Assembly: GCA_964428435.1 (NCBI GenBank)
Contig: CAYRYA010000004.1
Coordinates: 8,116 to 72,115 of the forward strand
Length of the DNA: 64,000 nt
Source: an uncultured Candidatus Saccharibacteria bacterium
GTDB lineage: Bacteria > Patescibacteriota > Minisyncoccia > Phycocordibacterales > DATDWN01
Direction: 5' to 3'
This document shows, one piece after another, positions 1 through 64,000 of this stretch. The notes beneath the pieces were generated by a model. It was not told the origin of the DNA and did not search any database. It saw only the letters and a program-made list of their open reading frames with translations. How positions within the stretch are numbered: the stretch's first letter is position 1; every line of letters starts with the position of its first letter. A program made the translations under genes and the position numbers.

Positions 1-1
1 A

Positions 2-301
2 CGCATAAGTATTCCTGTTTCAACAAATACTGGAGGTGGAGTAAATCGTTATTATTTCGGAAACAAAGCAATTATAAAAAGTATCCCTTTCATTATTTTA
101 TTTATGCTTTTTGTTTATTTAATAGTAATATCTCGCGGAATATACATATATAATAATGAAAATATTCAGACTTTAGAAGCAGTGTATATTTTATGTGGAA
201 TAATCATTGGAACCACCCTTGGAAGTTACTACAACAAAACAAGTGATCTGGAGTGGCATATAGATACATATGGAAATAAATATCGGCGGAAACAGTAAAA
301 T
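2..301 (+). CDS. 3' end of a membrane-protein gene entering from upstream (partial)
   Basis: Reading frame open from window start to TAA at 299-301; hydrophobic segments (LFVYLIVIS..., ILCGIIIGTTLG); no start codon inside window. Confidence 0.3.
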
Positions 302-309
302 ATAATATA

Positions 310-336
310 AAAAAACCGGATTACTCCGGTTTTTTT
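310..336. terminator. bidirectional rho-independent terminator hairpin
   Basis: AAAAACCGGA-TTAC-TCCGGTTTTTTT palindrome with A/T tracts on both sides, between convergent genes. Confidence 0.6.
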
Positions 337-338
337 GA

Positions 339-2279
339 TTACACTTGGTGTTCGATATCCATCTTCTTTTTAACAGTTACTCCATGAGCTTTAAGCATTG
401 TTTCAAACTCTTCCCTCTCCATCGTCTCTGTTTCCATCAATCGCTTTGCAATTGCATCAAGAAGTTTTTTATTTGCCTCAATCGTAGTTTTTGCCTTCTC
501 TTCTGCCTCTTTCATAATTTTTGAAATCTCTGCATCTACTTCTGCGGCAACCTTTTCAGAATATCCTTCTGACTCTACTCCCCGACCAAACAAAACCTTT
601 CCTCCACTTCCCTCGAGAGCAATTGGTCCGAGCTTGTCTGACATTCCGTATTTAGTCACCATGTCTCGAGCAAGCGCAGTCGATACCTGCAAATCATTTG
701 ATGGGCCAGTAGTCAGATCATCAAACATCATTTTCTCGGTCACATACCCGCCAAGTGATACCGCAATATCATCGAGGAATTCTTTTCGAGACTGAAGTTT
801 TCGGTCTTCCAGTGGGAGCTTGAGTACGTAGCCTGCAGCACGTCCTCGAGAAATAATTGAAATTTTATGAACAGGATCGGCATACGAGAGGAGCGATGCG
901 AGTACCGCATGTCCAGCTTCATGATATGCAGTGATTTCTTTTTCTTTTTTTGAAAGAATATGACTTTTTCGCTCTGGACCAAGCATTACTTTTTCAATTG
1001 AACGAATCAGGTCATACTGAGAAATCTTTGTTCTGTTTTCTCGTGCTGCAAGAATCGCCCCTTCATTCATCAGTGAGTAGAGGTCTGCACCAGAAAATCC
1101 CGGTGTTCTTTCCGCAATCACTTTTATATTTACATCCTCTGCAAATGGTTTTTTAGTTGAATGCACATTCAAGATTGCTTCACGATCATCGCGGTCAGGA
1201 AGATCAAGTGTCACTCGACGATCAAAACGTCCCGGACGAAGAAGTGCAGGGTCAAGTACATCAGGACGGTTTGTTGCTGCCATAACAATAACCTTTTCAT
1301 TTGGTTCAAAACCATCCATCTCAACAAGGATTTGGTTCAATGTTTGCTCTCGCTCATCATTTCCCCCTCCCGCACCTACCCCTCGTACGCGACCCACTGC
1401 ATCAATCTCATCAACGAAAATAATCGCAGGAGAATTTTTCTTCGCAAGCATAAAAAGGTCTCGTACACGAGATGCACCCACACCTACAAACATTTCAACA
1501 AATTCAGAACCAGAAATTGAAAAGAATGCAACACCAGCTTCACCCGCTACTGCTCGTGCAAGCAAAGTTTTACCAGTACCCGGTGCACCCATAAGAAGAA
1601 TACCTTTTGGAATACGTGCACCAATTTCCAAGAACTTTTTTGGATTTTTAAGAAAGTCGACAATTTCAGATAACTCTTCCTTTGCTTCTTTTGCTCCTGC
1701 CACATCTTTAAACGTAACACGTTGTGAATGATCATTCGGATCAATCATTCGTGCTTTTGATTGTCCGAAAGTAAACGCTTGTGCTCCTGCACCTTTTACC
1801 TGTCTAGTCATATACCAAATAAATAGCAACACAAAAATAATCGGCACCAAAAGGGGTGCAAGATTCATCACCCAGTAACCGAACCCTGATTCATTTTTAA
1901 TTTCAATTTTTACTTTTCCGAGTTCTGCTGGAGTAGTACCGTAGTTTGAAAGCGTATCAGTGAGTGCTGTACCATCTTCTTTTTTTGTAAACTTTTTATC
2001 TCCGTTTACATACACCATATCCAAGGACTCCCCTTGGACAACGATTTCTGTAACCTGCCCCGCTTTAATATCAAGTGCGAGTTGTGAGAGTGGGATTTCT
2101 GTCTGAGCAGCCTGACGACCACTGATAAAAGAATACAAACCTGAAAGAAGAAGGAAAATCAAAAGTATCGTCGCAACATAGTTAAATACAGACACTTCCC
2201 GGGGACCTTTTTGTTCTGGGATTTTCTTTGACGCATTCTTTTTATCTTTGTTTTTTGATGGTTTAGTGTTTGGATTCAT
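339..2279 (-). CDS. ftsH: ATP-dependent zinc metalloprotease FtsH
   Basis: 646 aa; N-terminal TM segments, Walker [21 protein letters not shown], second region of homology, zinc-binding HEAGHA. Confidence 0.95.
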
Positions 2280-2336
2280 GGGGGTATTATAGCGTATTTA
2301 GGTGATGAAATACATCATTTCTGCTAAACTAGACTT

Positions 2337-2780
2337 ATGAGCCTGATTCATAACAAAAAAATCCACTTTAACTACGAAATCACCGAGACAATACCTGCTG
2401 GTATTGAGCTTTTTGGCTTTGAAGTGAAATCTCTCCGTAACGGACAAGGTTCCCTCGATGGCTCCTATGTGACCGTACGCGGAGGTGAAGCTTTTGTTAT
2501 TGGTATGCAAATCCCTGCATACCAAGAAGGAAATACTCCAAAAGAGTACGATCCGCTTCGCAATCGCCGTCTTCTTCTCAATAAAAATGAAATAGCTCGA
2601 CTTGGAGAAATCGAGTCGCAAAAGGGATTGACAATAGCACCTATTTCAGTGTATAATAAAGGCAAGGTTTTGAAGATAGACCTCGGTATTGCAACAGGTA
2701 AAAAGAAGTTTGATAAACGAGAAACCACTAAAAAACGTGAGGTTGACCGAAACATCAGACGAGAATTTAGTGATCGTTAA
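2337..2780 (+). CDS. smpB: SsrA-binding protein SmpB
   Basis: 147 aa; typical SmpB N-terminus (NKKIHFNYEI...ETIPAGIELFGFEVKSLRNG) and basic C-terminal tail. Confidence 0.9.
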   Translation: MSLIHNKKIHFNYEITETIPAGIELFGFEVKSLRNGQGSLDGSYVTVRGGEAFVIGMQIPAYQEGNTPKEYDPLRNRRLLLNKNEIARLGEIESQKGLTIAPISVYNKGKVLKIDLGIATGKKKFDKRETTKKREVDRNIRREFSDR

Positions 2781-2815
2781 GCTCATTGAAAAGAGAAACG
2801 TGTCCCGCCTAAAGC

Positions 2816-3082
2816 ATGGCTTACACAATTTACATCTTATATAGTCAGAAAGATAAAGGACTCTATGTTGGATGCACTTCAAATATTTCTAGTCGTATGC
2901 AGCGACATTCAAGTGGTCAGGTACCTGCTACAAAGCACAGGAGACCAATCACTTTAATTCACACAGAAACATTTGAAGATAAAGCAGAAGCATTTAACAG
3001 AGAGAGATTTTTAAAAAGTCTCTGGGGTTCAAGAGAGAAGAAGAAAATTAAAGATATATATTTAAGATCATTAGATGTGTAA
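2816..3082 (+). CDS. GIY-YIG nuclease family protein (stand-alone ~88 aa)
   Basis: TIYILYS...KGLYVGCTSNISSRMQRH matches the GIY...YIG/R..H core. Confidence 0.7.
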   Translation: MAYTIYILYSQKDKGLYVGCTSNISSRMQRHSSGQVPATKHRRPITLIHTETFEDKAEAFNRERFLKSLWGSREKKKIKDIYLRSLDV

Positions 3083-3147
3083 GTTCGGCTAAAACATTTT
3101 TGTAGCAACAAAAATGTTCGCCCGAACAAAGCAAAGCTTTGTTTTAG

Positions 3148-3556
3148 GGGGGTGCCAGGTTTTGACATAGTCTGCATCCGTTCGCGCACTACAGAGTTCG
3201 AGTTACTCTTTAAACTGCTCGAAACCATACGTGTAAACAATACTGTTGCACGAGCAAAAGCTTCTGTTTCTCCATATTTTGGAGTTAACGACTTTGCTTT
3301 CTCTTACGCACGAGCTTAATCTAAGTTTCGTCCCTAAGAGGGGGTGACACATCTGATATCTCATACGATGTCTCATTCATATAACCTTGAGATCCGGTCT
3401 CTTCCCTGTTTCAAGAAGTGACTCAAACAATGAAACTCGCCTTTTTCTTGTTTTGTATATTTTTTAGAGAAAAAGTCTAAATGTTAAAATATTCTATGTA
3501 GTGTAGACCCGTTCGTATTCTCTCTATGCACGTGGTTTCAATACCACCATCTCCAC
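3148..3556 (+). ncRNA. ssrA: tmRNA (ssrA)
   Basis: Next to smpB. 5' GGGGGUG...CCAGGUUUUGAC resembles the tmRNA 5' end/D-analog. 3' end GUGG-UUUCAAUA-CCAC T-arm then CAUCUCC-A pairs with the 5' GGGGGUG including a G3.U70 wobble. Internal tag-like frame GGA GUU AAC GAC UUU GCU UUC UCU UAC GCA CGA GCU UAA (3281-3319) resembles E. coli GCAAACGACGAAAACUACGCUUUAGCAGCUUAA. Confidence 0.65.
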
Positions 3557-3608
3557 AAAATTGTACAGAGACCGCCTTAGGGCGGTTTTTCTGTACAATT
3601 TTGTGGAA
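3557..3608. terminator. long palindromic terminator after tmRNA
   Basis: AAAATTGTACAGAGACCGCC-TTAG-GGCGGTTTTTCTGTACAATTTT nested perfect hairpin with T-tract. Confidence 0.6.
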
Positions 3609-4020
3609 GTGAGCAAAGCAGAGCTTTGCGTGTGCATCGAAGCCACCGGAGCGAGGGTGAGAGGTAGTGTTATTACCTCGCAAGACCTTGAATATTTTGT
3701 AATCAAAATGTGAAAGGCGTACCGTTCCTGTAAGGAAACCGTCAGCAGACGGGACCGCGAGGTGGTGCTCGACTTATTTTACTTCATCGTACTCGATGTT
3801 AGTAAAATAGAAGTACCCTTGTGGTATAGACTTTTCCGAGCGACGGCGAGGAAAAAGTCGAAGGTTCAATGTCACCAATAAAACATGTTTTGCGAGTGGT
3901 ATTGAAACGGCGGAACGATTCCTGATTTAGCAAAATCAGGACGTGAGCCGGTGCCCAGACCATTCTGGCGCGACGGCGACAGAATGAGTCGCGGGGCGAT
4001 GTCACCTCCTCTACTTTTTT
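3609..4020 (+). ncRNA. ORF-free, GC-enriched, hairpin-dense region; candidate structured ncRNA of unknown identity
   Basis: ~410 nt with no credible ORF on either strand between two promoter/terminator-delimited units. Contains GGGUGAGAGG..CGCAAGACC, GAGGAAAAAGUC and GACAGAAUGAGUCGC motifs that are reminiscent of, but not sufficient for, RNase P RNA conserved regions. An 85-nt core (3658-3742) is duplicated at 31084-31172. Confidence 0.3.
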
Positions 4021-4028
4021 ACCAGCAC

Positions 4029-4057
4029 TTGACAAAGTATATAAATATATTTATTAT
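4029..4057 (+). promoter_or_regulatory. sigma70-like promoter
   Basis: TTGACA-17 bp-TATTAT, followed by AAGGAG RBS 7 nt before ATG 4077. Confidence 0.5.
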
Positions 4058-4076
4058 AATATAAGGAGAACACCTG

Positions 4077-4421
4077 ATGTTAACTATACTGTTCAGAGCC
4101 TTGTTTGTAGGCATCATTGCGATGATTGCTTGCGAATTAGGATACAGGGCAAATAAATGTGAGGAACCAACCAAAAAAGATGTCGAATTCCCCTCTAAAA
4201 TGTCGGGAGTCATCATCTCCGACCAAAAGGATCGGTCGGATGATGACATGCTTCCATCGGCAATAAGGGTAATGGTGTCGAGTGGACACGAGTTCGGCGC
4301 CCTCTACAACAATACTGGTTTCAAGAAAAAGTGCCCGTCCTTCAAGAAAGGATGGAAAGTGGACATCGTTAGATGGAATGGGAGGTACTATGTACCCTAT
4401 GACTGTCCGACAACACCATAA
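4077..4421 (+). CDS. small secreted protein or lipoprotein, hypothetical
   Basis: 114 aa; N-terminal hydrophobic signal with IAMIAC lipobox-like motif; own promoter, RBS and terminator. Confidence 0.5.
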   Translation: MLTILFRALFVGIIAMIACELGYRANKCEEPTKKDVEFPSKMSGVIISDQKDRSDDDMLPSAIRVMVSSGHEFGALYNNTGFKKKCPSFKKGWKVDIVRWNGRYYVPYDCPTTP

Positions 4422-4440
4422 GCACAACCGCACCCCGCCG

Positions 4441-4474
4441 AAAGCCGCCGCGCTTCCGGCGGCTTTCTTTTTTC
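4441..4474 (+). terminator. rho-independent terminator
   Basis: AAAGCCGCCG-CGCTT-CCGGCGGCTTTC followed by TTTTTT. Confidence 0.7.
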
Positions 4475-4537
4475 CCACACTTGACTCAGTTATTAATATA
4501 CTATAATATAGTACTATATCTTAGTAATACAAAAACC

Positions 4538-4756
4538 ATGACAACAATCACTGTCCCCCTCAGCACAGAACTTAATGAGTTTATCAACGAGCAAGTAAAA
4601 CTTGGGAAAATGCCAAACAAAGCCGAACTTGTTCGTGCTGCAATTATTAGATATAAGGAGGATGCACTCATTACTGAGCTTCTCAAGGCAAAACAAGAGG
4701 CAAAAGAAGGTAAGCTTTTTACCGGAGATTTAGATGCGCTTGCAAAGCGCTTTTAA
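4538..4756 (+). CDS. type II antitoxin, ribbon-helix-helix (ParD/CopG-like)
   Basis: 72 aa from ATG 4538 (MTTITVPLSTELNEFINEQVKLGKMPNKAELVRAAIIRYKED...); 10 bp upstream of a RelE/ParE-like gene; TTGACT/TATAAT-like promoter at 4481-4507. Confidence 0.65.
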   Translation: MTTITVPLSTELNEFINEQVKLGKMPNKAELVRAAIIRYKEDALITELLKAKQEAKEGKLFTGDLDALAKRF

Positions 4757-4765
4757 CAAACCTCC

Positions 4766-5032
4766 ATGCTTACTATTTTTTACACTCCTAATTTTATCCG
4801 CAGATACAGACATCTTGATCCTGTCTTACAGGGCGAGGTTAAAGATAAGATTGATTCATTTCGAACTATCAAGAATCATTTAAAACTCAAGGTACACAAG
4901 CTAAAAGGATCACTTGATAATACGTATGCTTTTTCCGTGAACTTTAAAGTGCGCATCATTTTTGAATACCAAAAAAATAAGAAAAACGTAAACTTATTGT
5001 ATGTCGGTAGTCATGATGAATTATATTCTTAA
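4766..5032 (+). CDS. type II toxin, RelE/ParE superfamily
   Basis: 88 aa; ...LKVHKLKGSLDNTYAFSVNFKVRIIFEYQKNKKNVNLLYVGSHDELY matches the RelE/ParE fold signature (HKLKG..Y..R....RIIF......I.LL.IG.H). Confidence 0.7.
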   Translation: MLTIFYTPNFIRRYRHLDPVLQGEVKDKIDSFRTIKNHLKLKVHKLKGSLDNTYAFSVNFKVRIIFEYQKNKKNVNLLYVGSHDELYS

Positions 5033-5050
5033 GAGCTGTATAATTATTGT

Positions 5051-6160
5051 ATGCTCAACACGATTTTAAACTACTTTTTACTCAGGAAAGCAACCCCTTC
5101 CCTCATCGAGAATATTTTAAAAAAAGAAAAGTTTACCTATACAAAAAACGACATCAACACTCTACTGAAAGGCAATCAAAAAGGTACTCGATACGGAAAC
5201 ATTATTCTTGAAAGAAACGAGAATGGTCAAACAGTTAAACGATTCTTAAAAGTCGTACTCGATGGCACATGGCGTACATTTACCCTTTTTGAAAGACAGG
5301 TGAAGATTTCAGAGATGCTCTATCGTGACCCTACCTACATAGCGCCTACATTAAACGTACTTCACTCTCACCTATCACACCCTGTTGCTTACGCTATTTT
5401 CGAAACACGAGAATCAGGAAATGATTTTGGTTTTATGGATGACAGAAAAGAGTCGTACGAACAATTCACAACTAAAGAAATAGAAAAACTTGTCGAAGCA
5501 TTGTTTTCATTTCACCAGATCGGCGACCATGTTGATCCGACAATTTGGAAATACACTCGAGCATTAGATTTTTCAAAAGAATACTACGTTAAAAAAATAC
5601 ACAACCTTTTTGCAATCCGTATTACTCACAAAAAAGAAAATGGAGATATAGTTTTTGATACCGTAGAGAACATCATTAAAACATACACAAACATCAAAGA
5701 CCCACTGAAGCAAACGCTTTCAGTATTTACAGAAAATTGGAAAGAGTCAGCTCGCAACAAAACCTATCTTGTCCACGGCGACATGTCACTCGACAACATC
5801 TACAAACATCCACATGGTGAAATTGAGCTTCTCGATTTCGAATGGGTAAGCCATACAAAAAATCCACTCATCGCACTTATGTACGACTATGGAAATGTGC
5901 GTGCACGAGCATGGTCTTCCCCGTCATTTCAAACCGCTCTTGATTCGCGCATGCTGTCTATTGGGAAAAAATACACAGATGAAGCGACGCTCCAGAGAGG
6001 CATGACCCTAGGGAAACTTTACTACTCGCTTACTATGTGCCGGTTCCATCTAGATTTCACCAATACCGTCAAAAAAGACAAACGGATGGAAGTGGAATAT
6101 TTTTTAATGTTCCCATCTTCGTTACACACACTTATAGATGTGATTATGCACGGCAAATAA
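5051..6160 (+). CDS. APH/choline-kinase-like phosphotransferase family protein
   Basis: 369 aa; catalytic-loop-like LVHGDMSLDNIY (HGDxxxxN) and ELLDFEW (D[FW]E metal-binding motif) in the expected order. Confidence 0.5.
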   Translation: MLNTILNYFLLRKATPSLIENILKKEKFTYTKNDINTLLKGNQKGTRYGNIILERNENGQTVKRFLKVVLDGTWRTFTLFERQVKISEMLYRDPTYIAPTLNVLHSHLSHPVAYAIFETRESGNDFGFMDDRKESYEQFTTKEIEKLVEALFSFHQIGDHVDPTIWKYTRALDFSKEYYVKKIHNLFAIRITHKKENGDIVFDTVENIIKTYTNIKDPLKQTLSVFTENWKESARNKTYLVHGDMSLDNIYKHPHGEIELLDFEWVSHTKNPLIALMYDYGNVRARAWSSPSFQTALDSRMLSIGKKYTDEATLQRGMTLGKLYYSLTMCRFHLDFTNTVKKDKRMEVEYFLMFPSSLHTLIDVIMHGK

Positions 6161-6200
6161 TCACAATACTTTTTTTCTTTGAACCGTGTAAAATGAATAC

Positions 6201-6863
6201 ATGGAACATCTCAAACGAAACATCGCTATTACTATTTTTATTATGTTCGCAGGAGTTTTAGTTTTTATACTTTTTTACAATAAACCGCCTTTACCAGAGC
6301 CACAAGGCATCCTTCCTGGCGAACCACTTCACTACACTCACACTTCCGAGGAGATGACATTTACCTACCCTGCCTTTTTGTACAAAGAAACAAAAGAAGG
6401 GATTGTTTCACTTCACCACGATATCCCTTACAAAAACACCGGTGCATGTGACATGATTGGTGATGAAAAAACATACGACACACTCACTGATTTTCATGTC
6501 ACTCTTCGCATAGCATCAACCTCACTTGTGAAAACCGTGAGACAAATGAGCTCATACATACCCGAAGAGAATTTTGATGGGGATGTACTTAAAGTAAATC
6601 CAGGCTTCATCGATTCATTTGAAGCAGGATCTCTTAACGGGTTTGCTATTTATGAAGGGGCGGAAGGGTGTGGCATGACAACTCATTACTTTCCCCTTCC
6701 AGGAAACCGAACTCTCATTATTCAAAAAGAATCAATCCAAGCTCTCTCGGGCGTACGAGGAGAAACATTAATCAAAGAAATACTTGCCGTCCCTGGAGCA
6801 ATATCAAAAGAAGAATCAGAGATGATGTTTATGAGCATAGTTAATTCACTTACAATCAAATGA
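6201..6863 (+). CDS. membrane-anchored hypothetical protein
   Basis: 220 aa; single N-terminal TM (IAITIFIMFAGVLVFILF) then soluble domain; same strand and tightly spaced with neighbours. Confidence 0.45.
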   Translation: MEHLKRNIAITIFIMFAGVLVFILFYNKPPLPEPQGILPGEPLHYTHTSEEMTFTYPAFLYKETKEGIVSLHHDIPYKNTGACDMIGDEKTYDTLTDFHVTLRIASTSLVKTVRQMSSYIPEENFDGDVLKVNPGFIDSFEAGSLNGFAIYEGAEGCGMTTHYFPLPGNRTLIIQKESIQALSGVRGETLIKEILAVPGAISKEESEMMFMSIVNSLTIK

Positions 6864-7282
6864 CTCCTATCTTTTTTCAAGCACTTATATTTATTTCTTG
6901 CATTATCGGCTATGGCGCAGTGGTAACCATAGACACTGCGGGACTTTTTTGGATTCTGAAGAAACGTTCAATGGATTTTGTGTACAGCATGACCGGAATC
7001 ACCCAACCGTTGATCTGGCTCGGATGGAGTGGCATTGTCGTAGGTCTTCTTGGTACCCTCTCCTTTTCACCCCTCACACCCATAATCACCTACCAGTTCA
7101 TCCTCCTCGGTATCCTTGGTCTTAATGGCATATATCTACAGAACATCAAAAAGAAGCTCAATCTAACCGATCGTAACCAAAAAATCCCTATTTTCTCCAT
7201 ATTTCTCGCTACTCTTATCTCTCAAACATGCTGGCTTACCTTCCTCACACTGGAGTTCGTAAAAACTTGTGTTTTTCTTTAA
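6860..7282 (+). CDS. polytopic membrane protein, hypothetical
   Basis: 140 aa, about 4 hydrophobic helices; 4-bp overlap with preceding gene (operon). Confidence 0.45.
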   Translation: MTPIFFQALIFISCIIGYGAVVTIDTAGLFWILKKRSMDFVYSMTGITQPLIWLGWSGIVVGLLGTLSFSPLTPIITYQFILLGILGLNGIYLQNIKKKLNLTDRNQKIPIFSIFLATLISQTCWLTFLTLEFVKTCVFL

Positions 7283-7328
7283 AAATGGTATTCTTAGACG
7301 ATAATTTTAGTAATTTAAATTTGAACAT

Positions 7329-7838
7329 TTGAGCACAAACGTACGTATAAATCATCAAATCCAAGCCGCTGAACTCCGAGTTCTCCTCGACAACGGCGAC
7401 AACCTCGGGGTCTTGAGTCGAGCAGATGCTCTCGACAAAGCCCGGGAGCTTGGACTGGACCTTATTGAAATATCCCCAAAAGCCATTCCACCGGTTGCAA
7501 AAATCATGGATTATGGTAAATTTCAATACACTGAAAACAAAAAGCTAAAGGTTACCAAAGCCAAGGCTCACACTGTTGAAGTAAAGAACATTCAGGTCAA
7601 AATAGGTACAGGAGACCACGATTTGGAGCTCAAAGCTAAAAAGGCTTCAGAATGGCTCGCCGAAGGTAACCGAATTAAGGTTGACCTTTTCCTGCCAGGA
7701 CGCTCAAAGTACATGGACATCAAGTTTCTTGAGGAGCGAATGGACCGAGTGCTCAAGCTCATAACAGTAGAATTCAAGATTGCTGATCCTGCTAAAAAAA
7801 GCCCTAAAGGACTCAGTCTCATCATCGAGAAAGCATAA
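7329..7838 (+). CDS. infC: translation initiation factor IF-3
   Basis: 169 aa; IF-3 N- and C-domain sequence (RINHQIQAAELRVL...GVLSRADALDKARELGLDLIEISP...); non-ATG (TTG) start, which is typical for infC. Confidence 0.9.
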   Translation: MSTNVRINHQIQAAELRVLLDNGDNLGVLSRADALDKARELGLDLIEISPKAIPPVAKIMDYGKFQYTENKKLKVTKAKAHTVEVKNIQVKIGTGDHDLELKAKKASEWLAEGNRIKVDLFLPGRSKYMDIKFLEERMDRVLKLITVEFKIADPAKKSPKGLSLIIEKA

Positions 7839-7971
7839 ATAAAACATCCAAATTATGAACAATCCCATCGTCTAAAATTTAAAAATATTTCGCACCTTAC
7901 ACGTGTAAGGTTTGTCATATTTTGAAATTTTATACGCGGCCTAGTTCAAATTTGAATGTTTAACAAAAAAC

Positions 7972-8157
7972 ATGAAAACAAACAAATCATACACAAAACG
8001 ATTGAAGGTAACCAAAACTGGTAAGATTTTGGCGCGAGCAAAGGGTCAAAACCACTTCAATGCAAAAGTATCTGGGCGAGGAAACCTTGCAAAGAAAGGC
8101 TCACAGAACTTCCCAATGAGTAACAAGGAGATTACCCGTTTCCTACCAAACGCATAA
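7972..8157 (+). CDS. rpmI: 50S ribosomal protein L35
   Basis: 61 aa, basic; MKTNKSYTKRLKVTKTGKILARAKGQNHF...; conserved infC-rpmI-rplT order. Confidence 0.85.
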   Translation: MKTNKSYTKRLKVTKTGKILARAKGQNHFNAKVSGRGNLAKKGSQNFPMSNKEITRFLPNA

Positions 8158-8270
8158 TAAACACTGATTCAGGAAACATGATTAAGGATTAAAGAATAAA
8201 AGAACATTCAAAAACTCTTAAATCCCATTCATTAATCCAAAATCATTAATCAATAATCAATTTTAATAAC

Positions 8271-8657
8271 ATGACACGAGTAAAGAAAGGCGTAAACGCG
8301 CTTAAATCACGAAAAAATACCCTCCGGATGGTAAAAGGTTACCGAAACGGACGAGGATCAAAACAACGCCAAGCGTTTGAGGCTATTTCTCATGCAGGTA
8401 CATATGCCTTTGCACACCGACGAGACAAAAAAGGTGATGCTCGAAGACTCTGGAATGTAAAAATTTCATACGCCGCAAAAGAACTCGGTACTTCATACAG
8501 TAAACTCATGGGAGGTTTGATCAAGAAAAACATCCTCCTCGACCGAAAGATTCTCTCTACGCTCGCTCTCGAAGCACCTGAAACTTTCAAAAAAATCGTA
8601 GCGATGGCAGATATGTCAGAAGCTCCAAAAGCAACAAAAACAAAAGTTGCAGCATAA
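8271..8657 (+). CDS. rplT: 50S ribosomal protein L20
   Basis: 128 aa; MTRVKKGVNALKSRKNTLRMVKGYRNGRGSKQRQAFEAI...RRDKKGDARRLWNVKI matches L20. Confidence 0.9.
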   Translation: MTRVKKGVNALKSRKNTLRMVKGYRNGRGSKQRQAFEAISHAGTYAFAHRRDKKGDARRLWNVKISYAAKELGTSYSKLMGGLIKKNILLDRKILSTLALEAPETFKKIVAMADMSEAPKATKTKVAA

Positions 8658-8659
8658 CA

Positions 8660-8685
8660 AAAAAGACCCTGACGGGTCTTTTTTG
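8660..8685. terminator. bidirectional terminator
   Basis: AAAAAGACCC-TGAC-GGGTCTTTTTTG between convergent rplT and MBL hydrolase gene. Confidence 0.7.
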
Positions 8686-10053
8686 TTAACAATCCAGAAT
8701 ATAAGGTTTACCTCTTTTTGGATACAAAGCATCTACATCAAGATAGTCCCTCAAACGCTGCACAAGAAAAAGCGACGCTTTTGGCTCCCCCATCACTACA
8801 AATACCTTCTTTACCGTCTCTGCAGTATCAGCAATCATATCAAGTAAATGTTCTCCATCTTTATGAGATGAGTACCCGGTAATCATTTCAATACGCGCAC
8901 GGACAGGAATTTTTACATTTTGAATCATGAGTTCTTTTGGAGCTTCTTGAATGCTTCGTCCGAGCGTGCCCACTGCCTGATACCCCATGAGGAGGATTGT
9001 ACTTTTTGGATCTGGCAAATAATTCATTTCATGGTATACAACCCTGCCTCCCGATGACATCCCTGAACCTGCAATAATAATTTTCGGACTTGGTTCTTCA
9101 AGTAAAGATTTCGATTCTTTTCCATCCCGCACAATACGCAGTTTTGGAAAATTAAAAATATCATCTCCACCTTTAATTTCTTTTTGTACTCCTTGATTAA
9201 AATATTTAACCGTATGTTTATATATATCAGTTACTTTAAGTGCAAGTGGAGAATCCAAGAAAACTGGCACTGAAGGAATCTGTTTTTCTTCTACTAAGTT
9301 GTTGATTTCATACAAAATAACCTGAGTACGCTCAAGTGAAAACGCAGGTATAACAATCGTTCCGCCACGAGCAACACCTTCTATAAGAACACGTTTAAAC
9401 TTTGCATCACGTTCCTCTTTTGATTCATGATTTCTATCACCATACACACTATCCATAATAACGTAATCAGCATCTGTAATTTTTTCTGTATCTCGCAAAA
9501 TTGGTGTTGGAGAATTACCTGAATCTCCTGTAAAGACAATTTTTTTAGTACCATATGTAAATTCAAACATCGAAGATCCTAAAATATGTCCTGCATCTTT
9601 CAGGAATACAGAAAATTCATCATTTATTTTTGTATGAGTATGATACGGAATGGTGCGCCAATGAGAGAGTGCTTTATCTAGATCATCTTGTTCATAAAGT
9701 GGAGCAATCTGTTTTTCCCGTTTATTTTGCTCCATAATCTTCAACGCATCAGTGAGCATTACTCGAGCAATTTCTTTAGTTTCTGGTGTAGAAAACAATG
9801 AACCAGTAAACCCGTCACGAAAAAGTTTAGGTATTTTACCGATATGGTCCATATGTGCATGTGTAATAAAACCATAATCTATCTCCCCAAGATTATATGG
9901 AAAGTCAGCTGTATTCTCCTGATCTGCTTCGGGCACACCCTGAAGAAGACCGCAGTCAACAATGAATGCAGAATACTCACCTCTTACCAAGAAGTTTGCA
10001 CCTGTAACCGCACCAACGCCTCCCCAAAATGTAATTTCAAGTTTCTTAGACAT
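8686..10053 (-). CDS. MBL-fold metallo-hydrolase, RNA-metabolising beta-CASP / RNase J-like
   Basis: 455 aa; HAHMDH zinc motif, later D/H motifs (GDSG, SSHKDGEHL) in beta-CASP order. Confidence 0.7.
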   Translation of the reverse strand: MSKKLEITFWGGVGAVTGANFLVRGEYSAFIVDCGLLQGVPEADQENTADFPYNLGEIDYGFITHAHMDHIGKIPKLFRDGFTGSLFSTPETKEIARVMLTDALKIMEQNKREKQIAPLYEQDDLDKALSHWRTIPYHTHTKINDEFSVFLKDAGHILGSSMFEFTYGTKKIVFTGDSGNSPTPILRDTEKITDADYVIMDSVYGDRNHESKEERDAKFKRVLIEGVARGGTIVIPAFSLERTQVILYEINNLVEEKQIPSVPVFLDSPLALKVTDIYKHTVKYFNQGVQKEIKGGDDIFNFPKLRIVRDGKESKSLLEEPSPKIIIAGSGMSSGGRVVYHEMNYLPDPKSTILLMGYQAVGTLGRSIQEAPKELMIQNVKIPVRARIEMITGYSSHKDGEHLLDMIADTAETVKKVFVVMGEPKASLFLVQRLRDYLDVDALYPKRGKPYILDC

Positions 10054-10531
10054 TCTTCTTCTCTATTTTATGTACATACACAATACCAAGCACTGCACCA
10101 AGTGTATCCATAACAATATCCATGCCTGTATCCCCCCAATATTCGAACGATGCAAGATTGGTCACTCCAATAATTAATTCAAAATATTCCCATACGAGAC
10201 CAACAAGTACGGTAAACACAACTCCGAGCATAAGTTTTTCTATGTATGACAGTGTTGATTTAAAGAGTGATAATACCCAAAAGAAAAAGAGTACTACAAA
10301 TAGTCCTCCAAGAAAATGCATTACCATATCAAACCAAATCACAGTCCAAAAGAGATAGAGCTTGTACGCAATCGCATTCAACGCTCCAACAATAAAAAGA
10401 ACCCAAAACATCGCTCGAAAGAGTGTACTTTTTTGCATATCAATAATAATACCGCGACAGCCGACAAATTCAAAACACCAATACCTTTTTGCAATCCAAC
10501 ACAAAAGCAACCCTATAAAAAAATCCCACAC
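10046..10531 (-). CDS. VanZ-like membrane protein (hypothetical); true start possibly at internal ATG near 10438
   Basis: Four hydrophobic helices; EYFELIIGVTN...DTGMDIVMDTLGAVLGIV resembles the VanZ E..(Q)...D...N..G...G pattern; preceded by a ~200-nt structured leader with TTGTCA/TATAAT promoter. Confidence 0.4.
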   Translation of the reverse strand: MWDFFIGLLLCWIAKRYWCFEFVGCRGIIIDMQKSTLFRAMFWVLFIVGALNAIAYKLYLFWTVIWFDMVMHFLGGLFVVLFFFWVLSLFKSTLSYIEKLMLGVVFTVLVGLVWEYFELIIGVTNLASFEYWGDTGMDIVMDTLGAVLGIVYVHKIEKKNV

Positions 10532-10728
10532 AGCAGCGTGAGATTTTTTATAGGGTCGCGGTATACTTCCTAAGTTAAAAACTTAGGTGGGTGCCCGCAC
10601 AATGAAACGTTGCGACTTGCGTCCCGTGGTCACATTAAATATAAGGCTCCCTGAAAAATGGTTAGCTAGAAAATATACAGCAACCCTATACGCATTATAC
10701 TCTTCTCAAAAACTCTGACAACTTGCAT

Positions 10729-11334
10729 TTATTCCAGAATACCGTCTAAGTTTACGTCGTACAAAATCTCGTCCTGAACCAATCTATATGAGAGTATTTC
10801 TTCCGGTTTAAACCATAGTGCGATCTCCTTCTCTGCTTCATCCACTGTTCCTGATGCATGCACCAAGTTTCGCACTGAGCGACTGTCGGTGTCTGAAAGC
10901 TCATATGAGTCGAGGACAAAGTCTCCTCGAATCGTTCCAATATCAGAAGAAAGTGGCTCTGTCCCTCCGGTAATCTTTCGCACAATAGCTACTGCATGTG
11001 CTCCTTGCCATACGAGAGCTACTACAGGACCTGATGACATGTACTCCTTGAGTCTTCCGAGAATCTTTTGACTTGCTTCAATAGGATCTTCTGTTGGTGG
11101 AGTCAGTCCTTTACTGTGATAACTTTTAATCGTTTTCTCTCCCGCTTTTCGTTTCCATTCTGGATCAACAGTATAATGCTTTTCAACCATCTCTTCAGTT
11201 GGAATGAGCATTTTTGAACCTACCAGCTTCAGTCCGATTCGCTCGTACCGCTTGATAAGCTCCCCTATCAAACTTCGCTGTACTCCATCGGGTTTTATTA
11301 TCACCAACGTCTTCTCTTGTTTTGGATGTATCAT
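10729..11334 (-). CDS. ndk: nucleoside diphosphate kinase
   Basis: 201 aa; EKTLVIIKPDGVQRSLIGELIKRYERIGLKLVGSKM N-terminus typical of NDK, with an internal insertion. Confidence 0.8.
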   Translation of the reverse strand: MIHPKQEKTLVIIKPDGVQRSLIGELIKRYERIGLKLVGSKMLIPTEEMVEKHYTVDPEWKRKAGEKTIKSYHSKGLTPPTEDPIEASQKILGRLKEYMSSGPVVALVWQGAHAVAIVRKITGGTEPLSSDIGTIRGDFVLDSYELSDTDSRSVRNLVHASGTVDEAEKEIALWFKPEEILSYRLVQDEILYDVNLDGILE

Positions 11335-11381
11335 ATAGATTAAGGATTAGGGATTAATGATAAAGGAATAATGCGAGAAAA

Positions 11382-12149
11382 CTAACAAGTGAGAATTATC
11401 GGATCACCTTCGGTGATGGCGACTGTATGCTCCGCATGAGCCGCGATAGACTTATCTTTTGTTTTGTAAGTGTACCCGTCTTTTGCAAGCACTATTTTGT
11501 CCCCTCCGAGGGTAAGCATAGGCTCGATTGCTATTACCATACCAGGCACCAACTTCTCGCCCTGTCCTTTGTATCCTTCATTGGGCACATATGGATCTTC
11601 GTGTACCGCATAGCCCACCCCGTGGCCTGCCAGGCTCTCTGGAAGACCATACCCGAGTGAACGTGCAAATGAACCGATTGCATAGCTTATATCGCCAATA
11701 TGAGCCCCTCCGCGAGCCTCTTTGATACCTCGAGCAAGTGCCTCCTCTGTGTGAGCAATAAGCTTACGCTCTCGATCACCCGCTTCTCCCACGGCTACTG
11801 TGATAGCACTGTCAGTAATGAGACCTTTATGCGTGAGCCCGAGATCAAGTGTAACCACATCACCTTCCTTCAGAGTTTGTACATCTTCATTAGGAATACC
11901 GTGCACAATCTCATCATTAATAGATACACAGAGTGCTGCAGGATATGCCCGCTTAGCACCTCGTGGAGTATAGTGCAAAAATGCCCCTTTGTCTCCCCCT
12001 TCTTCGATGAGCTCTCGAGCCTTATCTTCGAGCTCTTGAGTACTTACCCCAGGTGCAACCATTTTTTTGAGTTCACGCAAAATATATGCATGGCGTGCAC
12101 CACCCTCTTTCATAATCTCTATTTCTTCTGGTTTTTTGATTCGAATCAT
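11382..12149 (-). CDS. map: methionine aminopeptidase type I
   Basis: MetAP-I motifs (DVVTLDLG, HGIPN, metal-binding D/H/E pattern); start set at MIRIKKPEE because the longer ORF N-terminus is a translation of the upstream repeat. Confidence 0.9.
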   Translation of the reverse strand: MIRIKKPEEIEIMKEGGARHAYILRELKKMVAPGVSTQELEDKARELIEEGGDKGAFLHYTPRGAKRAYPAALCVSINDEIVHGIPNEDVQTLKEGDVVTLDLGLTHKGLITDSAITVAVGEAGDRERKLIAHTEEALARGIKEARGGAHIGDISYAIGSFARSLGYGLPESLAGHGVGYAVHEDPYVPNEGYKGQGEKLVPGMVIAIEPMLTLGGDKIVLAKDGYTYKTKDKSIAAHAEHTVAITEGDPIILTC

Positions 12150-12248
12150 ATATTCATATACGAATATACGAATTGGATACTTACGAATGGATGCGAATGA
12201 ATTTATTCGTAACAATTCGTAGATGTGTATTATTCGTTAATTCGTATG
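12150..12248. repeat. TACGAAT/ATTCGTA palindromic intergenic element, copy 1 of 3
   Basis: Imperfect ~100-bp inverted repeat built from ACGAAT units on the left arm and ATTCG units on the right; near-identical copies at 14339-14462 and 18193-18325. Confidence 0.7.
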
Positions 12249-12832
12249 TTTAATTTATCCATTATCTCCTTATTCACCTCTTCAATCGTCTGCTCTCCGT
12301 TAATATCAAGCACTGTGTATCCCGGATTATCTCTAAAATACTCGATTGCTGAAACCACTTCTGTATCAAACCACTCTAACCTTTTTTTGATTTCTGACAA
12401 CTCATCATCAGACCGTCCTCGCTCAAGAGCTCGCGCCATGGACCACTCATTTGATGTGTTAATAATAATCACCACAACATTTTTTCGTTTGTAAAACTGT
12501 AATGCAGTATCGAGAATTGGTGATTCGTACCGACGACGACAGAGGCCGTCAAACACCAAATGCTCATCTCCTGTAAAATTCTCTACAAGAAAGCTCGTCC
12601 AGAGCCATACAGGCATAAACGGAGGCATCAGTCCTCCTGTCTCCATCACTTCTTTTGTGAGTCGAGCTGAATGGTTATCTTGGACAATAAAATCACGAAG
12701 CTTTTGCCCAGTCTCAAGATAGAGGCATTTACGACCCTCATCGTGAGTTTTTAAATACTCCATAAGAAGCTGTGCTTGTGTACCCTTTCCTGAACCCGCT
12801 CTTCCAAACAATACTATGGTTTGTGGTGTCAT
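12230..12832 (-). CDS. adk: adenylate kinase
   Basis: 200 aa; Walker A GRAGSGKGTQAQLL, NMP/LID regions; C-terminal codons overlap the repeat element. Confidence 0.9.
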   Translation of the reverse strand: MTPQTIVLFGRAGSGKGTQAQLLMEYLKTHDEGRKCLYLETGQKLRDFIVQDNHSARLTKEVMETGGLMPPFMPVWLWTSFLVENFTGDEHLVFDGLCRRRYESPILDTALQFYKRKNVVVIIINTSNEWSMARALERGRSDDELSEIKKRLEWFDTEVVSAIEYFRDNPGYTVLDINGEQTIEEVNKEIMDKLNIRINE

Positions 12833-12843
12833 GGCTATAGTAT

Positions 12844-12878
12844 AGTCGAAAGTCCATAAAGTCGAAAGCCCATAAAGC
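12844..12878. repeat. 9-bp-periodic GACTT/AAGTC array upstream of adk
   Basis: agtcgaaagtccataaagtcgaaagcccataaagc; member of a dispersed family (see findings). Confidence 0.55.
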
Positions 12879-13066
12879 TAAATACACAAAATCCCCTATT
12901 TCTAGGGGATTTTGTGTTTTGAGAAACTTTATTTAACCACGGACTTGAGTCGTTCAGATTTGAGGGTAGTTCTAGGCGGAAAGTGAAAAATATTTGTAGA
13001 CGTACTCGTTGTACGATGGAAAATATTTTTTGCTTTCCAACAACGAAATACCCCAAATGTGGACGA

Positions 13067-14338
13067 CTAGTACTCGCGAATAGAGACTTGGGCGTCGATT
13101 TTTTTGATCAGATCGATAACTACAGAAACCGCAATCAAGAGTGCCGTACCCCCCACTGAAATAGCAGTGATACCAGTCACACCTCGAATAATAAGCGGAA
13201 GAACTGCGATCACCCCGAGGAAGAGCGCACCGACAAGAGTCAGTCGTGTGAGTGTTTTTGCAATATGATCAGAGGTAGGGCTACCTGGACGTACACCGGG
13301 AATAAATGCTCCGTTTTTCTGAAGATTTTTTGAGATCTGATCTGGATCAAAGGTTACTGCTGTATAGAAGTATGTGAAGATAAACACAAGGAAGAAATAT
13401 GCGATTGCATACACCCATGAGTTTGAGATAAATGTATTCATTGCAGTTGCTACATTTTTAATTGCAGGATAATCAACATTTGCAAGGAATTGAGATATGA
13501 TTTGCGGGAACAACAATATTGCTGATCCGAAGATAATTGGCATAACACCAGCCTGGTTCATACGTAATGGAAGATAGGTAGATGTACCACCGTACACTTT
13601 CATGCCTCGTACTTGTTTTGCATATGTCACAGGAATTGGTCGTTCTGCCTCAGTGACCACTACAACAAGAACCACTACAACAAGAGCGATAATTGCAAAG
13701 AGTGCGTAGAGTGGAAGTTGCGCTGGATCAAATACGTATATAAGTTGAGAGAGAGCCATTGGAAGCTGAGATACGATACCTGCAAAAATAATCAATGACA
13801 CACCATTTCCAATACCATATTCAGTGATCAATTCACCAATCCACATCAACAACATTGAACCTGCAGTAATAACCGCAAGATTAACCATCAAGTCAAATGA
13901 TAACATTGATGCAATAACATTTTGAGACTCAAGAAGTTTAATCAAACTAAATCCTTGGATAAGTGCAAAAGGTATTGCAAGCATACGTCCATACTGAGCA
14001 AACTTTCGACGACCAGCATCCCCTTCTTCCTGATACATTTCTTTCAGACGTGAAGACATAACTGTGAGCAACTGCATAATAATAGATCCTGTGATATATG
14101 GACCAACACCAAGCATTACAATAGAAAGCTGTGAAAGACCACCTCCAGAGAACAAGTTAAGGAGTCCGAGAAATTCACTATTTGCAAACAAAGAAGCAAG
14201 TGCAGATTCATCTACACCAGGAATAGGGATGATAGCAAGAAAACGAAACACAACAAGTGCCCCAAGTGTAAACAAAATTCGTGTACGAAGTGCCTTGTCT
14301 TGTAATACGAGCCCGAATTTATAGAAAAAGTTTTTCAT
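13067..14338 (-). CDS. secY: preprotein translocase subunit SecY
   Basis: 423 aa, 10 TM helices, conserved SecY N-terminus and plug region. Confidence 0.95.
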   Translation of the reverse strand: MKNFFYKFGLVLQDKALRTRILFTLGALVVFRFLAIIPIPGVDESALASLFANSEFLGLLNLFSGGGLSQLSIVMLGVGPYITGSIIMQLLTVMSSRLKEMYQEEGDAGRRKFAQYGRMLAIPFALIQGFSLIKLLESQNVIASMLSFDLMVNLAVITAGSMLLMWIGELITEYGIGNGVSLIIFAGIVSQLPMALSQLIYVFDPAQLPLYALFAIIALVVVVLVVVVTEAERPIPVTYAKQVRGMKVYGGTSTYLPLRMNQAGVMPIIFGSAILLFPQIISQFLANVDYPAIKNVATAMNTFISNSWVYAIAYFFLVFIFTYFYTAVTFDPDQISKNLQKNGAFIPGVRPGSPTSDHIAKTLTRLTLVGALFLGVIAVLPLIIRGVTGITAISVGGTALLIAVSVVIDLIKKIDAQVSIREY

Positions 14339-14462
14339 GAAATTAATATACGAATATGCGAATATGCGAATTATGCGAATCTACGAATTAATACGAATGA
14401 ATGCTTTTGAATTTGTCTTATTCGTGGCAATTCGTAAGTTTTTCATTCGTATATTCGTATGT
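14339..14462. repeat. TACGAAT/ATTCGTA palindromic intergenic element, copy 2
   Basis: atacgaatatgcgaatatgcgaatt...attcgtggcaattcgtaag...attcgtatattcgtatg between secY and rplO. Confidence 0.7.
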
Positions 14463-14903
14463 CTATACTACCACTTTACCACCAATTGCCTCAATTTTGG
14501 CCTTAGCAGAAAGAGAGAGTGCGCATCCAGACACAGTAACTTTTTTAGTTATCTCACCAGTTGAAAGAATTTTTACCAAAGGTTTTTTACCGTACACTGT
14601 TGTAATTACCCCTTTTGCAACGAGAGTTGCTGGAGTTACTTTATCTCCATTTGAAAATGCATTAGAAATAGAACCAAGTGTAACTGGAACATATGCGTTC
14701 TGGATTGATGTGTTGATATTTACACCTCGTCCTCGAAGTTTAGGAACTCGTTTAATAAAATCTCGAAGTTCTGGTCTCTTTTTGTGACCTGCTCGAGCAT
14801 TCTGTCCTTTTGTTCCACGACCAGCCGTTTTAGCCTTCACCCCTCCTCGGCCGATTTGTCGTGACTTCTTATTTTTATGTGTTCGTTTAAGTGTATGTAA
14901 CAT
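14463..14903 (-). CDS. rplO: 50S ribosomal protein L15
   Basis: 146 aa; MLHTLKRTHKNKKSRQIGRGGVKAKTAGRGTKGQ typical L15 N-terminus. Confidence 0.9.
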   Translation of the reverse strand: MLHTLKRTHKNKKSRQIGRGGVKAKTAGRGTKGQNARAGHKKRPELRDFIKRVPKLRGRGVNINTSIQNAYVPVTLGSISNAFSNGDKVTPATLVAKGVITTVYGKKPLVKILSTGEITKKVTVSGCALSLSAKAKIEAIGGKVVV

Positions 14904-14912
14904 GGTAGTGTA

Positions 14913-15464
14913 TTATTTTGCTCGAAGTTGTGACAATGCCTTAATCGCAGCCTTTGCATTGTTTACTTTATTTTTACTTCGTGAAAAAAGTTTTGAACCA
15001 ACTTCTTTTACTCCCGCAAGCTCAAGTACTGTACGTACAGATGAACCTGCAAGAATTCCCTTTCCCGGTGCTCGCATGATAGACACCTGTGATCCAGAAA
15101 ACTTTGCAAACACCTCATGAGGAATTGAGTGATTCTTTGTAAGAGGAATCTTGATCATATTTTTCTTTGCATCACGTGCAGCTTTGTCGATTGCAAGTGG
15201 AGTATCAGTTGCTTTTCCTTGTCCTACTCCTACCTTACCTTTTCGATCACCTACAACAACAGCAACAGAAAAACTGAAACGTCGTCCTCCAGTTACCACT
15301 CGAGTTACACGTCGAATACTGATGATTTTTTGATCAAATTCTGGTTTTACCCGAGGCTCTCGAGAATCTCTTCGATCACGATTTGGTTTTCGTGCGCCTC
15401 GCTTATCTTTTGATGCATCAGCTACTGGAGCAGTCTGCGTATGTGATTTAATTTCTTCTGTCAT
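14913..15464 (-). CDS. rpsE: 30S ribosomal protein S5
   Basis: 183 aa; S5 dsRBD and C-terminal domain (RVTRVVTGGRRFSFSVAVVVGD...); immediately followed by rplO with no room for rpmD (L30). Confidence 0.9.
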   Translation of the reverse strand: MTEEIKSHTQTAPVADASKDKRGARKPNRDRRDSREPRVKPEFDQKIISIRRVTRVVTGGRRFSFSVAVVVGDRKGKVGVGQGKATDTPLAIDKAARDAKKNMIKIPLTKNHSIPHEVFAKFSGSQVSIMRAPGKGILAGSSVRTVLELAGVKEVGSKLFSRSKNKVNNAKAAIKALSQLRAK

Positions 15465-15475
15465 ACAAATGTATA

Positions 15476-15826
15476 TTAAAATATTAGTCCACCTTCACGA
15501 GCACCTTCTGCAACAGCTTTAATATTTCCTGTGTAGATAAAACCTCCTCGGTCAAACACAACAGTCTCAATATTTTTTGCTTTTGCTTTTGTAGCAATCT
15601 CACGACCAATAGCAAACGCCTTCTCAGAAAGAGTTTTACCTTTTACTGTTTTTGTGTGTGCAGAAACAAGCGTCATTCCTTTTGAATCGTCAATAAGCTG
15701 TGCTGTCACATGCTGATTTGACTTAAATACTGCCAATCGAGGACGAGCTTCTGTACCAGAAACTTTCGCTCTGATTCTGAGCTTTCGTCTGATTCGCTGT
15801 GTAGTTTTTGAAATATTTTTATTCAT
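15476..15826 (-). CDS. rplR: 50S ribosomal protein L18
   Basis: 116 aa; [29 protein letters not shown] typical L18. Confidence 0.9.
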
Positions 15827-15831
15827 AAAAA

Positions 15832-15922
15832 TTTTTAGATTAATGATTTTGGATTTTTGATTAATGAATGGGATTTTTCTTATTCTTTAATCTTTAATCT
15901 TTAATCTTGCTTCCTTAATCTT
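15832..15922. repeat. GATTAATGA...TTAATC 5'-UTR element (family 2), full copy
   Basis: gattaatgattttggatttttgattaatgaatgggatttttcttattctttaatctttaatctttaatctt between rplF and rplR. Confidence 0.7.
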
Positions 15923-15927
15923 GACCT

Positions 15928-16461
15928 TTACGCGGATTTCTTACCTTGCTTACGCTTGATCACTTCACCTTCATATCGAAGACCTTTACCTTTGTATGGC
16001 TCTGGTTTTTTCCAATCTCGAACCATTGCAGCAAATGCTCCCACCTCTTCTGTGTTTATTCCAGAAATAGTAATAACATTTTTCTCAGCTGTCACTTTTA
16101 GAGACGCAGGAATATCAATATGTACTGGATGTGAAAACCCAAGAGCAAGTACAAGCTGTGTACCTTTTACTTCAGATTTGTATCCGATACCTTCTAGAAT
16201 AAGTTTTTTAACAAATGGTGTATGCACACCTTTGATCATATTGGTAATATGTGACCCATATGTTCCCCACAATGCTCTATTTGCAATTGTTTCTTTTAAT
16301 GGTGCAAGAGTGATTGTTTCTGGAGTAATAGTAAGTGCAACCTGATCAGAAAAGTGTTTTGACAATGTACCCTGAGGACCTTTTACAGTGAAAAGACCTG
16401 AAGTAAATGTAACTTCTGTTCCCTTCGGTATGGTAATTATTTTTTTTCCTATACGTGACAT
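15928..16461 (-). CDS. rplF: 50S ribosomal protein L6
   Basis: 177 aa; MSRIGKKIITIPKGTEVTF typical L6. Confidence 0.9.
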   Translation of the reverse strand: MSRIGKKIITIPKGTEVTFTSGLFTVKGPQGTLSKHFSDQVALTITPETITLAPLKETIANRALWGTYGSHITNMIKGVHTPFVKKLILEGIGYKSEVKGTQLVLALGFSHPVHIDIPASLKVTAEKNVITISGINTEEVGAFAAMVRDWKKPEPYKGKGLRYEGEVIKRKQGKKSA

Positions 16462-16467
16462 GTTTTT

Positions 16468-16545
16468 TTGGATTAATGATTTTGGATTCTTGATTAATGA
16501 ATGGGATTTCTCTTATTCTTTAATCTTTAATCCTTAATCTTGTTT
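16468..16545. repeat. family 2 5'-UTR element, full copy
   Basis: ggattaatgattttggattcttgattaatgaatgggatttctcttattctttaatctttaatccttaatcttg between rpsH and rplF. Confidence 0.7.
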
Positions 16546-16551
16546 CTTACT

Positions 16552-16983
16552 CTACCAGAGTGTACATAACGCTTCTCCTCCGACCTTTTCTTTTCGAGCA
16601 ACCTCATCAGAAATCACTCCTTTTGGAGTTGATATAACCATAATACCGTAACCATTTTTTACTGGTCTGATTTCAGTTGCTTTGATATATACTCGCTTTG
16701 AACTTTTTGAAACTCGCTTTACTCCTCGAATCTTTGGTGATCCGTCTGATTCGTATGCAAGTGTTACCTCAATATACTTAATTACTTTTTTTCCTTTCTT
16801 TGTGGCACCTTTAATGAACCCTGCTTTTGCAAGTACATCAAGAATTGCCATCTTAAGTTTAGAGTACGACAACACAACAGTTTCCTTGCGGACCTGTCCT
16901 GCGTTGTATATCTCATTAATCATTGCTGCAATTGGATCTGTCATATTATTTCGTTGGGAGTATTTCAGGCCAAGAGGGCCCAA
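16552..16983 (-). CDS. rpsH: 30S ribosomal protein S8
   Basis: S8 signature (TDPIAAMINEIYNAGQVRKETV...). Confidence 0.9.
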   Translation of the reverse strand: MGPLGLKYSQRNNMTDPIAAMINEIYNAGQVRKETVVLSYSKLKMAILDVLAKAGFIKGATKKGKKVIKYIEVTLAYESDGSPKIRGVKRVSKSSKRVYIKATEIRPVKNGYGIMVISTPKGVISDEVARKEKVGGEALCTLW

Positions 16984-16986
16984 AAC

Positions 16987-17172
16987 TTACCACGATGATT
17001 TTTTAATTCCAGGGATTTTCCCTTCGTTGGCAAGTTCGCGGAAGCAGATACGGCAGAGATCAAAATCTCTCATATATCCATGCTTTCGACCACATCGAAA
17101 ACATCGGTTTACCTTCTTTGTAGTAAACTTAGCTTTCTTTAATGATCGTGCGATTACTGATGTTTTTGCCAT
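16987..17172 (-). CDS. rpsZ: 30S ribosomal protein S14 type Z (zinc-binding)
   Basis: 61 aa; [23 protein letters not shown] with CxxC...CxxC. Confidence 0.9.
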
Positions 17173-17226
17173 TGTTATTAATTTATACGAGCCTCATCCT
17201 AACAGGAAGTGCGGCCCAAGTCAAAC

Positions 17227-17799
17227 TTATTTTCTTTTAATTACCTTCACTTTTGGATACCCCTCATCCTTCTTAAATGGGAAACCAAGATGAGTAAGGA
17301 ACGCTTTTGTCTCAAGTGGGTTTGAAATATTTGTACCTACGGTTACCGCAAGTCCAAATACATCTTTAAGTTCCTCGTCTGCTGACTCAGGAAAAATAGT
17401 GTTTTCTTTAATCCCAAGAGTATAGTTACCCATTTCATCGATACCTTTTGCAGAGATACCACGGAAGTCTTTTGTTCGAGGAAGTGCAATATTTACAAGT
17501 CGTTCAAGGAAATCATACATTCGCTTCCCTCGGAGAGTAATCTGAATACCTACAGTGTCTCCTTGTCGAACCTTAAACGCAGCAACTGACTGTTTTGCGC
17601 CCTTTTTTACAGGTTTCTGTCCAGTAATATCAGCAAGTCTACTGTATGCATGCTCTATTTTTTTCTTATCTTTAAAAGATCCCACTCCAGCAGAAACAAC
17701 CACCTTTAAAATTTTTGGTGCCTGCATAGCATTTTTATACCCAAACTCCCCTTTGAGAGCTCCGTATGCTTTTTCTACTTTGTCTTTAATGTGTTCCAT
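17227..17799 (-). CDS. rplE: 50S ribosomal protein L5
   Basis: 190 aa; L5 conserved core (GDTVGIQITLRGKRMYDFLERLVNIALPR). Confidence 0.9.
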   Translation of the reverse strand: MEHIKDKVEKAYGALKGEFGYKNAMQAPKILKVVVSAGVGSFKDKKKIEHAYSRLADITGQKPVKKGAKQSVAAFKVRQGDTVGIQITLRGKRMYDFLERLVNIALPRTKDFRGISAKGIDEMGNYTLGIKENTIFPESADEELKDVFGLAVTVGTNISNPLETKAFLTHLGFPFKKDEGYPKVKVIKRK

Positions 17800-17808
17800 G
17801 TTATTTTT

Positions 17809-17886
17809 TTGGATTAATGATTTAAGATTTTGGATTAATGAATGGGATTTTTCTTATTCTTTAATCTTTAATCCTGATTCTTTAAT
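17809..17886. repeat. family 2 5'-UTR element, full copy
   Basis: ggattaatgatttaagattttggattaatgaatgggatttttcttattctttaatctttaatcctgattctttaatc between rplX and rplE. Confidence 0.7.
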
Positions 17887-18192
17887 CTATACTGTGTTTC
17901 CTGATTTCTGTGCCACTCGAACCTTTTTTCCGTCTATCACTTTCTTTGAGATTCGTGTACCTTTACCTGTCTTCGGATCTACAAGAAGGACGTTTGAGGC
18001 ATGTATAGGGAGATTTTTTTCAATAATCTGACCTTTTTCACCACCACGACGCGCTCGAACATGAGCTTTAACCACATTTACACCTGACACAAGCACTTTT
18101 CCTTCACGAGGAAGCACCCGAGCAATTGTACCTGTTTTGCCCTTATCTTTTCCTGTAATCACTATTACTTTGTCGTCTTTCTTAAGTTTCAT
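17887..18192 (-). CDS. rplX: 50S ribosomal protein L24
   Basis: 101 aa; KOW motif MKLKKDDKVIVITGKDKGKTG. Confidence 0.9.
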   Translation of the reverse strand: MKLKKDDKVIVITGKDKGKTGTIARVLPREGKVLVSGVNVVKAHVRARRGGEKGQIIEKNLPIHASNVLLVDPKTGKGTRISKKVIDGKKVRVAQKSGNTV

Positions 18193-18325
18193 TTGTTTTT
18201 ATATGATTTATGCTTTGATACGAATATACGAATTGGAAACTTACGAATAGATTCGAATGAATGCTTTTAATTTCTTATTCGTAACCATTCGCATCATTCG
18301 TACATTCGCATATTCGTATGTTCAT
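18193..18325. repeat. TACGAAT/ATTCGTA palindromic intergenic element, copy 3
   Basis: gatacgaatatacgaattggaaacttacgaatagattcgaatgaatg...attcgtaaccattcgcatcattcgtacattcgcatattcgtatg between rplN and rplX. Confidence 0.7.
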
Positions 18326-18697
18326 CTATACCACCTCTGGGGCGAGTGAGATAATCTTCTGATACCCCGCTTCTCCGATCTCTCGGGGGATTGGTCCAAA
18401 CACACGACCAGCTACTGGTTCCTTCTTTTCTTTTGAAACAATAACTACTGCATTCTCATCAAATCGAATATATGAACCATCCTTTCTTCGAAATGGAGCC
18501 TTTTGTCGAACCACTACAGCATAGAGCACGTCTTTCTTTTTTGCTCCTTTTCGTGGTTCTGCTTTTTGAACAGAAAGAACAACCATCTCTCCCAATCGTG
18601 CATATCGCTTCTTTGAACTTCCAAGTACTTTGAAAATTCGTCCGATTTTTGCTCCGGTGTTATCTGCGATTTTAACAATTGATTGTGGCTGGATCAT
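18326..18697 (-). CDS. rplN: 50S ribosomal protein L14
   Basis: 123 aa; MIQPQSIVKIADNTGAK typical L14. Confidence 0.9.
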   Translation of the reverse strand: MIQPQSIVKIADNTGAKIGRIFKVLGSSKKRYARLGEMVVLSVQKAEPRKGAKKKDVLYAVVVRQKAPFRRKDGSYIRFDENAVVIVSKEKKEPVAGRVFGPIPREIGEAGYQKIISLAPEVV

Positions 18698-18703
18698 ATA
18701 ATT

Positions 18704-18973
18704 TTATTTAGTTACAACAACAAAATGCTTATCTTTTGAAATTGGTCGAGTTTCTTTAATCTCTACTTTATCCCCTACTTTATGAGCATTTCCTACATCA
18801 TGAGCTTTGAAACGCTTACTGATTTGCATGAATTTACCATACTTTGGATGCTTTACAAATCGGTTTACGAGTACTACCACAGTATCTTTCATTTTGTCAG
18901 ATACAACAATACCAGTAAGGATTCGTCCTTGTTCTGATTTCTCTGTATGTGGTTGTATTTTTTTTGTTGCCAT
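18704..18973 (-). CDS. rpsQ: 30S ribosomal protein S17
   Basis: 89 aa; GIVVSDKMKDTVVVLVNRFVKHPKYGKF typical S17. Confidence 0.9.
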   Translation of the reverse strand: MATKKIQPHTEKSEQGRILTGIVVSDKMKDTVVVLVNRFVKHPKYGKFMQISKRFKAHDVGNAHKVGDKVEIKETRPISKDKHFVVVTK

Positions 18974-18975
18974 AC

Positions 18976-19159
18976 TATTTATTTTACGTTAATTGCAGTC
19001 AAAATTCGTGCGATATCCTTTCGGATTGCATATCCTTCTTTTATATTTTTAACCTTACTACCAGCAACAGAAAAACGAAAATTTCGAAGTGCCACTCGTT
19101 TTTCACCGAGAAGAGCTTTAAGTTCTTTTTCTGTTTTATTTTTAAAATCTTTCATAACT
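18976..19159 (-). CDS. rpmC: 50S ribosomal protein L29 (not in supplied ORF track because <60 aa)
   Basis: Own translation of minus strand: MKDFKNKTEKELKALLGEKRVALRNFRFSVAGSKVKNIKEGYAIRKDIARILTAINVK, 59 aa, in the expected rplP-rpmC-rpsQ position. Confidence 0.75.
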
Positions 19160-19164
19160 CTATA

Positions 19165-19581
19165 TTATCGTGCTACTACTTTAGATTTAATAGGAAGTTT
19201 TGTTCCCGCCTTTCGAAGTGCCTCTTTTGCAATCGCTTCAGTAACACCATCAATTTCAAAAATGATTCGTCCTGGGAGCACTGGAGCAACATATGCAAAC
19301 AAATCTCCTTTTCCTTTACCGAGTTTTACTTCGGCTGGTTTTCGAGTAATTGGCATATCAGGGAAAATTCGAATCCACACTTTTCCAGTTTTACCCATTG
19401 CTCGTGAAAGCACCTTTCGAGCAGCTTCAATCTGATTTGATCGAATACGTGCATCAGTAGTTGCTTTAAGCCCAAATGAACCAAACGCAAGTGTTGCGCC
19501 ACGTGTCGCTGTACCAATACGAGACGTATTTCGTCTCATGGTATGCCATTTTCTGTATTTTACTTTTTTAGGTAGCAACAT
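19165..19581 (-). CDS. rplP: 50S ribosomal protein L16
   Basis: 138 aa; MLLPKKVKYRKWHTMRRNTSRIGTATRG typical L16. Confidence 0.9.
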   Translation of the reverse strand: MLLPKKVKYRKWHTMRRNTSRIGTATRGATLAFGSFGLKATTDARIRSNQIEAARKVLSRAMGKTGKVWIRIFPDMPITRKPAEVKLGKGKGDLFAYVAPVLPGRIIFEIDGVTEAIAKEALRKAGTKLPIKSKVVAR

Positions 19582-19591
19582 ATACGTTTAG

Positions 19592-20248
19592 TTATTTAGC
19601 AAAGATTTCTCCCTTGTAAATCCACACTTTGATACCGATCGCTCCGTATGGAAGACGTGCAGGATATGCTGCATAATCTACATCAGCTCGAAGAGTTTGA
19701 AGTGGAATTCGACCTTTTTTCATTTTTTCCTGTCGCGCCATTGACGCACCTCCTAGACGACCTGAGAGTTCAATTTTCACTCCGAGTACATCTCGGTTCG
19801 CCATTACTTTTTCAATAATCTGCTTCCCTACTCGTCGGAAAGGCATACGTTTTTCAAGACCTTCTGCAATCATGTGTGCCACAATTGTTGCATTTGTTTC
19901 TGGAGATTTTACCTCTTTGATGTCGATTTTTACTTCACCACCTGACACAAGATTTTTCTTAGCCATGAATGCCAAAATTTCATCTCGAAGTTTTGTTGCA
20001 CCTTCACCTGATCGTCCGATGATAGCACCTGGTCGTGAAGTTTCGATAATAATTCGAAGCGCTTTTTCACTTCGTTCCATTTGGATGTCAGCTACATACT
20101 GACCTCGCATTTTTTTCTCAAGAAATTCACGAATCAACACATCACTCTTCAAGAATTCTTTGAATTTAGTTTTCACGCCAAACCATCGAGATTTCCAATC
20201 TCTAATGATTCCAAGTCTATGTGAATATGGGTGTACTGTGTGTGACAT
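19592..20248 (-). CDS. rpsC: 30S ribosomal protein S3
   Basis: 218 aa; KH domain and S3 C-terminal domain. Confidence 0.9.
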   Translation of the reverse strand: MSHTVHPYSHRLGIIRDWKSRWFGVKTKFKEFLKSDVLIREFLEKKMRGQYVADIQMERSEKALRIIIETSRPGAIIGRSGEGATKLRDEILAFMAKKNLVSGGEVKIDIKEVKSPETNATIVAHMIAEGLEKRMPFRRVGKQIIEKVMANRDVLGVKIELSGRLGGASMARQEKMKKGRIPLQTLRADVDYAAYPARLPYGAIGIKVWIYKGEIFAK

Positions 20249-20333
20249 GTTTGTTAATTGAAAGTTTAAAAATCAAAATTTAAAATATTTTCTCCTACTG
20301 TATTCTTAATTTTTAAATTTTGATTTGTCATTT

Positions 20334-20750
20334 TTATTTTTGCTTTTTTACTTTTGATTTAACTTCTTTTGCCTCTGCTTTTTCCTCCATTACTACCTTA
20401 GTCTTCTTTGCTTTTGGAAGTACTTCCTCGAGAGTAACAGAGATCATACTTGTTCGCTTTCGGATAGGGTGAGCTGATCCTCGAGCTGCAGGCATTCGTC
20501 GGTACAGAGTTTTGCCACTGTTTACTTCCACAGTTTTTACAACCAAGTTTTCTGTAGGCATTGATTGTGCTTTTGCGTTTGCAAGAGCTGATTCGATGAG
20601 CTTTCGGATCGGAGCTGAAGCTCGTTTCTCAGTAAACTGCATTGAAAGAATAGCGTCAGTTACCTTTTTACCACGCACAAGGTCAGCAACTACACGAACT
20701 TTTCGTGGAGACTGTCGAAGATTTGAAAGTGTAGCGGATGCTTTTGCCAT
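20334..20750 (-). CDS. rplV: 50S ribosomal protein L22
   Basis: 138 aa; L22 core plus K/E-rich C-terminal tail. Confidence 0.9.
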   Translation of the reverse strand: MAKASATLSNLRQSPRKVRVVADLVRGKKVTDAILSMQFTEKRASAPIRKLIESALANAKAQSMPTENLVVKTVEVNSGKTLYRRMPAARGSAHPIRKRTSMISVTLEEVLPKAKKTKVVMEEKAEAKEVKSKVKKQK

Positions 20751-20759
20751 GGTATTAGA

Positions 20760-21104
20760 TTATTTTTTCTTAGCGTCAGGAGCTGCTTTAGATGCTTTTG
20801 CAGCAGCAATTTCAGACTCTTTCTTTTTAATTTCGAGCTCTTTCTGCATTTTACCTCCGTGTTTAAGGAATTTCTTTGTAGGAGAAAATTCGCCCAATCG
20901 GTGACCTACCATATCTTCAGTTACGAGAACTTCAATATGAGTCTTGCCGTTATGTACACCAAAGTTGAATCCTACCATTTCAGGCGAGATTACACATGCT
21001 CGTGACCATGTTTTAATAACCCCAGTTTCAATAGGTTTTTTACCCTCAATCTTTTTGAGAACTCGTGGGTCTACATATGGTCCTTTGTGTGATGATCGTG
21101 TCAT
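20760..21104 (-). CDS. rpsS: 30S ribosomal protein S19
   Basis: 114 aa; [19 protein letters not shown]...NGKTHIEV typical S19, with K/A-rich C-terminal extension. Confidence 0.9.
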
Positions 21105-21234
21105 GAAAAATTGATGAAAAATACTCTTTATTTTGCAAGAGTGTTAAATACCCTAAACAAAAACGAGATGCAAGAGGAAAACTCTTACGTGCGCTCTATA
21201 CTATACAAAATGCGACGATATGTCAAACGGATTA

Positions 21235-21275
21235 GAGTCCATCAAGTCAAAAGTCCTTAAAGTCTGTAAAGTCGG
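21235..21275. repeat. 9-bp-periodic GACTT/AAGTC array immediately upstream of rpsS promoter
   Basis: gagtccatcaagtcaaaagtccttaaagtctgtaaagtcgg; on the minus strand followed by TTGACA-N15-TATAGTATA. Confidence 0.55.
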
Positions 21276-21362
21276 ATATTTAAGGGTAATTTTGGGCAAA
21301 ATTAAAGAGCGACCCATCCCCGCAATGGAGACTGTCGCTCTTACAGAAAACTGATTTTTCAT

Positions 21363-21713
21363 CTAGTGATAGTGAGTTACCCCTGGAAAATTCCCAGTAT
21401 TTACCCTTCTCCATTCCGAGAACCCCATCAACCAGCTTCCGTCAGGTTCACAATCCTTATAAACCTGTTCCATCTCACAGAGCTTACAGTACCTGAAATG
21501 TTGGAGGATGGGAGCACCACCGTATTCATTCCGATGTTTTTCAGTACAATACCTGAGACTGAACCTCTTGCAGTCGAGACAGAAGTACCTGCTAGACCCA
21601 AAAATAACACCAATCACAGAATAAGTTATGTACCCCCCTAAGCTCATTGATACAAGGAACCCAAACAGTACATACACTAAAAGCGCTAACTTAACTACAA
21701 AACCTTTCAACAT
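21363..21713 (-). CDS. small membrane-anchored Cys-rich protein, hypothetical (inserted between rplB and rpsS)
   Basis: 116 aa; two N-terminal hydrophobic helices then CLDC...C...CKLC...C; own TTGACA-like promoter after the rplB terminator and its own downstream hairpin. Confidence 0.45.
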   Translation of the reverse strand: MLKGFVVKLALLVYVLFGFLVSMSLGGYITYSVIGVIFGSSRYFCLDCKRFSLRYCTEKHRNEYGGAPILQHFRYCKLCEMEQVYKDCEPDGSWLMGFSEWRRVNTGNFPGVTHYH

Positions 21714-21756
21714 GTCACTCTCCTGGTGATTAAGCTACCACACAAAGTATTATTGT

Positions 21757-21797
21757 CAAAAAACACCCCTATCTTTTTATAAGGGGTGCTTTTTGTT
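21757..21797 (-). terminator. terminator immediately after rplB
   Basis: GCACCCCTTATAAAAAGATAGGGGTGTTTTTTG on minus strand, 1 nt after rplB stop. Confidence 0.6.
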
Positions 21798-22640
21798 TTA
21801 CTTTCTCTTTCCAACTTTTCGTCGAGAGACGATGTGTTTATTAGAATATTTCTTAGGAGTTCGAGTCTTCTGTCCCTTACCTGTCGGTCGTCCGTATACA
21901 GACACTGCTCGACGTCGTCCTCGGCCTTGTCGGCCTTCTCCACCTCCGTATGGGTGGTCAACTGGGTTCTGAGCAGTACCTCGCACTGTAGGGCGGATAC
22001 CGAGCCAGCGTGAGCGTCCTGCTTTACCGAGGTTTACGAGTCGGTTTTCATCGTTTGCTACTTCACCAACTGTTGCAAATGCAGTATCTTTCACCTTTCG
22101 CACTTCAGATGAAGGCATTTTGAGGTCAACGTATCCTGCGTCTTTCGCAATGAGCTCAATGTAACTTCCACCAGATCGAGCAAGCTTTGCTCCTCCTTGT
22201 GGTTTCACCTCTACGTTGTAGATAAATGTACCAATAGTAATATTTTTGAGTGGGAGTCGATTTCCTGTTTTTACTTCTGCATTTTCTGCAGTGATATATG
22301 TATCACCTACTTTAGCTCCTTTAGGAAGAAGGATGTATCGCTTCTCACCATCTTTGTATACTGCAAGACCGATAAATCCCGATCGGTTTGGATCGTATTC
22401 AACAGTTTTAACTGTGTAAGGAATATTGATTTTGTTGTATACGAAATCAATTTCTCGGAAAAGTCGTTTATGTCCTGCCCCTTTATGTCGAGTAGTAATC
22501 ACACCCTGGTTATTTCGTCCAACTGATCGTTTAAAACCTCGTGTGAGTGACTTTACAGGCTTTGCGGTAGTCAAAACTGCACCGTAGTTGATCGATGTCA
22601 TGTTTCGACGTGATGGGGTTGTTGGTTGGTATCTCTTCAT
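21798..22640 (-). CDS. rplB: 50S ribosomal protein L2
   Basis: 280 aa; L2 conserved core and GGGEGR motif. Confidence 0.95.
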   Translation of the reverse strand: MKRYQPTTPSRRNMTSINYGAVLTTAKPVKSLTRGFKRSVGRNNQGVITTRHKGAGHKRLFREIDFVYNKINIPYTVKTVEYDPNRSGFIGLAVYKDGEKRYILLPKGAKVGDTYITAENAEVKTGNRLPLKNITIGTFIYNVEVKPQGGAKLARSGGSYIELIAKDAGYVDLKMPSSEVRKVKDTAFATVGEVANDENRLVNLGKAGRSRWLGIRPTVRGTAQNPVDHPYGGGEGRQGRGRRRAVSVYGRPTGKGQKTRTPKKYSNKHIVSRRKVGKRK

Positions 22641-22736
22641 AAATGTAAAATTGAAATCTCAAAAATAAAAATGTTGTATGCTTAATTTTTTAACTCTGCT
22701 TTGTCATTTTTCATTTTCATTTTTGATTTTTGATTT

Positions 22737-23018
22737 TTAAATGACTTCTATCGTCTCACCTTTCTTAAGGTATACATATGCTTTCTTAAGACCTTTTTTG
22801 AAACCAACTTTTCCTCGTACAAATACTTTTTTCTGAGGGTTAGTCACCGTAGTCACCTTTACAGGAGATACTTTGTAGATTTCTTTTACTGCTTTGATCA
22901 CATCTGTCTTTGTTGCGTGTTTTGGAATCTCAAATGTATACACTGAAGACTCTGACTTAAGCGCAGCTTTTTCTGTGATTCGTGGTCGCAATAATACTGT
23001 TTTAAGGTCTGCTTTCAT
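22737..23018 (-). CDS. rplW: 50S ribosomal protein L23
   Basis: 93 aa; L23 pattern. Confidence 0.85.
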   Translation of the reverse strand: MKADLKTVLLRPRITEKAALKSESSVYTFEIPKHATKTDVIKAVKEIYKVSPVKVTTVTNPQKKVFVRGKVGFKKGLKKAYVYLKKGETIEVI

Positions 23019-23027
23019 ATTATTTTA

Positions 23028-23690
23028 TTATGCAAGTTTAGAGCTAACTGTTGCGAGAGACTCTGCTGGATTCTCGATCACAATGTATTTATATTTCATC
23101 AAATCAACAGGGTTGATATTTCGGATTTCATCTACTTCAACATTACTGAAGTTACCAAAACTCTTCTTTGTAGTTACACTGTCTTTTGAAAGCGCAATCC
23201 ATGCCGAATTTTTCTTTTTAGAAAGAATGTCTGTAAAACCACCAATTTTTGAGAATGATGCAAGTGTTCCTTTTGCATCTTTTGCTTTTGGAGCAGAGAA
23301 ATTCAAAGAGTCTACAAAAAGGATTTGTCCTTTCTTAAATTTAGCTGAAAGGATAGTATACAAAGCTTTTGCCTTCATTTTCTTGTTTACCTTTCGAGTA
23401 TAGTCTTTTTCGTTTCGAGGACCATGAGTTACACCTCCACCTACCCAGATAGGAGATCGAGTAGAACCGTGTCGAGCGCGACCTGTTCCCTTTTGTTTCC
23501 AAGGTTTCTTTCCACCTCCAGATACTTCCCCTCGGTTTTTAGTGTGAGCTACTGGTGTTCGAGCACTTGATTCCATAGATACAACAACCTGGTGAACCAA
23601 GTCAGCATTCCACTTAAGACCAAACACGCTCTCTGGGAGAGTTATTGTTCCTGCTGTTTTACCTGTTTGTGTGTAAATATTTGCTTCCAT
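23028..23690 (-). CDS. rplD: 50S ribosomal protein L4
   Basis: Start set at MEANIYTQTGK; the longer ORF N-terminus (MPNATDFTDLKDW...) is a translation of the GACTT repeat array. Confidence 0.85.
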   Translation of the reverse strand: MEANIYTQTGKTAGTITLPESVFGLKWNADLVHQVVVSMESSARTPVAHTKNRGEVSGGGKKPWKQKGTGRARHGSTRSPIWVGGGVTHGPRNEKDYTRKVNKKMKAKALYTILSAKFKKGQILFVDSLNFSAPKAKDAKGTLASFSKIGGFTDILSKKKNSAWIALSKDSVTTKKSFGNFSNVEVDEIRNINPVDLMKYKYIVIENPAESLATVSSKLA

Positions 23691-23702
23691 GATTTTAAAA
23701 TT

Positions 23703-23797
23703 AGTCATAAAGTCTATCCAGTCCTTCAAGTCCGTAAAGTCGGTTGCGTTTGGCATCTGACTTGATGGACTTTCAACTTTATGAACTTTTGACTTCT
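23703..23797. repeat. inverted pair of 9-bp-periodic GACTT/AAGTC arrays between rplC and rplD
   Basis: cataaagtctatccagtccttcaagtccgtaaagtcgg ... ctgacttgatggactttcaactttatgaacttttgacttc; the two halves are mutual reverse complements. Confidence 0.6.
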
Positions 23798-24465
23798 ACT
23801 AGTGTCCCTCGGCGTCCTGCGACAGCACCTCGAATAAAGATTTCTCCTGCTTCCGCATCGATACCTGCAATAGTAAGACCGCCTGTAGTGATGCGATCAC
23901 CACCTGTTCGTCCTGCCATTCGCTTTCCTTTTGCTACACGTCCTCCGTCTCTTCCTCCACCTCCAAGAGATCCTGGTTCTCGCTCTGAGTGTTTCTGTCC
24001 GTGTGATCGAGGTCCTCCGTGGAAACCATGTCGCTTAACACCCCCCTGGAAACCTTTTCCTTTTGAGATAGAAGATACAGTAACTCCGTCTCCTGCAGCA
24101 AATGTAGAGATATCGATAATATCACCTACTTTGTATTCACCCCCTTCAATTCGGAATTCTTTGATATGAGCAAATGAACCGAGTTCTTTTACATGACCTT
24201 TTACAGCCTTTGAGATATTTTTTGGATTTCGAGAACCAAAACCTACCTGCACAGCAGTATAACCATCCTTTGAGAGGTTCTTAACTTGAGTGATTACATT
24301 AGGACTTGTTTTGATAACAGTCACTGGATGCACAATACCCTGCTCATCGAAGATCTGGGTCATATTCTGTTTTGTTCCAAGGATGAATTTCATATGATTG
24401 TATTGATTTTGAAGACATTTTTCGGACAGTAATGAGAAAAGTTTTTTCTCAACATTGCCCATCAC
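23779..24465 (-). CDS. rplC: 50S ribosomal protein L3
   Basis: 228 aa; L3 conserved core. Confidence 0.9.
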   Translation of the reverse strand: MMGNVEKKLFSLLSEKCLQNQYNHMKFILGTKQNMTQIFDEQGIVHPVTVIKTSPNVITQVKNLSKDGYTAVQVGFGSRNPKNISKAVKGHVKELGSFAHIKEFRIEGGEYKVGDIIDISTFAAGDGVTVSSISKGKGFQGGVKRHGFHGGPRSHGQKHSEREPGSLGGGGRDGGRVAKGKRMAGRTGGDRITTGGLTIAGIDAEAGEIFIRGAVAGRRGTLVEVKSS

Positions 24466-24612
24466 TAGTCCTCATAAAAAATAGCCTAAATGGCGATTTG
24501 GCAATACTAGCAGATAATGATTTTTATTTCAAGAGGGCTCAAAGAAATTACCAAGTCTGTACTCAGACGACTATAATTTCTGAGTGCCGTCAGCCTGTAC
24601 CCATCTCCCGTT

Positions 24613-24660
24613 GACGGCTATAAACAAAAAGAGGCTTGCAGATGCAAGCCTCTTCGAAAC
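24613..24660 (-). terminator. terminator after small inserted gene
   Basis: AAGAGGCTTGCATCTGCAAGCCTCTTTTTGTTT on minus strand. Confidence 0.6.
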
Positions 24661-24671
24661 AACACTTTCAC

Positions 24672-24914
24672 TTATACGGGACACTTCTGCCCCGTCAAAT
24701 ACCCTCCTCCGAGAGCCCAGCCAGCAGGGGTGAGCTGGACAATACCTCTACACTTGCAACCAGGTTTTTGACACACCCCCATATGGCTGTTTACCCCAGG
24801 TCTGAATTCATTTGGGACAGTTTTCCAGTCACCAATCTGGTGACCCAACCCGGCAGACAACTCTTCAACTTTCTTGCGCCGCCTTATTTCATTTTCGTTC
24901 AAGGGTTTTTCCAT
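24672..24914 (-). CDS. small Cys-containing hypothetical protein inserted between rpsJ and rplC
   Basis: 80 aa from MEKPLNENEIRRRKK...; GGTAGGAGG RBS 5 nt upstream; TTCAAA-16-TATATA promoter; follows rpsJ terminator; C-x4-C-x-C...C cluster. Confidence 0.4.
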   Translation of the reverse strand: MEKPLNENEIRRRKKVEELSAGLGHQIGDWKTVPNEFRPGVNSHMGVCQKPGCKCRGIVQLTPAGWALGGGYLTGQKCPV

Positions 24915-24960
24915 ATCGCCTCCTACCACCTATATAAGCACATATTTCTTTATTTGAAAA

Positions 24961-24993
24961 CAAAAACCACCCTTTCGGGCGGTTTTTGTTTAC
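24961..24993 (-). terminator. terminator immediately after rpsJ
   Basis: AAACAAAAACCGCCCGAAAGGGTGGTTTTTGTTTT on minus strand. Confidence 0.6.
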
Positions 24994-25015
24994 TTTTGAC
25001 TTTACGGACTTTTGA

Positions 25016-25381
25016 CTAAATTATCTTTACATCGATATTAACACCAGATGGAAGAGAGAGATTTGTGAGTGATTCCATAATCTTTGGAGTCGGGTTCAAA
25101 ATATCAATCAATCGCTTATGAGTTCTCATTTCAAACTGCTCTCGAGCGTTTTTATACACAAACGAAGCTCGGTTTACTGTGTATTTCTTGATCTCAGTTG
25201 GAAGCGGGATTGGACCCAAAACCTTTGCATCGTATCGAAGAGCAGTATCCATGATCTGTCGTACTGAGATATCGAGTACTTTGTACTCATATGCTCGTAC
25301 TCGGATTCGCAATTTAGAAATCGCGTCCTCTTTTGCAGCTTTTTTAGGAGCTTTTTTTGTTGTTGTTTCTTTCGTTGCCAT
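25016..25381 (-). CDS. rpsJ: 30S ribosomal protein S10
   Basis: S10 core (KLRIRVRAYEYKVLD...) with short K/A-rich N-terminal extension; start at MATKETTTKK. Confidence 0.9.
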   Translation of the reverse strand: MATKETTTKKAPKKAAKEDAISKLRIRVRAYEYKVLDISVRQIMDTALRYDAKVLGPIPLPTEIKKYTVNRASFVYKNAREQFEMRTHKRLIDILNPTPKIMESLTNLSLPSGVNIDVKII

Positions 25382-25468
25382 TACGGAGTAGCTTACCAAA
25401 CATTTAATAATATGGCAAGTGAAACGAGAAACCCGCGGGAAGCATTTGGCTTCCTGCGGGTCTGCATC

Positions 25469-25672
25469 CTATCTTTGTTTTGGTATTCGTTTCCGATATT
25501 GCTGGATCACCTTATCGGCAATCATTACAGCACCGGAGACAGTTTGTGTGCTGATTGTTTGAGACATCTCTCTGGGCGAGATATTACTTCCCTGTAAGAT
25601 AGCGCACACTGTTCTAAGCCAAATCTCACCTTCTCTATCCACATTCCAAAACTCAAACTGGTCTTCATTCAT
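25469..25672 (-). CDS. possible small protein between tuf terminator and rpsJ (hypothetical)
   Basis: 67 aa; preceded by TTGACA-16-TATTTT and AAGGA; followed by 12-bp-stem hairpin CCCGCGGGAAGC/GCTTCCTGCGGG; no homology recognised. Confidence 0.3.
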   Translation of the reverse strand: MNEDQFEFWNVDREGEIWLRTVCAILQGSNISPREMSQTISTQTVSGAVMIADKVIQQYRKRIPKQR

Positions 25673-25728
25673 ATTCGCTTAAGGTCCTTTCCAAAATACA
25701 AAATACTACCTTTATAAACTTTGTCAAT

Positions 25729-25757
25729 CAAAAAACCACCCGAAGGTGGTTTTCTGT
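25729..25757. terminator. tuf terminator (bidirectional hairpin)
   Basis: AAAAACCACC-CGAA-GGTGGTTTT with T-tracts on both strands. Confidence 0.65.
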
Positions 25758-25836
25758 ATTTGAGTTTACTTTAGACAATCACACTCTGAGGATTTTTCGC
25801 TCAGGTCGCGGATAAAATTGGAAAAAGGATCGGAGA

Positions 25837-25890
25837 TGTACTTAATGGTACATTGAGAACCTTTTTTCAATTTTAAACGATGAGATGAGT
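25837..25890 (+). repeat. conserved ~55-70-nt motif, copy 1 (second copy in clpP 5'-UTR)
   Basis: gtacttaatggtacattgagaaccttttttcaattttaaacgatgagatgagtg versus 59411-59464; conserved GUAC-loop-GUAC hairpin with different loops. Confidence 0.5.
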
Positions 25891-25914
25891 GAAAAAGACC
25901 AGAGCAGACTTACT

Positions 25915-27111
25915 TTAGGCAACAATTTTTGTAACGACACCTGCGCCAACAGTCTTGCCTCCCTCTCGGATCGCAAAACGTGTATTGTCTTCAAGCGCAA
26001 CTGGAGCAATCAATTTAACTTTGAATGTTGCTGTGTCTCCTGGCATAACCATTTCAACACCTTCTTTCAAAGTCACGTCTCCTGTTACGTCTGTAGTTCG
26101 GATGTAGAACTGTGGCTTGTAACCTGAGAAGAATGGAGTATGTCGTCCACCTTCTTCTTTCTTAAGAACGTATACTTCTGCTTCAAATTCTGTGTGTGGA
26201 TTTACAGATTTTGGCTTAGCAAGAACCTGTCCTCGAGAAATGTCTTCTTTCTTAGCACCTCGGAGGAGGATACCTGCGTTGTCTCCTGCTTGTCCTGATT
26301 CAAGAGATTTGTTGAACATTTCGATACCAGTCACTGTAAACTTAGTGATATCCTTGAGACCAACGATCTCGATTTCTTCACCTACCTTTACAACACCTCG
26401 TTCAATACGTCCTGTTACCACTGTTCCTCGTCCTTCAATAGAGAAGATATCCTCTACTGGCATAAGGAATGGTTTATCCAAATCTCGCTCTGGCATTGGA
26501 ATATATGTATCGAGTGCGTTTGCAAGCTCCAATACTTTCTTTGACCATTCATCGTTGTTGTCCGCTGCTTCAAGAGCTTTGAGTGCTGATCCTCGGATAA
26601 CTGGTGCATTATCACCATCAAATCCGTTCTTTGAAAGGAGTTCTCGAACTTCAGCTTCCACAAGGTCAATAAGATCATTATCTGGAACCATGTCGCATTT
26701 GTTCAAAAATACGATAATTTTTGGCACACCAACTTGTTTTGCCAAAAGCACATGTTCTCGAGTCTGAGGCATCGCACCGTCAGTAGCCGCTACCACAAGC
26801 ACTGCACCGTCCATCTGAGCAGCACCAGTAATCATGTTTTTGATGTAGTCAGCGTGACCTGGCGCGTCGATGTGAGCGTAGTGTCGAGTTGGTGTTGAGT
26901 ACTCGTTGTGAGAAAGCGCAATAGTAATTCCTCGTGCTTTTTCCTCTGGAGCTGAGTCGATTTCACCTACTCCTTTGATTTTAGATGAATATCCTTCTCC
27001 TGCTCGACCAAGTACGGTCAAGATAGCTGCTGTTAATGTTGTCTTACCATGGTCAACGTGTCCAATAGTACCTACGTTGAGGTGTGGTTTTGATCGATCA
27101 AAATCTGCCAT
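25915..27111 (-). CDS. tuf: elongation factor Tu
   Basis: [20 protein letters not shown]-domain motifs; start at [25 protein letters not shown]. Confidence 0.95.
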
Positions 27112-27282
27112 ATTTTTATATAAATTATGCGTATAAATTACTAATAATTGCCATTTTGGAAACTCCAAAAACTTGATGTTCGAGAAAAACCAAATTTTGT
27201 GAACTTCTACAGCTTAAAATCGCGTACAAGCGATGCCACTAAATATAAACGAAAGAGACCCTAGAGTCAACAAGAAAAAAAC

Positions 27283-27570
27283 CTATATGAGAATATCCGC
27301 TTTCAATTTTGCAATCTCTTCTTTAAGCAGGAGTGTGAACGTTGGAATTTTGCGTTCAAGAAAAAGTACAACGTCTTCAGGAGTTGTTGCATCTTCATTG
27401 AGAAGAAGATCGAACTCATCTTGCTCAACCTCCGAGAGAATATCAAGTGAACGCACTAAAATCGCCTGGTATATCAAGCGTCCAATACGATCAACCATGT
27501 CTATTTGCTCCTCCTGAGGCAGATCCCCTAGCCCCCATTCAGATACTATGTCTTTTGATATAGGGTTCAT
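27283..27570 (-). CDS. small strongly acidic protein, hypothetical; translationally coupled to upstream giant gene
   Basis: 95 aa, rich in D/E (…EEQIDMVDRIGRLIYQ…EVEQDEFDLLLNEDATTPEDVVLF…); starts 3 nt after stop of 27574..30909 gene. Confidence 0.5.
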   Translation of the reverse strand: MNPISKDIVSEWGLGDLPQEEQIDMVDRIGRLIYQAILVRSLDILSEVEQDEFDLLLNEDATTPEDVVLFLERKIPTFTLLLKEEIAKLKADILI

Positions 27571-27573
27571 ATG

Positions 27574-30500
27574 TTATTTTTTCAATTTAAAGAACATTTT
27601 GTTTTTTTCCACTGCTTTTCGAGCAAAATCAAATGCTTGTTCAAAATCACTCTTTACACCAAACATACCAGTACCAAGTGAACGGTCATACTGCAAACCG
27701 ACACCCTCATCAATGACACTACCTGTACCAATCTTCTGCCCATTGAGTAATATTGTAAGCTCTGAGCCTTTCTGAAACACATTGATTCGTCCTCCGTTAT
27801 ACTCGATTGGGTACCGTAAGTCAATCATATCTGCAGGTAAATCCATAAGTCTTTTTTCGAGTTCAATATTGTATGCAGTACGAATATTTTTGAATTTTGG
27901 ATCAAATTGATACTCAGGTTTAAGTGGTAATTTTCCTGAAATAATATCTGAAGGTCGTATTTGTTCAGTATTCACTGAGACAATATCTTTAAAATTAACA
28001 GAACGAGCTGGGATATTCTCTATCGATGAAGACGCTACGATAGTTGCTGCATCAGCAGCTATAGATTCTCCTGGTGTAGCTGATACTTTCAATTCTGGTG
28101 TACTTTCAAGAACTGAAGGGTGTGTAGCAGGTGCAACCTGAGGAGGTTGTGTTTTAACAACATGATCTTCGACAGGAGTCGGATCAGTTGAAGTTGACAG
28201 ACCGTCCGCGTCAAACATTTTTCCTGTATAAGGATGTATTGCGCCATCACTTTCCATAAGTATCTCCGTTGCACCACTTCCATCACGCACCAAGGAAAGA
28301 TTTCCTTCTGCATCGATAGCAAGTTTTTCTCCTTTGAACCCGAATGCACTTTCTGCAGCTTGTCCTGGTTTAAAGAGACCTAAATCGAGAGCAATCTTTT
28401 GTGGAGACTGAGCAAATAGTTTTTCAAATGCAGGTGTAAGCGACTGACCTTGAGTCGCTTTTTTAAGTTGATCTATTGTGTCAATAAAACCTTTACTTGA
28501 AAGCCCTACTTCAACTGGTTGCATTGTTACAGGAATACTCTGCTCCACAACAGAGGCGGTAGGTTTTTCAATAATGGCTGTCTTTTGTGTAGGAGCATCT
28601 TCCTTAATGAGTTTATTCCACCATGAAGATTTTGTTGGAGCAGGAACATCAACAACAGAATGTGCTGTTGTAAGTGCATCATGTGCAGCATTTATTCCTG
28701 CGCCAGTACCCACGGACGTAGCTCCTCCCACTGCCATCATAAGCGCAGCTTTTTTTATACGATCACGTTTTGCCTGAACTTCTGCTTCTGACTCATATGC
28801 CTCAAAATCTCCAATTTTTTCATCCTGTTGCCCACCGTCAATTGTCGCGAAATTTTTCAAAGCTTTTTCTTTTTCAGCGAGCATCTTTTCTTGTTGTTGT
28901 TTACCTACCACAGACCCAGCATACTTTGCTCCCATTGCACCAGCGAAACCTCGCGCTGCTCGCATTGATGCAGTTGCAGCAAAACCTCCTACACCACCCG
29001 AAACGAGAGAAAAGAATGCTGATGATAGTGCAACACGAGCAAGGACAGGTAACTGTGCCCATTTATCCATAGACCTTGCCATAATACCTCTTTCTTTTTC
29101 AGGAAGAGCTTCTGCAATAAGCGTATTGAGCGTGTCTCGCTCCTTCTTAAACTGTTCCATTACTCCAATATCAAGATGTTTCGTTGTTTTTTTCTCAATA
29201 ATAGAAAAATCATGCGGCCGAGAAATTGTTTCCTCTACCTCAACATGACGTCGTGCAATAAAATTTCTCAATGCACGACCAGCCTCCATGTATTCTTTTT
29301 TAGCATCGAGATAGGCCTGATCTATATCTCCTTCAGCATCAGGACGCTGTTTAGACGGAACACCAAGTTCAGTCATAATCTTCTCATACACTTTCTTGCT
29401 TGAACGAATCTTTTCTTTACGAAGCGCTTCTTGTGCTGCAAAATGCTTAAGTGACTCCTCCAATTTAGACGAGAGTTCTTTTTCTATTTTTTCTGATTGA
29501 TCTTGCGTCATTGGTCCTGCTGGCTCAGGATATGCTGCTCCAATGAACTGATGCACAGCATTTGGAGAAATCTCAATTCGCTGAGCCTTGAGTGCGGCGT
29601 CACTGACACGCTCATCAAGACTTCTTTCAGATAAAGGTTTTTCAGTATATACCGGCGGTGGAGGTGCTACACCTCGTTCAGCAACATCTTTTACTGTAAT
29701 CACAGGGTGAGATACCACCTGAGTAGGTCTTATGGTGGTGACAGGGGGTATGATTTTCTTTGGACTCTGCAGAGGGATACTTGATCCCACAACCGGTGGT
29801 GGCTCTGGCGTCAACCAATCAGGGTAAGTTGTTTCTGTATCTTTCCCTTGCGCAATCTGTACCAAACTTTCATATTCACTTGGTAATAGTACAGCTTTAA
29901 CATCAGCTAAATTTTTAATGATATCTTCAATTTTTTCACCATCTACTTTGAATCTAAAAAATGTTTTTAGTGCTGTTTTTATGTTCTTATTTTCAATATC
30001 ATATTTTTTTATCAATCCGTTGAACGTATCCACTATTTTCTTATACGTAGGATTTTGAGGTTTTTCAACCATATCAGGACGCATCATAAATGCATTATGT
30101 ACTTTTGCCTCAGTAGTGTTGTATCCAGACGCATCATCAGTCATACCAGGACGCATCATAAATGCGTTGCGTACCTTTGCTTCAGTATTATATCGCGAAG
30201 CATCATCAGCCATCTTTTCTGGTTGAGGTGTTGACGTATCGAAACCTGATTGACCCAAAAAACCTTCGCCTGAAGGATCTATCCCCTCAATATTTCCTTG
30301 GTTTAATATATCCTCAACCCACACCGCACCATCTACAAGAGTACTCTTTACTTTATCTACCTGTGAAAGTTCTTGTGAACGATCAGATCCCCCCGCAAAG
30401 CCAAAGGTTGGTCTAAATGTTCCATCAACACCACCCTTCAAAAGATTTCTATCTAAGAGACTCTCTAATGCCCTACTAATACGTAGACGAAGATTTGATC

Positions 30501-30909
30501 CTCTTCCAGATCGAGGATCACCTTCACCTTTGTTTCGTAGAATTGCGTTAACAATCTGATCCGGTGTGAGCGGAGTTTCTTTTGTAACACTTATAACATC
30601 TTTCTCTATATCAGAAATTGGAAATTGTCCTGCAGTAATTTCTACTGGCTTTAACTCATTTTTTTGTAGAGGTGGTATGGAAACACGTATTGGTACTATT
30701 TTTTTAGAAACAGTAGATATTCTGTTTTTCAAAATTTTTCCAGATTCTTTTGCCGCCTGCTGAATACCTTCTTCAATCTCTTGTTCTTCTAACACACCGA
30801 AAGGATTTTTAACCCCTGTGTCTTCAAGCATTTCTGCTAACTCCTTAAGATATTTTTCGCGGTCTGGATTAAGTGGTTCTTTTTCGTATATTTTCTGAGA
30901 ATCTTCCAT
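27574..30909 (-). CDS. large (~1112 aa) hypothetical protein with two Gly/Ala-rich hydrophobic segments, inserted between fusA and tuf
   Basis: Continuous ORF. Start set at MEDSQKIYEKE (TACAAT 6 nt upstream, leaderless-like). The annotated TTG start at 30978 lies inside the fusA terminator hairpin. Tandem 22-aa repeat, Pro-rich linker, GxxxG-rich hydrophobic segments; no catalytic motif recognised. Confidence 0.7.
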   Translation of the reverse strand: MEDSQKIYEKEPLNPDREKYLKELAEMLEDTGVKNPFGVLEEQEIEEGIQQAAKESGKILKNRISTVSKKIVPIRVSIPPLQKNELKPVEITAGQFPISDIEKDVISVTKETPLTPDQIVNAILRNKGEGDPRSGRGSNLRLRISRALESLLDRNLLKGGVDGTFRPTFGFAGGSDRSQELSQVDKVKSTLVDGAVWVEDILNQGNIEGIDPSGEGFLGQSGFDTSTPQPEKMADDASRYNTEAKVRNAFMMRPGMTDDASGYNTTEAKVHNAFMMRPDMVEKPQNPTYKKIVDTFNGLIKKYDIENKNIKTALKTFFRFKVDGEKIEDIIKNLADVKAVLLPSEYESLVQIAQGKDTETTYPDWLTPEPPPVVGSSIPLQSPKKIIPPVTTIRPTQVVSHPVITVKDVAERGVAPPPPVYTEKPLSERSLDERVSDAALKAQRIEISPNAVHQFIGAAYPEPAGPMTQDQSEKIEKELSSKLEESLKHFAAQEALRKEKIRSSKKVYEKIMTELGVPSKQRPDAEGDIDQAYLDAKKEYMEAGRALRNFIARRHVEVEETISRPHDFSIIEKKTTKHLDIGVMEQFKKERDTLNTLIAEALPEKERGIMARSMDKWAQLPVLARVALSSAFFSLVSGGVGGFAATASMRAARGFAGAMGAKYAGSVVGKQQQEKMLAEKEKALKNFATIDGGQQDEKIGDFEAYESEAEVQAKRDRIKKAALMMAVGGATSVGTGAGINAAHDALTTAHSVVDVPAPTKSSWWNKLIKEDAPTQKTAIIEKPTASVVEQSIPVTMQPVEVGLSSKGFIDTIDQLKKATQGQSLTPAFEKLFAQSPQKIALDLGLFKPGQAAESAFGFKGEKLAIDAEGNLSLVRDGSGATEILMESDGAIHPYTGKMFDADGLSTSTDPTPVEDHVVKTQPPQVAPATHPSVLESTPELKVSATPGESIAADAATIVASSSIENIPARSVNFKDIVSVNTEQIRPSDIISGKLPLKPEYQFDPKFKNIRTAYNIELEKRLMDLPADMIDLRYPIEYNGGRINVFQKGSELTILLNGQKIGTGSVIDEGVGLQYDRSLGTGMFGVKSDFEQAFDFARKAVEKNKMFFKLKK

Positions 30910-30969
30910 GTGTACATTGTATCTCGGTAGTGACCACAGACGCAATGAAAAAAAATTTCGTATGTGTAT

Positions 30970-31006
30970 AAAAAACAAAACTGGTATTTCACCAGTTTTG
31001 TTTTTT
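30970..31006. terminator. fusA terminator (perfect palindrome)
   Basis: AAAACAAAACTGGT-ATTTC-ACCAGTTTTGTTTT. Confidence 0.65.
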
Positions 31007-31083
31007 CATTTTTTATGAGTTACAACTTACCTTGAGGGTTTATGCTTGAGTTCGAGGCAAGAGTCTTGAGAGAATTTGTAGAC

Positions 31084-31172
31084 GTGAGAAGTGAGTGACC
31101 TCACTTCGCAAGACCTTGCCAGAGCTTTTGTAATCAAAAGATCGACAAGGTATACAGTTCCTGTAAGGAACA
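31084..31172. repeat. second copy of the 85-nt structured core found at 3658-3742
   Basis: GTGAGA-hairpin-CGCAAGACCTTG...TTTTGTAATCAAAAG...GTA.ACAGTTCCTGTAAGGAAC shared; the two hairpins differ in sequence but keep pairing. Confidence 0.5.
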
Positions 31173-31234
31173 GTTGTACGGCGGAAAATTCTATCAGACG
31201 AGTAACGAAGAAATCGAGCAAAAGGACCAAGGTG

Positions 31235-33376
31235 TTACTTCCGAGACTCCACAATAGTTTTCTCGACGTTAGGTGGAACCACTTCATAATGATCAAACTC
31301 CATTGTTACCGATCCACGACCCTGAGTCATAGAACGAATATCTGTGGTGTATCCAAACATTTCTGATAGAGGAACTTTTGCTTTGATAACTTTCAAACCA
31401 AATCGCTCTTCCATACCTTCGATCTGACCTCGTTTTGATGAGAGTGAACCAGTCACATCTCCCATGAACTGTTCTGGCATTACCGCCTCTACTTTCATAA
31501 TCGGCTCAAGAATAACAGATTTTGCTCTCTTTGCTGCTTCCTGGAATGCCTGTGATGCAGCAATTTTGTATGCAATTTCAGATGAGTCCACGTCGTGGTA
31601 AGAACCGAATGTAAGTTCACACGATACGTTTACCATCTTGTATCCTGCCACAATACCTCGATCCATCGCCTCTTTAACACCCTTCTCTACAGCAGGAATA
31701 AATTCTTGTGGGATCACACCTCCTTTAATAGAGTCAATGAATTCAAACTCATCATATCGCTTCACGTTTTTAGCAACTTTCTCACCTTCAGCAAGTGGCT
31801 CAAGCGGCTTGATAGAGATCTTCACGTGACCGTACTGACCTTTACCTCCCGTCTGTTTGATGTATTTGTGTTCAGCTTCAGCAGAACCAAGAATAGTTTC
31901 TCGATATGCCACCTGTGGTTTACCGATATTTACTTCCACACCAAACTCTCGTTTCATACGATCAACCATGATTTCAAGGTGAAGCTCACCCATACCTGAA
32001 ATAATAGTTTCTCCTGTTTCAGTGTTTGATGAAATTCTAAATGTTGGATCTTCATCTCCAAGTTTCTTCAATGCCATACCCATTTTCTCTTGGTCAGCTT
32101 TTGTTTTAGGTTCAATTCGGAGAGATACCACTGGTTCAGCAAACTTGATTGGGTCAAGAATAATTGGTTTGTTTTCATCACAGAATGTATGCGATGTTTT
32201 CGCATTCTTGAGACCTACCGCAGCCGCGATTTCTCCTGCGTATACTTTTTTCACTTCTTCTCGGTCATTTGCCTGAAGTCGCACGATACGTCCAAGACGC
32301 TCTTTTTCACCTGTAGTTGAGTTATAGATATATGAACCTGATTCTACTGTACCTGAGTACACACGGAAGAATGTAAGCTGTCCTACGAATGGGTCTGTCT
32401 GGAGTTTGAATGCAAGTGCTGCAAATGGTTCATCGTCAGATGCCTTTCGAGAAATCTCCTCACCAGTCACTGGATCTGTACCGTGTACTGGTGGAATATC
32501 AAGTGGACATGGGAGGTAGTCTACCACTGCGTCAAGTACAAGCTGTACTCCTTTGTTTTTGAGTGCTGAACCAGTAAACACTGGGAAGAGTTTATTTGCG
32601 ATTACTGCTTTTCGAATCACTGCTTTCAATTCATCAATTGAAAATTCTTTTCCTTCGAGATATCCAGACATCATCGCATCATCAAACTCAACAGCCTTCT
32701 CTACAAGCTCTGCTCGGTACTTCACTGCATCTGCCATGTATTCTGCTGGGATTTCTTCCTCTCTGATCTTAATACCCATTTCACCTTCGAAATAATATGC
32801 TTTCATTTTCAAAAGGTCGATTACTGCTTCGAAGTTAGATTCTTCACCAATTGGAAGCTGCATTCGAACTGCATTTTTGTTGAGCCGTTCTACGATTGAC
32901 TTGAATGATCGATCAAACGATCCTCCTGTTCGGTCGAGTTTATTGATGAAACAGATTCGAGGCACATGATATTTATCTGCCTGTCGCCATACAGTTTCTG
33001 ACTGTGGTTCTACACCCGCTACACCATCAAAAACTACCACTCCACCGTCGAGCACTTTCAAGGATCGCTCTACTTCTACGGTAAAGTCTACGTGACCTGG
33101 TGTGTCGATAATATTGAATCGCAATTTCTTTGAAATATCTGTTCCCATGTATGTTGGGTTCCAGAAACAGGTAATAGCCGCAGCGGTAATAGTGATACCA
33201 CGCTCTTTTTCTTGTTCCATCCAGTCAGTGGTTGCTGCACCATCGTGCACTTCACCGATCTTGTGAGACATACCTGTGTAATACAAAATACGCTCTGATG
33301 TTGTAGTTTTACCTGCGTCAATGTGAGCAATAATACCGAAGTTTCGTACTCTCTCGAGTGGATAATCGCGATTCAT
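31235..33376 (-). CDS. fusA: elongation factor G
   Basis: [23 protein letters not shown]-motifs and full domain II-V; start at [25 protein letters not shown]. Confidence 0.95.
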
Positions 33377-33425
33377 AAAATAATGATTAAAGATTAATGA
33401 TAAAAGATTAAAGAATAATACAGAA
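33377..33425. repeat. family 2 5'-UTR element, partial, upstream of fusA
   Basis: aatgattaaagattaatgataaaagattaaagaataat; on minus strand TCATTAATC..TTAATCATTATTTT-ATG. Confidence 0.5.
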
Positions 33426-33564
33426 ATGCATACACAAATCAATACAACTCAAAAAAGCTGAGGCGACTTGAATACCCAAAACTATATACTAAAAGCGCCC
33501 TGTGGGCAACTTGGTTGACATATATTTTGTACATGTTTAAATAGTCTTCATGTCTGTTCTTTCA

Positions 33565-33795
33565 ACAACCACCCCCCCAGAGACGGCGTCTTTCGCTGCG
33601 GGCCAAGAAGCTTGGCACAATGGGAATCGCGTATTCATCGTCATGGAGGTAAATCGTCGGCTTAAACCTAACGAGCCCTCTTACAAAGTCCGCCAAGGAT
33701 TGACCGCCATCACAGTCTCGCACAGCGAGCTCTCCCTGACAAGGCGCTAGCACCTATTTCTCCAACCTCGCCTCCCCTAGTTAGGGGAGGCGTTA
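33565..33795. other. GC-rich (~55%) ORF-poor island between rpsG terminators and fusA; possible structured RNA or foreign remnant
   Basis: Local GC well above neighbourhood. Ends in perfect hairpin CGCCTCCCCTAGTTAGGGGAGGCG. Flanked by two further terminator hairpins (33808-33850, 34030-34060). Only short overlapping ORFs (63-66 aa) with no recognisable features. Confidence 0.3.
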
Positions 33796-34029
33796 ACTTA
33801 TATAAAACAATACCATTTAAAAAACATCCTTCCGGATGTTTTTTAAATTACCATGCACTGTTTTATTTCGACTAGCTTCGAGTGAAATAGAAGAGTAATC
33901 TCTTTTATTTTCGAGATGCGACGTCGAAACCAGAGGTAATCCTCTTTATTTTGCGTAGTAAAAACCTCAAAAAGTTTTTTAAATGGATGGGCCGCCAAGA
34001 GTACTCGGCGTGCTCCATTTTGCAACTGG

Positions 34030-34060
34030 AAATTAAAACCACCCTTTCGGATGGTTTTAA
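34030..34060 (-). terminator. terminator after rpsG
   Basis: AAAACCATCCGAAAGGGTGGTTTTAATTT on minus strand, right after rpsG stop. Confidence 0.6.
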
Positions 34061-34061
34061 T

Positions 34062-34532
34062 TTACCAGGCAAAATGGGCAAACGCTTTGTTGGCTTCAGC
34101 CATTTTATGAGTGTTTTCTCGTTTCTTCACTGCTTCACCCTCATTTTTAGCTGCAAGCATGATTTCTTCTGCAAGCTTTTCTGCCATCGGAGAGCCTTTT
34201 TTAGATCGAGCTGCTTCTACAATCCATTTCATTGAAAGATAGTTTCGTCGCTCTGGTCGAACTTCTCGAGGAATCTGGTAGTTTGCACCTCCCACTCGTC
34301 GTGATCGTACCTCCATCAAAGGTCCTGTGTTCTTGAGTGCTGTATCGAAAACCTCCATAGGATCTTCAACCTTTGCCTTTTCTTTAATAGTCTCGAGTGC
34401 ACCATATACAATACCTCGTGCAGTCTCTTTCTGTCCTCGTTCCATAACATAGTTAATAAACTTAGAGATTTTCTCTGAGTTGTATACGTGGTCCGCAGAC
34501 ACCATATTTCGATTTGTTACTTTTCGTCGCAT
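34062..34532 (-). CDS. rpsG: 30S ribosomal protein S7
   Basis: 156 aa; S7 conserved core. Confidence 0.9.
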   Translation of the reverse strand: MRRKVTNRNMVSADHVYNSEKISKFINYVMERGQKETARGIVYGALETIKEKAKVEDPMEVFDTALKNTGPLMEVRSRRVGGANYQIPREVRPERRNYLSMKWIVEAARSKKGSPMAEKLAEEIMLAAKNEGEAVKKRENTHKMAEANKAFAHFAW

Positions 34533-34540
34533 GTTTTGTT

Positions 34541-34617
34541 TGGATTGATGATTATAGATTAAGGATTAATGAAAGGGATTTCTCTGATTCTTTAATCTTT
34601 AATCCTGTATCTTTAAT
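34541..34617. repeat. family 2 5'-UTR element, full copy
   Basis: ggattgatgattatagattaaggattaatgaaagggatttctctgattctttaatctttaatcctgtatctttaatc between rpsL and rpsG. Confidence 0.7.
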
Positions 34618-35043
34618 CTATTTCTTAGTTGCACCACCTTTACCTTTCTTTGCACCATATCGACTTCGAGATTTACCTCGTTTGTCTACACCTGTCGCAT
34701 CGAGTACACCTCGAACGATCTGATATCGGAGTCCTACGTCTTTTACCTTTCCACCTCGGAGCATTACCACTGAGTGTTCCTGGAGTGTATGACCCATACC
34801 TGGGATGTATGCAGTAACTTCCATACCGTTTGAAAGTCGAACTCGGGCAATTTTTCGAATCGCTGAGTTAGGTTTCTTTGGAGTCTTTGTAGTTACTTTT
34901 GTACACACCCCTCGTTTAAATGGTGATGAATAAAAAATAGGGCGGTTCTTAAGTACGTTAAAACCACGAGTAAGCGCAACTGATCGCACTTTTCGCTTTA
35001 CGCTTGAACGGCTTTTCTTTACTAATTGATTTATCGTTGACAT
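34618..35043 (-). CDS. rpsL: 30S ribosomal protein S12
   Basis: 141 aa; [12 protein letters not shown]...PKKPNSA(I)RK typical S12. Confidence 0.95.
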
Positions 35044-35139
35044 TGGCTACTACTCTAATACATATCAGGTAAAAATGCAACAGCTCTTTAAAGTATTTTA
35101 CCTGTCCTCTAAATAAACATCTTTTTCTTGCTTCCTTCA

Positions 35140-35235
35140 AGCCTCCGGCGAGGCTCTCAGCCGTCCTCAGCCCAAACCTGTCAAGAACGGGGTGCCTTGA
35201 CAGGTCCATGCTTTGGGCCTGCGGGGGCGCGAAAA
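35140..35235. other. GC-rich multi-hairpin element between rpsL and divergent gene
   Basis: GCCUC-CGGC-GAGGC; 9-bp perfect stem CCUGUCAAG/CUUGACAGG nested in GCCCAAA/UUUGGGC; strand not determined. Confidence 0.3.
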
Positions 35236-35356
35236 AGACATTTATTCAGGGGACTTTCCGAGTATTACGGAACCATTGACACACTTGTTTTTTAATGTGA
35301 AGTGTGATATATTTTTTTCGAACAGTAGTACAATCAACAAACAGGAGTTCTCCTTC

Positions 35357-35890
35357 ATGATCATTCCAGTTGTATCCCGAAAGACCCGACAGGCTGTGAT
35401 GGCGGAGTTTTATTCTTACGAGCACGCCTCAAAATACTGCAGTGCTATGTGCACGAGGTTAGAACAGATTGAGGAGGGTGGGGAAGGACTTAATCCTGTT
35501 ATATCCAAACTTCTCTTCAAAATTCTTACTGTCTACAAAGACAAGAGAATGGCAGGACATATGGTTACATTTGGCTTCATGGTCTATCAAGCAATCGAGA
35601 TGACTATAGGAACTGAAAACATGCCGAGGCTCGATGACCATATTGGTGCTCCTATTCAACAAGAGTACTTGAGAGACCCAAAGGGTTGTTCTCAAAGTCT
35701 TTCAAGTCGTGTTGCACAGGAAAATACTCAGATTTCGATGCTTTGTGTCGACCTTTGCGGTCTTCTTGTGATGTCTGACGATCCGAAAGAAAAGAAAATT
35801 CCATCCATGGCAATGGCCGCAGGCATGATGGTTTATCGTTTCCTAGAGAGTCAGATGGAAGCCGATCGAATGAAGAAAAGTTTCCTATAG
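35357..35890 (+). CDS. hypothetical protein (GC higher than surroundings)
   Basis: 177 aa from ATG 35357 with AGGAG 8 nt upstream; followed by terminator 35893-35935; no motifs recognised. Confidence 0.45.
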   Translation: MIIPVVSRKTRQAVMAEFYSYEHASKYCSAMCTRLEQIEEGGEGLNPVISKLLFKILTVYKDKRMAGHMVTFGFMVYQAIEMTIGTENMPRLDDHIGAPIQQEYLRDPKGCSQSLSSRVAQENTQISMLCVDLCGLLVMSDDPKEKKIPSMAMAAGMMVYRFLESQMEADRMKKSFL

Positions 35891-35892
35891 TT

Positions 35893-35935
35893 TCGCCAAC
35901 CGCCCTCACGGACAAGATCCGTTGGAGGGCGGATT
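35893..35935 (+). terminator. rho-independent terminator
   Basis: CCGCCCTC...GAGGGCGG stem then ATTTTGTT. Confidence 0.6.
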
Positions 35936-35938
35936 TTG

Positions 35939-36559
35939 TTACATCCCCACCCCAGTAATCACCTGGAAAAGAAAGCTCACTACCGGAGAGAGAAACTGTG
36001 ACAAGAAAAATACGAAGAAAATAAGGATTGTTGTGCCGTAGGCTTCCATGGTAGCCCGTAGGTGAGCCATATTGTAGGGTAAAAAGGCAAAGAGGATCTT
36101 TGATCCATCAAGAGGTGGGATGGGTACAAGGTTAAAGCATGCAAGAACAAGGTTAATTATGGTAATAGTTGCTGATATGTGCAGAAAATCCGTAGATACA
36201 GAAAACACACCTATTGTTGCAAAGCGTATAATGAGTCCGAAAAACACTGCAATACATATATTAATGAATGGTCCAGCAAAAGCCACTATTGCTTCACCCC
36301 ATTTTTGATTCTTGAGATTATACGGGTTAAAAGGTACTGGTTTTGCCCAACCAATAATAAAACCACCAAGCTGGTATGCTAAAAATGGCAGAATAACTGA
36401 ACCAAACCACTCTAAATGCTTGAGTGGATTAAGCGTGAGTCGACCCTGGAACCGTGCAGTGTTATCCCCCTGGAGATACGCAGCATACCCATGGGCAACC
36501 TCGTGAGCAACCACTGAAAACATAAGGATAAGTAATGAAAAGATAAAATCGATTTGCAT
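35939..36559 (-). CDS. site-2 protease family (peptidase M50) zinc metalloprotease
   Basis: 206 aa polytopic; HEVAHG (HExxH) in first TM region and NLVPIPPLDGS (LDG motif). Confidence 0.8.
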   Translation of the reverse strand: MQIDFIFSLLILMFSVVAHEVAHGYAAYLQGDNTARFQGRLTLNPLKHLEWFGSVILPFLAYQLGGFIIGWAKPVPFNPYNLKNQKWGEAIVAFAGPFINICIAVFFGLIIRFATIGVFSVSTDFLHISATITIINLVLACFNLVPIPPLDGSKILFAFLPYNMAHLRATMEAYGTTILIFFVFFLSQFLSPVVSFLFQVITGVGM

Positions 36560-36599
36560 ATTGGTAAAATTATGCTACCATATTCCCACATACAAATAT

Positions 36600-36842
36600 A
36601 TGGCAAAAGCATGTCCAATAACTAAAAAGAGTTCTCAACTCCAGGGCGGATACTCAAACCGAACTCGTGCAACCAAGTTCAACCCAACTGGTATCGTACG
36701 AAAATACGCAAACCTTCAGAAAAAGAAGATTTATATTCCTGAACTCAAAAAGAGTATTACTATGGAGCTCTCTACTCGAGCAATCAAAACTATGCAGAAA
36801 AATGGAGTGTATGCTACTTTGAGAAAAGCTAAGTTAGTCTAA
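36600..36842 (+). CDS. rpmB: 50S ribosomal protein L28
   Basis: MAKACPITKKSSQLQGGYSNRTRATKFNPTGIVRKYANL... matches bL28 (C.ITGK...G..VS.S...T.R...PNL). Confidence 0.75.
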   Translation: MAKACPITKKSSQLQGGYSNRTRATKFNPTGIVRKYANLQKKKIYIPELKKSITMELSTRAIKTMQKNGVYATLRKAKLV

Positions 36843-36934
36843 GTTCTTTGGTCTTTTTCACTTATTTCATAAGCGACCTAAGCGAAAAATCCTCAAAGAT
36901 TCTTTACATAACTCTCATCTCATGCAAGAAAATA

Positions 36935-36968
36935 AAAACCTCCAGAGATGGAGGTTTTTATTTTCTTC
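36935..36968. terminator. bidirectional terminator
   Basis: AAAAACCTCCAGAGATGGAGGTTTTTATTTT between convergent genes. Confidence 0.65.
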
Positions 36969-37860
36969 TTTTAAACACTTTACCGTCCGACTCAAATACA
37001 ATAGTCCCCTCGTCCATCGTTACCAACGTCTCTACGTTGTTTTTATGAAGTGTATCGAGTGTGGCTTGTTTTGGATGCCCGTACGAATTATCTTTTCCTG
37101 CAGAAATAATTGCAACCTCTGGACTAACCGCTTTTACAAATTCATCTCCTGTTGATGTATCTGAGCCATGATGTGCAACTTTGAGTATGTCAGCGTCCAG
37201 ATATTCTTTATATTGGTTTACAATATATTGCTCTATATTTTTTGTAGTATCACCAGTGAGCATAATAGACGTATCTTTATACACCAGTCGTGCAACCAGT
37301 GAACCTTCATTATGCGAAACATCTTCCACATCTCTATCTGGAAAAATAATATCAATATAGGCACCGCCTCCAAGCAAAATCTTTTGTCCTGTGCGTGCAA
37401 CCAACACGGGAACCTCTTGTTCCATAAGAATACGTTTAAATTCTTGATATATTGGATTATTATCAGCTTTTACACCAGGTTCAAGCACAGCTTCAACATC
37501 ATACCGTGACAAAAGTGGTATAAAACCTTCGAAATGATCTCGATCAGGATTGGTTACAATAATCATATCGATACTTCTATCAATAAGAGGCATTTGCGCA
37601 GCAACCTTAGAAACAAGAGCACTACCTGGTCCACCATCAATCACAACCTGATTACCTGTTGGTGATTCAATGAAAATTGCATCACCTTGTCCCACATCAA
37701 GGAATGCGACTCGAAGTGGACGTTCATGTGTTTGAAAAACAAAAAATAATACTGCGATCACACACACAAACAGCGTAAAGAGTGTATATATTTTCCAGTA
37801 CGTATGGATATTTTCTTTAATCCAGTTTTTATTCATAGCTATGCTATAGTATAACAACAA
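36958..37860 (-). CDS. ComEC/Rec2-related MBL-fold (beta-lactamase-like) domain protein, membrane-anchored
   Basis: N-terminal TM then FLDVGQGDAIFIE...VTNPDRDH...KVAHHGS motifs typical of the ComEC C-terminal lactamase domain. Confidence 0.75.
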   Translation of the reverse strand: MLLYYSIAMNKNWIKENIHTYWKIYTLFTLFVCVIAVLFFVFQTHERPLRVAFLDVGQGDAIFIESPTGNQVVIDGGPGSALVSKVAAQMPLIDRSIDMIIVTNPDRDHFEGFIPLLSRYDVEAVLEPGVKADNNPIYQEFKRILMEQEVPVLVARTGQKILLGGGAYIDIIFPDRDVEDVSHNEGSLVARLVYKDTSIMLTGDTTKNIEQYIVNQYKEYLDADILKVAHHGSDTSTGDEFVKAVSPEVAIISAGKDNSYGHPKQATLDTLHKNNVETLVTMDEGTIVFESDGKVFKRRK

Positions 37861-37882
37861 TTAGACATCAATTAATACACAT

Positions 37883-38479
37883 ATGAAAACATTCGAGGAA
37901 ATGAAATTTAATATCGGCGAGCTTATTGGTATTTCTGCCGACTCAATCACCGAACACCTTAAACTGTATGCTGGGTATGTTAAACACGCCAACCTTATTA
38001 TTTCTAAAATTGAAGAAATGAGTAAAGATTCAGAAGCTCATGCGTATGCATTAGGTGAACTTCAACGACGTTTTGGGTTTGAATTCGATGGTATGAGAAA
38101 CCATGAATACTATTTCAAGTCGCTTGAAGGTGGTGCACACGCACCGTCACCAGAAAGTGCCCTTTATACTGCTATCACTGAAGAGTTTGGATCATTTGAT
38201 GCATGGCTTGCACGTTTCAAAGCAGTCGCACTCACTCGAGGTATTGGCTGGGCAATCCTCTACTATGATAAAACCACTGGACGCCTCTTGAACTCTTGGG
38301 TAGACGAACAACACTTGGGACACCTTACCGGACTTTCTCCTATTCTCACACTCGATGTATGGGAACATGCATTTGTACCAGACTACAAAGCATCTGGGAA
38401 GAAAACATACATCGAAGATTTCTTCAAAAACCTTAACTGGTCTGTAATCGAAGAAAACTTTTTACACGCAGTAAACTAG
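37883..38479 (+). CDS. Fe/Mn superoxide dismutase family protein
   Basis: 198 aa; C-terminal DVWEHAF(V) motif and WAILYYDK region characteristic of Fe/Mn-SOD. Confidence 0.75.
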   Translation: MKTFEEMKFNIGELIGISADSITEHLKLYAGYVKHANLIISKIEEMSKDSEAHAYALGELQRRFGFEFDGMRNHEYYFKSLEGGAHAPSPESALYTAITEEFGSFDAWLARFKAVALTRGIGWAILYYDKTTGRLLNSWVDEQHLGHLTGLSPILTLDVWEHAFVPDYKASGKKTYIEDFFKNLNWSVIEENFLHAVN

Positions 38480-38520
38480 TTGACTCATGGTGTATTTATA
38501 GATAGTCTGTATTACAGACT

Positions 38521-38769
38521 ATGCGAGACTTTCGTTTTTACCTCTCACCAGGTGAAATTATTGATCTTATACTTGGAGGATCTGTAAATGTTGCATCACC
38601 TGGTCCTGTAGTAGTTGACCCATATTCAACAATTCTCGATGATGCGGTTTCCGCAATGAAGAATATGTGTTGCATCAACGATACCCCTTCCCCAAAACCA
38701 AAACAGCGATATACATCCCGGCGACGAGCATTACGCGAAAGTCGCGGGAGGGTCTATCGAAAACTCTGA
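38521..38769 (+). CDS. hypothetical small protein
   Basis: 82 aa ORF, basic C-terminus; no motif recognised. Confidence 0.3.
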   Translation: MRDFRFYLSPGEIIDLILGGSVNVASPGPVVVDPYSTILDDAVSAMKNMCCINDTPSPKPKQRYTSRRRALRESRGRVYRKL

Positions 38770-38838
38770 CATACGATGTGTTGGAGTTTTTTCTTGCGAG
38801 TTTAAGACGGTGTGATAGTGTACTAATAGGAGACAGTT

Positions 38839-39069
38839 ATGACAAACTTGGTAGGAGACTTAGTCGTGGAGGAACTAGCACGACTAACTGAAGAAGATAG
38901 ACTTGTCCTTATCGGGTATCTCGTCAATACCTGTTCAGCAAGAAAACGCAAAAACTTAACTTTCCAACTCATCCAACTTGGTCTGAACGCAGATTTTGTA
39001 TCCGGACTACTACAAGAAAGCAACAAAGCATTCAAAAAACGGAGACATGAAAGTTCCATCAAAAGCTAA
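38839..39069 (+). CDS. hypothetical small protein
   Basis: 76 aa; AGGAGACA RBS upstream of ATG. Confidence 0.35.
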   Translation: MTNLVGDLVVEELARLTEEDRLVLIGYLVNTCSARKRKNLTFQLIQLGLNADFVSGLLQESNKAFKKRRHESSIKS

Positions 39070-40573
39070 CAACCGAATCATCCCCCGAGTGCGACTCTGT
39101 TGCACTCGGGTTTTGTTTTGTATGAAAACGGCACAAGAAGAAAGCAAAAACCACATAACAACTCATCAAACAAAACACAGGGATATACGGTATATGAATA
39201 GTTCCAAATGGAAGCTTTGAAACAATCTCTGCAATAAACAAATCCCACGAAAGAAAAAGATAAGTTGGAATTCCTGGAAGCAGTCCTATAAAACGAGAAA
39301 CAAATCCCAAAAGTGCAGTCAAAAATCCAAGAAGCATCGTGAGTGGTACAAACGGCAATACAATAAAGTTTGCGGGAAACGCATACACAGAAAAATTACC
39401 TGACATATATATGATATATGGCAATACAGAAATCTGTGCACCAAGTGTTGTTGCAGATAATTCCCTTAAACCAAATCGCTCTGTTATATACGAGAGGTGT
39501 GTTCCAACAATCGGCGCAACATACATCACACCAACAGTTGCCAACACAGACAAATGAAATGATGGATCATAAAAGAGTACAAACGGATTCCACATAACCA
39601 TTCCCCACACTGCAAGTAGTAATGCACGTGACGCATCATACGTCTTATGAAATTGTTTTCCTAACAATGCAATACTTGCCATGATACCTGCTCGTACAGC
39701 AGACGCCCCACTACCAGCCATTAAAATAAAAAATAAGATACCTAACAGTGATGAACCGAATGCAAACCGATTGGAAATAAATTTTGTAATTACCAATATA
39801 CTTTCTGCAACAACGGTAATATTGTATCCAGACAACACTACAATATGTGAAAGCCCTGCAACACGAAACTGTTCTTTAACTTGTTTTGGAACTGCATCAA
39901 CCCCCAACAGAATACCCCCCAATAACCCTGCATGTGGTTCTGGTATAACACTTCGTATGGAATGCAAAAAATGTTTTTTTATACTCAATATGTACCGCAA
40001 TAGATGATTACCTTCATGTCTGTGTACAGAGACTGATGCAAATGAAAGTGTATGCGTAATAGAATCTTTAAACAAATACATTTGATAATCAAATACTCTC
40101 CCATCATCTGCCTCAATACGCCCCGGTACACGAAGTGTCCCTGTGGCTACCACATAATCACCGTATGAAAATTCTGGAAATGCATGCGTATCGATGCGTA
40201 TATATGTATCTACTTTTTTTGTGGTTGTTCCAAATGATACACGCTCACTCCGTATATCTATACGCTGTTTTTCACCATCTGACACAGGTTCACGAACAAC
40301 AACACCTTGTACAGTAATCTTTTTTGACTCTAGTGTACGTAAGTCTTGTATATCAGGATACGACACACCCATAACCCGAAGTTGACCACACAAGATTCCA
40401 ATAAAAAATATAAGCAGTACACGAGCACCTTTTTGTATATCAGTATTATGCACGTATTGTTGATATACAAAACAAAAACATATAAAAATCACACTGACGA
40501 TACAGAGTGCATACGAAACACTTATAAATGAAACTCCTACTCCACACAAACTTGCGATAAAAAACAGTAACAT
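39059..40573 (-). CDS. comEC: ComEC/Rec2 DNA-uptake channel domain protein (without lactamase domain)
   Basis: 504 aa polytopic membrane protein; VAGLSHIVVLSGYNITVV competence-domain motif and N-terminal OB-like (DUF4131-like) region. Confidence 0.75.
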   Translation of the reverse strand: MLLFFIASLCGVGVSFISVSYALCIVSVIFICFCFVYQQYVHNTDIQKGARVLLIFFIGILCGQLRVMGVSYPDIQDLRTLESKKITVQGVVVREPVSDGEKQRIDIRSERVSFGTTTKKVDTYIRIDTHAFPEFSYGDYVVATGTLRVPGRIEADDGRVFDYQMYLFKDSITHTLSFASVSVHRHEGNHLLRYILSIKKHFLHSIRSVIPEPHAGLLGGILLGVDAVPKQVKEQFRVAGLSHIVVLSGYNITVVAESILVITKFISNRFAFGSSLLGILFFILMAGSGASAVRAGIMASIALLGKQFHKTYDASRALLLAVWGMVMWNPFVLFYDPSFHLSVLATVGVMYVAPIVGTHLSYITERFGLRELSATTLGAQISVLPYIIYMSGNFSVYAFPANFIVLPFVPLTMLLGFLTALLGFVSRFIGLLPGIPTYLFLSWDLFIAEIVSKLPFGTIHIPYIPVFCLMSCYVVFAFFLCRFHTKQNPSATESHSGDDSVVSF

Positions 40574-40576
40574 AGG

Positions 40577-41269
40577 TTACTGTTTTTTAAACTCACTGAT
40601 AATATGCATCTCATCTTCTGCATTCTGAGATTTTTTAAACAATGCTCCTGATACACCATGCACTCGTGCTTTACACTCATCCCACGTTCTGTGTACCATC
40701 ACCACTCCATCCACACAACTGATATATGAATACGCAGGGTATGAATTTTTTGACACACTCTTTTTCTTTTCTGTACCAACTGAGTTTTCAATTTGTTCGA
40801 CATCAACACCATACTGATCAAGACTTCCCACAAAAAGCTCGACGGGATTGTTATCTGCGTAAGAAGTAGCGATCACATCACATCGTTCATTTGCGGGCAC
40901 ACCTGCATGACCTGAAACTTTTCGAAACAACACCTCACGAGAAGTGATCACCTCATCGAGCGCTTCCCAAAGATCTCTATTGAGCACATCATCTTTTGTT
41001 TTTGTTTTCCAATTATTTCTCTTCCATCCTTCGATCCATTGTGTAATACCAGAGATGAGATAACTTGAGTCGGTGTGCACGATTACCTCATCAGCTTTTG
41101 TATACATGAGCGCTTCAAGTACAGCAGTGAGCTCCATTCGATTATTGGTCGTATTCCCTTCACGACCACCGAGCTCGGTTACACGATCACCTTCCACAAC
41201 AACTGCACCCCAACCTCCTGGCCCCGGATTTCCTCGCGACGATCCATCAGTAAATATAATTGATTTCAT
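40577..41269 (-). CDS. rnhA: ribonuclease HI with C-terminal hybrid-binding (HBD/caulimovirus VI-like) domain
   Basis: MKSIIFTDGSSRGNPGPGGWGAVV...TNNRMELTAVLEAL...HTDSSY...HAGVPANERCD RNase H core; C-terminal YSYISCVDGVVMVHRTWDECKARVHGVSGALFKKSQNAEDEM fits the HBD pattern. Confidence 0.8.
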   Translation of the reverse strand: MKSIIFTDGSSRGNPGPGGWGAVVVEGDRVTELGGREGNTTNNRMELTAVLEALMYTKADEVIVHTDSSYLISGITQWIEGWKRNNWKTKTKDDVLNRDLWEALDEVITSREVLFRKVSGHAGVPANERCDVIATSYADNNPVELFVGSLDQYGVDVEQIENSVGTEKKKSVSKNSYPAYSYISCVDGVVMVHRTWDECKARVHGVSGALFKKSQNAEDEMHIISEFKKQ

Positions 41270-41344
41270 ACAGATAGTGTAAACTGTAAATACCAAAATT
41301 CAAAATACATAAACATTGCAATCTTTGATTATTAATTTTTGAAT

Positions 41345-43087
41345 TTATAGCACATCCACAATCCTCAACCGTAACTCCGGAAAATTGCGAAACATTGATT
41401 TTTCTATATGCGCTACGAGATTAATTTTTTGTCCTGATTCTAGTGTAACCTTGTATTTACTTGGATCAGAGAAGAATCCGATAGCTTGCACACTCCTTCC
41501 ATTCTTCTTGTGAAACGTAAGCTCAAGATGATTCTTTTCTTTTCCAAATTGTTTCAAACTGCTGATTACCACATCAGAAATAAGAAAAAGTGGCTTTGGG
41601 TTATCGGTGCCAAAAGGCGCGAGCTTTTCTACATGACTATACAAGCTCCACTCAACATCATCGATGGAAATTTCCTTATCAAGCACGCACGCTTCAGGCT
41701 CAGTCAACTCATTACGAAGCTCCTTAAATGCATCATTTAATTTTTTCTCTAAATCATGCACCATAGACATAGACACCGAAAACCCACCCGCACCTGCATG
41801 TCCACCAAAATCAAGAAATGCATCTTTTGCATGTTCCATAAGTGTCATGATATTTGTATCCCCACCAGCCCGACATGAACCTTTAAGGATCACATGACCA
41901 TCTTCGTCTTTCATTTCTTCTCCTGATCTTCCCCAAAGAAACACAGGGCGATTATGTTCGTCTCCAAATGAGTTTGCGACCAGTCCAAGAAGTGAGGGTT
42001 TCCATTTTGGGTTTCCTAATACAATCACATCACCGAGCACATCTTCTCGCTCAGAAATTAGTTTTTTAATTTCTTTCACCATACTTGCAACCACTCCCTT
42101 ACGTTCATCATTGATTACGTTTAAATGTTCTGCCATCACACTTGCTTGTACCGGATCAGTTTCCCCAAGCATTAGAAATGCATCACGAGGCACACCCATC
42201 CGAGACGCAGCATTGATACGAGGAGTAATCATGAAGCCAATATCCTCTTCAGTAAGATGCGTTTGATTTATTTTTAATATCTGACAAAGTTTTTGAAGTC
42301 CTGGTCGTGGAGATTTTCGCAACACAACCAATCCATATGATGCGAGTACGCGGTTTTCTCCACGGAGTGGAACCATATCAGATAACGTTGCGAGTCCCAC
42401 CATATCCAAAAGCCATTTCTCCCACCCTTCTGTGACAGAATATTTCTTTTTGAATTCGTCGTGTTGCAACAGCGCACATACAACTTTCCATATTACTCCA
42501 GACCCGCACAGCATTTTTTCTGGATATTCACAACCAGGTTGTTTTGGATTAATAATCGCAAAAGCTTCTGGTAGCACTTCATGCGGAAGATGATGATCTG
42601 TAACGATCACATCGAGTCCAAGTGAATGCGCATACTCAACTTCAGCAACATCTGCAATCCCACAATCAATCGTGATCATGAGTGTCACTCCATTTTTCTT
42701 AAAAAGATCTGTTGCATCGTGACTCATCCCATACCCTTCATCATTTCGATGTGGAATATATACCTCATAATTTTCGTACGAAATTTTTTTAAAGAAATCA
42801 GATATCACCACTGCACCAGGTATACCATCTGCATCATAATCAGAAAAGATTCCGATACGCTCCCCCACTTCAAGTGCGTTTAAAATTCTCTCCACTGCTT
42901 TTGTCATATCTTTCAAAAGATATGGATCATGAATATCACGAGCGAAATCCGGTGCGATAAAAAGCTCTGCATCAGATTGTTCAATGATTCCTCGCGCAAA
43001 CAAAAGTTCTTGGAGAATTGGATGGTGAGTTTTTAGACTTTCTCTTACTATATCTGTTGGTTGCTCCCGGACAACATATTTTTTCAT
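41345..43087 (-). CDS. recJ: single-stranded-DNA-specific exonuclease RecJ
   Basis: 580 aa; DHH motifs (DYDADG, TDHH) and DHHA1 GGHAGAGG region. Confidence 0.85.
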   Translation of the reverse strand: MKKYVVREQPTDIVRESLKTHHPILQELLFARGIIEQSDAELFIAPDFARDIHDPYLLKDMTKAVERILNALEVGERIGIFSDYDADGIPGAVVISDFFKKISYENYEVYIPHRNDEGYGMSHDATDLFKKNGVTLMITIDCGIADVAEVEYAHSLGLDVIVTDHHLPHEVLPEAFAIINPKQPGCEYPEKMLCGSGVIWKVVCALLQHDEFKKKYSVTEGWEKWLLDMVGLATLSDMVPLRGENRVLASYGLVVLRKSPRPGLQKLCQILKINQTHLTEEDIGFMITPRINAASRMGVPRDAFLMLGETDPVQASVMAEHLNVINDERKGVVASMVKEIKKLISEREDVLGDVIVLGNPKWKPSLLGLVANSFGDEHNRPVFLWGRSGEEMKDEDGHVILKGSCRAGGDTNIMTLMEHAKDAFLDFGGHAGAGGFSVSMSMVHDLEKKLNDAFKELRNELTEPEACVLDKEISIDDVEWSLYSHVEKLAPFGTDNPKPLFLISDVVISSLKQFGKEKNHLELTFHKKNGRSVQAIGFFSDPSKYKVTLESGQKINLVAHIEKSMFRNFPELRLRIVDVL

Positions 43088-43155
43088 GAGGTAATTGTAA
43101 CATGCTCAAAAAAACCAACTGATTGACAGATGCACTAGAAAACGTAAAGTAGGAG

Positions 43156-43494
43156 GTGGAGAAAAATATGCCCAATACTCATCAGTTTAAACTAATGAAT
43201 CATGATTTTAACCTGATTAAGAAAGGACGAAAGTCTATTGAAGTCAGGGTGGCGGATGAAAAAAGAAAAAAGGTTAAGAAAGGAGACCTCATCATCTTTA
43301 ACCGCAAAACCACCAAAAAAGTAGTAAGGGTTTGTGGTTACCTCTCATTTGAAGAAATGCTCGAACATGAGGATCCTGAAAAAATTATGCCTAAGTGGAA
43401 CAAGGAGCGCATTATCAACAGGTTGCGCGAAATATACAACGAGACCCAAGAAAACCAGGGCGTCCTCGTCTTCGAATTGCAGGTCGATCCATGA
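43156..43494 (+). CDS. ASCH domain (PUA-like) protein
   Basis: 112 aa; [13 protein letters not shown]...KKGDLIIF... pattern of the ASCH fold. Confidence 0.6.
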
Positions 43495-43535
43495 TCGACC
43501 TGTTTTACTACACAAAAGTTCGATATACTACATAT

Positions 43536-43898
43536 ATGAATGACTGTATATTTTGCAAAATTATAAACGGAGAGATTCCTTCGTATAAAGTATACGAGGA
43601 TGACAATTTTTTCGCCTTTTTGGATATTCACCCTCAGTCCCCGGGGCATGTACAGGTGATACCAAAAAAGCATCATCGGTGGGTGTGGCAGGTACCAAAT
43701 GTCGGCGAATACTTTGAAGTTGTGCGGAAAATCGCCCTCGCTCAACAAAGAGCATTTGACACCGAATGGATACTTTCAAAAATTGTTGGTGACGAAGTAG
43801 AACATGCCCACATCTGGGTATTTCCAAACAAAGAAGTTTCTGGGAATCCAAAGGATTTTGAAGGAAATTTAAAAAAAGTTAAAGAAAATATACTTTAG
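43536..43898 (+). CDS. HIT family (histidine triad) hydrolase
   Basis: [43 protein letters not shown] and histidine triad [10 protein letters not shown]; start at MNDCIFCKI. Confidence 0.8.
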
Positions 43899-43940
43899 TC
43901 TATAAAGTCCTTAAAGTCGAAAGTCCATCAAGTCAAATAC
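43899..43940. repeat. 9-bp-periodic AAGTC array
   Basis: ctataaagtccttaaagtcgaaagtccatcaagtcaaatac. Confidence 0.55.
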
Positions 43941-43944
43941 AAAT

Positions 43945-44292
43945 TTATTCAAGGGATTTAATGAGACCTGACAATATTCTTAATATCTCCACTGATTCTT
44001 TATAGAGAGGTTCGAAGTTATTTTTAGAGATATATTTTAATTCAAAAGCAAGATCAAGCATTGACCTCACCTCACCCACTGAACCTTTAGTTATAAACAG
44101 AAACTTCTTAAACTCCTTATCTCCTCTTCTCTCGTATCCTTCTGCAATATTATTCATTACTGAAACAGATGCTCTTTGAATTTGATCTTTAAATCCATAA
44201 TCCTTTAGAAGTCTGAAGCTTGTGTAGACGCCTATACTCAGAGCTTTTGCCTTCTGCCATCCTATAATATCTTCGAACTTTTCAATCTTCAT
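43945..44292 (-). CDS. four-helix-bundle protein (23S rRNA intervening-sequence protein family)
   Basis: 115 aa; ...NNIAEGYERRGDKEFKKFLFITKGSVGEVRSMLDLA... matches the four-helix-bundle family. Confidence 0.65.
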   Translation of the reverse strand: MKIEKFEDIIGWQKAKALSIGVYTSFRLLKDYGFKDQIQRASVSVMNNIAEGYERRGDKEFKKFLFITKGSVGEVRSMLDLAFELKYISKNNFEPLYKESVEILRILSGLIKSLE

Positions 44293-44301
44293 ATTTTTGA
44301 A

Positions 44302-44346
44302 TTGACTTGATGGACTTTACAGACTTGATGGACTTTTGACTTTGAC
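44302..44346. repeat. 9-bp-periodic GACTT array (inverted relative to 43899-43940)
   Basis: ttgacttgatggactttacagacttgatggacttttgactttgac; read-through gives pgk an artificial C-terminal tail. Confidence 0.55.
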
Positions 44347-45465
44347 AGCCTCAATCCCCGGCAATGTCTCGTTCACTAAAAAGTCGAGCATTGCTCCTCC
44401 TGCAGTCGAGACAAAAGTAAACTTGTTCATGAGTCCGAGCTTTTCGATAGACGCCAATGTATCTCCTCCTCCTACAATACTTGTTGCTTTAGAATCTGCG
44501 ATAATCTGTGCGAGCTGTTCCGTTTTATCAAAAAATCCTGCCTCATAGTTACCCAGTGGACCATTCCATACAATCAAAGACGACTTCTTCACCAACTCTT
44601 CAATATGAGCAATTGTTTCTGGTCCCACATCACCAATGTACTCATCGGCTTCTACCTGGTTTGCTTTTTTTAAAGAAAGTGCGCCGTTTGTTTTTTTAAC
44701 CGTCACATCTGTAGGGGCAACAAATTTAGGGTTTTCAAGCATATGATTAATTCCAAACTCACCTTCTGATACCAACGAGGTTCCTATTTCAAATCCCTGT
44801 GTCTTATACACATTGTTTGCAAGTGCACCAGCAACAACTACATGATCTGCTTTATCCAAATACTTTTGAATCAATGGTAACTTTGTATCAAACTTTGCTC
44901 CACCTAAGATAAAAAGAAATGGATGTGTTGGTGTAAATGCTTTTGAAAGATTCTCAACTTCATGAACAAATAAAGGTCCAAGATATGAGGGAAGTAAGGC
45001 AGGAATACCCACAACAGATGCGTGTTTACGATGAGACACAGAGAATGCATCGTTTACATATATATCACCATAATGAGCAAGCTTCTTTGCAAACTCTGGA
45101 TCATTTGCTTTTTCTCCATCATCTGACCGAAGGTTTTCAAGCATTACCACATCACCCTCTTCCATGTCAGCAATCATTTTTATAGTCTCAGCAGAAAAGA
45201 GTTTTTGTGCAAACTGTACTTTCACAAAACCATTTAAATAATCAAACATCGGATGAAGACTTGTATTTCCTTTTGCTTCTGTATGGGCGAGGATAATAAT
45301 TTTTGCTTTTTTAAGACGAAGTAAATCTATAGTAGGAATCGCCTGATCAATACGATATGGATCAGCAACCTTTCCATCAACGATTGGTGTATTTAAATCC
45401 AAACGAAGCAATACATGCTTTCCTGCAATATCCCCTGCATTTTCAATAGTAGGTAAGTGTTTCAT
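44317..45465 (-). CDS. pgk: phosphoglycerate kinase
   Basis: PGK N- and C-domain motifs (RLDLNTPI, GGGDT...); start at MKHLPTIENAGD; last ~10 codons derive from the GACTT repeat. Confidence 0.9.
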   Translation of the reverse strand: MKHLPTIENAGDIAGKHVLLRLDLNTPIVDGKVADPYRIDQAIPTIDLLRLKKAKIIILAHTEAKGNTSLHPMFDYLNGFVKVQFAQKLFSAETIKMIADMEEGDVVMLENLRSDDGEKANDPEFAKKLAHYGDIYVNDAFSVSHRKHASVVGIPALLPSYLGPLFVHEVENLSKAFTPTHPFLFILGGAKFDTKLPLIQKYLDKADHVVVAGALANNVYKTQGFEIGTSLVSEGEFGINHMLENPKFVAPTDVTVKKTNGALSLKKANQVEADEYIGDVGPETIAHIEELVKKSSLIVWNGPLGNYEAGFFDKTEQLAQIIADSKATSIVGGGDTLASIEKLGLMNKFTFVSTAGGAMLDFLVNETLPGIEAVKVKSPSSL

Positions 45466-45555
45466 ATCAATGTAAAATGTAAATATCAAAAATCAAAATA
45501 ATGGGATGCTAACTTTTTAATTTGCCCCTCATTTTCCATTTTGATTTTTAAATTT

Positions 45556-46320
45556 TTATTTTATTAAGTCCACATTAGTGATAATCCCTACAAAATTTTC
45601 TACCTTAAGAGATTCTCGTCCCACTAACAAACCATCAACAAAACCCCTTTCTACAATTTCTCGTGCATTATCGGCTGTTACTGCACCACCATAGAGCACT
45701 CTTGGTAATGGAGCCATTGTGCCATACATTTCCTTAATACATTTTTGAATATATAACGACATTTCATGTACCTGATGTGAACTCATCGCTTCTTTAGCAC
45801 CAATAGCCCATACAGGTTCGTATGCGATCACTACATCAGAAATAACAGCTTTTGACACTCCAGCAAGACCAGATGCGAGCTGACTTTTAATCAACCCAAG
45901 ATACTCACCATGTTCATCTCGAGCTGACTCACCAATACAAAGCACAGGAATGAGTTTATTTTCAAGCGCCCGACTTACTCTTTTAGATACAGATGTATCA
46001 CTTTCCCCACGAACTCGTCTTTCAGAATGCCCGATAATAACATAGGTGACTTTAAACTGCGGAAGGTGTTGTGCCGAAACTTCACCTGTATATGAGCCAG
46101 ATGTTTCTTCATATATATTTTGCACACCCAGAGCAACCTTTTTCGAAACCAAACCTTTCAAATCAGAAACATATACAAAAGGTGGACAAACAACAACATC
46201 AGTATTTTTAGCTTTTAAACTACCTTTTTTAATACCCTCAACTAACTTTTTAGCTTCTGTAAGCTTAAAAATATTCATTTTCCAATTACCGATAACAAGT
46301 TTTTTCTTTTTTAGTGCCAT
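45556..46320 (-). CDS. tpiA: triosephosphate isomerase
   Basis: LVIGNWKMN, GHSERR, IAYEPVWAIG motifs; start at MALKKKKLVIGNWKMN. Confidence 0.9.
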   Translation of the reverse strand: MALKKKKLVIGNWKMNIFKLTEAKKLVEGIKKGSLKAKNTDVVVCPPFVYVSDLKGLVSKKVALGVQNIYEETSGSYTGEVSAQHLPQFKVTYVIIGHSERRVRGESDTSVSKRVSRALENKLIPVLCIGESARDEHGEYLGLIKSQLASGLAGVSKAVISDVVIAYEPVWAIGAKEAMSSHQVHEMSLYIQKCIKEMYGTMAPLPRVLYGGAVTADNAREIVERGFVDGLLVGRESLKVENFVGIITNVDLIK

Positions 46321-46348
46321 GCAAATATAGTAACATAAAGCCACCCGA

Positions 46349-46402
46349 CCAGATAATCAAAAAAACACTTGTATATACAAGTGTTTTTTTGATTATCTGG
46401 TC
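46349..46402. terminator. long perfect palindrome/terminator
   Basis: ACCAGATAATCAAAAAAACACTTGTATATACAAGTGTTTTTTTGATTATCTGGT. Confidence 0.6.
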
Positions 46403-47871
46403 TCCTCCCATGAAATTATTTGGTATTGATCCGAAGTCAACGGAAAACTTGGTGGTGGTCCATACAAAAGGTTTGCATCATAAATAATATCTCGACTGTC
46501 ATAACCTGTACCATCTGTGTATGCAAAACCGTATCGCAAACTACTTGCAATCATTCCATATAACGTGAGAGAAGTTTTACTGTCATCTGAACATGATGTT
46601 TGATAGTAATACCTTCCCGCACGACCATTTTGTGCTACTAATGCCGCATCGATACGTAAGTTATTTGCTGAGTATTGTCCTACATTAACATTCCCTTGTG
46701 ATATAAGAGAGATAACATCTTGTCCATCGTAGTTGGTATAGAGCAAGTTTGCATTAATGGTAATACTTGGTCGTGTCGCAGGGTTATCTGGAAAACGTCC
46801 CACTGCAAGAGTGACACGAGCGGTATTAATCTGACCATCTACCCACACATTATCTTCAAGAAAAATAAGTCCATTTGAAGGAATCGCATAGTTACCGAGT
46901 AATGTCTGACCCCCTCCTCCAGAAGTACGGATGCTCCATGAACCCCACCCTGATTGATTTTGCGCATTAGAACAGTTGTTCCCTACTGCCTGAAGAGCTG
47001 TCACACGGTAAAGATCAAATGTATCATTTGTTTTAAATACAACACGATATCCCTGATATCCCGATGCGGCAAAATATCTTCCTGATGTTTGTGCACCAGA
47101 TTTAATTGATGCGAGATCAGTAGTTAAGCCCACAAAATCAACCGCCGGAATTGGAAATTGTCTTCCAGACTCGAACACGTCTGGACGAGCTGGGACACTG
47201 TTTGGTGGCGCCTCGGCAGAACGAAATGTGTCATTTACGCTACCGCTCGGTAATGTTACATGGGTATGTACCCCAAACTCATTGTTTCCTGAGTGATCTG
47301 GGTCATCATATACATCTCGTGACGACGAAATCACATTATGAGCAAGACCATCAAACCGAATCCCTCCGTTTGAATGAATTGGACCGTACACCTCTGTACC
47401 CTCTCCAAAACGAAGACTGTCATTACTTACTACGGCATATTTTGCAAGAGAAGGGATTGCGAAACGAGCGGTAATTGAACGTGCAACAGAAGGATCATCT
47501 GTGATACGACCTGTTGATTTCACAGTCACAATAGTAAACCCTGGCTGTGGTGGTGTAATCGTTAATGTAAATGTTCCGATTTGATTTCCATCTTTATCAT
47601 AAAATGGACGAATAGATGGTGTGCTCGTACCTGTGCCGTCTTGATAGTCAGTTGGTGCATGTGCAAGATGCCATCGATAATAATCGATTCCAGATTCTGC
47701 AATCTGGAGAGCTTGTTCGCGATACAATGCAAGACGCGATGCTTTGATATTTAATCCAGCCCATGAGACAAGACCTCCAATAATAACTACCGCAATACTT
47801 CCAAACACAAGTGCTTGAACAAGAAGAGAACCTTTTTGTGGGTGGTACCCAGTGATGTATATCTTTTTCAT
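46393..47871 (-). CDS. PilX-like type IV pilus minor pilin/assembly protein
   Basis: 492 aa; N-terminus QKGSLLVQALVFGSIAVVIIGGLV...YREQALQIAESG resembles PilX N-terminal domain; large beta-rich C-terminal region. Confidence 0.55.
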   Translation of the reverse strand: MKKIYITGYHPQKGSLLVQALVFGSIAVVIIGGLVSWAGLNIKASRLALYREQALQIAESGIDYYRWHLAHAPTDYQDGTGTSTPSIRPFYDKDGNQIGTFTLTITPPQPGFTIVTVKSTGRITDDPSVARSITARFAIPSLAKYAVVSNDSLRFGEGTEVYGPIHSNGGIRFDGLAHNVISSSRDVYDDPDHSGNNEFGVHTHVTLPSGSVNDTFRSAEAPPNSVPARPDVFESGRQFPIPAVDFVGLTTDLASIKSGAQTSGRYFAASGYQGYRVVFKTNDTFDLYRVTALQAVGNNCSNAQNQSGWGSWSIRTSGGGGQTLLGNYAIPSNGLIFLEDNVWVDGQINTARVTLAVGRFPDNPATRPSITINANLLYTNYDGQDVISLISQGNVNVGQYSANNLRIDAALVAQNGRAGRYYYQTSCSDDSKTSLTLYGMIASSLRYGFAYTDGTGYDSRDIIYDANLLYGPPPSFPLTSDQYQIISWEETR

Positions 47872-48482
47872 AAGTTATCTTTAAGATTACGGAGTGTTGC
47901 TGTAGTGGTCACTATAAGCGGTATTGGTGTTTTATTTGGATCTTTCTCAATAACCAACGTAATCTTTATCATTCGAATATTTGAAATCACTACTGGCTGG
48001 CTCAGTGGCGATGTGGTGCCGGCAAATGTACTCGGGTAATACGTAAACAAAGTTGTTGTTGCACTGTTTGCGATATGTGAGACAACCGAAGAAACTTTTT
48101 CATTTGCCTCTACATATGCAAGCGGACTACCGGTTGGAGACAGCTCCCCTCGACGAAGCGTTGTACCAGACATAAAATATCGTATTCTCTCTTTATTCCC
48201 ATCATTATTGATATCACTATAAAACGTCAGCGCAGATGAACTTGCGACAGTTATAGGATAACCTCCGAGAGAAGATGGTGATGCTTCTCGTAACTCAGCG
48301 ACTATTTTCTTAATCACATGACGAGCATCAAGTTGCGCCGAGAGACTATTTTGTGCGGAAAAATTTAAGGTAAAAATATCACGCTGAAATGTTCCTACTG
48401 CAAGCGCAAGTAGGCCGATAATTGCAGAACTCACAACTATTTCAACAAGAGTGACACCTTGTGTATATTTCATATTATTCAC
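47868..48482 (-). CDS. type IV minor pilin with prepilin-type N-terminal cleavage/methylation domain
   Basis: QGVTLVEIVVSSAIIGLLA class III signal (G|VTLVE). Confidence 0.7.
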   Translation of the reverse strand: MNNMKYTQGVTLVEIVVSSAIIGLLALAVGTFQRDIFTLNFSAQNSLSAQLDARHVIKKIVAELREASPSSLGGYPITVASSSALTFYSDINNDGNKERIRYFMSGTTLRRGELSPTGSPLAYVEANEKVSSVVSHIANSATTTLFTYYPSTFAGTTSPLSQPVVISNIRMIKITLVIEKDPNKTPIPLIVTTTATLRNLKDNL

Positions 48483-50274
48483 TCACTAGTATAACATCTT
48501 GTAACTTCCAACTACTATCAATTGTTAGTGGAATTGTCTGTGTCTCGTAATTTGTTTTAGTCACTCGAAGACTGTAGGTACCATTTGAAAGCCCTGTAAA
48601 CACCACTTGACCTGGCGGAGTACATGAAGCAGTAAATGTAAAAGCAATATCAGAAATATTTGGGGAACGACTTGTGTCATCTGTATGAAGATAAAGTTTG
48701 TATCTTAAATAACGTTTTCCACTCGCTGAGGAATGTATTGTGCGATTTGCGGTTGTAAAGTACGTTGCATTTGTACCATCTGGTCCAACATAATCCCATG
48801 TACCTCCATCATCATTTGTTGCAATCTGAAAACGCACTGCGTTTGCACCCGTGCTTGTCGCCTGATCCATTGGAGACCATACAATTTCTTGAAAATTTGA
48901 GACTCCACCGGTATCAAAAGAAGATGATGTGAGTGTCCCATCTGTTTGATATTGCCCAAGAATATATTTTAACGTTAAATCACCCGCGGGATTATTGATT
49001 TCTATATTTCCATCACTACTTAAATATTGTGACATATTTGTTGATGTTGCCTGACCTCCCCCTCCAGACCAATTTGTTTGTACCAATGAACCTTTACCTG
49101 TCACACGTGTCGCCAACACGGCACCACCCGAAGAAAGAAGTTCAACCGTAGCATCAGCAAGTGGAAGCGATGAGGCACTATCACGTACCGCCACAAGTAC
49201 TGTTTGAGGATCTTTTGGTGCAACAACGAGATCTACTTGTTGTGATGAATCAGGGGAAAGCAAAAAAGAAATGAGAGGGTTTGCTCCAATCAAATCATAT
49301 GTACCTGACGTCATTGCGAGTGCATAGGTGTCCCACTCCATATTTGATAAAGAAAGCGCTCCAGAGCCACCAGTTGAGTGATCTTGATCATATTTGAGAA
49401 TTACCGGATTCGTACCTACTGTTTTTGTACCCGTGAGTGTGAGTGGAATATTGGTCACTGTTCCACAGTTTGATGCAAAGCTATTTACGGATAACGTACT
49501 TAGTTCATCGATAATAAAACTTTGTGCTGTTACTTGTTGCAACACCACAGTCGCATGAGGTTTGGTAGGATTTGGATTCGCTACTGTAATCGAATACGTA
49601 CGCTCTGTAGAATATCCCGATTTGGTTACTGTAATTTCATACGCATTGATGCCTGGAGGTGCATCGACAATTGCGAGTAGTCCGTCGTTGTTGGTTACAT
49701 CATCAATCGAGATAGTGCTTGTTGCAAGATTATTTTCAATATGCACATTTGCTTGTGGTACCGGATTACCATTTGCATCAAACACTCGAATAAACAAAGC
49801 GCCGTTTGTTGAAGCTGTCTCAAGACTTTTTGGAGCGACACGTGAAGTCACACTTACTGGTTTAAAATTACGACATAACACACATCCGATTTCTATTTCA
49901 ACAACCTTAGAATCTGCAGGCGAAAGATCGTTGGGACTACCTCCCAGCGTTCCATCAAACGGATCGTCAAAGTTTCTTACTGTGGTAGTTGCAATAAATG
50001 TTGTTCCGTCTCGAACCAACGTCTGCACATGAGTCAACAATCCATCAGGAATACCTCCGTCAATACCCACACTTGCGTATGGTAGATTTTTTACAATTTC
50101 AAGTTGTTCATTGGCAAGGTCAATTGCTGCAATTTTTTGTCGCGATACAGATACTGCCTGGTAAATAGATGTATATGCATTGTATACTCCAACAATAATA
50201 ACCGTAAACACAGAAACTCCAACCAGAAGCTCAATAAGTGTAAACCCTTTTTTGTTTTTGAATAGATTTTTCAT
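48475..50274 (-). CDS. large (~600 aa) pilin-like protein with prepilin N-terminus
   Basis: Start at MKNLFKNKKGFTLIELLVGVSVFTVIIVG (G|FTLIE); long Thr/Ser/Gly-rich beta-domain region. Confidence 0.65.
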   Translation of the reverse strand: MKNLFKNKKGFTLIELLVGVSVFTVIIVGVYNAYTSIYQAVSVSRQKIAAIDLANEQLEIVKNLPYASVGIDGGIPDGLLTHVQTLVRDGTTFIATTTVRNFDDPFDGTLGGSPNDLSPADSKVVEIEIGCVLCRNFKPVSVTSRVAPKSLETASTNGALFIRVFDANGNPVPQANVHIENNLATSTISIDDVTNNDGLLAIVDAPPGINAYEITVTKSGYSTERTYSITVANPNPTKPHATVVLQQVTAQSFIIDELSTLSVNSFASNCGTVTNIPLTLTGTKTVGTNPVILKYDQDHSTGGSGALSLSNMEWDTYALAMTSGTYDLIGANPLISFLLSPDSSQQVDLVVAPKDPQTVLVAVRDSASSLPLADATVELLSSGGAVLATRVTGKGSLVQTNWSGGGGQATSTNMSQYLSSDGNIEINNPAGDLTLKYILGQYQTDGTLTSSSFDTGGVSNFQEIVWSPMDQATSTGANAVRFQIATNDDGGTWDYVGPDGTNATYFTTANRTIHSSASGKRYLRYKLYLHTDDTSRSPNISDIAFTFTASCTPPGQVVFTGLSNGTYSLRVTKTNYETQTIPLTIDSSWKLQDVILVSE

Positions 50275-50407
50275 TCTTTCTCTTAACAAGCAACTATGAA
50301 CCAATAAAATTGCTTTAGATGCGAGACGCAAGAAGGTTTTGGAGTGAGCCGTAAGCAACAAAACCTGAATTGCAACAAAGCAGATGAAGTGATTTTATTG
50401 TGTACTG

Positions 50408-51622
50408 TTATATAGCATCCGCCAAACTGTAAGTCGGAGCCAACATTGAAATCGCAAATATTCCCACTGCTGCACCGATCACAATCATCAATACAGGTTC
50501 AATTACAGAAGACATATCTTTTGTTTTCTGATCTACTTCGTCTTCATAAAACTGTGCGACTCCAACCAACATATCCCCTATTTTTCCTGTTTCCTCACCA
50601 ACCGACACCATTTCTCCCACGAAGATAGGATATAGATCCTCATGTTTCAAAAAGATCGCAGACATTAATTCTCCTTTCTGGATCACTTGCTCAATATTAT
50701 CGAGCACAGCTTTATAGTATGTATTTTGAATAACCTCTTTTGTGACGGAAATAGCAACGACAATATCAACACCTGAACTAATCAGTGATGAGAGTGTACG
50801 TGCAGTACGTGCTGAATTCACTTGTTTAACAATATCTCCAATCACTGGAGTATGGATCGCAACATAATCAGACAATCGCTTTCCTTTTTCTGTTTTTAAT
50901 CCATAGTACACACCAGCACACAATGCGATAACTCCACCAATCATTACGAGAAAATAGTTTTTCATGATATCACTGATACCAATAATGATTCGTGTAGATA
51001 ACGGAAGTTTGATACCGAGCCCTTTGAACGTTTCTGTAAGTGTCGGAACCATATATACCATCATCAATACTCCGATCACAGCCATGAGAGAAAAAATAAC
51101 CGCAGGATACATCATTGCTCCTTTGATTTTCTTGTTCAACTGATATGTCTTTTCCATCTGGTTTGAAATATTCTTGAGTGCAAGAATGAGGTTCCCAGAC
51201 TCTTCACCTGCGCGCACCATTGAAACAAAAAGCATTGAAAACACTTCTGGATATGCTTTCATTGCTTCAGAGAGAGTAACTCCTTTACTAATTTCCTCTT
51301 CAAGAGAGGTGAGGATTTTTTTAAACTGACCTTTTGACTGTCGACCCATAATAGATATTGCTCGGGTAATCGGAAGTCCTGCCTCAATCATAGAAGAAAG
51401 GTTTCGTGCAAATACAATCTTGTCATGGGTTTTTACCTTTCCTGAAAATGGCATCGAAAAAGACGCTGAGAAAAACTTTTGAGTGTGCACCTCAGATGAT
51501 GAGAGAACCTGTCCCCCTTCTTTTTTTATATCTCGATATAACGAAAATTTATCAGGAGCCTCTTTTACCCCCTCATATTCTTTACCTTCTGCATTTATTG
51601 CTTTGTATGTAAATGTTGTCAT
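50408..51622 (-). CDS. pilC: type IV pilus inner-membrane platform protein PilC (GspF family)
   Basis: 404 aa; duplicated T2SS-F domains with 3 TM segments. Confidence 0.85.
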   Translation of the reverse strand: MTTFTYKAINAEGKEYEGVKEAPDKFSLYRDIKKEGGQVLSSSEVHTQKFFSASFSMPFSGKVKTHDKIVFARNLSSMIEAGLPITRAISIMGRQSKGQFKKILTSLEEEISKGVTLSEAMKAYPEVFSMLFVSMVRAGEESGNLILALKNISNQMEKTYQLNKKIKGAMMYPAVIFSLMAVIGVLMMVYMVPTLTETFKGLGIKLPLSTRIIIGISDIMKNYFLVMIGGVIALCAGVYYGLKTEKGKRLSDYVAIHTPVIGDIVKQVNSARTARTLSSLISSGVDIVVAISVTKEVIQNTYYKAVLDNIEQVIQKGELMSAIFLKHEDLYPIFVGEMVSVGEETGKIGDMLVGVAQFYEDEVDQKTKDMSSVIEPVLMIVIGAAVGIFAISMLAPTYSLADAI

Positions 51623-51623
51623 A

Positions 51624-53375
51624 TTATTCTGAAATTACACGAAGCACCTCTTCAATTGTGGTTGTACCTTGCACCGCTTGGAAAATACCGTCTTCGATCA
51701 TAGTGAGCATACCTTCTTTTTCTGCCTGCTTTTGTATCTCATCTGCAGTACCCCCTTTCATAATAATCTCTTTAATCGCTGGTGACACTTTTAGGATCTC
51801 GTGAATACCTGCTCGCCCACCATATCCATCAGCATCAGCAGTACCTTTTTTAGGTCTAAAGAAAGGTATTTTTTCCCAATTATCACTCTTACCGATTATT
51901 TTTTCAGCACGAAGAGCTTCGGCAATCTTATCAAGATTTACCGATTTGCCGAGAGTTTCAATCTCTGATTTTGTCAGGAAATATTTTTCTTTTGATTCTT
52001 CAGTGAGACGACGCACCAAACGCTGCGCAATAATAATATTAATTGTTGATACCAATAGGAATGGTTCTACTTTCATATCAATCAATCGAGGAATCGCTCC
52101 GGCCGCACTGTTGGTGTGCAGTGTTGAAAGCACAACGTGTCCCGTAAGTGATGCGTTGATAGCGAGAGATGCTGTTTCATTGTCTCGAATCTCCCCCACC
52201 ATAATAATGTCAGGATCCTGTCGAACAAGCGTACGAAGTCCCGATGAGAATGTAAAACCTATCTCTGGGCGTACCTGTGTTTGATTAATACGTTTCATCT
52301 GATACTCAACAGGATCTTCGATCGTTGAAATATTCACATCAGGAGTATTGAGCATATCGAGGATCGTATACAATGTTGTTGTTTTACCTGAACCTGTCGG
52401 ACCTGTAGTGAGGATCATCCCTGTTGTTGATTTGATTGCTTTATGAATACGTTCAAGACCTTCTCCATGGAAGTGAAGTTTTTCAAGTGTAAAACCTGAT
52501 ACAGTTTCTCGGAGCAAACGCATTACCGTCTTTTCTCCGTAGTATGTTGGAAGTGTTGATACACGAAACGATACTTTTTCACCGTTCATGTCAATCTTGA
52601 AACGACCGTCTTGTGGAAGACGTTTTTCATCAAGCTTGAGACTTGCAAGCACTTTTATACGAGCACTAATCGATGGGGCAACATTTTTAGGCAACACCAT
52701 CGCATCGTGAAGCAGACCATCAATACGGTATCGTACCAATAGTTCTGTTTCCATTGGTTCAATGTGAATATCGGATGCGTCTTGTAAGATGGCATGTTTT
52801 AAAAGCGTATCAACAATACGCACCACCGGTACATCATCTGCCAATTTTTTCAGATCACTTTCTGAAACATCTTCTTCCAGATCTTCAACTTTCTTCAAAG
52901 AAAGAGCGTCTTTTTGAATAAGATCACCAAATTCAGCCTTCAAACTTTTTTGATACTGCAACAACGCTGACTTCATAGATTCCCCATCAGTAAGACGTGG
53001 AAGAATTTTGAGACCCACCTTCTTTTTAACGAAATCAATCGCTGTCAAATCTTCAGTATCAAGCATCGCTACTTCAAGTGCAGTATCTGTTTTTTTGAAT
53101 GCGACAATATTATGGTTACGTGCAATAGGTTCTGGGATCATTGAAAGAACTTCAAAGTCCAGTTTTTCACCTTTTAAATCTACGAAAGGAATGCCGAGAA
53201 TATACGCCTGCATCCGACGAAGGTCATCTTCGGTTAGTTTTCCTTTACTTACCAATATCTTCCCTAATCCTTCACCTGACTCTTCGCCTTCTTTGGCGGC
53301 AGCAGTAACCTCAGCACGAGATACAAGACCTGAGTCAATAATGAAATCTTTAAGTTGTGTTTCTTCAATGTGCAT
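51624..53375 (-). CDS. pilB: type IV pilus assembly ATPase PilB (GspE family)
   Basis: 583 aa; N-terminal GSPII_E_N region, Walker A GPTGSGKTTTLY, Asp and His boxes. Confidence 0.9.
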   Translation of the reverse strand: MHIEETQLKDFIIDSGLVSRAEVTAAAKEGEESGEGLGKILVSKGKLTEDDLRRMQAYILGIPFVDLKGEKLDFEVLSMIPEPIARNHNIVAFKKTDTALEVAMLDTEDLTAIDFVKKKVGLKILPRLTDGESMKSALLQYQKSLKAEFGDLIQKDALSLKKVEDLEEDVSESDLKKLADDVPVVRIVDTLLKHAILQDASDIHIEPMETELLVRYRIDGLLHDAMVLPKNVAPSISARIKVLASLKLDEKRLPQDGRFKIDMNGEKVSFRVSTLPTYYGEKTVMRLLRETVSGFTLEKLHFHGEGLERIHKAIKSTTGMILTTGPTGSGKTTTLYTILDMLNTPDVNISTIEDPVEYQMKRINQTQVRPEIGFTFSSGLRTLVRQDPDIIMVGEIRDNETASLAINASLTGHVVLSTLHTNSAAGAIPRLIDMKVEPFLLVSTINIIIAQRLVRRLTEESKEKYFLTKSEIETLGKSVNLDKIAEALRAEKIIGKSDNWEKIPFFRPKKGTADADGYGGRAGIHEILKVSPAIKEIIMKGGTADEIQKQAEKEGMLTMIEDGIFQAVQGTTTIEEVLRVISE

Positions 53376-53377
53376 AC

Positions 53378-53425
53378 GAAAGTAAAAAGTCTTAAAGTCG
53401 AAAGTCTACCGAGTCGACTTTGCAC
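53378..53425. repeat. 9-bp-periodic GACTT/AAGTC array immediately upstream of pilB start
   Basis: gaaagtaaaaagtcttaaagtcgaaagtctaccgagtcgactttgcac. Confidence 0.55.
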
Positions 53426-53527
53426 TTTAATTATATAGTTTCAGTATATCAAAAAAGTAATATTCTCTAGTATAAAAATGTGTACAAGAAAGGCCGGTCA
53501 ACACTATGTGCAAACCGACCTTTGTAA

Positions 53528-53824
53528 TCATCCCCATCCGAAACCCTTTTGCACCATCAAGGTAGTCCCGATGCCGATGAAAAGTGCTAAATTTAAAAGC
53601 TTAAACCCTTTAGGGACTGTCGAGCCCATTTGCCACGCCATGACAGCAAACCAGAGTATAAACGCCAACCGGAAGCCCAAAAAGTGGTCAACATAAGAGG
53701 CGGAAAGTATTGCTACCACCCCTAAAATAGCCGCGATTTTGTCGTAGACAGTGGCATTTACCCCAAACAAAAACCATGCTTGCAATAACACTGCAAACAA
53801 GATGGTAATCTCTACCATACGCAC
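53528..53824 (-). CDS. small membrane protein, hypothetical
   Basis: 98 aa, 3 hydrophobic helices. Confidence 0.4.
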   Translation of the reverse strand: MRMVEITILFAVLLQAWFLFGVNATVYDKIAAILGVVAILSASYVDHFLGFRLAFILWFAVMAWQMGSTVPKGFKLLNLALFIGIGTTLMVQKGFGWG

Positions 53825-53861
53825 CTCCTTCTATATACCACTATACATACATCACCTATGT

Positions 53862-53890
53862 TTGACAACATTTTTCTCTTGCGGTATTAT
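53862..53890 (+). promoter_or_regulatory. sigma70-like promoter of nusA
   Basis: TTGACA-17 bp-TATTAT. Confidence 0.55.
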
Positions 53891-53906
53891 ACATGTATCT
53901 GACAAG

Positions 53907-53933
53907 TCCGCCCGAAAGGCGGATCAATTTTTT
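53907..53933 (+). terminator. leader hairpin plus U-tract (putative attenuator) in nusA 5'-UTR
   Basis: TCCGCC-CGAAA-GGCGGA followed by TCAATTTTTT, between promoter and nusA ATG at 53956. Confidence 0.45.
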
Positions 53934-53955
53934 ACCCAAAATAACAAAAAGTAAC

Positions 53956-55167
53956 ATGTTTGATCTTAAAGTAATACATTCTGTGCTCACTCAGCTCGAA
54001 GAAGAGCGAGGCATTCCTCAAGCAAAAATCATTGAGGCTATTGAGCTTGCCCTCGCCACTGCGTACAAGAAAGAATATGGCAAAAAAGGCCAGATTGTTC
54101 GGGCTAAATTTGACCTCAACTCAGGTGCAGTTGAAATGTACCAAGTAAAAATTGTTGTTGATGAGTCAACAGTGGTTATGGAACTGGCAGATGATGTAGA
54201 TCTTCCAGAAGGTATGGAGCTCTACAACCCAGAACATCATATGTTACTTGCTGACGCCAAACTTATCAAAAAAGATGCTGTACTTGGTGAAGAAATAGTC
54301 TTCCCCCTCGAAGATAAGGCTGACTATAGCCGTATTGCAGCGCAGACCGCAAAACAGGTAATCATGCAAAAAATCCGTGAAGCTGAGAAAGTTTCAGTAC
54401 TTGGTGAATACGGTAAACGAGAGGGTGAAATCGTCAGTGGTACTGTACAACGTATCGAACGAGGCAATATCTTTGTAGATATGGGCCGAGCAACAGGTCT
54501 CCTTGCGTACGAAGAGCAGATTCCAGGAGAACGGTACGGTCAAGGTGAGCGAGTACGAGCATATATGTACCGCGTAGAAGACTCAGGAAAAGGTGTATTC
54601 TTGCGACTTTCTCGATCACATCCAAAATTCCTTGAAAAACTTTTTGAAGCTGAAGCCCCAGAGCTTGCAACAGGTGCAGTGGTAGTAAAATCTATCGCTC
54701 GAGAAGCAGGTTCACGCACAAAGATCGCTGTGGCTTCAACCGATGATCATATTGACCCAGTCGGTTCAATGGTTGGTCAGCGAGGAGTGCGAGTAGCTAC
54801 TGTAATGTCTGAGCTTGGTGGTGAAAAAATTGACATTATCGAATGGAATGCAGATCCGAAGAAATTCATCGAAGAAGCTCTCTCTCCTGCAAAAATCCTC
54901 TCGATTGATATCAATGAAGCTGATAAATCAGCTAAAGTGGCAGTGTCTTCTGACCAGCAATCATTGGCAATCGGAAAAGGTGGACAAAATGTACGCCTCG
55001 CAGCAAAACTCACTGGTTGGAGAATCGATATCCAGTCAGACGGCTCTACAGAGCCACTTGCAACTGCAAGTGCAGAAGCTCCAGAATCAACCATTGATTC
55101 TGATGAAGGTTTTGCAGATATCTCAAGCCTCAAGGCTGAAGCCTCTGAGACAGAGAAACAAGACTAA
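53956..55167 (+). CDS. nusA: transcription termination/antitermination factor NusA
   Basis: N-terminal domain, S1 and two KH domains (…GEIVSGTVQRIERGNIFVDMG…, …GQRGVRVATVMSELGGEKIDII…); start at MFDLKVIHSVL. Confidence 0.85.
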   Translation: MFDLKVIHSVLTQLEEERGIPQAKIIEAIELALATAYKKEYGKKGQIVRAKFDLNSGAVEMYQVKIVVDESTVVMELADDVDLPEGMELYNPEHHMLLADAKLIKKDAVLGEEIVFPLEDKADYSRIAAQTAKQVIMQKIREAEKVSVLGEYGKREGEIVSGTVQRIERGNIFVDMGRATGLLAYEEQIPGERYGQGERVRAYMYRVEDSGKGVFLRLSRSHPKFLEKLFEAEAPELATGAVVVKSIAREAGSRTKIAVASTDDHIDPVGSMVGQRGVRVATVMSELGGEKIDIIEWNADPKKFIEEALSPAKILSIDINEADKSAKVAVSSDQQSLAIGKGGQNVRLAAKLTGWRIDIQSDGSTEPLATASAEAPESTIDSDEGFADISSLKAEASETEKQD

Positions 55168-55186
55168 AGATTAAAAGATAATGTAA

Positions 55187-55222
55187 GAAAACTTCCCCTA
55201 GGCCAGGCCTAGGGGAAGTTTT
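55187..55222 (+). terminator. terminator after nusA
   Basis: AAACTTCCCCTAGGCC/AGGCCTAGGGGAAGTTT. Confidence 0.6.
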
Positions 55223-55286
55223 TGCATATGCTGCTTTTTTCCTGTATTATTCTTTAATCCTTAATCATTAATCTAATATCTATCCC

Positions 55287-55796
55287 ATGAATTTAATCAA
55301 AGAAATCAGTGCAGGGACACCTGAAGAGATGAATGTAATCGTCGAAATTCCAAAAGGCTCTAAGAATAAGTACGAAATCGACAAAGAAACAGGCCTTATT
55401 GCTCTCGATCGAGTAATGCACACCTCTCAGGACATGCCATTTGACTACGGTTTTGTTCCTCAGACTCTCTGGGAAGATGGTGACCCGCTTGATGTTGTGA
55501 TCCTCACTACATACCCACTTCACCCTGGTATTTTGGCTAAAGTTCGTCCTGTAGGCATGATGGATATGGTGGATGATGGTGAAAGTGATGTAAAAATCAT
55601 CGCTGTACCAGTCAAAGATCCTCGTTTTGCAGAAATCAAAGACCTTTCTGATGTAAACAAACACACACTCAAAGAAATGGAGCATTACTTTACTACCTAC
55701 AAGAAACTTCAGAATAAAGAAGTGATAATCAAAGGTTTTGGTGACAAACAAGCAGCAATGGATGCATTCAACAAAGCAATCCTCGCTTTCAAATAA
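55287..55796 (+). CDS. ppa: inorganic pyrophosphatase (family I)
   Basis: 169 aa; DPLDVVIL, DDGESDVKIIAV motifs. Confidence 0.9.
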   Translation: MNLIKEISAGTPEEMNVIVEIPKGSKNKYEIDKETGLIALDRVMHTSQDMPFDYGFVPQTLWEDGDPLDVVILTTYPLHPGILAKVRPVGMMDMVDDGESDVKIIAVPVKDPRFAEIKDLSDVNKHTLKEMEHYFTTYKKLQNKEVIIKGFGDKQAAMDAFNKAILAFK

Positions 55797-55819
55797 CTGC
55801 TTAAAAACTAATCCCCAGA

Positions 55820-55857
55820 AAGACCTGTCTGTAAATATACAGACGGGTCTTTTACTT
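55820..55857 (+). terminator. terminator after ppa
   Basis: AAAGACCTGTCTGTA-AATA-TACAGACGGGTCTTTTACTT. Confidence 0.6.
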
Positions 55858-55913
55858 ATATAATATAAGGATAGGTATATGTCGCATATATCTATCTAAT
55901 CGTAAATATACTA

Positions 55914-56675
55914 ATGAAAAAATACTTATATACATCAATCATAGCTTGTGCTCTTTTGTGTACACCATATGTGTACGCAGAAGATGGTACAACAGGAACA
56001 GCAGAGACAACTTCTGCTACCACACCAACAAGTGCGCCAAAACCAAGACCACTTGCTCCAATACGAGAAGTTCGAAAAGAAATTCGAGAAGATCGTAAGG
56101 AGATGAATGAAGGAATCCGAGAAGAGAAAAAAGAATTTAACCAGCAAGTACGTGAAGACCGAAAAGCACTCGCTTCAAGTACTGCCTCTACTACACCAGC
56201 AATGCGAAAAGAATTTCGAGAGGGTGTAAAGGAAGATCGCAAAGAGCTTCGTGAGGAAAATAAAGAAAAACGAGAAGAGTTTCGTGAAGAATCAAAAGAT
56301 AAACGTAAAAATGCTCGAATCGAGGCTATGGTAACTATTGTAGTCAATCGACTCAATGCAACCATCACCCGCCTTGAGAAACTTATTGAAAAACTTGATG
56401 CACGTATCGCTAAATTCAAAGAAAAAGGTGCTGATGTAACTGTTGCAACAGCAGCTTCAGCAGAAGCAAAAAGTGCAATCGCGAGTGCTAAAAGTAAAGT
56501 AAGTAGTATCACAGTACCAACAGGTTCAACCACCGCATCAAGTACAGCTGAAACAATCAAATCATCTGTTAAACTTGTAGAGCAGGATCTGAAAGTAGCT
56601 CGAAGCGCTTTAGAGAAAGCATTAAAAAGTTTTAAAGGTTTGAGCTCTCAAGCAACAACCACACCAACTAATTAA
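55914..56675 (+). CDS. secreted E/K/R-rich repeat protein (predicted coiled coil), hypothetical
   Basis: Signal peptide ending VYAEDG; repeated REDRKE/EFRE units; Thr/Ser-rich segments. Confidence 0.55.
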   Translation: MKKYLYTSIIACALLCTPYVYAEDGTTGTAETTSATTPTSAPKPRPLAPIREVRKEIREDRKEMNEGIREEKKEFNQQVREDRKALASSTASTTPAMRKEFREGVKEDRKELREENKEKREEFREESKDKRKNARIEAMVTIVVNRLNATITRLEKLIEKLDARIAKFKEKGADVTVATAASAEAKSAIASAKSKVSSITVPTGSTTASSTAETIKSSVKLVEQDLKVARSALEKALKSFKGLSSQATTTPTN

Positions 56676-56683
56676 TAGTCTAT

Positions 56684-57007
56684 ATGGAAAACGAAACAAC
56701 AAACCAATTTCAAGCTCCACAAACACCTGTTGAACAAGCTCCTGTGTCAATGACACCTGAAAAATCTTCAACAAGTGGTATCATCGGTACAATTATCATC
56801 ATCGCCCTTATCATCCTCGGTGGATTATATTTCTGGGGCAAACGTATTAGTACACAGCAAGAAACAGCATCCCTTATCAACCAGGAACAGGCTGCCGCTC
56901 AAGAAGCAGCAGCAATCCAGGCGGTAAGCACCAGTGATGAAGTAGATACATTGCAAGCAGAACTTAATGCAACGATCACCTCTGACCTTGGGGCAGAACT
57001 TGAGTAA
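56684..57007 (+). CDS. small single-pass membrane protein, hypothetical
   Basis: 107 aa; one TM (IIGTIIIIALIILGGLYFW); terminator 57020-57055. Confidence 0.45.
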   Translation: MENETTNQFQAPQTPVEQAPVSMTPEKSSTSGIIGTIIIIALIILGGLYFWGKRISTQQETASLINQEQAAAQEAAAIQAVSTSDEVDTLQAELNATITSDLGAELE

Positions 57008-57120
57008 AAGACACCAACTCGAAAATGAGCAAAAACCCTTCTTATGAAGGGTTTTTGCTTGCTTTATCTTGAAAAATTCGTATCATTCGTATATTAAAAC
57101 TAACCGTAATACTCACCAGT

Positions 57121-58191
57121 ATGGCAAAAAAAGATTATGCAAATATAACAATAACAAAACTTCCCCAACAAGAAGTTGAAATTATTGGTGAAATCACAAC
57201 AGAAAAAATGGACTCGATGCGTAAAAAAGCGATCGACTCTCTAAAGAAAGAAGTTACTCTTCCTGGATTTCGAAAAGGTACTGCACCTGAAAACCTTGTA
57301 GTACAGCAGATTGGTGAAGTAAAAATACTTGAGGAAGCAGGAGAACTTGCGCTTGGTGAGGTGTACCCGGATATTCTTGCCGATGAAAAACTAGACCCTC
57401 TCGGTAAACCCGAAGTAACAATTACTAAAATCGGTGTTGGTAGTCCACTCGGTTTTAAAATTAAAACAGCCCTTATGCCAGCTGTGACTATTGGTGATTA
57501 CAAAAAAATTGCTAAAAAAATCTACTCAACAGAGTCTGCTGTCGAAGTTACAGAAAAAGATATTGAGGATGTTATCCAAAATCTTCGTAAAAACGTTGCC
57601 CATGCAAAGATGCATGAAGAAGGAGGTCACGACGAACACGACCATTCTCATGGAGAAGTCAAAGATGAAGATTTACCTGAGGTAAACGATGAATTCCTAA
57701 AGCAAATCGGTGAGTTTGCATCTGTTGAAGACCTTAAAGAGAAAATTAAAGATAATCTTCTCAAAGAAAAAACATTTAAAGCGAAAGATAAAAAACGCAC
57801 AGAAGCACTCGAAGAAATTATAACTGCATCGACAATTGAGATACCTCAGATTTTGATTGATGGAGAACTCGACCGAATGAAAGCACAATTTGAAGATGAT
57901 TTGTCGCGTTCAGGAATTAAACTTACAGACTACCTTTCATACACAAAAAAGACAGAAGATGATTTGAAAATAGACTGGAAAGACACAGCCCTCAAACGTG
58001 CAAAATCTCAGATTATTCTCAACACTATTGCGCGAGATGAACATATCACTCCTGAAGAAACAGAAATCAAAGCTGAGATGGAAAAAATCCTTGCTCATCA
58101 CAAAGATGCTGAACGATTCCGTGTACGAATGTATGTAGAAACTTTTCTCACTAATGATTTGGTATTTAAGTTTCTTGAGGAACAAAAATAG
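57121..58191 (+). CDS. tig: trigger factor (N- and C-terminal domains; PPIase domain apparently absent)
   Basis: TF ribosome-binding signature GFRKGTAP in N-terminal domain; middle replaced by short His-rich acidic segment HEEGGHDEHDHSHGE; 356 aa versus ~430 for canonical TF. Confidence 0.75.
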   Translation: MAKKDYANITITKLPQQEVEIIGEITTEKMDSMRKKAIDSLKKEVTLPGFRKGTAPENLVVQQIGEVKILEEAGELALGEVYPDILADEKLDPLGKPEVTITKIGVGSPLGFKIKTALMPAVTIGDYKKIAKKIYSTESAVEVTEKDIEDVIQNLRKNVAHAKMHEEGGHDEHDHSHGEVKDEDLPEVNDEFLKQIGEFASVEDLKEKIKDNLLKEKTFKAKDKKRTEALEEIITASTIEIPQILIDGELDRMKAQFEDDLSRSGIKLTDYLSYTKKTEDDLKIDWKDTALKRAKSQIILNTIARDEHITPEETEIKAEMEKILAHHKDAERFRVRMYVETFLTNDLVFKFLEEQK

Positions 58192-58346
58192 TTGACGAAA
58201 AAACCATATTACCATTCGCTTTTTTTAATTGACATACACACTGTATTCATATACTCTCTACACAGACCCTTCCCTGAAGGGCATCTTGTAGAAAGGAATC
58301 AGGACGACATCGAAGAAAAAGCCGGGCCTCCTGCCCGGCTTTTGTA

Positions 58347-59072
58347 TTACATTCCTAAAACCACCGCACCCATGATTGCCGCAGTCTCTGCACGCAATAT
58401 TCTTGATCCAAGTGAAAACCCGGCAACATTGTATTGTTTAAAAAGTTTAATTTCTTCTTCACTCAATCCTCCTTCTGGCCCAATAAAGTACGCAAAAGAA
58501 TACTGTTCTACATGTGCCGCAATATACTGTTGTACTGGTGGATATTCTGGATGGAAAAATATTTTTTCTTGAGGAAGGATTCCGCTTTCAAAAAGTTTTG
58601 GAAGTGTTGTAAGCTCATGCACCTTAAGTAATTCTCCTCTTCCCGACTGCTCTGTTGCCTCTTGTACTATTTTTTGTAATCGCTCCATATTAAGCTTTTT
58701 CTTTTCACTTCGTTCTCCCAGAATAGGTACAATATGACTGACCCCAAGCTCAACTGCTTTTTGCACTACCAATTCAAAATTATCTTTTTTAATGAGCGAA
58801 AGGCAAAGCCAAATGTTTTTTGTAGGAGTGCTAATTTCTTTTGTTTCAAGTATTGAAAGCTCTGCGTCAGAAGGAGAAATTTTTGCAATTACTGCTCGAC
58901 ACTCAATCCCAGAACCATCAAATACAATCACCTGACTTCCCACATTATACCGAAACACTTTCCGCCACTGATGAATCAGGTCTCTGTTAGAAATCTGTAT
59001 ACTTTTCTCTTTTTCACCTATTTTTTCAGCAATATAAAATCGATGGAGTCTCATAAGATAATCATACAACAT
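58347..59072 (-). CDS. rsmE: 16S rRNA (uracil1498-N3)-methyltransferase RsmE family
   Basis: 241 aa; PUA-like N-terminus, IGPEGGLSEEEI and LGSRILRAETAAI motifs. Confidence 0.8.
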   Translation of the reverse strand: MLYDYLMRLHRFYIAEKIGEKEKSIQISNRDLIHQWRKVFRYNVGSQVIVFDGSGIECRAVIAKISPSDAELSILETKEISTPTKNIWLCLSLIKKDNFELVVQKAVELGVSHIVPILGERSEKKKLNMERLQKIVQEATEQSGRGELLKVHELTTLPKLFESGILPQEKIFFHPEYPPVQQYIAAHVEQYSFAYFIGPEGGLSEEEIKLFKQYNVAGFSLGSRILRAETAAIMGAVVLGM

Positions 59073-59109
59073 AAAAGCCTAGTACCAAAAGGTAACTAGG
59101 CTTCTCGAA

Positions 59110-59268
59110 CTACTTTGCCGGTGGAACTCTCAATCCGATCGGCATACCAATCCCATCAACTGGTGCAATCGATCTATACACAGCGAAACCAGAGAAAAGC
59201 ATGAACAGCGCCATCAGTATGACAATCACTGGCCATGCCGGATCCTTCTTGATGTTATTTGTATCCAT
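59110..59268 (-). CDS. very small membrane protein, hypothetical
   Basis: about 52 aa from MDTNNIKKDPAWPVIVILMALFMLFSGFAVY; single TM. Confidence 0.3.
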   Translation of the reverse strand: MDTNNIKKDPAWPVIVILMALFMLFSGFAVYRSIAPVDGIGMPIGLRVPPAK

Positions 59269-59410
59269 CGAACCTCCTTCTTTAACAAGACTAGCATATT
59301 TTTTTTCTTTTGTTATAGTTAACATATTAACAATCAAATTGTATTCATTTAATCACGAACTTTCACAATTTCTCCAAGGTTGCGTATAAAACTTAAAAAG
59401 GCTCGGAGGC

Positions 59411-59464
59411 GTACTTACCAGTACGATGAGAACCTTTTTCAAATTTTAGACGATGAGATTGGTG
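59411..59464 (+). repeat. conserved ~55-70-nt motif, copy 2, in clpP 5'-UTR
   Basis: gtacttaccagtacgatgagaacctttttcaaattttagacgatgagattggtg; about 85% identical to 25837-25890, similarity extends ~15 nt further upstream. Confidence 0.5.
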
Positions 59465-59492
59465 AAATTTGGAAGTTCCAAACAACAAAACC

Positions 59493-60068
59493 ATGTCCTA
59501 TCTAGTACCAACTGTGATTGAGAAGACCAATATGGGTGAGCGAGCATATGATATTTACTCTCGCCTTCTAAAAGACAATATCATCTTCTTAGGTGGACCA
59601 ATTGATGACACTGTCGCAAACCTCGTGATTGCCCAACTTCTCTTCCTCCAATCTGAGGATCCTAAGAAGGATATTTCTATTTACATCAACTCTCCAGGAG
59701 GGTCAGCTTCTGCAACTCTCGCTATGATTGACACGATGAATCATATTAAAAACGATGTTTCTACTGTATGTATCGGTATGGCAGCATCAGGTGGTGCATG
59801 GATGCTCTCTGCAGGAACAAAAGGTAAGCGTTTCGCTCTCCCAAACGCTGAGATTATGATCCACCAACCACTCGGAGGTGCAGAAGGGCAAGCAACTGAT
59901 ATTGAGATCAGAGCAAAACAAATCCTCAAACTCCGCGAAAACCTCACAAAAATCATGGCTAAAAACACTGGTCAGACTGTAGCGAAGGTAGCTCAAGACA
60001 TTGATCGTGACTTCTGGATGAATTCAGAAGAAGCCAAGAAATATGGAATTATAGACAAAGTACTCTAA
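59493..60068 (+). CDS. clpP: ATP-dependent Clp protease proteolytic subunit
   Basis: Catalytic Ser in GMAASGG, His in MIHQP, Asp downstream; start at [12 protein letters not shown]. Confidence 0.9.
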
Positions 60069-60107
60069 AAGTAAGAAAAAACTGCACACTGTGCAGTTTT
60101 TTCTTAC
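60066..60107 (+). terminator. terminator after clpP
   Basis: GTAAGAAAAAACTGCACA/CTGTGCAGTTTTTTCTTAC. Confidence 0.6.
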
Positions 60108-60276
60108 CAATTCGACAAAGTTAACTAATTAATGTATCGTGTAGATATTACCCATTTAAATTGTGTAACCGACTGCTTTCCAACTCCCGCCTTGACCGAA
60201 TATCTGCACTCCCCTTGTACTGACACCATAAAAACTTTTTAGGCTTCCGTGTAAGGCAGTAGGTTACTGTACGTAT

Positions 60277-61806
60277 ATGTCATTAAAAATAGTAGCAGCC
60301 CTTTTGGCTGGAGCATCCGTCATCGGACTTGCTTTAGGTTACTACCTACGACTGATCATTTCCCTCGGAAAACGTGGCTCTATGGAGCTTGAGCTCAAAC
60401 AAATGGAGCTTGCTGCAAAGGACCGTGAGAAAGAAATCATTGAAGGAGCAGAACAGAAAGCAGAGAAGATCCTTGAAGAGGCTCGAAGTGAAATAAAAGA
60501 AAAGGAAGAAAAAGCAAAAAAAACAGAAGAACGTCTCATCAAAAAAGAAGAGATGCTTGATAAACGTCAGATCGATATTGATTCTGAGGTTGATATGATT
60601 AAGGAAAAAATCGCTGAAATCAAAGAGATCCGCGAAAAGGCGGACAAACTTAAAGAAGAACGCCAAGCAGAACTTGAGCGAGTCGGACGCCTCTCTCCAG
60701 AAGAAGCAAAGAAAGAGATACTCACCAATACCGAACGTACATACGAAGCAGATATTTTGGCGCGTATGCAAAAACTTGAACGAAACGGTGAGGAACAGCT
60801 TTTGAAAAAAGCACAAGATATTCTTGCAACATCGATTCAACGTCTTGCAAACTCAGTGACTGCAGACATGCTCACTACCAACGTACCTATCCCCTCTGAT
60901 GAAATCAAGGGTAAGATTATTGGTAAAGAAGGGCGAAATATTAAAGCATTTGAGCGAATGAGTGGTGTTGAAATTATCGTAGACGACACACCAGGCTCTA
61001 TCACCATCTCATCATTCGACCCAGTCCGCCGACAAGTGGCAAAAGTAGCTCTCGAAAAACTCATCGCTGATGGACGTATTCAGCCTGCAAAAATCGAAGA
61101 AATGATCCAAAAAGCTCAGGAAGATATCAACAAAATGATAAAGGAGAAAGGAGAAGAAGCAGTCTATGAATGTGGAATCTTAAACCTTGACCCAAAAGTA
61201 GTTGCTATCCTTGGACGTCTTCACTACCGTACAAGTTACGGACAAAATGTCCTCGCCCACTCAGTTGAAATGGCTCATATTGCGGGAATGCTTGCAGAAG
61301 AACTTGGTGCAAATGTCCAAGTAGCAAAAGCTGGTGCACTCCTCCACGACCTCGGAAAAGCCCTCGACCATGAAGTTGCTGGTACGCATGTTGAAATCGG
61401 TCGTCGTATCTTGCAAAAATTTAACGTCGATGAAGCGGTAATCAAAGCAATGCAGGCACATCACGAAGAATACCCATATGAAACGATAGAATCCATCATT
61501 GTGCAGTGTGCCGATGCTATCTCAGGAAGTCGCCCTGGTGCTCGCCGTGACTCAGTAGAAAACTACTTGAAACGACTTGCAGACCTCGAAGGTGTGGCAA
61601 CATCATTTAAAGGTGTTGAGAAAGCATATGCCTTGCAGGCTGGCCGTGAAATCAGAATTTTTGTGACTCCACAAGAAGTAACTGATCTCGAAGCAAAAAA
61701 AATGGCACGAGATATCGCAACTCGAATCGAAGGTGAGTTGAAATATCCGGGAGAAATTAAGGTGAATGTGATTCGTGAAAGTAGAACGATCGAATACGCG
61801 AGATAG
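60277..61806 (+). CDS. rny: ribonuclease Y
   Basis: N-terminal TM, coiled coil, KH domain (GKIIGKEGRNIKAFE) and HD domain (HSVEMAHIAG...LLHDLGKA). Confidence 0.9.
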   Translation: MSLKIVAALLAGASVIGLALGYYLRLIISLGKRGSMELELKQMELAAKDREKEIIEGAEQKAEKILEEARSEIKEKEEKAKKTEERLIKKEEMLDKRQIDIDSEVDMIKEKIAEIKEIREKADKLKEERQAELERVGRLSPEEAKKEILTNTERTYEADILARMQKLERNGEEQLLKKAQDILATSIQRLANSVTADMLTTNVPIPSDEIKGKIIGKEGRNIKAFERMSGVEIIVDDTPGSITISSFDPVRRQVAKVALEKLIADGRIQPAKIEEMIQKAQEDINKMIKEKGEEAVYECGILNLDPKVVAILGRLHYRTSYGQNVLAHSVEMAHIAGMLAEELGANVQVAKAGALLHDLGKALDHEVAGTHVEIGRRILQKFNVDEAVIKAMQAHHEEYPYETIESIIVQCADAISGSRPGARRDSVENYLKRLADLEGVATSFKGVEKAYALQAGREIRIFVTPQEVTDLEAKKMARDIATRIEGELKYPGEIKVNVIRESRTIEYAR

Positions 61807-61880
61807 TCGAAAGTAAATACGAATACTAATTGGATTTTGACTTGATGGACTTGTGACTTTACGGACTTTCGACTTACTCG
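61805..61880. repeat. 9-bp-periodic GACTT array between rny and hup
   Basis: agtcgaaagtaaatacgaatactaattggattttgacttgatggacttgtgactttacggactttcgacttactcg. Confidence 0.55.
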
Positions 61881-61974
61881 TCAACCCCTTGCGCTCGAAA
61901 AGCCTTGGTATATAATAACTCTATAGTAGATAGGGTGAATCTTGAAAGATTACAAATTTAGTTTTACAACATCC

Positions 61975-62247
61975 ATGAATAAAGCATCATTGGTAGACGC
62001 AGTATATGCAGAGCTCGGTGGTACAAAAGTACAGGCTGAGAAAGTAGTTGATATTATCATTGATAATATCGTAGCTACTTTGAAAAAAGGTGGTGAGGTC
62101 TCTGTAGCAGGTCTTGGTATCTTTTCTACAAAAACTCGAGCAGCACGACAGGCTCGAAACCCACGAACTGGTGAATCAATCTCAGTTCCTGCGATGAAAG
62201 TACCTAAATTTAGAGCAGCTAAGGCACTTAAGGATGCAGTGAAGTAA
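61975..62247 (+). CDS. hup: DNA-binding protein HU/IHF family
   Basis: MNKASLVDAVYAELGG...GLGIFSTKTRAARQARNPRTGESISVPAMKVPKFRAAKALKDAV; start at MNKASL. Confidence 0.85.
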   Translation: MNKASLVDAVYAELGGTKVQAEKVVDIIIDNIVATLKKGGEVSVAGLGIFSTKTRAARQARNPRTGESISVPAMKVPKFRAAKALKDAVK

Positions 62248-62264
62248 TTATATTCTCTAGAGGA

Positions 62265-62295
62265 TAGCAAAAAAGCACCATTTCTGGTGCTTTTT
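62265..62295 (+). terminator. terminator after hup
   Basis: AAAAAAGCACCA-TTTC-TGGTGCTTTTTTGC; a second hairpin GCCCGACC-ATGC-GGTCGGGC (62303-62330) serves the convergent gene. Confidence 0.65.
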
Positions 62296-62356
62296 TGCTT
62301 ACAAAAGCCCGACCATGCGGTCGGGCTTGCATATCACTCGGATATGCTCGATTTAA

Positions 62357-63961
62357 TTACAACAAAGTTTCGGTAAAAGCGACAAGTTCTTCCCAGGTTT
62401 GGAAGTTTGCTTCTCGCTTCAATTCTGTTCTGACCAAATATCGCATTTGCGCGATCCGGTCATCAAGGTATGGGATATCTGGCTCGATAGGCAATTCTTT
62501 CGCCATATCTTCCAACTCCTCCCACGTATAGCGGCTGCGATTGATCCACCATGGAATGGTAGATGTAACGTTGTACGCCCAGTGCCGTCGACACGCCTGC
62601 TCCACAATGTCGCGCATTGCATCTACTTTTGTATTTGAATGCGTAGTACTGCGGTAGCGGAATGACCGATTTGTCTGAAATGGTTTGGTATCGGGATACA
62701 ACTCCACCTGGTCCGCAAGCAGGTTCTTCTCCACTTCAGGTGCAAAGCGAGCTGGCCGCCAACGAGCCGACTTGACGGTCAAGATGTTACGACCATACTT
62801 CTTAAGAAAGCTTACCCATTTCAAACCTTCAGATAAAGATTCACTCGGTAAGCCAATCATGATAAAAACGTGCGTATGAATGCCAGCATCTCGGAAATTT
62901 TTCAAAATCCGATCATAGCTCGATGGTGTGTTCCACTGCTTATGGATTTTGAGCAACGTATCTTTCGAAAGCGTCTCAAGTCCAAACTGCACCGCACGAC
63001 ACCCCGCTTCGTAGAGATCATGAGCTACTTGCGGGTTCAGGAGATTATCGGTGACCGTCAAATAGCATTGCCAGACGGCTTCATATCCAACACTACGGAG
63101 TTCTCGCCCCAACTCGAGTTGTCTCTGAATTGAAAAGAGCTCGTCTGCAATATCAAACTTATGAGCACCAGTCGATTGCATATGTTCTGCAATACGCCGA
63201 GGTGTCATTGAGCGAGGCTTGAGCTTCTGTACAGTATCGAGTCGTCCAGGAGCAAATGTATCTGACTGGACGGCAATAGCACAAAAGTCACATGCAAGTG
63301 GACAGTGAGACTGAGTGTAGAGCGTAGGTACCATTTCCGGCGCCCACTGTGTTGCTCCACCATCAAGAGCAGGTGTTGGAAGTGAATAGAAATCGGTTGG
63401 ACTTTTAGTTCGAGGATTTTTCACAACTTCAACACCTTTTCTCCAAATCATTCCCGATGTTGTACTCACATCCAAAGTTTCCGCAATCTCCTCCAAAGGC
63501 TGAAAACCTTCGGCATAAACTACCCCATCGAGATGTTTGAAGAGCTCGATGAATTCAGGATAAAGAGTCGGATCTGGCATTCTTCCAAAGAAGTTGCCGC
63601 CAACAATAACAACGCAGTCCGGGAGTGTATCTTTAACCATGGAGGCCAAGACGAGTCCGGGGAAAAGTTGTCGCTCATCACCAATCGATATACCGTAAAC
63701 ACGCGGATCAAAGACTTGTGCCACCGGAATCTCCACTTCAGCAAAGTATTGATACCAAAGGTGGTTTTCACGATTTTCAATCGCTTTCAAAACACCACTA
63801 ATGGAACCATCATGATACTGCGATTGGTAGATGACATTGTTACGCTCGAAGCGAAACTTGTCAGGGGTATTAATCTCTGTGGAAATTCGCTCGAGAGAAT
63901 AGCGTGCTTGATAATAACCATAAGCATTACCTTGCGCTACTCTCACAGCAGAAATTGCCAT
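62357..63961 (-). CDS. B12-binding-domain radical SAM protein (may extend past window end)
   Basis: CPLACDFCA (CxxxCxxC) about 215 aa into the ORF preceded by Rossmann-like region (CVVIVGG); frame remains open upstream of Met 63961 to the window edge; GC content visibly higher than surrounding genes. Confidence 0.65.
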   Translation of the reverse strand: MAISAVRVAQGNAYGYYQARYSLERISTEINTPDKFRFERNNVIYQSQYHDGSISGVLKAIENRENHLWYQYFAEVEIPVAQVFDPRVYGISIGDERQLFPGLVLASMVKDTLPDCVVIVGGNFFGRMPDPTLYPEFIELFKHLDGVVYAEGFQPLEEIAETLDVSTTSGMIWRKGVEVVKNPRTKSPTDFYSLPTPALDGGATQWAPEMVPTLYTQSHCPLACDFCAIAVQSDTFAPGRLDTVQKLKPRSMTPRRIAEHMQSTGAHKFDIADELFSIQRQLELGRELRSVGYEAVWQCYLTVTDNLLNPQVAHDLYEAGCRAVQFGLETLSKDTLLKIHKQWNTPSSYDRILKNFRDAGIHTHVFIMIGLPSESLSEGLKWVSFLKKYGRNILTVKSARWRPARFAPEVEKNLLADQVELYPDTKPFQTNRSFRYRSTTHSNTKVDAMRDIVEQACRRHWAYNVTSTIPWWINRSRYTWEELEDMAKELPIEPDIPYLDDRIAQMRYLVRTELKREANFQTWEELVAFTETLL

Positions 63962-64000
63962 TTGAGCTACTAGACCACCGTGTTGCTTAAGCAGATACTC

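Follow-up and report, generated by a model that had tools for sequence, protein, structure and literature searches.

Short tandem GACTT/AAGTC arrays are very probably the terminal arms of PF05635 cassettes of the intervening-sequence type, or derivatives of such cassettes

In the REP/REPIN systems, a RAYT gene is flanked by short repeats that are also dispersed between genes as hairpin doublets and singlets, and these elements are seemingly long-lived and vertically inherited. The Correia/nemis elements of Neisseria are MITE-like inverted repeats of approximately 90-130 nt that are co-transcribed with their neighbours, are present or absent between strains, and form hairpins that are RNase III substrates. 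Spaced short repeats are also read by proteins such as TRAP, which binds (G/U)AG repeats. Cyanobacterial heptamer arrays, the STRR sequences, were reportedly described by Mazel in 1990, and Vioque is said to have found them inside the RNase P RNA gene in 1997. The closest described system is the intervening sequence (IVS) of 23S rRNA that encodes S23p; in Coxiella, GACAGAT heptamers lie next to the ATG and a 28-bp terminal stem undergoes RNase III cleavage (PMC4990558). A further relevant protein is Avd, the accessory protein of DGRs, whose pentamer is a positively charged barrel and binds to an RNA stem-loop (bioRxiv 10.1101/2023.10.23.563531).

In the 64-kb stretch of DNA that was analysed in this study (the window), we found one full cassette, two gene-less doublets (rplC-rplD and rny-hup) and four single arms, which are listed below. 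The architecture of the cassette is the same as that of the S23p-encoding 23S rRNA IVS. As in the IVSs of Leptospira, Coxiella and Azospirillum (L212), a PF05635 ORF lies inside terminal inverted repeats, these repeats are short tandem repeats that abut the ATG and vary in copy number, and the element is embedded in a host transcript in which its arms form a stem, which in the window is predicted. Unlike the 23S IVSs, which occupy helix 9, 25 or 45, the window elements lie between protein-coding genes, and no rRNA was found in the 64-kb window. Their unit, RACTT with a 9/7 spacing, also differs from the heptamer of the 23S IVSs, and the gene-less doublets and single arms far outnumber the gene-carrying copies. 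We are confident that the arrays are the terminal arms of small PF05635/IVS-type cassettes, or derivatives of these. The explanation as a whole, in which the arms additionally fold back on each other and may be recognised by the protein, is the best that we can offer and is probably correct. An IVS-type cassette known from 23S rRNA is found, here and in many other bacteria, between ordinary genes.

12843..12879, minus strand: single arm at adk; 5 units (two degenerate); 10 nt from the adk ATG
21235..21273, minus strand: single arm at rpsS; stops 8 nt short of the rpsS -35 box, on its upstream side
23702..23741, minus strand: arm of the rplC-rplD doublet; ends 11 nt before the rplD ATG at 23690
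23759..23795, plus strand: partner arm of the rplC-rplD doublet; supplies the last codons of rplC and its TAA stop
24991..25018, plus strand: single arm at the rpsJ 3' end; 4 units; antisense to the operon
43896..43934, minus strand: cassette arm; 5 units; GACTT reads outward on the minus strand
43945..44292, minus strand: PF05635/TIGR02436 four-helix-bundle gene, 115 aa; cassette cargo
44304..44342, plus strand: second cassette arm; 5 units; encodes the new Pgk C-terminus and stop codon
53380..53415, minus strand: single arm at pilB; forms the pilB 5' UTR and ends 4 nt before the ATG
61804..61822, minus strand: decayed arm of the rny-hup doublet (TAGTCGAAAGTAAATAC); directly after rny, its TAG being the rny stop
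61839..61875, plus strand: intact arm of the rny-hup doublet; 5 units; abuts the conserved hup promoter on its upstream side

The arrays that had originally been noted are real. Nine GACTT/AAGTC arrays were observed in the window compared with 0.05 expected from 100 second-order Markov shuffles, and all of them were intergenic or overlapped gene ends only; with a coding fraction of 0.875, the probability that nine of nine array midpoints are intergenic by chance is 7e-9. The single pentamer was not enriched (66 and 63 copies versus approximately 69 expected), and therefore the signal lies in the arraying and not in a simple compositional bias, which had been named as an objection. The proposed strict 9-bp period, on the other hand, was not borne out. 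Spacings of 9, 7 and occasionally 8 bp were mixed in the window (e.g., 9-7-9-7), and across 216 arrays we counted 643 spacings of 9 bp, 409 of 7 bp and 72 of 8 bp; a 7-bp spacing was almost always followed by one of 9 bp, and the frequent alternation produces a 16-bp unit. Each unit consists of a 5-nt core and a spacer of 2-4 nt, and the window arrays, which are spread over seven loci, have 4-5 units each, rather than the 3-7 that had been noted, and a total length of 28-40 bp. A CRISPR array, with repeats of 24-48 bp and unique spacers of comparable length, was rejected on these dimensions. The weak array that had been suspected at 53340-53400 is not a separate one, as the pilB coding sequence runs to 53375. 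No Rfam covariance model matched the arrays at E<=1, and tmRNA was the only Rfam family to reach its gathering score in the window.

The cassette cargo belongs to the "23S rRNA intervening-sequence protein" family and is an Avd-like four-helix bundle (Pfam PF05635, E=1.8e-31; TIGR02436, 107 bits) that is 52-67% identical to the cassette proteins of other phyla; the structures linked to it, PDB 2GSC and 2RLD, have five chains each as deposited. Although it shares a fold family with Avd, the window protein is solitary and repeat-flanked, and no reverse transcriptase, template or variable repeat was found near its gene. The inverted array pairs that had been reported, including the one around this gene, are real. 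The cassette gene runs in the same direction as pgk, which lies upstream of it, the convergent HIT gene takes its TAG stop from the terminal TAGTC of the arm at 43896-43934, and in the predicted fold this arm pairs with that at 44304-44342 and closes the ORF with an imperfect, interrupted stem (z=-3.25). The cassette is absent from this site in the relatives L203, L204 and L205, whose pgk ends in ..ALTK*.

The gene-less doublets and single arms are very probably derivatives of the same kind of cassette. The rplC-rplD doublet, with a loop at 23742-23758, is predicted to form a hairpin of -30.2 kcal/mol (z=-4.05), and the site is empty, with a 4-nt spacer, in the relatives L199, L200 and L202. 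L218 and L221 share the decayed rny-hup arm. HIT, rpsJ and rny all have their TAG stop codon within a terminal TAGTC unit, which in the case of rpsJ is read from the terminal GACTA of the arm at 24991-25018. The arrays were previously believed to create artefactual ORF extensions, and this applies to the rplD N-terminus and to the ORF 23744..24169 (homologous L4 proteins start at 23690), whereas the rplC and pgk ends are genuine, their native last codons and stops having been replaced by array sequence. Among the single arms, that of adk has the adk ATG on one side and a bidirectional terminator hairpin (12884-12917) on the other, and 12925-12946 (plus strand) is possibly its decayed partner. 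The rpsS arm has an orthologous array in L201 and is absent in L199 and L200, the rpsJ arm adjoins a terminator hairpin (24960-24990), and the pilB arm is kept at the same site in L204 and L205.

A search with the repeat pattern retrieved more than 118 loci, from Bacteroidota, Patescibacteria and a small number of other taxa. Neighbouring arrays followed the order AAGTC...GACTT in 52 cases and the reverse order in six, and the gaps between them were either 1-60 bp or approximately 340-390 bp, every long gap holding a PF05635 ORF. In the reverse search, 80 loci were chosen by the PF05635 protein alone, and their flanks were then examined. GACTT arms were found at 27 of these, and an AACTT variant with the same layout at all 47 of the remaining loci that had enough flanking sequence; inverted 7-mers were common to both flanks at 60 of 72 loci compared with 19 in the direct-orientation control. 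Both searches, therefore, converge on the same architecture in Patescibacteria and Bacteroidota. More divergent PF05635 genes have inverted tandem units of their own, such as TTTCACG, TTCTTA, TTTTCCC, TACACCC, RAACCTT, GTCACCT and TTATCTCC, and L212 is a true helix-45 23S IVS in Azospirillum lipoferum with GACAGAG-type heptamers. The units are specific to a subfamily even within one contig (L085), and a protein that is 65% identical to the query (L132) nevertheless has a quite different 14-nt unit. In two plasmid examples the arrays were direct and not inverted. The cyanobacterial PF05635 genes that were examined are flanked by heptamer arrays. STRR resemble the present arrays in that several families of short tandem repeats occur both between genes and within a structural RNA gene, although units and taxa differ; our literature search found no link between STRR and PF05635, nor a paper describing these cassettes or arrays. 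The gene upstream of the cassette gene was co-directional in all 57 cases, and the upstream arm was the more purine-rich one in 68 of 70 and 10 of 10 cases. On the sense strand, a complete element would accordingly read as a purine-rich AAGTY arm of 4-5 units spaced 9 or 7 nt, a PF05635 gene of approximately 115 aa and an inverse, pyrimidine-rich RACTT arm, inserted co-directionally inside a host transcription unit, which in the window is that between pgk and HIT.

The arrays had been placed next to promoters, and this is true of only two of the nine: one ends just upstream of the -35 box of rpsS (TTGACA-17-TAGTAT) and one at the upstream edge of the hup promoter. Others occupy a 5' UTR, follow stop codons, or separate cistrons or convergent genes. 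That the arrays bind a transcription factor or nucleoid protein, or act as clustered -35/UP-like elements, and so regulate adjacent promoters, is in our opinion very unlikely. The TTGACT in the units and the 16-bp unit do yield matches resembling TTGACT-N17-TAxxxx (e.g., at 24996 and 25012), but the expected clusters of -35-like elements did not materialise, as sigma-70-like sites were not enriched (26 versus 30.2 expected). Moreover, relatives that have no array or a different repeat there keep the rpsS and hup promoters, the orientation of the arrays is unbiased, a doublet of a related genome lies in a 16S rRNA gene, and their invariable flanking of PF05635 genes would be left unexplained. 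Sigma-70 -35 clusters and UP elements were rejected on these grounds. Iterons and DnaA boxes, which had also been suggested, were rejected as well: they would cluster at one origin, while these arrays are dispersed over seven loci with mixed 7/9 spacing, flank a PF05635 gene and also occur in an rRNA gene and at operon junctions. The broader idea of arrayed protein-binding sites may still hold.

As the likeliest mode of action, the two arms would pair in the host transcript and form a long imperfect stem, which would fold the insertion back on itself and bring the flanking sequences together. With such a stem, an insertion would be tolerated within the helices of rRNA, next to genes for tRNA and tmRNA, and precisely between a stop and the next start; a gene-less doublet was found inside the 16S rRNA gene of a related genome (L005), and other doublets come within 6-7 nt of the ends of tRNA and tmRNA. 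Among 39 doublets, the predicted folds had a median of 27 inter-arm pairs and -34 kcal/mol. We regard the chances that RNA fold-back is the mode of action, making the insertion structurally neutral, as evenly balanced. As in known IVSs, the stem may plausibly be an RNase III substrate, although the median length of the longest uninterrupted helix in the doublets was no more than 12 bp, less than would be expected of a classical RNase III site. Partner arms were no more alike than non-partner arms (0.554 versus 0.534, p=0.15), and true arm pairs folded no better than chimeric ones (p=0.96); thus, there is no sign of selection for arm-to-arm complementarity. Additionally, single arms cannot form a stem and, in the wider sample, pointed either way relative to the host genes without bias (17 versus 19), and hence a function in the RNA sense cannot explain them.

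These last observations would fit a DNA-level system like REPIN/RAYT, in which the arrays are DNA recognition sites, RNA folding is incidental, and a PF05635 oligomer or a recruited host enzyme copies or maintains doublets and single arms genome-wide. The gene is flanked by its own repeats, which are also dispersed as intergenic hairpin doublets, and the gene-less copies prevail by approximately 15 to 1 (207 arrays, 12 gene-carrying loci). Paralogous doublets have the same loop (L080), units are subfamily-specific within a contig, and cassettes, like RAYTs, are passed on vertically together with the genes around them (L008, L178, L183). However, whereas RAYT is an IS200/IS605-type Y1 transposase, the flanked gene here is only a PF05635 gene for a 115-aa four-helix bundle with no known catalytic motif, whose only characterised relative binds RNA, and each arm repeats a 5-nt core in tandem instead of being a single imperfect palindrome as in REP. 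The variable 7/9 spacing fits a flexible single strand better than phased sites in double-stranded DNA, and the co-orientation of all 57 cassettes with host transcription and the doublets inside rRNA speak for constraints that act on the RNA. A transposase was not found nearby, and neither target duplication nor recent copies were seen. We consider this DNA-level alternative rather unlikely. A MITE- or IS-derived element was rejected because a target-site duplication and a nearby transposase are absent and, in comparisons of empty and occupied sites, the whole spacer is replaced. Unlike in Correia/nemis, neither a TA target duplication nor a defined terminal inverted repeat sequence was seen, the arms are oligomer arrays, and a cognate protein-coding version exists. 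Near-identical cassettes in different genomic contexts were not found, and mobility is suggested only by presence or absence among relatives and by copy number.

Single arms could also have been co-opted as U-rich, unstructured leaders that lack a Shine-Dalgarno sequence, for translation initiation or leaderless transcription. A co-directional ATG lay 0-15 nt past the 3' end of 37 of 216 arrays and equally close to the opposite end of 10 of 216, the starts of adk, rplD and pilB are 10, 11 and 4 nt from an arm and have no Shine-Dalgarno sequence, and three genomes share the pilB leader array. Nevertheless, the ATG proximity follows from insertion into very short spacers, the empty junctions of relatives likewise lack clear Shine-Dalgarno motifs, orientation is unbiased in the wider sample, and arms beside stop codons or inside rRNA would remain unexplained, which makes a leader role improbable. 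Finally, the arrays could be functionless microsatellite-like DNA arising by replication slippage at AT-rich intergenic sites. Unit number does vary between near-identical contigs (L155, L156, L161, L195) and ranges from 3 to 29 in Bacteroidota, but arrays of different phyla have core, spacing rule and outward polarity in common, they are associated with a single protein family and are far too numerous for chance, and patescibacterial arrays keep to 4-5 units (44 of 52 cases). We disfavour slippage as extremely improbable.

Within the preferred cassette reading, the tandem unit, being specific to each PF05635 subfamily, would probably be the recognition element of a pentameric, Avd-like protein. 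The conservation of core and spacing across phyla, while the spacer letters drift and each subfamily keeps its own units, also points to a cognate binding factor. Recognition of the array by the PF05635 protein is a tentative proposal to which we give somewhat less than an even chance; the deviating 14-nt unit of L132 counts against it. By analogy with TRAP, a ring-shaped oligomer could read a short core that is repeated with variable 2-4-nt spacers; arrays most often have five units and the PF05635 family forms pentamers, although the unit number is not fixed, as the range in Bacteroidota illustrates. A previously unexplained PF05635 protein thereby gains a testable target, its own flanking repeats.

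At least four further doublet families were observed in the window, where they fill the stop-to-start junctions of the S10-spc operon.

Dispersed GACTT arrays, taken by the original prediction to have a strict 9-bp period, were recovered by a motif-chain scan of the window (GACTT with at most one mismatch, a spacing of 7-9 and at least three units). Nine arrays were observed compared to the 0.05 expected from second-order Markov shuffles, and the GACTT pentamer alone occurs at its expected frequency. A relaxed scan of the window added no further convincing arrays.

GACTT arrays in the window (motif-chain scan) and an adjacent decayed arm
12843-12879, minus strand, GACTT array
21235-21273, minus strand, GACTT array
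23702-23741, minus strand, GACTT array
23759-23795, plus strand, GACTT array
24991-25018, plus strand, GACTT array
43896-43934, minus strand, GACTT array
44304-44342, plus strand, GACTT array
53380-53415, minus strand, GACTT array
61839-61875, plus strand, GACTT array
61804-61822, decayed arm beside the array at 61839-61875

The strict period was not retained, as the spacing alternates between 9 and 7 to give a 16-bp super-unit, GACTTkAyGGACTTTy; among the matches listed, 216 arrays had spacings of 9 (n=643), 7 (n=409) and 8 (n=72), with consecutive 7s being rare. The window arrays have 4-5 units each rather than the proposed 3-7. All of them are intergenic or overlap gene ends only; given a window coding fraction of 0.875, nine midpoints would all fall between genes with a probability of 7e-9. 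The suspected ORF artefacts proved to be partly real: the arrays corrupt gene calls through false N-terminal extensions and spurious ORFs, whereas the C-termini of L3 and Pgk are truly changed by them.

The arrays at 43896-43934 and 44304-44342 enclose a 115-aa ORF that belongs to PF05635, the 23S rRNA intervening-sequence (IVS) proteins (E=1.8e-31), and has a further match to TIGR02436 "four helix bundle protein". Its solved relatives, 2GSC and 2RLD, were deposited with five chains each, and PADLOC assigned the protein to no defence system. With one genome searched per species, GACTT-N4-GACTT-N2-GACTT-N4-GACTT matched at least 118 loci compared to about one by chance, chiefly in Bacteroidota and Patescibacteria. 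Among the matches listed, lineages keep the core and the 9/7 spacing and differ in the spacer letters; neighbouring arrays follow the order AAGTC-then-GACTT in 52 cases and the reverse in six; in a bimodal distribution, they stand either 1-60 bp or ~340-390 bp apart; and a PF05635 ORF with 52-67% identity to the window protein is present in each of the long gaps. Since the gene is present in about 12 of the 118 loci among these matches, most arrays are inverted doublets without a gene or single arms.

For the reverse test, the best 80 of 577 metagenomic relatives of the protein were taken. A GACTT detector found flanking arms at 27 of these 80 loci, and all 47 remaining loci with enough flank had an AACTT core in an identical layout. 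Inverted 7-mers common to both flanks occurred at 60 of 72 loci compared to 19 in the direct-orientation control, and the dominant lags in the flanks were 7, 9 and 16. In many cassettes the gene runs into the downstream arm: its final codons and stop (..IKTL*, AAAACTTTATAA) already make up that arm's first unit. The array pattern is nearly absent from viral contigs, being found on only one. The window arrays are very probably the arms of IVS-type PF05635 cassettes, and the cassettes and their derivatives range well beyond the window. A literature search returned no description of dispersed arrays that are tied to a PF05635 protein. To our knowledge, this very large family has no known role outside DGRs; if the arrays are the cognate element of the protein, they give the family a specific target that can be tested.

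Divergent PF05635 genes are flanked by inverted tandem units of their own.

Arms flanking divergent PF05635 genes
L085, a contig that also has a GACTT-type cassette: (CGTGAAA)/(TTTCACG)
L071, another compared locus: (AGTAAGAAT)/(TTCTTA)
Nostoc and Geminocystis: (GGGAAAA)/(TTTTCCC)
Calothrix: (GGGTGTA)/(TACACCC)
Riemerella: (AAGGTTY)/(RAACCTT)
Anabaena: (AGGTGAC)/(GTCACCT)
Picosynechococcus: (GGAGATAA)/(TTATCTCC)

Both inverted arms were present in seven of ten plasmid-borne genes; two of the ten (Pseudanabaena and Gemmatirosa) have direct rather than inverted arrays, and the Nostoc PCC 7120 plasmid gene has the downstream arm only, with an ISL3 transposase upstream. Where rRNA intervening sequences come from and what purpose they serve have been standing questions since about 1990. 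A true 23S rRNA IVS in Azospirillum lipoferum, which interrupts helix 45 between E. coli positions 1163 and 1186, has arms of inverted GACAGAG/GGACGGA-type heptamers. This aligns well with the Coxiella IVS, in which tandem GACAGAT heptamers, differing in number among strains, adjoin the S23p ATG and RNase III cuts inside a 28-bp terminal stem (PMC4990558). A single architecture would unite dispersed tandem-repeat arrays with 23S IVSs and with the solitary four-helix-bundle genes that occur in operons and cas loci.

The upstream neighbour was co-directional with the cassette gene in all 57 distinct cassettes and the downstream neighbour in 52 of 59. On three cyanobacterial plasmids the cassettes lie co-directionally inside CRISPR-cas operons (between cas10/cmr2 and cmr3, between cas6 and cas4, and before cas4). 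This co-orientation and the residence in cas operons indicate that the cassette lives inside host transcription units and lacks the space for a promoter of its own. Of the two arms, the upstream one has the higher purine content on the sense strand (68/70 and 10/10). Doublets also lie in or beside stable RNA genes. In L005, a Magasanikiibacteriota locus, a doublet without a gene lies at 3130-3217 inside the 16S rRNA gene (Rfam SSU, 1377 bits), and further doublets in the rRNA operon spacers are 6 nt from a tRNA. Doublets stand 6-7 nt 3' of the tmRNA genes in two other CPR genomes (L035 and L043), and either side of a tRNA-Leu gene in L080, with near-identical loops. Doublets of this kind account for some of the insertions known in CPR rRNA genes. 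The L005 16S gene (1864-3705) measures 1842 nt compared to the 1533-nt model, its GACTT doublet being near E. coli position ~1140 and a second insertion of ~110 nt near model position 80. The window tmRNA gene (3148-3558, plus strand, Rfam 64.7 bits) has no GACTT doublet after its 3' end.

The window belongs to a CPR bacterium of Parcubacteria type. Comparison with relatives revealed occupied and empty sites. In L199 and L200 (L4 94% identical), rplC and rplD are separated by a 4-nt gap, GTAGAA-ATTAAAGGATAATACA-ATG; in the window a ~94-nt doublet lies there, and the native stop codon and AAGGA motif are lost. Relatives have no cassette between pgk and HIT but other small ORFs or a terminator, and their Pgk has its native end, ..ALTK*. 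The arm upstream of rpsS is common to the window and L201 and absent from L199 and L200, with the promoter TTGACA-17-TAGTAT conserved in all four. The pilB leader arm is kept in two relatives (L204 and L205). The rny|hup spacer (61780-61940; L218-L222) is a local hotspot of array turnover: relatives have a GACTT doublet, TAGACAGTC-type arms around a terminator, an ACGAAT-type doublet, or one arm and a terminator, and the hup promoter is constant in hup-containing relatives whatever the repeat type. The suggestion that the arrays act as promoter (-35-like) elements found no support, since promoter-like sites were not enriched in a promoter scan of the window.

No target-site duplication was visible in the comparisons of empty and occupied sites. 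Cassettes with 75-87% identical genes hold diverged flanks in common, and no near-identical genes were found in different flanking contexts, identical ones always having common flanks. Two cassette genes in one locus (L154, at 2998 and 4764, ~1.7 kb apart) share 80.6% DNA identity and are thus diverged paralogues, not recent copies. Judged from these comparisons, the presence and absence in relatives and the lack of near-identical copies mean that array turnover is real, with no sign of a recent burst. Bidirectional terminator hairpins (12884-12917 and 24960-24990) abut the inner end of single arms, and in L219 (3040-3090) and L220 two arms enclose a terminator as their loop, so that the doublet may take a terminator as an alternative "cargo".

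Tandem-repeat and inverted-repeat scans of the window found at least four further doublet families, B-E, besides GACTT.

Further doublet families in the window
Family B, RCGAAT/ATTCGY, 8-9-nt units, common loop GAATGCTTTT..: 14339-14462 and 18193-18325, at rplO|secY and rplN|rplX
Family C, GATTAAR/TTAATCT heptamers: 15827-15927, 16462-16551 and 17800-17886, at rplF|rplR, rpsH|rplF and rplX|rplE
Family C, single arms: 8159-8261, 11338-11371, 33381-33418, 34589-34619 and 55246-55273
Family D, TGAAAAA/TTTTTCA heptamers: 22641-22736, at rplW|rplB
Family E, AAATTTT-type heptamers: 20249-20333, at rplV|rpsC

Family B doublets fill their junctions from stop codon to ATG; they are absent from L199 and L200 (4-5-nt spacers) and present in L201 with identical boundaries. 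The three family C copies are ~85-90% identical, and several of its single arms adjoin start codons or come after terminators. At rplW|rplB and rplV|rpsC the relatives have 4-10-nt spacers; across the B-E junctions, the L199 and L200 spacers measure 4-36 nt, and at three junctions L201 has doublets of families B and C that share the window's boundaries. A relative at 87% identity shares doublets that are missing from the one at 94%. None of the sequences examined had a PF05635 gene with family B-E arms. Each of the eight occupied junctions is predicted to form one hairpin that starts 0-12 nt past the stop codon and ends 0-21 nt before the AUG, the first pair being inside the stop codon itself at four of the eight. 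These folds suggest why junction doublets are tolerated, as the stem would hold the stop and start codons near each other. A streamlined CPR genome here accommodates fold-back inserts of ~100 nt placed precisely between the stop and start codons of ribosomal-protein genes, which bears on how CPR translational coupling works.

The two arms of a co-transcribed insert would fold back into a stem in the RNA. The predicted fold of the rplC|rplD doublet reaches -30.2 kcal/mol (z=-4.05), the predicted terminal stem of the cassette encloses the entire ORF (z=-3.25), and 39 doublets have a predicted median of 27 inter-arm pairs and -34 kcal/mol. Such stems are in keeping with the strict co-orientation to transcription, with doublets that lie in rRNA or next to stable RNA genes and with the IVS precedent, and on these models we give RNA fold-back an even chance of being the mode of action. 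A simple requirement for dsRNA is argued against: in-register identity is no higher between partner arms than between non-partner ones, true arm pairs fold no better than chimeric ones, and the longest uninterrupted helix predicted in the 39 doublets has a median of 12 bp. The conserved features are the repeat unit and its outward polarity, which, together with the subfamily-specific units, argues for a trans-acting reader, with the flanked PF05635 protein as the obvious candidate. Avd, a homologue of the cassette protein, binds an RNA stem-loop as a pentameric barrel (bioRxiv 10.1101/2023.10.23.563531). It is possible, though we lean against it, that the cassette protein recognises the arrays. 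Five units are modal in Patescibacteria, but their number ranges from 3 to 29 in Bacteroidota, so a match of five units to a protein pentamer is only suggestive.

Iterons or DnaA boxes, as had been proposed, were rejected on the array anatomy and the tie to PF05635, and DNA-uptake sequences and CRISPR arrays were rejected on the same grounds. No Rfam family lay over the arrays at the gathering score or E<=1. Single arms have no orientation bias (17 vs 19) and are best read as decayed halves, some of which may have been taken over as leaders. A common inner flank, "GTATTT", hints at descent from the stop-proximal cassette arm, or it may be a mere degenerate repeat unit.

A broader joint reading, which we consider rather doubtful, is that PF05635 proteins in general are sequence-specific readers of their own flanking arrays in a REPIN/RAYT-like partnership that seeds doublets. 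It would take in Avd, by descent, as well as the 23S IVS proteins and the solitary four-helix-bundle proteins of Bacteroidota, CPR and cyanobacteria. With each pentamer bound to its cognate array, whether RNA or single-stranded DNA, the long-lived partnership would place fold-back doublets at operon junctions and within rRNA genes and cas operons; the cyanobacterial STRR repeats and the ACGAAT, TTAATCT and other doublet families of the window would be further instances.

Two other loci were observed in the window. In the region 21363-21713 (minus strand) and 21714-21800, between rplB and rpsS, lies a Cys-rich 116-aa ORF that has a hydrophobic N-terminus, no Pfam or NCBIfam match and flanking terminators of its own. 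Four relatives (L199-L202) have unrelated small ORFs in this slot, which, as rpsS has its own conserved promoter, indicates that the S10 operon is split between rplB and rpsS. In the str operon, a 1134-aa ORF (27574-30978, minus strand) lies between fusA and tuf, a position that is held in L199 and L201 by proteins of 1229 and 1276 aa with no Pfam match. It is followed by a 95-aa ORF, whose L199 counterpart has a weak DUF5663 match.

Follow-up and report, generated by a model that had tools for sequence, protein, structure and literature searches.

Heptameric repeats in the spacers of highly expressed operons

The window analysed here, a 64-kb stretch of Saccharibacteria DNA, contains arrays of the heptamers GATTAAR/TTAATC at exactly eight sites and nowhere else. 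They lie upstream of rplR, rplF, rplE, rpsG, rplT, ndk, fusA and ppa (Table 1). The rplT and ppa copies are located on the + strand and the remaining six on the − strand, and irrespective of the strand all arrays are in the mRNA sense of the downstream gene. NCBIfam confirmed the identity of L18, L6, S8, L5, L24, S7, S12, NDK, L20 and the inorganic pyrophosphatase. For fusA we relied on the label of a preliminary description of this DNA, on its ORF of 735 aa, which follows rpsL and rpsG, and on an orthologous ORF of 94% identity in the related locus L050.

A repeat search grouped four copies into an 82-nt family with 79–100% identity (15832–15913, 16465–16546, 17806–17887 and 34537–34618). Allowing for up to one mismatch, we counted the 18-mer core AAATCCCATTCATTAATC five times, compared to 0.16 times in shuffles. 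For the pattern TTAATCN3AATCN3AATC (at most one mismatch) we found 23 overlapping matches, every one within the eight named sites, while shuffles gave 0.08. All eight sites follow a strict period of 7 nt. Read in mRNA sense, the general anatomy is as follows: the stop codon of the upstream gene, often the UAG of the first word, leads into 3–5 GAUUAAR heptamers and the apex GAAUAAGAGAAAUCCCAUUC, followed by 3–5 complementary G-free NNNAAUC heptamers, an A-rich G-free tail of about 10 nt and the AUG. In the rplR copy, for example, this amounts to (GAUUAAR)x4–5, the apex GAAUAAGAAAAAUCCCAUUC, (NNNAAUC)x4 and the tail UAAAAAUUUUU. Five copies (rplR, rplF, rplE, rpsG and rplT) are full imperfect hairpins occupying the spacer between stop and start codon; at ndk, fusA and ppa a G-free 3’ arm array, not a full hairpin, is placed next to the start codon. 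The fusA and ppa sites have the 17-mer TGTATTATTCTTTAATC in common, and the ndk array is conserved in the related loci L059 and L143, where the number of words differs.

Table 1. Position and composition of the heptamer elements in the window (dG in kcal/mol; z from dinucleotide shuffles; covariance model score in bits, sense strand)
Site	Position	Strand	dG	z	Score	Composition
rplF-to-rplR spacer, 101 nt	15827..15927	−	−12.1	−2.3	83.6 (antisense 38.8)	full element 15832–15922
rpsH-to-rplF spacer, 90 nt	16462..16551	−	−15.6	−5.4	94.2	full element 16468–16545; on + strand positions left arm ~16513–16541, apex ~16497–16512, right arm ~16472–16496, A-rich tail 16462–16471
rplX-to-rplE spacer	17800..17889	−	−14.8	−4.6	97.1	full element; first word UAGAUUAAAG provides the rplX stop codon (17887–17889)
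rpsL-to-rpsG spacer	34533..34620	−	−15.5	−3.5	96.2	full element; rpsL stop codon is the UAG of the first word
rpmI-to-rplT spacer	8158..8270	+			75.4	full element; ~17-nt insertion in the apex (CAUUCAAAAACUCUU), also present in the L059 ortholog
map-to-ndk spacer, 47 nt	11335..11381	−				filled by right-arm-only G-free array CUUUAUC AUUAAUC CCUAAUC CUUAAUC; last word 3 nt before AUG; period 7, p=0.008
fusA upstream region	33377..33442	−				promoter-like TTGATT-16-TATTAT (33442 to 33415), then right-arm-only G-free array (33411 to 33385); AUG at 33376
ppa upstream region	55168..55286	+			43.8	split element; left-arm words 55168–55185; GC-rich palindrome and TTTTT ~55190–55224; promoter-like TTTGCA-18-TATTAT 55221–55250; G-free right-arm array 55252–55280; AUG 55287

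The elements constitute a lineage-specific family of small dispersed palindromic repeats. They are co-oriented with transcription and, in operons of highly expressed genes, span the complete spacer from the stop codon of one gene to the start of the next. The preliminary description had named these eight sites as one family placed in uniform orientation just before start codons. Each of them was recovered from the sequence, eight of eight are sense, and the element ends 3–13 nt before the start at seven sites and about 19 nt before it at rplT. Its division into four full copies (rplR, rplF, rplE and rpsG) and four partial ones stood for the full copies and for ndk and fusA, which consist of the right arm only; the supposedly partial rplT copy is a full one with a loop insertion, and ppa represents a split copy.

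Folding of the elements and accessibility of the start codon

All five full copies fold into imperfect hairpins of −12 to −16 kcal/mol (z −2.3 to −5.4 against dinucleotide shuffles), with the arms previously described as nearly complementary predicted to pair. The GATTAAA stems are composed of helices of 4–7 bp interrupted by 3x3 A-rich loops. When sequence context was included the hairpin was retained, positions −15 to −1 were mostly unpaired, and the start codon together with the last ~12–15 nt lay outside the stem. The module would therefore present the start rather than sequester it. Both options had been considered previously, and it is presentation that the folds support, with unpaired probabilities of 0.72–0.87 in four of the five copies. 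Nor is this the picture of an SD-sequestering operator, as there is no SD and the AUG itself is mostly unpaired in the context folds.

We rejected the assumption that the sense RNA is the better-folding strand, since the antisense strand folds 8–11 kcal/mol more stably in five of five full copies. This is not expected under selection for a stable sense hairpin, and we make no claim of such selection. Among the hairpins of relatives 116 G-U pairs were counted in sense and 212 in antisense. Classical covariation is absent within the family, as its paired columns do not vary; a compensatory change is seen in one of 17 pairs. Searching the whole window blindly for hairpins with a sliding window was too unspecific for use.

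Signals for translation initiation

SD-like 4-mers precede 3 of the 49 window genes where 8 are expected, meaning that there is no Shine-Dalgarno signal. G accounts for 8% of positions −10 to −1. In 9 of 40 genes the motif TANNNT is located exactly 6 nt before the ATG, where the background would give about 1.8, and many first cistrons appear to be leaderless. Internal cistrons would therefore depend either on re-initiation by terminating ribosomes or on unstructured G-poor landing regions. In the right-arm leaders the last 50 nt before the AUG contain 0–2 G and 9–13 C.

The upstream arm had been described as carrying SD-like AAGGA motifs. This part of the preliminary description has to be dropped: besides the shortage of such 4-mers in the window, the GGA is located 55–65 nt upstream and paired in the stem, and the same junctions in close relatives carry hairpins of quite different words without GGA.

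Occurrence and turnover in related genomes

In the window and in loci of other Saccharibacteria a covariance model detected 14 full sense copies at 62–97 bits, the same copies scoring 31–52 bits in antisense, and no copies were detected in 56 unrelated loci. A single reversed and truncated copy is located at an operon end, before a terminator-like hairpin. Apart from this copy, the uniform orientation, for which a motif search had been proposed earlier, extends beyond the window. Full copies are found between co-directional genes at rplR, rplF, rplE (two), rpsG (two), rplT (two), rplX and secY; judged by eye, further ones belong to two adjacent L058 genes resembling rplM and rpsI and to an upstream gene labelled gltX (two copies).

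Among the long ribosomal-operon spacers of relatives 69 of 105 fold significantly (z < −2), and in 65 significant hairpin spacers the median distance is 4 nt from the stop codon to the stem and 12 nt from the stem to the AUG. Of the significantly periodic hairpins, 26 of 32 have the strict 7-nt period. Several word families have the apex motif AAUUCA/AAUCCA in common, AATTC being present in 14 of 33 apices compared to 3 of 33 elsewhere. Close relatives carry hairpins of different word families at the same junctions: between genomes of ~92–98% identity whole spacers are exchanged for hairpins of other 7-nt words, and the stop-to-ATG spacer is replaced entirely where the flanking genes differ by 2–5% at 4-fold sites. 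An insertion of 189 nt in L144, which carries a hairpin from another word family, lies between direct repeats of 8 nt. It is absent from L143 and L145, which are 99.1–99.6% identical to L144 and have a compact junction. Since the rpsH-to-rplF junction measures only 17 nt in L143 and L145, the element is dispensable there, and the majority of junctions in the same operons contain neither element nor hairpin.

For orthologous copies we compared divergence with that at 4-fold sites. The rpsG copy differs from its L050 ortholog by three substitutions and one indel in 85 nt (4-fold sites 17–36%), the rplE copy by no substitution from that of L014, which has a 72-nt loop insertion (10–15%), and the rplT copy by ~20% from that of L059 (22–41%). 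Overall, orthologous copies, unpaired positions included, change 2–6 times slower than 4-fold sites, and the right half is the most conserved part. The high-identity stretch of the rpsG copy runs ~80 nt into rpsG, and short recombination tracts could in part account for the high identity of orthologous copies.

The dynamics of the family are REP- or MITE-like, with near-identical copies, variable word number, loop insertions and wholesale replacement of spacers. It had been missed earlier that the elements are intercistronic, form part of a wider range of hairpin cassettes with a 7-nt period and turn over like mobile repeats. At the same time, the association with highly expressed translation genes and the slow evolution relative to synonymous sites argue for a cis-acting role in expression. 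The idea of a shared cis-regulatory module is to this extent upheld, apart from its SD component.

Comparison with known repeats and intercistronic structures

At the gathering threshold Rfam reported only tmRNA in the whole window and no match at the elements; permissive scans of 15780–18380 and 33300–34700 returned noise only (E of at least 0.07). A 25-mer of the element had no matches in the JGI metagenomes scanned, the L6 protein of the window has no exact match on record, and literature searches on such repeats in Saccharibacteria or CPR bacteria yielded nothing relevant.

The REP/BIME sequences of Enterobacteria and Pseudomonas are likewise short imperfect palindromes present in many copies between operon genes and co-transcribed with them, and known REPs can stabilise the upstream mRNA. 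However, REPs comprise 35–40 nt with a conserved GTAG head recognised by the RAYT transposase, whereas the elements described here are ~80 nt long with a 7-nt period; their 5’ ends read TAGATTAA, and GTAG was found in only 2 of 13 copies. REPs are located behind stop codons but bear no constant relation to the following start, and they form clusters of alternating orientation without tandem heptamers, while our copies end ~10 nt before the AUG and stand singly, 14 in sense and one reversed. Correia/NEMIS elements of Neisseria, ERIC, RUP, BOX and MITE-like repeats also are intergenic inverted repeats; they are transcribed into hairpins, alter the expression of neighbouring genes, can carry promoters and are present in some strains and absent from others. 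In contrast to our family they occur in both orientations with target-site duplications (TA for Correia), measure 100–150 bp, are aperiodic and are not concentrated in ribosomal-protein operons. Terminal inverted repeats as in MITEs are present, most clearly in the rplR copy, where the left end TAGATTAAAG matches the reverse complement of the right end TAGATTAATG; the arms are complementary along their full length. No direct repeats flank the GATTAAA copies, and within operons only the sense orientation was found.

Among RNA structures, the hairpins of translational coupling or RBS masking in E. coli ribosomal-protein operons and phage MS2 are likewise intercistronic; they have to be opened by the ribosome on the upstream cistron, which ties initiation downstream to translation upstream. 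In those classical cases SD and start are inside the stem and the structure is unique to each operon, whereas here there is no SD, the start lies outside and one cassette is used at many junctions. Processing hairpins between cistrons are known from the RNase III sites of phage T7 and from plastid intercistronic expression elements, for which cleavage is documented; the stems of our elements are weak and discontinuous. SD-independent G-poor, A/U-rich leaders (Bacteroidetes-type, or CAA-rich like TMV omega) resemble the right arm in being G-free, unstructured and built of short words 5’ of the start in SD-free genomes, but they have no upstream complementary arm and are not dispersed repeats. 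Intrinsic terminators were not found at the elements in our scan, where the stems are A/U-rich and followed by A-rich tails. In a general sense the elements can be described as intercistronic hairpins, presumably co-transcribed, as the genes are co-directional without promoter or terminator between them and the folds exceed those of shuffles.

Possible function

The reading we favour, tentatively, is that of co-transcribed REP/MITE-like repeats in which the 3’ arm and the A-rich tail may act as an SD-independent leader, and in which the 5’ arm, abutting the upstream stop codon, may fold the spacer away. As far as can be judged from these data, the elements probably promote or modulate the translation of the gene that follows. 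We infer co-transcription as well as each functional step. The 3’ arm with its tail would be the unstructured G-poor landing leader, and the right-arm array by itself represents the predicted 5’UTR of fusA and ppa and could play the same part as the whole spacer of ndk. Pairing of the 5’ arm with the 3’ arm would fold away ~70 nt of spacer and keep stop and start ~15 nt apart, similar to the compact junctions of the same operon, with the start codon on an open tail. With the stop codon placed directly at the foot of the stem, a ribosome terminating there would open the outermost words and make the leader accessible, which would couple downstream initiation to upstream translation. We also consider it possible, albeit rather unlikely, that the GATTAAA elements are one family of a hitherto undescribed superfamily of interchangeable, 7-nt-periodic hairpin cassettes, punctuating ribosomal-protein and other high-expression operons in some Saccharibacteria for the SD-free expression of internal cistrons. 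To this end they might bring stop and start together so that ribosomes can re-initiate, or they might be cleaved to give mRNAs with short leaders.

The elements could instead be selfish or neutral palindromic repeats of the REP or MITE kind without a role in expression, tolerated because self-folding inserts spare translational coupling and found only in sense because the reverse is selected against. Multiple near-identical copies within the genome, word numbers varying among orthologs, spacer replacement between close genomes that resembles mobile DNA, the insertion confined to L144 with its direct repeat, the reversed truncated copy at an operon end and the poorer folding of the sense RNA all are consistent with this. 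We nevertheless regard it as possible but not likely, given the slow change of orthologous copies, the reuse of the right arm as predicted 5’UTR behind promoter-like sites and the strong enrichment beside ribosomal-protein and other highly expressed genes, whose operons normally are the most compact and insertion-poor. Moreover, the GATTAAA copies lack target-site duplications, and no transposase, RAYT included, was seen in the 64-kb window and the 8-kb fragments of relatives. A role in mRNA punctuation, by cleavage of the stem by RNase III or of the apex or A-rich tail by RNase J, would yield an mRNA with a short G-free leader and leave a 3’ hairpin shielding the upstream fragment from PNPase. 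It would suit the exact position of the hairpins between cistrons, the common apex motif and the organism’s apparent preference for leaderless or short-leader mRNAs; cleavage at the apex would produce a right-arm leader like that predicted for fusA and ppa. The enzymes required, RNase J, RNase III and PNPase, have reportedly been retained in CPR bacteria (PMC12641178). We judge this role unlikely, given that most junctions in the same operons lack a hairpin and that the short, interrupted helices are of low stability. Weak stems of this kind are cut poorly by RNase III and do little to stop exonucleases.

An array of binding sites, in which a trans-acting factor (a multi-domain or oligomeric RNA-binding protein like S1, Csp or a HutP-like protein, a global regulator of ribosomal-protein synthesis or a segment of 16S rRNA) reads 7-nt-spaced AAUC(C) words or the apex, would explain the strict period, the single-stranded AAUC-word arrays directly 5’ of ndk, fusA and ppa, the enrichment of AATTC in apices and the conservation of unpaired positions. 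But unrelated words occupy the same junctions in close relatives, so that a sequence-specific binder would need implausibly fast co-evolution; with regard to 16S rRNA, neither the window nor the related loci contain an rRNA, and loss of the anti-SD is reported only for some Parcubacteria (PMC9297842). This makes such a factor improbable. Least credible of all are internal promoters or other DNA-level sites giving downstream genes short-leader transcripts of their own. The distance to the ATG is roughly constant, and promoter-like hexamers border the right-arm arrays of fusA and ppa on their 5’ side and occur in the loop of the L080 adk copy (TGTATAAT). Against this, a scan of 14300–18400 for sigma-70-like sites, with −35 and −10 hexamers 16–18 nt apart, detected none in the three full copies of that region; among the elements of the window, promoter-like sites occur only at the edges of the fusA and ppa partial copies. 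The corresponding hexamer of full copies, CATTCA, lacks the conserved final T of the −10 box, the elements offer no −10-like box at the 6 nt from the ATG typical of this genome, and their orientation tracks transcription on both DNA strands.

Significance of the elements

Few bacterial gene arrays are as compact and conserved as ribosomal-protein operons, and their interruption at many junctions by fast-evolving repeat hairpins in a CPR lineage is unexpected. The missing SD signal and the leaderless-looking starts raise the question how internal cistrons are translated, for which a G-free leader paired with an anti-leader abutting the upstream stop codon is a concrete candidate. Should the hairpins be cleaved, bacteria would have an equivalent of the tRNA punctuation of mitochondria or the intercistronic elements of plastids; should the superfamily exist, the common 7-nt period and AAUYCA apex would mark a shared recognition mechanism. 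Even if merely selfish, they would add to ultra-small genomes a new kind of small dispersed repeat whose insertion niche and turnover are unusual. Some Saccharibacteria, Nanosynbacter lyticus TM7x for instance, are grown in culture together with their hosts, and work in the group has already targeted pilin genes, so reporter and end-mapping tests may be feasible.

In practice the elements can also mislead gene callers and assemblers. Heptamers that provide stops in all three frames show only a weak excess (16 of 33, 9.2 expected), and ATG is not depleted in right arms (12 versus 12.2). The window’s right arms contain no AUG because they are G-free, and the rplT copy alone has, by eye, a four-codon frame, AUG-AUU-AAG-GAU-UAA.

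Distribution and orientation of the repeats

The repeats form a real family that is lineage-specific, locked in its orientation and intercistronic. A repeat search of the window returned a set of 82-nt direct repeats together with inverted matches to it, and the sequence there is as the preliminary description had reported for sites upstream of rplR, rplF, rplE, rpsG, rplT, ndk, fusA and ppa. Over the whole window the hexamers GATTAA (27 observed, 28 expected from composition) and TTAATC (37 observed, 34 expected) show no excess; despite these totals they are clustered. Allowing up to one mismatch, the window has five occurrences of the 18-mer core AAATCCCATTCATTAATC, versus 0.16 in shuffled sequences. 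The pattern TTAATCN3AATCN3AATC gives 23 overlapping matches versus 0.08, all of them within the eight sites. By NCBIfam the neighboring genes encode L18, L6, S8, L5, L24, S7, S12, NDK, L20 and inorganic pyrophosphatase. The label fusA derives from the preliminary description, the position of the gene after rpsL and rpsG and a 94%-identical ortholog in L050, a locus from another genome.

As had been claimed, all eight copies are in sense orientation relative to the downstream gene. This is so on both DNA strands, one carrying the copies of rplT and ppa and the other the remaining six. Orientation therefore tracks transcription and not the replication strand; GC skew keeps a single sign over most of the window.

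Occurrence in other genomes

When 185,579 species genomes were scanned for exact matches to the 18-mer core, 62 loci were returned. The only genomes with multiple hits were two MAGs named "uncultured Candidatus Saccharibacteria" and one lake MAG labelled Zambryskiibacteriota, whose ribosomal genes are 84-90% identical to those of the window. Locus L050 (JAPLZY010000028.1, labelled Candidatus Zambryskiibacteriota) carries the same element, and its rpsL-rpsG-fusA region has 84-90% nucleotide identity to the window; from these sequences its label or binning looks wrong. Over the ribosomal operon, L014, another compared locus, shares 90-98% identity with the window.

With 13 copies as input, a covariance model detected 14 full sense copies (62-97 bits) in the window and Saccharibacteria-like loci, the same copies scoring 31-52 bits in antisense, as well as a few weaker relatives in the loci L075/L076, L106 and L077/L080. 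In the 56 loci from other phyla the model found no match, so these represent chance matches to the 18-mer. The uniform orientation held for every full copy in this search; one truncated copy is reversed and lies at the 3' end of a gltX-like gene (assigned by eye), just 5' of a terminator-like hairpin. Genes downstream of full copies are rplR, rplF, rplE, rpsG, rplT, rplX, secY and a gltX-like gene, and in locus L058 full copies also precede two adjacent genes resembling, by eye, rplM and rpsI. Five of the seven true hits of the genome scan adjoin apparent ribosomal-protein genes. Since the scan was blind to annotation, this argues for a strong enrichment next to such genes.

Anatomy and predicted fold

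Read in the sense of the mRNA, a full copy consists of the upstream stop codon (the UAG of the first 7-nt word in the rplE and rpsG copies), three to five GAUUAAR words, the apex GAAUAAGAGAAAUCCCAUUC, three to five complementary NNNAAUC words, an A-rich tail of ~10 nt and the AUG. Self-similarity at 7 nt is significant at all eight sites (p 0.002-0.008), with 0-2 G and 9-13 C among the final 50 nt 5' of each AUG. The rplT element, previously listed as partial, is a full copy whose apex carries an insertion. Likewise, the ppa element is not simply partial but split: left-arm words are followed by a GC-rich palindrome with TTTTT, a promoter-like TTTGCA-18-TATTAT and the right-arm array. At fusA a promoter-like TTGATT-16-TATTAT is followed by the array alone, and at ndk the array alone is the whole 47-nt spacer. 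The 17-mer TGTATTATTCTTTAATC is common to the fusA and ppa sites.

The five full copies are predicted to fold into imperfect hairpins of 4-7 bp helices that alternate with A-rich internal loops (1x1 to 3x3), with energies of -12.1 to -15.6 kcal/mol and z-scores of -2.3 to -5.4. The hairpin is retained on folding with 40-45 nt of flanking coding sequence, and in this context the probability of being unpaired is 0.72-0.87 over positions -15 to -1 in four of the five copies. The AUG lies outside the predicted stem, which speaks against masking of the start codon; the preliminary description had allowed for the ribosome-binding region being either sequestered or presented. Classical covariation was absent within the family. 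Folding favours the antisense strand over the mRNA strand by 8-11 kcal/mol, and in sense there are more A-C mismatches than G-U pairs (G-U pairs number 116 in sense versus 212 in antisense). Rather than being optimised, the sense hairpin thus appears to have been weakened by G-depletion.

Translation starts

Judged by its start regions, this genome makes no use of SD sequences: SD-like 4-mers at -22 to -4 precede 3 of 49 ATG-start genes, versus 8 in control windows and 8.1 predicted from random genomic windows. Where junctions in the same operons are compact, they have the form UAA-N6-12-AUG and lack an SD. Around the start 43-46% of bases are A, and the share of G drops to 8% at -10 to -1. 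Of the earlier interpretation, the link between a cis-acting element and translation starts is retained; the SD-like character is not. Published surveys report anti-SD loss only for part of Parcubacteria (PMC9297842). A -10-like TANNNT is found exactly 6 nt 5' of the ATG in 9 of 40 genes, versus a background of ~1.8 per position (e.g. TATAAT-ACCCCC-ATG and TGTATAAT-TATTGT-ATG). From this spacing many first cistrons appear to have leaderless mRNAs, and leaderless use appears to be wide.

Sequence constraint and exchange of spacers

At stable sites the element is under sequence constraint, and turnover occurs by replacement of cassettes, i.e. exchangeable hairpin spacers built from such words. 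Compared at the sequence level, orthologous copies have changed less than neutral evolution would predict. Over 85 nt, the rpsL-to-rpsG spacers of the window and L050 are separated by 3 substitutions and 1 indel, with 4-fold-site differences of 17.5% (rpsL), 29.6% (rpsG) and 35.5% (fusA). Between the window and L014 the rplX-to-rplE element shows 0 substitutions, its flanking 4-fold sites 10-15%. The rplT element is ~20% different from that of locus L059 (flanking genes 22-41%), and the ndk array differs by ~20% versus 50%. The best-conserved part of the element is the right half.

At other junctions entire spacers have been exchanged. The rpsH-to-rplF and rplF-to-rplR spacers of the window and L014 are unrelated hairpins, GACUAA-type words replacing GAUUAAA, although rpsH, rplF, rplR and rpsE differ by merely 2-5% at 4-fold sites. 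Homology ends exactly at the stop codon and the ATG. At rplN-to-rplX and rplO-to-secY the situation is reversed, with GAUUAAA-type words in L014 and TACGAAU-type words in the window. L143 and L145 are 99.1-99.6% identical to the contig of L014 (L144). Their rpsH-to-rplF junction is a compact 17 nt, where L144 has a 189-nt insertion with a flanking 8-nt direct repeat; this insertion includes a stretch of N and represents either the recent arrival of a cassette or an artefact of co-assembly. Word number in the ndk array varies between orthologs (41, 47 and 50 nt), and close relatives can do without the element at one or more junctions.

Hairpins of other words

A protein-guided scan returned 80 Saccharibacteria-like ribosomal operons, whose L6 is 59-85% identical to that of the window. 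Junctions vary by lineage, being compact (1-30 nt) in some and having 60-230 nt spacers at varying places in others. Of the distinct spacers measuring 45-170 nt, 69 out of 105 have folds with z < -2; the main stem begins a median of 4 nt after the stop and ends a median of 12 nt before the AUG. Stem words differ widely (AAAGUYC/ACUUUA, GAGAUAU, UGAAUAA, UUAGGCA, CCCUAAA, ACGAAU, AAAAUCA); the period is exactly 7 in 26 of 32 significantly periodic spacers. The apices have AAUUCA/AAUCCA/CAUUCA in common, with AATTC in 14 of 33 apices versus 3 of 33 elsewhere.

In the window, the left arm of AAAAATC/GATTTTT hairpins overlaps the 3' end of the preceding CDS, giving lysine-rich C-terminal tails. 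AAAGTCC/GGACTTT arrays, probably the other repeat family of the preliminary description, can face either way with respect to genes, and some stand immediately 5' of -10-like boxes, e.g. before ORF 12230-12832 (ADK in the L143 ortholog).

Possible function of the repeats

On purely computational grounds we tentatively read the element as an SD-independent leader with a pairing 5' arm, making a fold-away spacer that permits translational coupling, which we consider possible though somewhat doubtful. In this reading the 3' arm and tail would serve as a G-free leader that works independently of an SD; the right-arm array is also the predicted 5'UTR at fusA and ppa and makes up the entire ndk spacer. 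Pairing of the 5' arm with this leader would fold away ~70 nt of spacer, and the stop-to-start distance would stay at ~15 nt, like compact junctions. A ribosome terminating at the stem base could then open the outer words, resulting in SD-less coupling. The absent covariation, the better antisense fold and the dispensability count against this reading.

The copies could instead be purely selfish REP/MITE-like repeats, tolerated because they fold away. This is unlikely in our view. We think it quite improbable that they are punctuation for processing or stability by RNase III, RNase J or PNPase, enzymes that are reported to be retained in CPR bacteria (PMC12641178). A binding array for protein or rRNA, for which a regular word period could be cited, seems very unlikely, and internal promoters are hardly credible at all.

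Among known systems the closest resemblance is to small palindromic repeats that are co-transcribed (REP/BIME, Correia, ERIC), joined with a translational-coupling hairpin. The elements lack defining features of each family. Unlike REPs they have no conserved GTAG head, and the copies found are single, not in alternating clusters; unlike MITEs they show neither target-site duplication nor insertion in two orientations; and unlike terminators they have no U-tract. No promoter consensus was found in the three full copies scanned in 14300-18400, and, unlike in classical operators, neither SD nor start codon lies within the stem. No Rfam family matched them, and no published description was found in the literature searched. 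Features that could set them apart further are the 7-nt period present throughout, the apex motif they share and the mechanism by which cassettes are exchanged.

Further features of the window

Positions of repeats, word hairpins and other features in the window and in compared loci
Feature	Position	Strand	Remarks
82-nt direct repeats	15832-15913; 16465-16546; 17806-17887; 34537-34618		79-100% identity
Inverted matches to 82-nt repeats	8220-8273; 33376-33426; 55239-55276
TACGAAT/ATTCGTA word hairpins	12151-12215; 14339-14462; 18193-18325; ~57075-57100		same architecture; before map, secY, rplX
AAAAATC/GATTTTT word hairpins	20249-20333; 22641-22736; 45490-45555		before rpsC, rplB
AAAGTCC/GGACTTT 8-nt word arrays	12839-12886; 21234-21273; 23750-23795; 24973-25034; 43904-43945; 44313-44342; 53391-53415; 61828-61875
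TANNNT-box sites (examples)	2280-2295; 5036-5050; 6186-6200; 12833-12846; 43088-43101
rpsH-to-rplF junction, other loci	L144 4831-5019; L143 1309-1329; L145 513-529
~135-nt element	7839-7971	+	spacer from ORF 7329-7838 to rpmI
~135-nt element	25784-25894
~135-nt element	59338-59468	-
~135-nt element, fragment	36864-36898
~135-nt element, relatives	L063; L069; L077; L083; L085; L088; L143 4677-4811
rpsG-to-fusA gap	33443-34061	-	620 nt
TCGA-rich element	~33870-33950; L014 3445-3520		~70 nt
tmRNA gene	3148-3558	+	Rfam RF00023, 64.7 bits
1134-aa ORF	27574-30978	-	between fusA and 417-aa ORF
417-aa ORF	25915-27168		downstream of 1134-aa ORF

A second, unrelated conserved structured element of ~135 nt occupies intercistronic spacers. 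Its outer stem is ACTTCCAAATTATGACCAATCTCATCGTCTAAAAT ... ATTTTATACGCGACC..GGTCAAATTTGAAAGTT, its folding is 13-17 kcal/mol more favourable in antisense than in sense, and Rfam returned no match to it. The rpsG-to-fusA gap is partly GC-rich, with terminator-like hairpins and stretches conserved in L050, and could hold a small RNA; an Rfam search of it gave only noise. Within this gap lies a TCGA-rich element (..TCGACGTCGCATCTCGAAAATAAAAGAGATTACTCTTCTATTTCACTCGAAGCTAGTCGAAAT..), which is also the 72-nt loop insertion of the L014 rplX-to-rplE element.

Follow-up and report, generated by a model that had tools for sequence, protein, structure and literature searches.

The four core genes of the canonical str operon, rpsL-rpsG-fusA-tuf, occur in the same order in the 64,000-nt stretch of DNA analyzed here (hereafter, the window), but a two-gene cassette separates fusA from tuf. 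What this pair encodes, and whether its position betrays its role, is the question that the locus raises. All features described lie on the minus strand. Upstream, fusA (31235-33376) encodes an EF-G of 713 aa that is 98% identical to that of relative L001; the ORF, stop codon included, ends at 31235, its actual start (MNRDYPLE) is at 33376, and its orthologs carry Pfam EF-G domains. Downstream, tuf (25915-27111) encodes an EF-Tu of 398 aa, 99.5% identical to that of L001. Between them, the two ORFs lie as a preliminary description of this DNA had placed them: a big gene (27574-30909), opening with the ATG at 30909, and a small gene (27283-27570), whose ATG follows the big-gene TAA by 3 nt. The coordinates first given for the big ORF stand, but its product has 1111 aa and not about 1112 and belongs to a family that Pfam does not contain. 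The product of the small gene is an acidic protein of 95 aa with five helices, a divergent member of DUF5663. Extending the big ORF to a TTG at 30978 was rejected, as the extension would overlap the terminator and promoter described below and disagrees with the conserved N terminus MEDSQKIYE (L001, L009). The GC content of the pair resembles that of the host genes, as had been noted (0.36-0.45 versus 0.38-0.46 in the flanks). No paralogs of the pair were found within the 64-kb window, which also holds type IV pilus genes.

The 325-nt intergenic region between fusA and the big gene folds strongly as RNA (z = -7.4). Its first part, a structured spacer of 228 nt after the fusA stop (31007-31234), had been described as a conserved element of about 90 nt; it does fold well, but it is longer than that and alignable only among the closest relatives. 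The alignment includes a stretch of about 80 nt specific to the window, no Rfam match was obtained for the spacer, and in L005 and L007 it is missing, leaving only a hairpin and a promoter between the genes. The hairpin that ends the fusA unit (30970-31006), noted previously, resembles an intrinsic terminator, with a 16-bp stem followed by a T-run. It is conserved across the clade, its stem shows compensatory changes among relatives (CTGGT/ACCAG, CTGAC/GTCAG, and CCGAC/GTCGG), and in most loci it immediately adjoins the cassette promoter. In the window, this promoter (30916-30945) comprises a -35 element TTGCGT (30940-30945), an 18-nt spacer, and a -10 element TACAAT (30916-30921) that ends 6 nt before the ATG at 30909. 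No Shine-Dalgarno sequence precedes the big gene. The geometry TTGCnn-17/18-TAYAAT-6..9-ATG recurred in 16 of 25 loci under a strict regular expression, against an expectation of 0.012 per locus, and in more by eye. Since the -10 element sits 6 to 9 nt from the ATG, the mRNA of the pair is predicted to be leaderless or nearly so. The earlier proposal of a new transcription unit agrees with the clade-wide conservation of terminator and promoter geometry, its start being a prediction, and the pair appears to form an independent, insulated unit with a probable leaderless start. The tuf promoter noted earlier, TTGACT-17-TATATT, is present at 27242-27270, directly after the small gene; fusA has TTGCCC-17-TATAGT. 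Thus, in a further departure from the canonical operon, a terminator follows fusA, and fusA, the cassette, and tuf each appear to have their own conserved promoter. Between the small gene and tuf there is no terminator hairpin, which makes read-through into tuf likely.

To place the cassette in its evolutionary context, we compared 33 species-level Parcubacteria/Zambryskibacteria loci, in which only contigs reaching far enough show the full gene order. On every such contig, the order was fusA, a big ORF (306-1802 aa), DUF5663, and tuf. In L027, a signal-peptide protein of 1064 aa is inserted at the same spot. The dN/dS ratio was 0.24-0.35 for the big gene, 0.03-0.14 for the small gene, and 0.02-0.04 for fusA; all regions of the big gene fell below about 0.5 except a 47-codon repeat, and none exceeded 1. 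Both genes have homologs and are under purifying selection, and neither ORF is a chance reading frame. Judged by these ratios, the small protein is constrained at a housekeeping level, evolving as slowly as EF-G. The two genes form a Parcubacteria-specific cassette passed on vertically, which is neither a translation factor nor a mobile insertion; the view that it is not an obviously recent arrival is borne out by its synteny within the clade and by purifying selection, which mark an old resident. The translational coupling proposed for the small partner fits the window and the close relatives L001, L005, and L007, in which the two genes are 1 to 4 nt apart, but not L017, L018, L022, or L024, in which the gap is about 70 to 170 nt.

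The big protein matched nothing in Pfam, NCBIfam, PHROGs, PADLOC, or the PDB, whether by sequence or by AlphaFold model, and no paper matching the pair was found in the literature. The pair can therefore still be called undescribed, newness here meaning the lack of a match to a known family and not a demonstrated new mechanism. An exhaustive HMMER search retrieved 156 relatives of the big protein that share a C-terminal module of about 650 aa (query aa ~455-1105). This module, comprising a region A, the hydrophobic zones, and domains B and C, defines membership of the family; the family HMM covers positions 1-672 for the protein of the window and was matched by all 30 of the 30 big proteins from the loci, minimal forms included. 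The big protein is modular: the C-terminal module is conserved, and the N-terminal half varies freely between lineages. Within the variable half lies the tandem repeat noticed earlier, recovered by TRF as two copies of 72 nt (30070-30213) and translated as DDASRYNTEAKVRNAFMMRPGM / DDASGYNTTEAKVHNAFMMRPDM (aa 235-280).

Region A (aa ~455-615; 29065-29547) is modeled as a K/R-rich helical hairpin and a β-hairpin (pLDDT 75-87), and, judging from the family profile and from HMM coverage of the 30 big proteins, it is the sole part found in every family member. A prefoldin-like coiled coil, in which β-hairpins join two long helices and which would have to match above the helical background, was a further candidate considered for region A. 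Hydrophobic Gly/Ala zone 1 (aa ~618-667; 28909-29058; hydropathy 1.62; pLDDT <50) contains a near-invariant RxxRxxxG motif (family profile hmm 181-215). A charged helix separates it from Gly/Ala zone 2 (aa ~720-742; 28684-28752), delimited by hydropathy and the family profile, which has a basic stretch of the KRDRIKK type before it and a Pro-rich linker poor in K/R after it. Pro/Thr-rich linkers carry domains B and C. Domain B (aa ~799-900; 28210-28515) has an alpha/beta architecture (pLDDT 84-92) with invariant VxVxxSSKGF and GNL motifs. Domain C (aa ~973-1111; 27577-27993) consists of helices, a five-strand β meander, and a C-terminal helix (pLDDT 82-96), has an invariant LLNG motif, and also occurs in L040 and L041, both minimal forms. 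It has no convincing analog in the PDB. Domain C was also considered as a GNAT acetyltransferase and rejected, as the GNAT fold with a Q/R-x-x-G-x-G/A acetyl-CoA motif at a helix start was not found. No recognizable catalytic set emerged among the invariant residues of the big protein.

The preliminary description called the big protein membrane-inserting, a view that is supported only in part. The two hydrophobic segments, with cores around aa 622-640 and 721-739, are conserved in most family members. Against insertion, they are absent from the minimal forms L040, L041, and L037, their hydropathy is borderline (1.3-1.6, with KD 1.3-1.9 per protein and 1.0-1.4 as a family mean), and the AlphaFold pLDDT in both zones is below 50. 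The topology cues conflict: the positive-inside rule and a C-terminal half that, past zone 2, is K/R-poor, Pro/Thr-rich, and Cys-free would put domains B and C outside, whereas the forms lacking transmembrane segments would place regions A and C in the same compartment.

The small protein has a pI of 4.1, with 21 D+E against 9 K+R, and its AlphaFold model shows five helices (pLDDT 89.5). It aligns with DUF5663 (PF18908) over the full length of the family (residues 8-92 against positions 1-83 of 84), at 15.1 bits (E = 0.037), below the gathering cut-off of 23.7 bits. Most of its 115 homologs, which are 52-100% identical to it, are annotated as PF18908 (PF18908.7), and its ortholog in L007 matches PF18908 without a weak mark. 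DUF5663, an uncharacterized family of small Parcubacteria proteins, resembles the small protein in length (95-101 aa) and in being predicted to be all-helical. Given its score below the cut-off, we assign the small protein to a divergent DUF5663 subfamily. This membership explains nothing mechanistically, and we found no paper on DUF5663 in the literature; the pair provides a first genomic context for the family.

An HMM of the small-protein subfamily also recovered DUF5663 genes of L048 (2e-23) and L042 (3e-6), where they are coupled to other large proteins with Gly/Ala-hydrophobic segments. In L048, a homolog of the big protein (L048_1264; E = 3e-114, region A through domain B) is followed by DUF5663 and adjoins uvrD/ksgA. 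The large proteins at the uvrD/ksgA loci (L042, L045, L047, and L048), themselves uncharacterized, share zone 2, the linker, and domain B with the family (hmm 225-559, E = 1e-50 to 1e-54), the matches that contain domain B spanning hmm 250-550. They differ in their neighborhood (a LysM-M23 peptidase, UvrD, and KsgA) and in their C termini, which lack domain C. DUF5663 may precede the big gene at these loci, and none adjoins it in L045 or L047. Since the cassette stands beside uvrD/ksgA in another lineage, it is an autonomous module, and the special tie to the str locus suggested earlier is not supported.

Tentatively, and with low, somewhat less than even confidence, we favor a scaffold associated with the membrane or envelope, to which the small protein would belong as a stoichiometric adaptor. 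The small protein would be synthesized in coordination with its larger partner and bind it as an adaptor or chaperone. Its putative binding site is most plausibly basic region A, the one part that all family members share. In most lineages the complex, expressed constitutively, would serve as a scaffold at the cytoplasmic membrane or envelope; in the minimal forms, the scaffold would be soluble. We count for this reading the fixed synteny, purifying selection, the short gap between the genes, the conserved transcription signals, the modeled architecture with its charge contrast between the small protein and K/R-rich region A, the lack of paralogs in the window, and the association of the big protein with DUF5663, which does not depend on locus. 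The term "scaffold" is used generically, since neither a catalytic motif nor a matching fold turned up. As an analogy, the big protein recalls Gram-positive scaffolds of the EzrA, MapZ/LocZ, and DivIVA type, which combine long cytoplasmic coiled coils, one or two membrane helices, Pro/Ser/Thr-rich linkers, and small globular domains, and which have no enzymatic motifs and are constitutively expressed. It differs from them in having no sequence or fold match to them and no division-gene neighborhood at the fusA-tuf locus, and we know of no such scaffold with a dedicated small acidic partner. About half of the genes of the candidate phyla radiation have no known function. Among them, the pair stands out for its clade-wide conservation, the elongation-factor-like constraint on its small subunit, and an apparently leaderless promoter beside the most highly expressed genes; that another lineage has the cassette at a second housekeeping locus adds to its interest. 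To our knowledge, no Parcubacterium of the clade is yet genetically tractable, and the pair is well suited to study by metaproteomics, heterologous pull-downs, and structural work.

A more ambitious possibility, which we regard as unlikely, is that the pair is a Parcubacteria-specific cell-envelope or cell-contact apparatus of an undescribed kind. A membrane-inserting or surface-displayed scaffold would then be kept competent by a dedicated acidic chaperone; the apparatus would be essential enough for the EF-G-like constraint on the small subunit and would have been duplicated to a second locus in some lineages. If true, this would be a core piece of the cell biology of ultra-small, probably symbiotic bacteria. 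In a related reading, likewise improbable, the pair would be a device for contact with a host or partner cell: the big protein would insert a Gly/Ala helical hairpin into a membrane, or display domains B and C on the surface, with DUF5663 as a cytoplasmic chaperone like those of type III translocator/chaperone pairs and the fast-evolving N-terminal half reflecting adaptation. The composition of the chain after zone 2, the variable N terminus, the signal-peptide protein of L027, and the type IV pilus genes of the window are consistent with such a device. With IpaB/IpgC-type pairs the cassette shares no more than its layout, in which a small acidic helical protein stands beside a large one that has a coiled coil and two hydrophobic helices. 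The big protein has no signal peptide and no adjoining secretion-system gene, no region shows a dN/dS above 1, and the minimal forms entirely lack hydrophobic helices, all of which argue against it.

A translation-linked role, which we consider quite unlikely, would account for the fusA-tuf position. Here, the small protein would bind EF-Tu, EF-G, or the ribosome, with its larger partner tethering or regulating that interaction. The position is fixed across the clade, the small protein has a dN/dS matching that of EF-G, read-through into tuf is likely, and bL12 is likewise small and acidic, although this last is an analogy only. Set against these points, in L048, L042, and L045 the cassette stands apart from translation-factor genes, a conserved terminator insulates it from fusA and it has its own promoter, and neither sequence nor fold comparison revealed a resemblance to any ribosomal protein or factor.

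The preliminary description had also raised, as a weak hypothesis, a toxin/immunity pair; together with toxin-antitoxin and anti-phage defense systems, this now seems very improbable. The layout, a large protein followed directly by a small acidic one, is all that recommends it, and the likeness to polymorphic toxin/immunity pairs is again confined to layout. The conserved C terminus and variable N terminus are the reverse of what polymorphic toxins show, the partner is under housekeeping-level constraint, and synteny is fixed and vertical across the 33 species-level loci on contigs reaching far enough. Moreover, there was no PADLOC, Pfam, NCBIfam, or PHROG match, no phage match, and no sequence or fold match in the PDB, and the invariant residues form no recognizable catalytic set.

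A decaying or non-functional insertion, or an untranslated ORF, is extremely improbable: it is suggested by the closest relative, L009, whose big gene is interrupted by three in-frame stops, but every domain has a dN/dS well below 1, the L009 comparison included, and the promoter and terminator are conserved. The check for decayed copies in relatives found stops only in L009, where the gene also contains a foreign fragment resembling lipoyl synthase and a gap of 10 N and dN/dS is still 0.24, so that a misassembly is more probable than decay. Across the remaining ~30 species, the big ORF is intact except at contig ends and where 100 N mask a stretch of L033.

The two genes between fusA and tuf form a conserved, selected, and insulated cassette that joins a modular large protein to a constrained, small, acidic, helical one. 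In the ORF list, fusA (minus strand) has its real start, MNRDYPLE, at 33376 and ends at 31235; it is followed by a hairpin with a 16-bp stem and then a T-run (30970–31006, minus). The big gene runs as an uninterrupted ORF from its ATG at 30909 to 27574 (minus), the ATG of the small DUF5663 gene (27283–27570, minus, 95 aa) lies 3 nt past its TAA, and tuf (25915–27111, minus) follows behind its own promoter, TTGACT-17-TATATT. A 72-nt × 2 array within the big gene (30070–30213, minus) encodes a tandem repeat of 22 to 24 aa. These ORFs, the hairpin, the promoters, the repeat, and two hydrophobic stretches had been picked out in the preliminary description, together with a GC content like that of the neighboring genes, and all were found again in their places; only the length of the large protein changed, from about 1112 to 1111 aa.

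A scan with the small-protein alignment, in which each species was represented by a single genome, yielded 33 loci. Wherever the contig was long enough, the gene order was fusA, one big ORF (306–1802 aa), DUF5663, and tuf, and the big ORFs of these loci all matched an HMM of the C-terminal module of the window protein (E = 1e-20 to 1e-208). The small protein has 115 homologues (52–100% identity), all from Parcubacteria, Paceibacterota, Zambryskibacteria, or Minisyncoccota MAGs, and its identity declines in step with that of EF-G across loci, as expected for vertical descent. By the Nei-Gojobori method, dN/dS was 0.24 to 0.35 for the big gene, 0.03 to 0.14 for the small gene, 0.02 to 0.04 for fusA, and 0.009 for tuf. 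Every region of the big gene stayed below about 0.5 except a 47-codon repeat with a handful of substitutions, and diversifying selection was not detected in this region-wise comparison. In-frame stops that could point to a decaying gene were seen only in the nearest relative (L009, 3214–6711; 92–95% amino-acid identity), whose big gene contains three (TAA at codon 471, TAG at codons 702 and 705). Because a foreign fragment resembling lipoyl synthase and a gap of 10 N also lie in this copy, whose dN/dS is still 0.24, it is probably a chimeric co-assembly and not a pseudogene. With 33 syntenic loci and purifying dN/dS values, the cassette is, by sequence comparison, an old resident under selection, in line with the earlier view that it is not an obviously recent insertion.

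The hairpin behind fusA is kept among relatives with compensatory stem changes (CTGGT/ACCAG, CTGAC/GTCAG, CCGAC/GTCGG), and in their alignment a TTGCnn −35 and a TAYAAT −10 element lie immediately 3′ of it. In the window, 6 nt separate the −10 element TACAAT (30916–30921, minus) from the ATG, and TTGCGT lies 18 nt upstream of TACAAT. A strict pattern (TTGnnn-16..19-TAnnnT-4..11-ATG, the ATG opening a long ORF) was present in 16 of 25 loci, against a random expectation of about 0.012 per locus, and the promoter-ATG arrangement could be seen by eye in several more; no Shine-Dalgarno sequence was found ahead of the ATG of the big gene. The conserved hairpin and promoter geometry support the earlier prediction that the big gene mRNA would be leaderless and the cassette an independent transcription unit. 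A literature search on leaderless mRNAs in Patescibacteria returned nothing relevant. Since no hairpin lies between the small gene and the tuf promoter in the window, transcription is likely to read through from the cassette into tuf.

The 325-nt intergenic region between fusA and the big gene folds strongly as RNA (z = −7.4), in agreement with the conserved structured element of about 90 nt that had been described there; however, the spacer concerned is 228 nt long and can be aligned among the closest relatives only, being gone in the related contigs L005 and L007. An Rfam search of the intergenic regions gave no match. Within this spacer (31007–31234, minus), some 80 nt (roughly 31100–31180) that add stable hairpins are missing from L001, L009, and L011. 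A GC-rich element, some 250 nt long, occupies the rpsG-fusA spacer (33555–33800, minus) and starts with a strong hairpin, CGCCTCCCC...GGGGAGGCG (33792–33769); it is nearly identical in L001, partly kept in L005, and without a match in Rfam. It overlaps two short ORFs (33562–33753, minus, and 33550–33750, plus) that are probably spurious, and may represent a small RNA or leader element not described before. A promoter-like site of fusA, TTGCCC-17-TATAGT (33481–33509, minus), lies within a block, TTGC...CTTTTAGTATATAGTTT, that hardly varies in relatives down to 83% EF-G identity, so fusA seems to be promoted separately from rpsL-rpsG. Unlike the classical str operon, that of this clade looks split into separately promoted units.

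The big protein matched nothing in Pfam, NCBIfam, PHROGs, or PADLOC, and searches of PDB profiles and of a phage collection returned nothing, with only E > 0.1 for its N-terminal half against PDB profiles. A word-index homology search recovered one relative (P0001), also with a four-sequence alignment as the query, and missed known relatives; an exhaustive HMMER search found 156, counted as 50%-identity cluster representatives, all of them large. These match query residues ~455–1105, and their N-terminal 30 to 650 aa vary freely. An AlphaFold model of residues 440–1111, built from a 31-sequence alignment (mean pLDDT 67), comprises region A (~469–614; helical hairpin and beta-hairpin; pLDDT 75–87), two hydrophobic zones of low-confidence helices (~618–745; below 50), domain B (799–900; alpha/beta, motifs VxVxxSSKGF and GNL; 84–92), and domain C (973–1104; five-strand meander and helices, motif LLNG; 82–96), with disordered Pro/Thr-rich linkers predicted to connect domains B and C. 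Pfam contains no entry for the family, and no structural relative could be detected. A helical repeat some 60 aa long, AYxxGDxxKALxYLxxI…ARxVVxxMDD…, recurs in several variable N-terminal halves (e.g., L027 292–4608, L007 4855–7998, and L033), some of which contain winged-helix-like stretches as well; a DnaJ match in one family member is weak (E = 3e-4) and confined to that sequence.

Hydropathy peaks in the big protein, which had been described as membrane-inserting, are confined to the two Gly/Ala-rich hydrophobic stretches; that description is supported in part. In the long forms, basic residues are dense at three points, on either side of zone 1 and ahead of zone 2, and almost absent beyond zone 2. 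The hydrophobic segments do not extend to the minimal members: L040 (396 aa) and L041 (368 aa) consist of region A and domain C alone, L037 has region A alone, and no hydrophobic stretch was found in any of the three. The charge pattern, the Pro-rich linkers, and the complete absence of cysteine suggest that the C-terminal half may lie outside the cell, whereas the TM-less forms argue against this by putting regions A and C in one compartment.

The small protein is acidic, helical, and very constrained, and its profile matched the PDB only at E > 0.6 (SuhB, APP). Its origin as a duplicated piece of the big protein was rejected (hhalign probability 0.9%). In the literature that could be searched, no paper was found on DUF5663 (PF18908) or on the fusA-tuf cassette arrangement.

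Similar cassettes occur at the uvrD/ksgA locus of another Parcubacteria lineage. On contig L048 (2122–11127), a DUF5663 gene (2e-23 with the subfamily HMM) comes after a big homologue whose match spans region A to domain B (E = 3e-114), and the two are placed between a second pair, DUF5663 with a 1516-aa protein, and uvrD-ksgA. In L042 (2468–10509), a DUF5663 gene overlaps the start of the gene for a 1046-aa protein in which three segments are hydrophobic and rich in Gly/Ala, and a 1502-aa domain-B protein follows; L045 and L047 have a domain-B protein at this locus without an adjacent DUF5663. The L048 and L042 arrangements indicate that the partnership predates the fusA-tuf position and does not depend on it; judged by gene order, the cassette is not bound to translation genes. 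The double cassette of this lineage reads DUF5663, 1516-aa, 1264-aa, DUF5663, flanked by a divergent LysM-peptidase M23 gene and uvrD-ksgA, and the 1516-aa and 1046-aa proteins (40% identical) represent a further unknown family with Gly/Ala-rich hydrophobic helices. At fusA-tuf, the gene for a 1064-aa protein that starts with a signal or TM sequence (4987–8181) is inserted between DUF5663 and tuf in L027 and shifts tuf downstream by 3.5 kb; this position thus appears to tolerate further large envelope-type genes.

Adjacency in two unrelated loci, a 1- to 4-nt spacing in this sub-clade, and opposite charges (the acidic small protein against the K/R-rich region A, the sole universal part of the big family) lead us to propose, as possible rather than probable, that the two proteins would form a complex; we further propose, with the same reserve, that it would be a scaffold without enzymatic activity, membrane- or envelope-associated in most lineages. 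The pair might instead be a cell-contact or translocon-like device with a chaperone, which we consider unlikely. A translation-linked role is more doubtful still, as the same kind of cassette occurs beside uvrD-ksgA, off translation genes. The toxin/immunity or defense pair raised in the preliminary description is very improbable: Pfam, NCBIfam, PHROGs, and PADLOC revealed no toxin or defense domain, the conservation polarity of the big protein is opposite to that seen in polymorphic toxins, its partner is slow to evolve, and the chromosomal position is fixed. Least credible of all, for genes under selection, is a non-functional insertion; the rest of the probability goes to a reading not yet imagined. 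The pair matched nothing in the family, structure, and literature searches made, in keeping with the earlier suggestion of an undescribed system, but this distance from known systems is a lack of matches and not a demonstrated new mechanism. Uncharacterized lineage-specific genes are frequent in these genomes; the pair is a clearly delimited unknown, present across the clade and under strong constraint, that merits experimental follow-up and carries no surprising biological claim yet.

Elsewhere in the window, a tmRNA was detected at 3148–3558 (plus; Rfam, 64.7 bits; no ARAGORN match), and ARAGORN found no tRNA gene across the 64 kb. A type IV pilus gene cluster (48475–53375, minus) comprises a PilB-like ATPase (51624–53375, minus), a PilC-like platform protein (50408–51622, minus), and a 628-aa pilin-like protein (48475–50361, minus) that carries both an N-methylation motif and a CarboxypepD_reg domain; an adjoining 492-aa ORF (46393–47871) is without a Pfam match. 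The ribosomal-protein region holds several other small unknown ORFs besides the pair. In the window and its relatives, such ORFs (53–108 aa, none with a Pfam match) are interleaved in the S10 cluster, in the tuf/rpsJ, rpsJ/rplC, and rplB/rpsS intervals (window 25469–25672 and 24672–24929, minus; L001 15684–15872, 16382–16651, and 19552–19878; L005 10338–10753 and 13903–14157). An 85-aa member contains several cysteines (…CQKPGCKC…C), suggesting a putative zinc ribbon.
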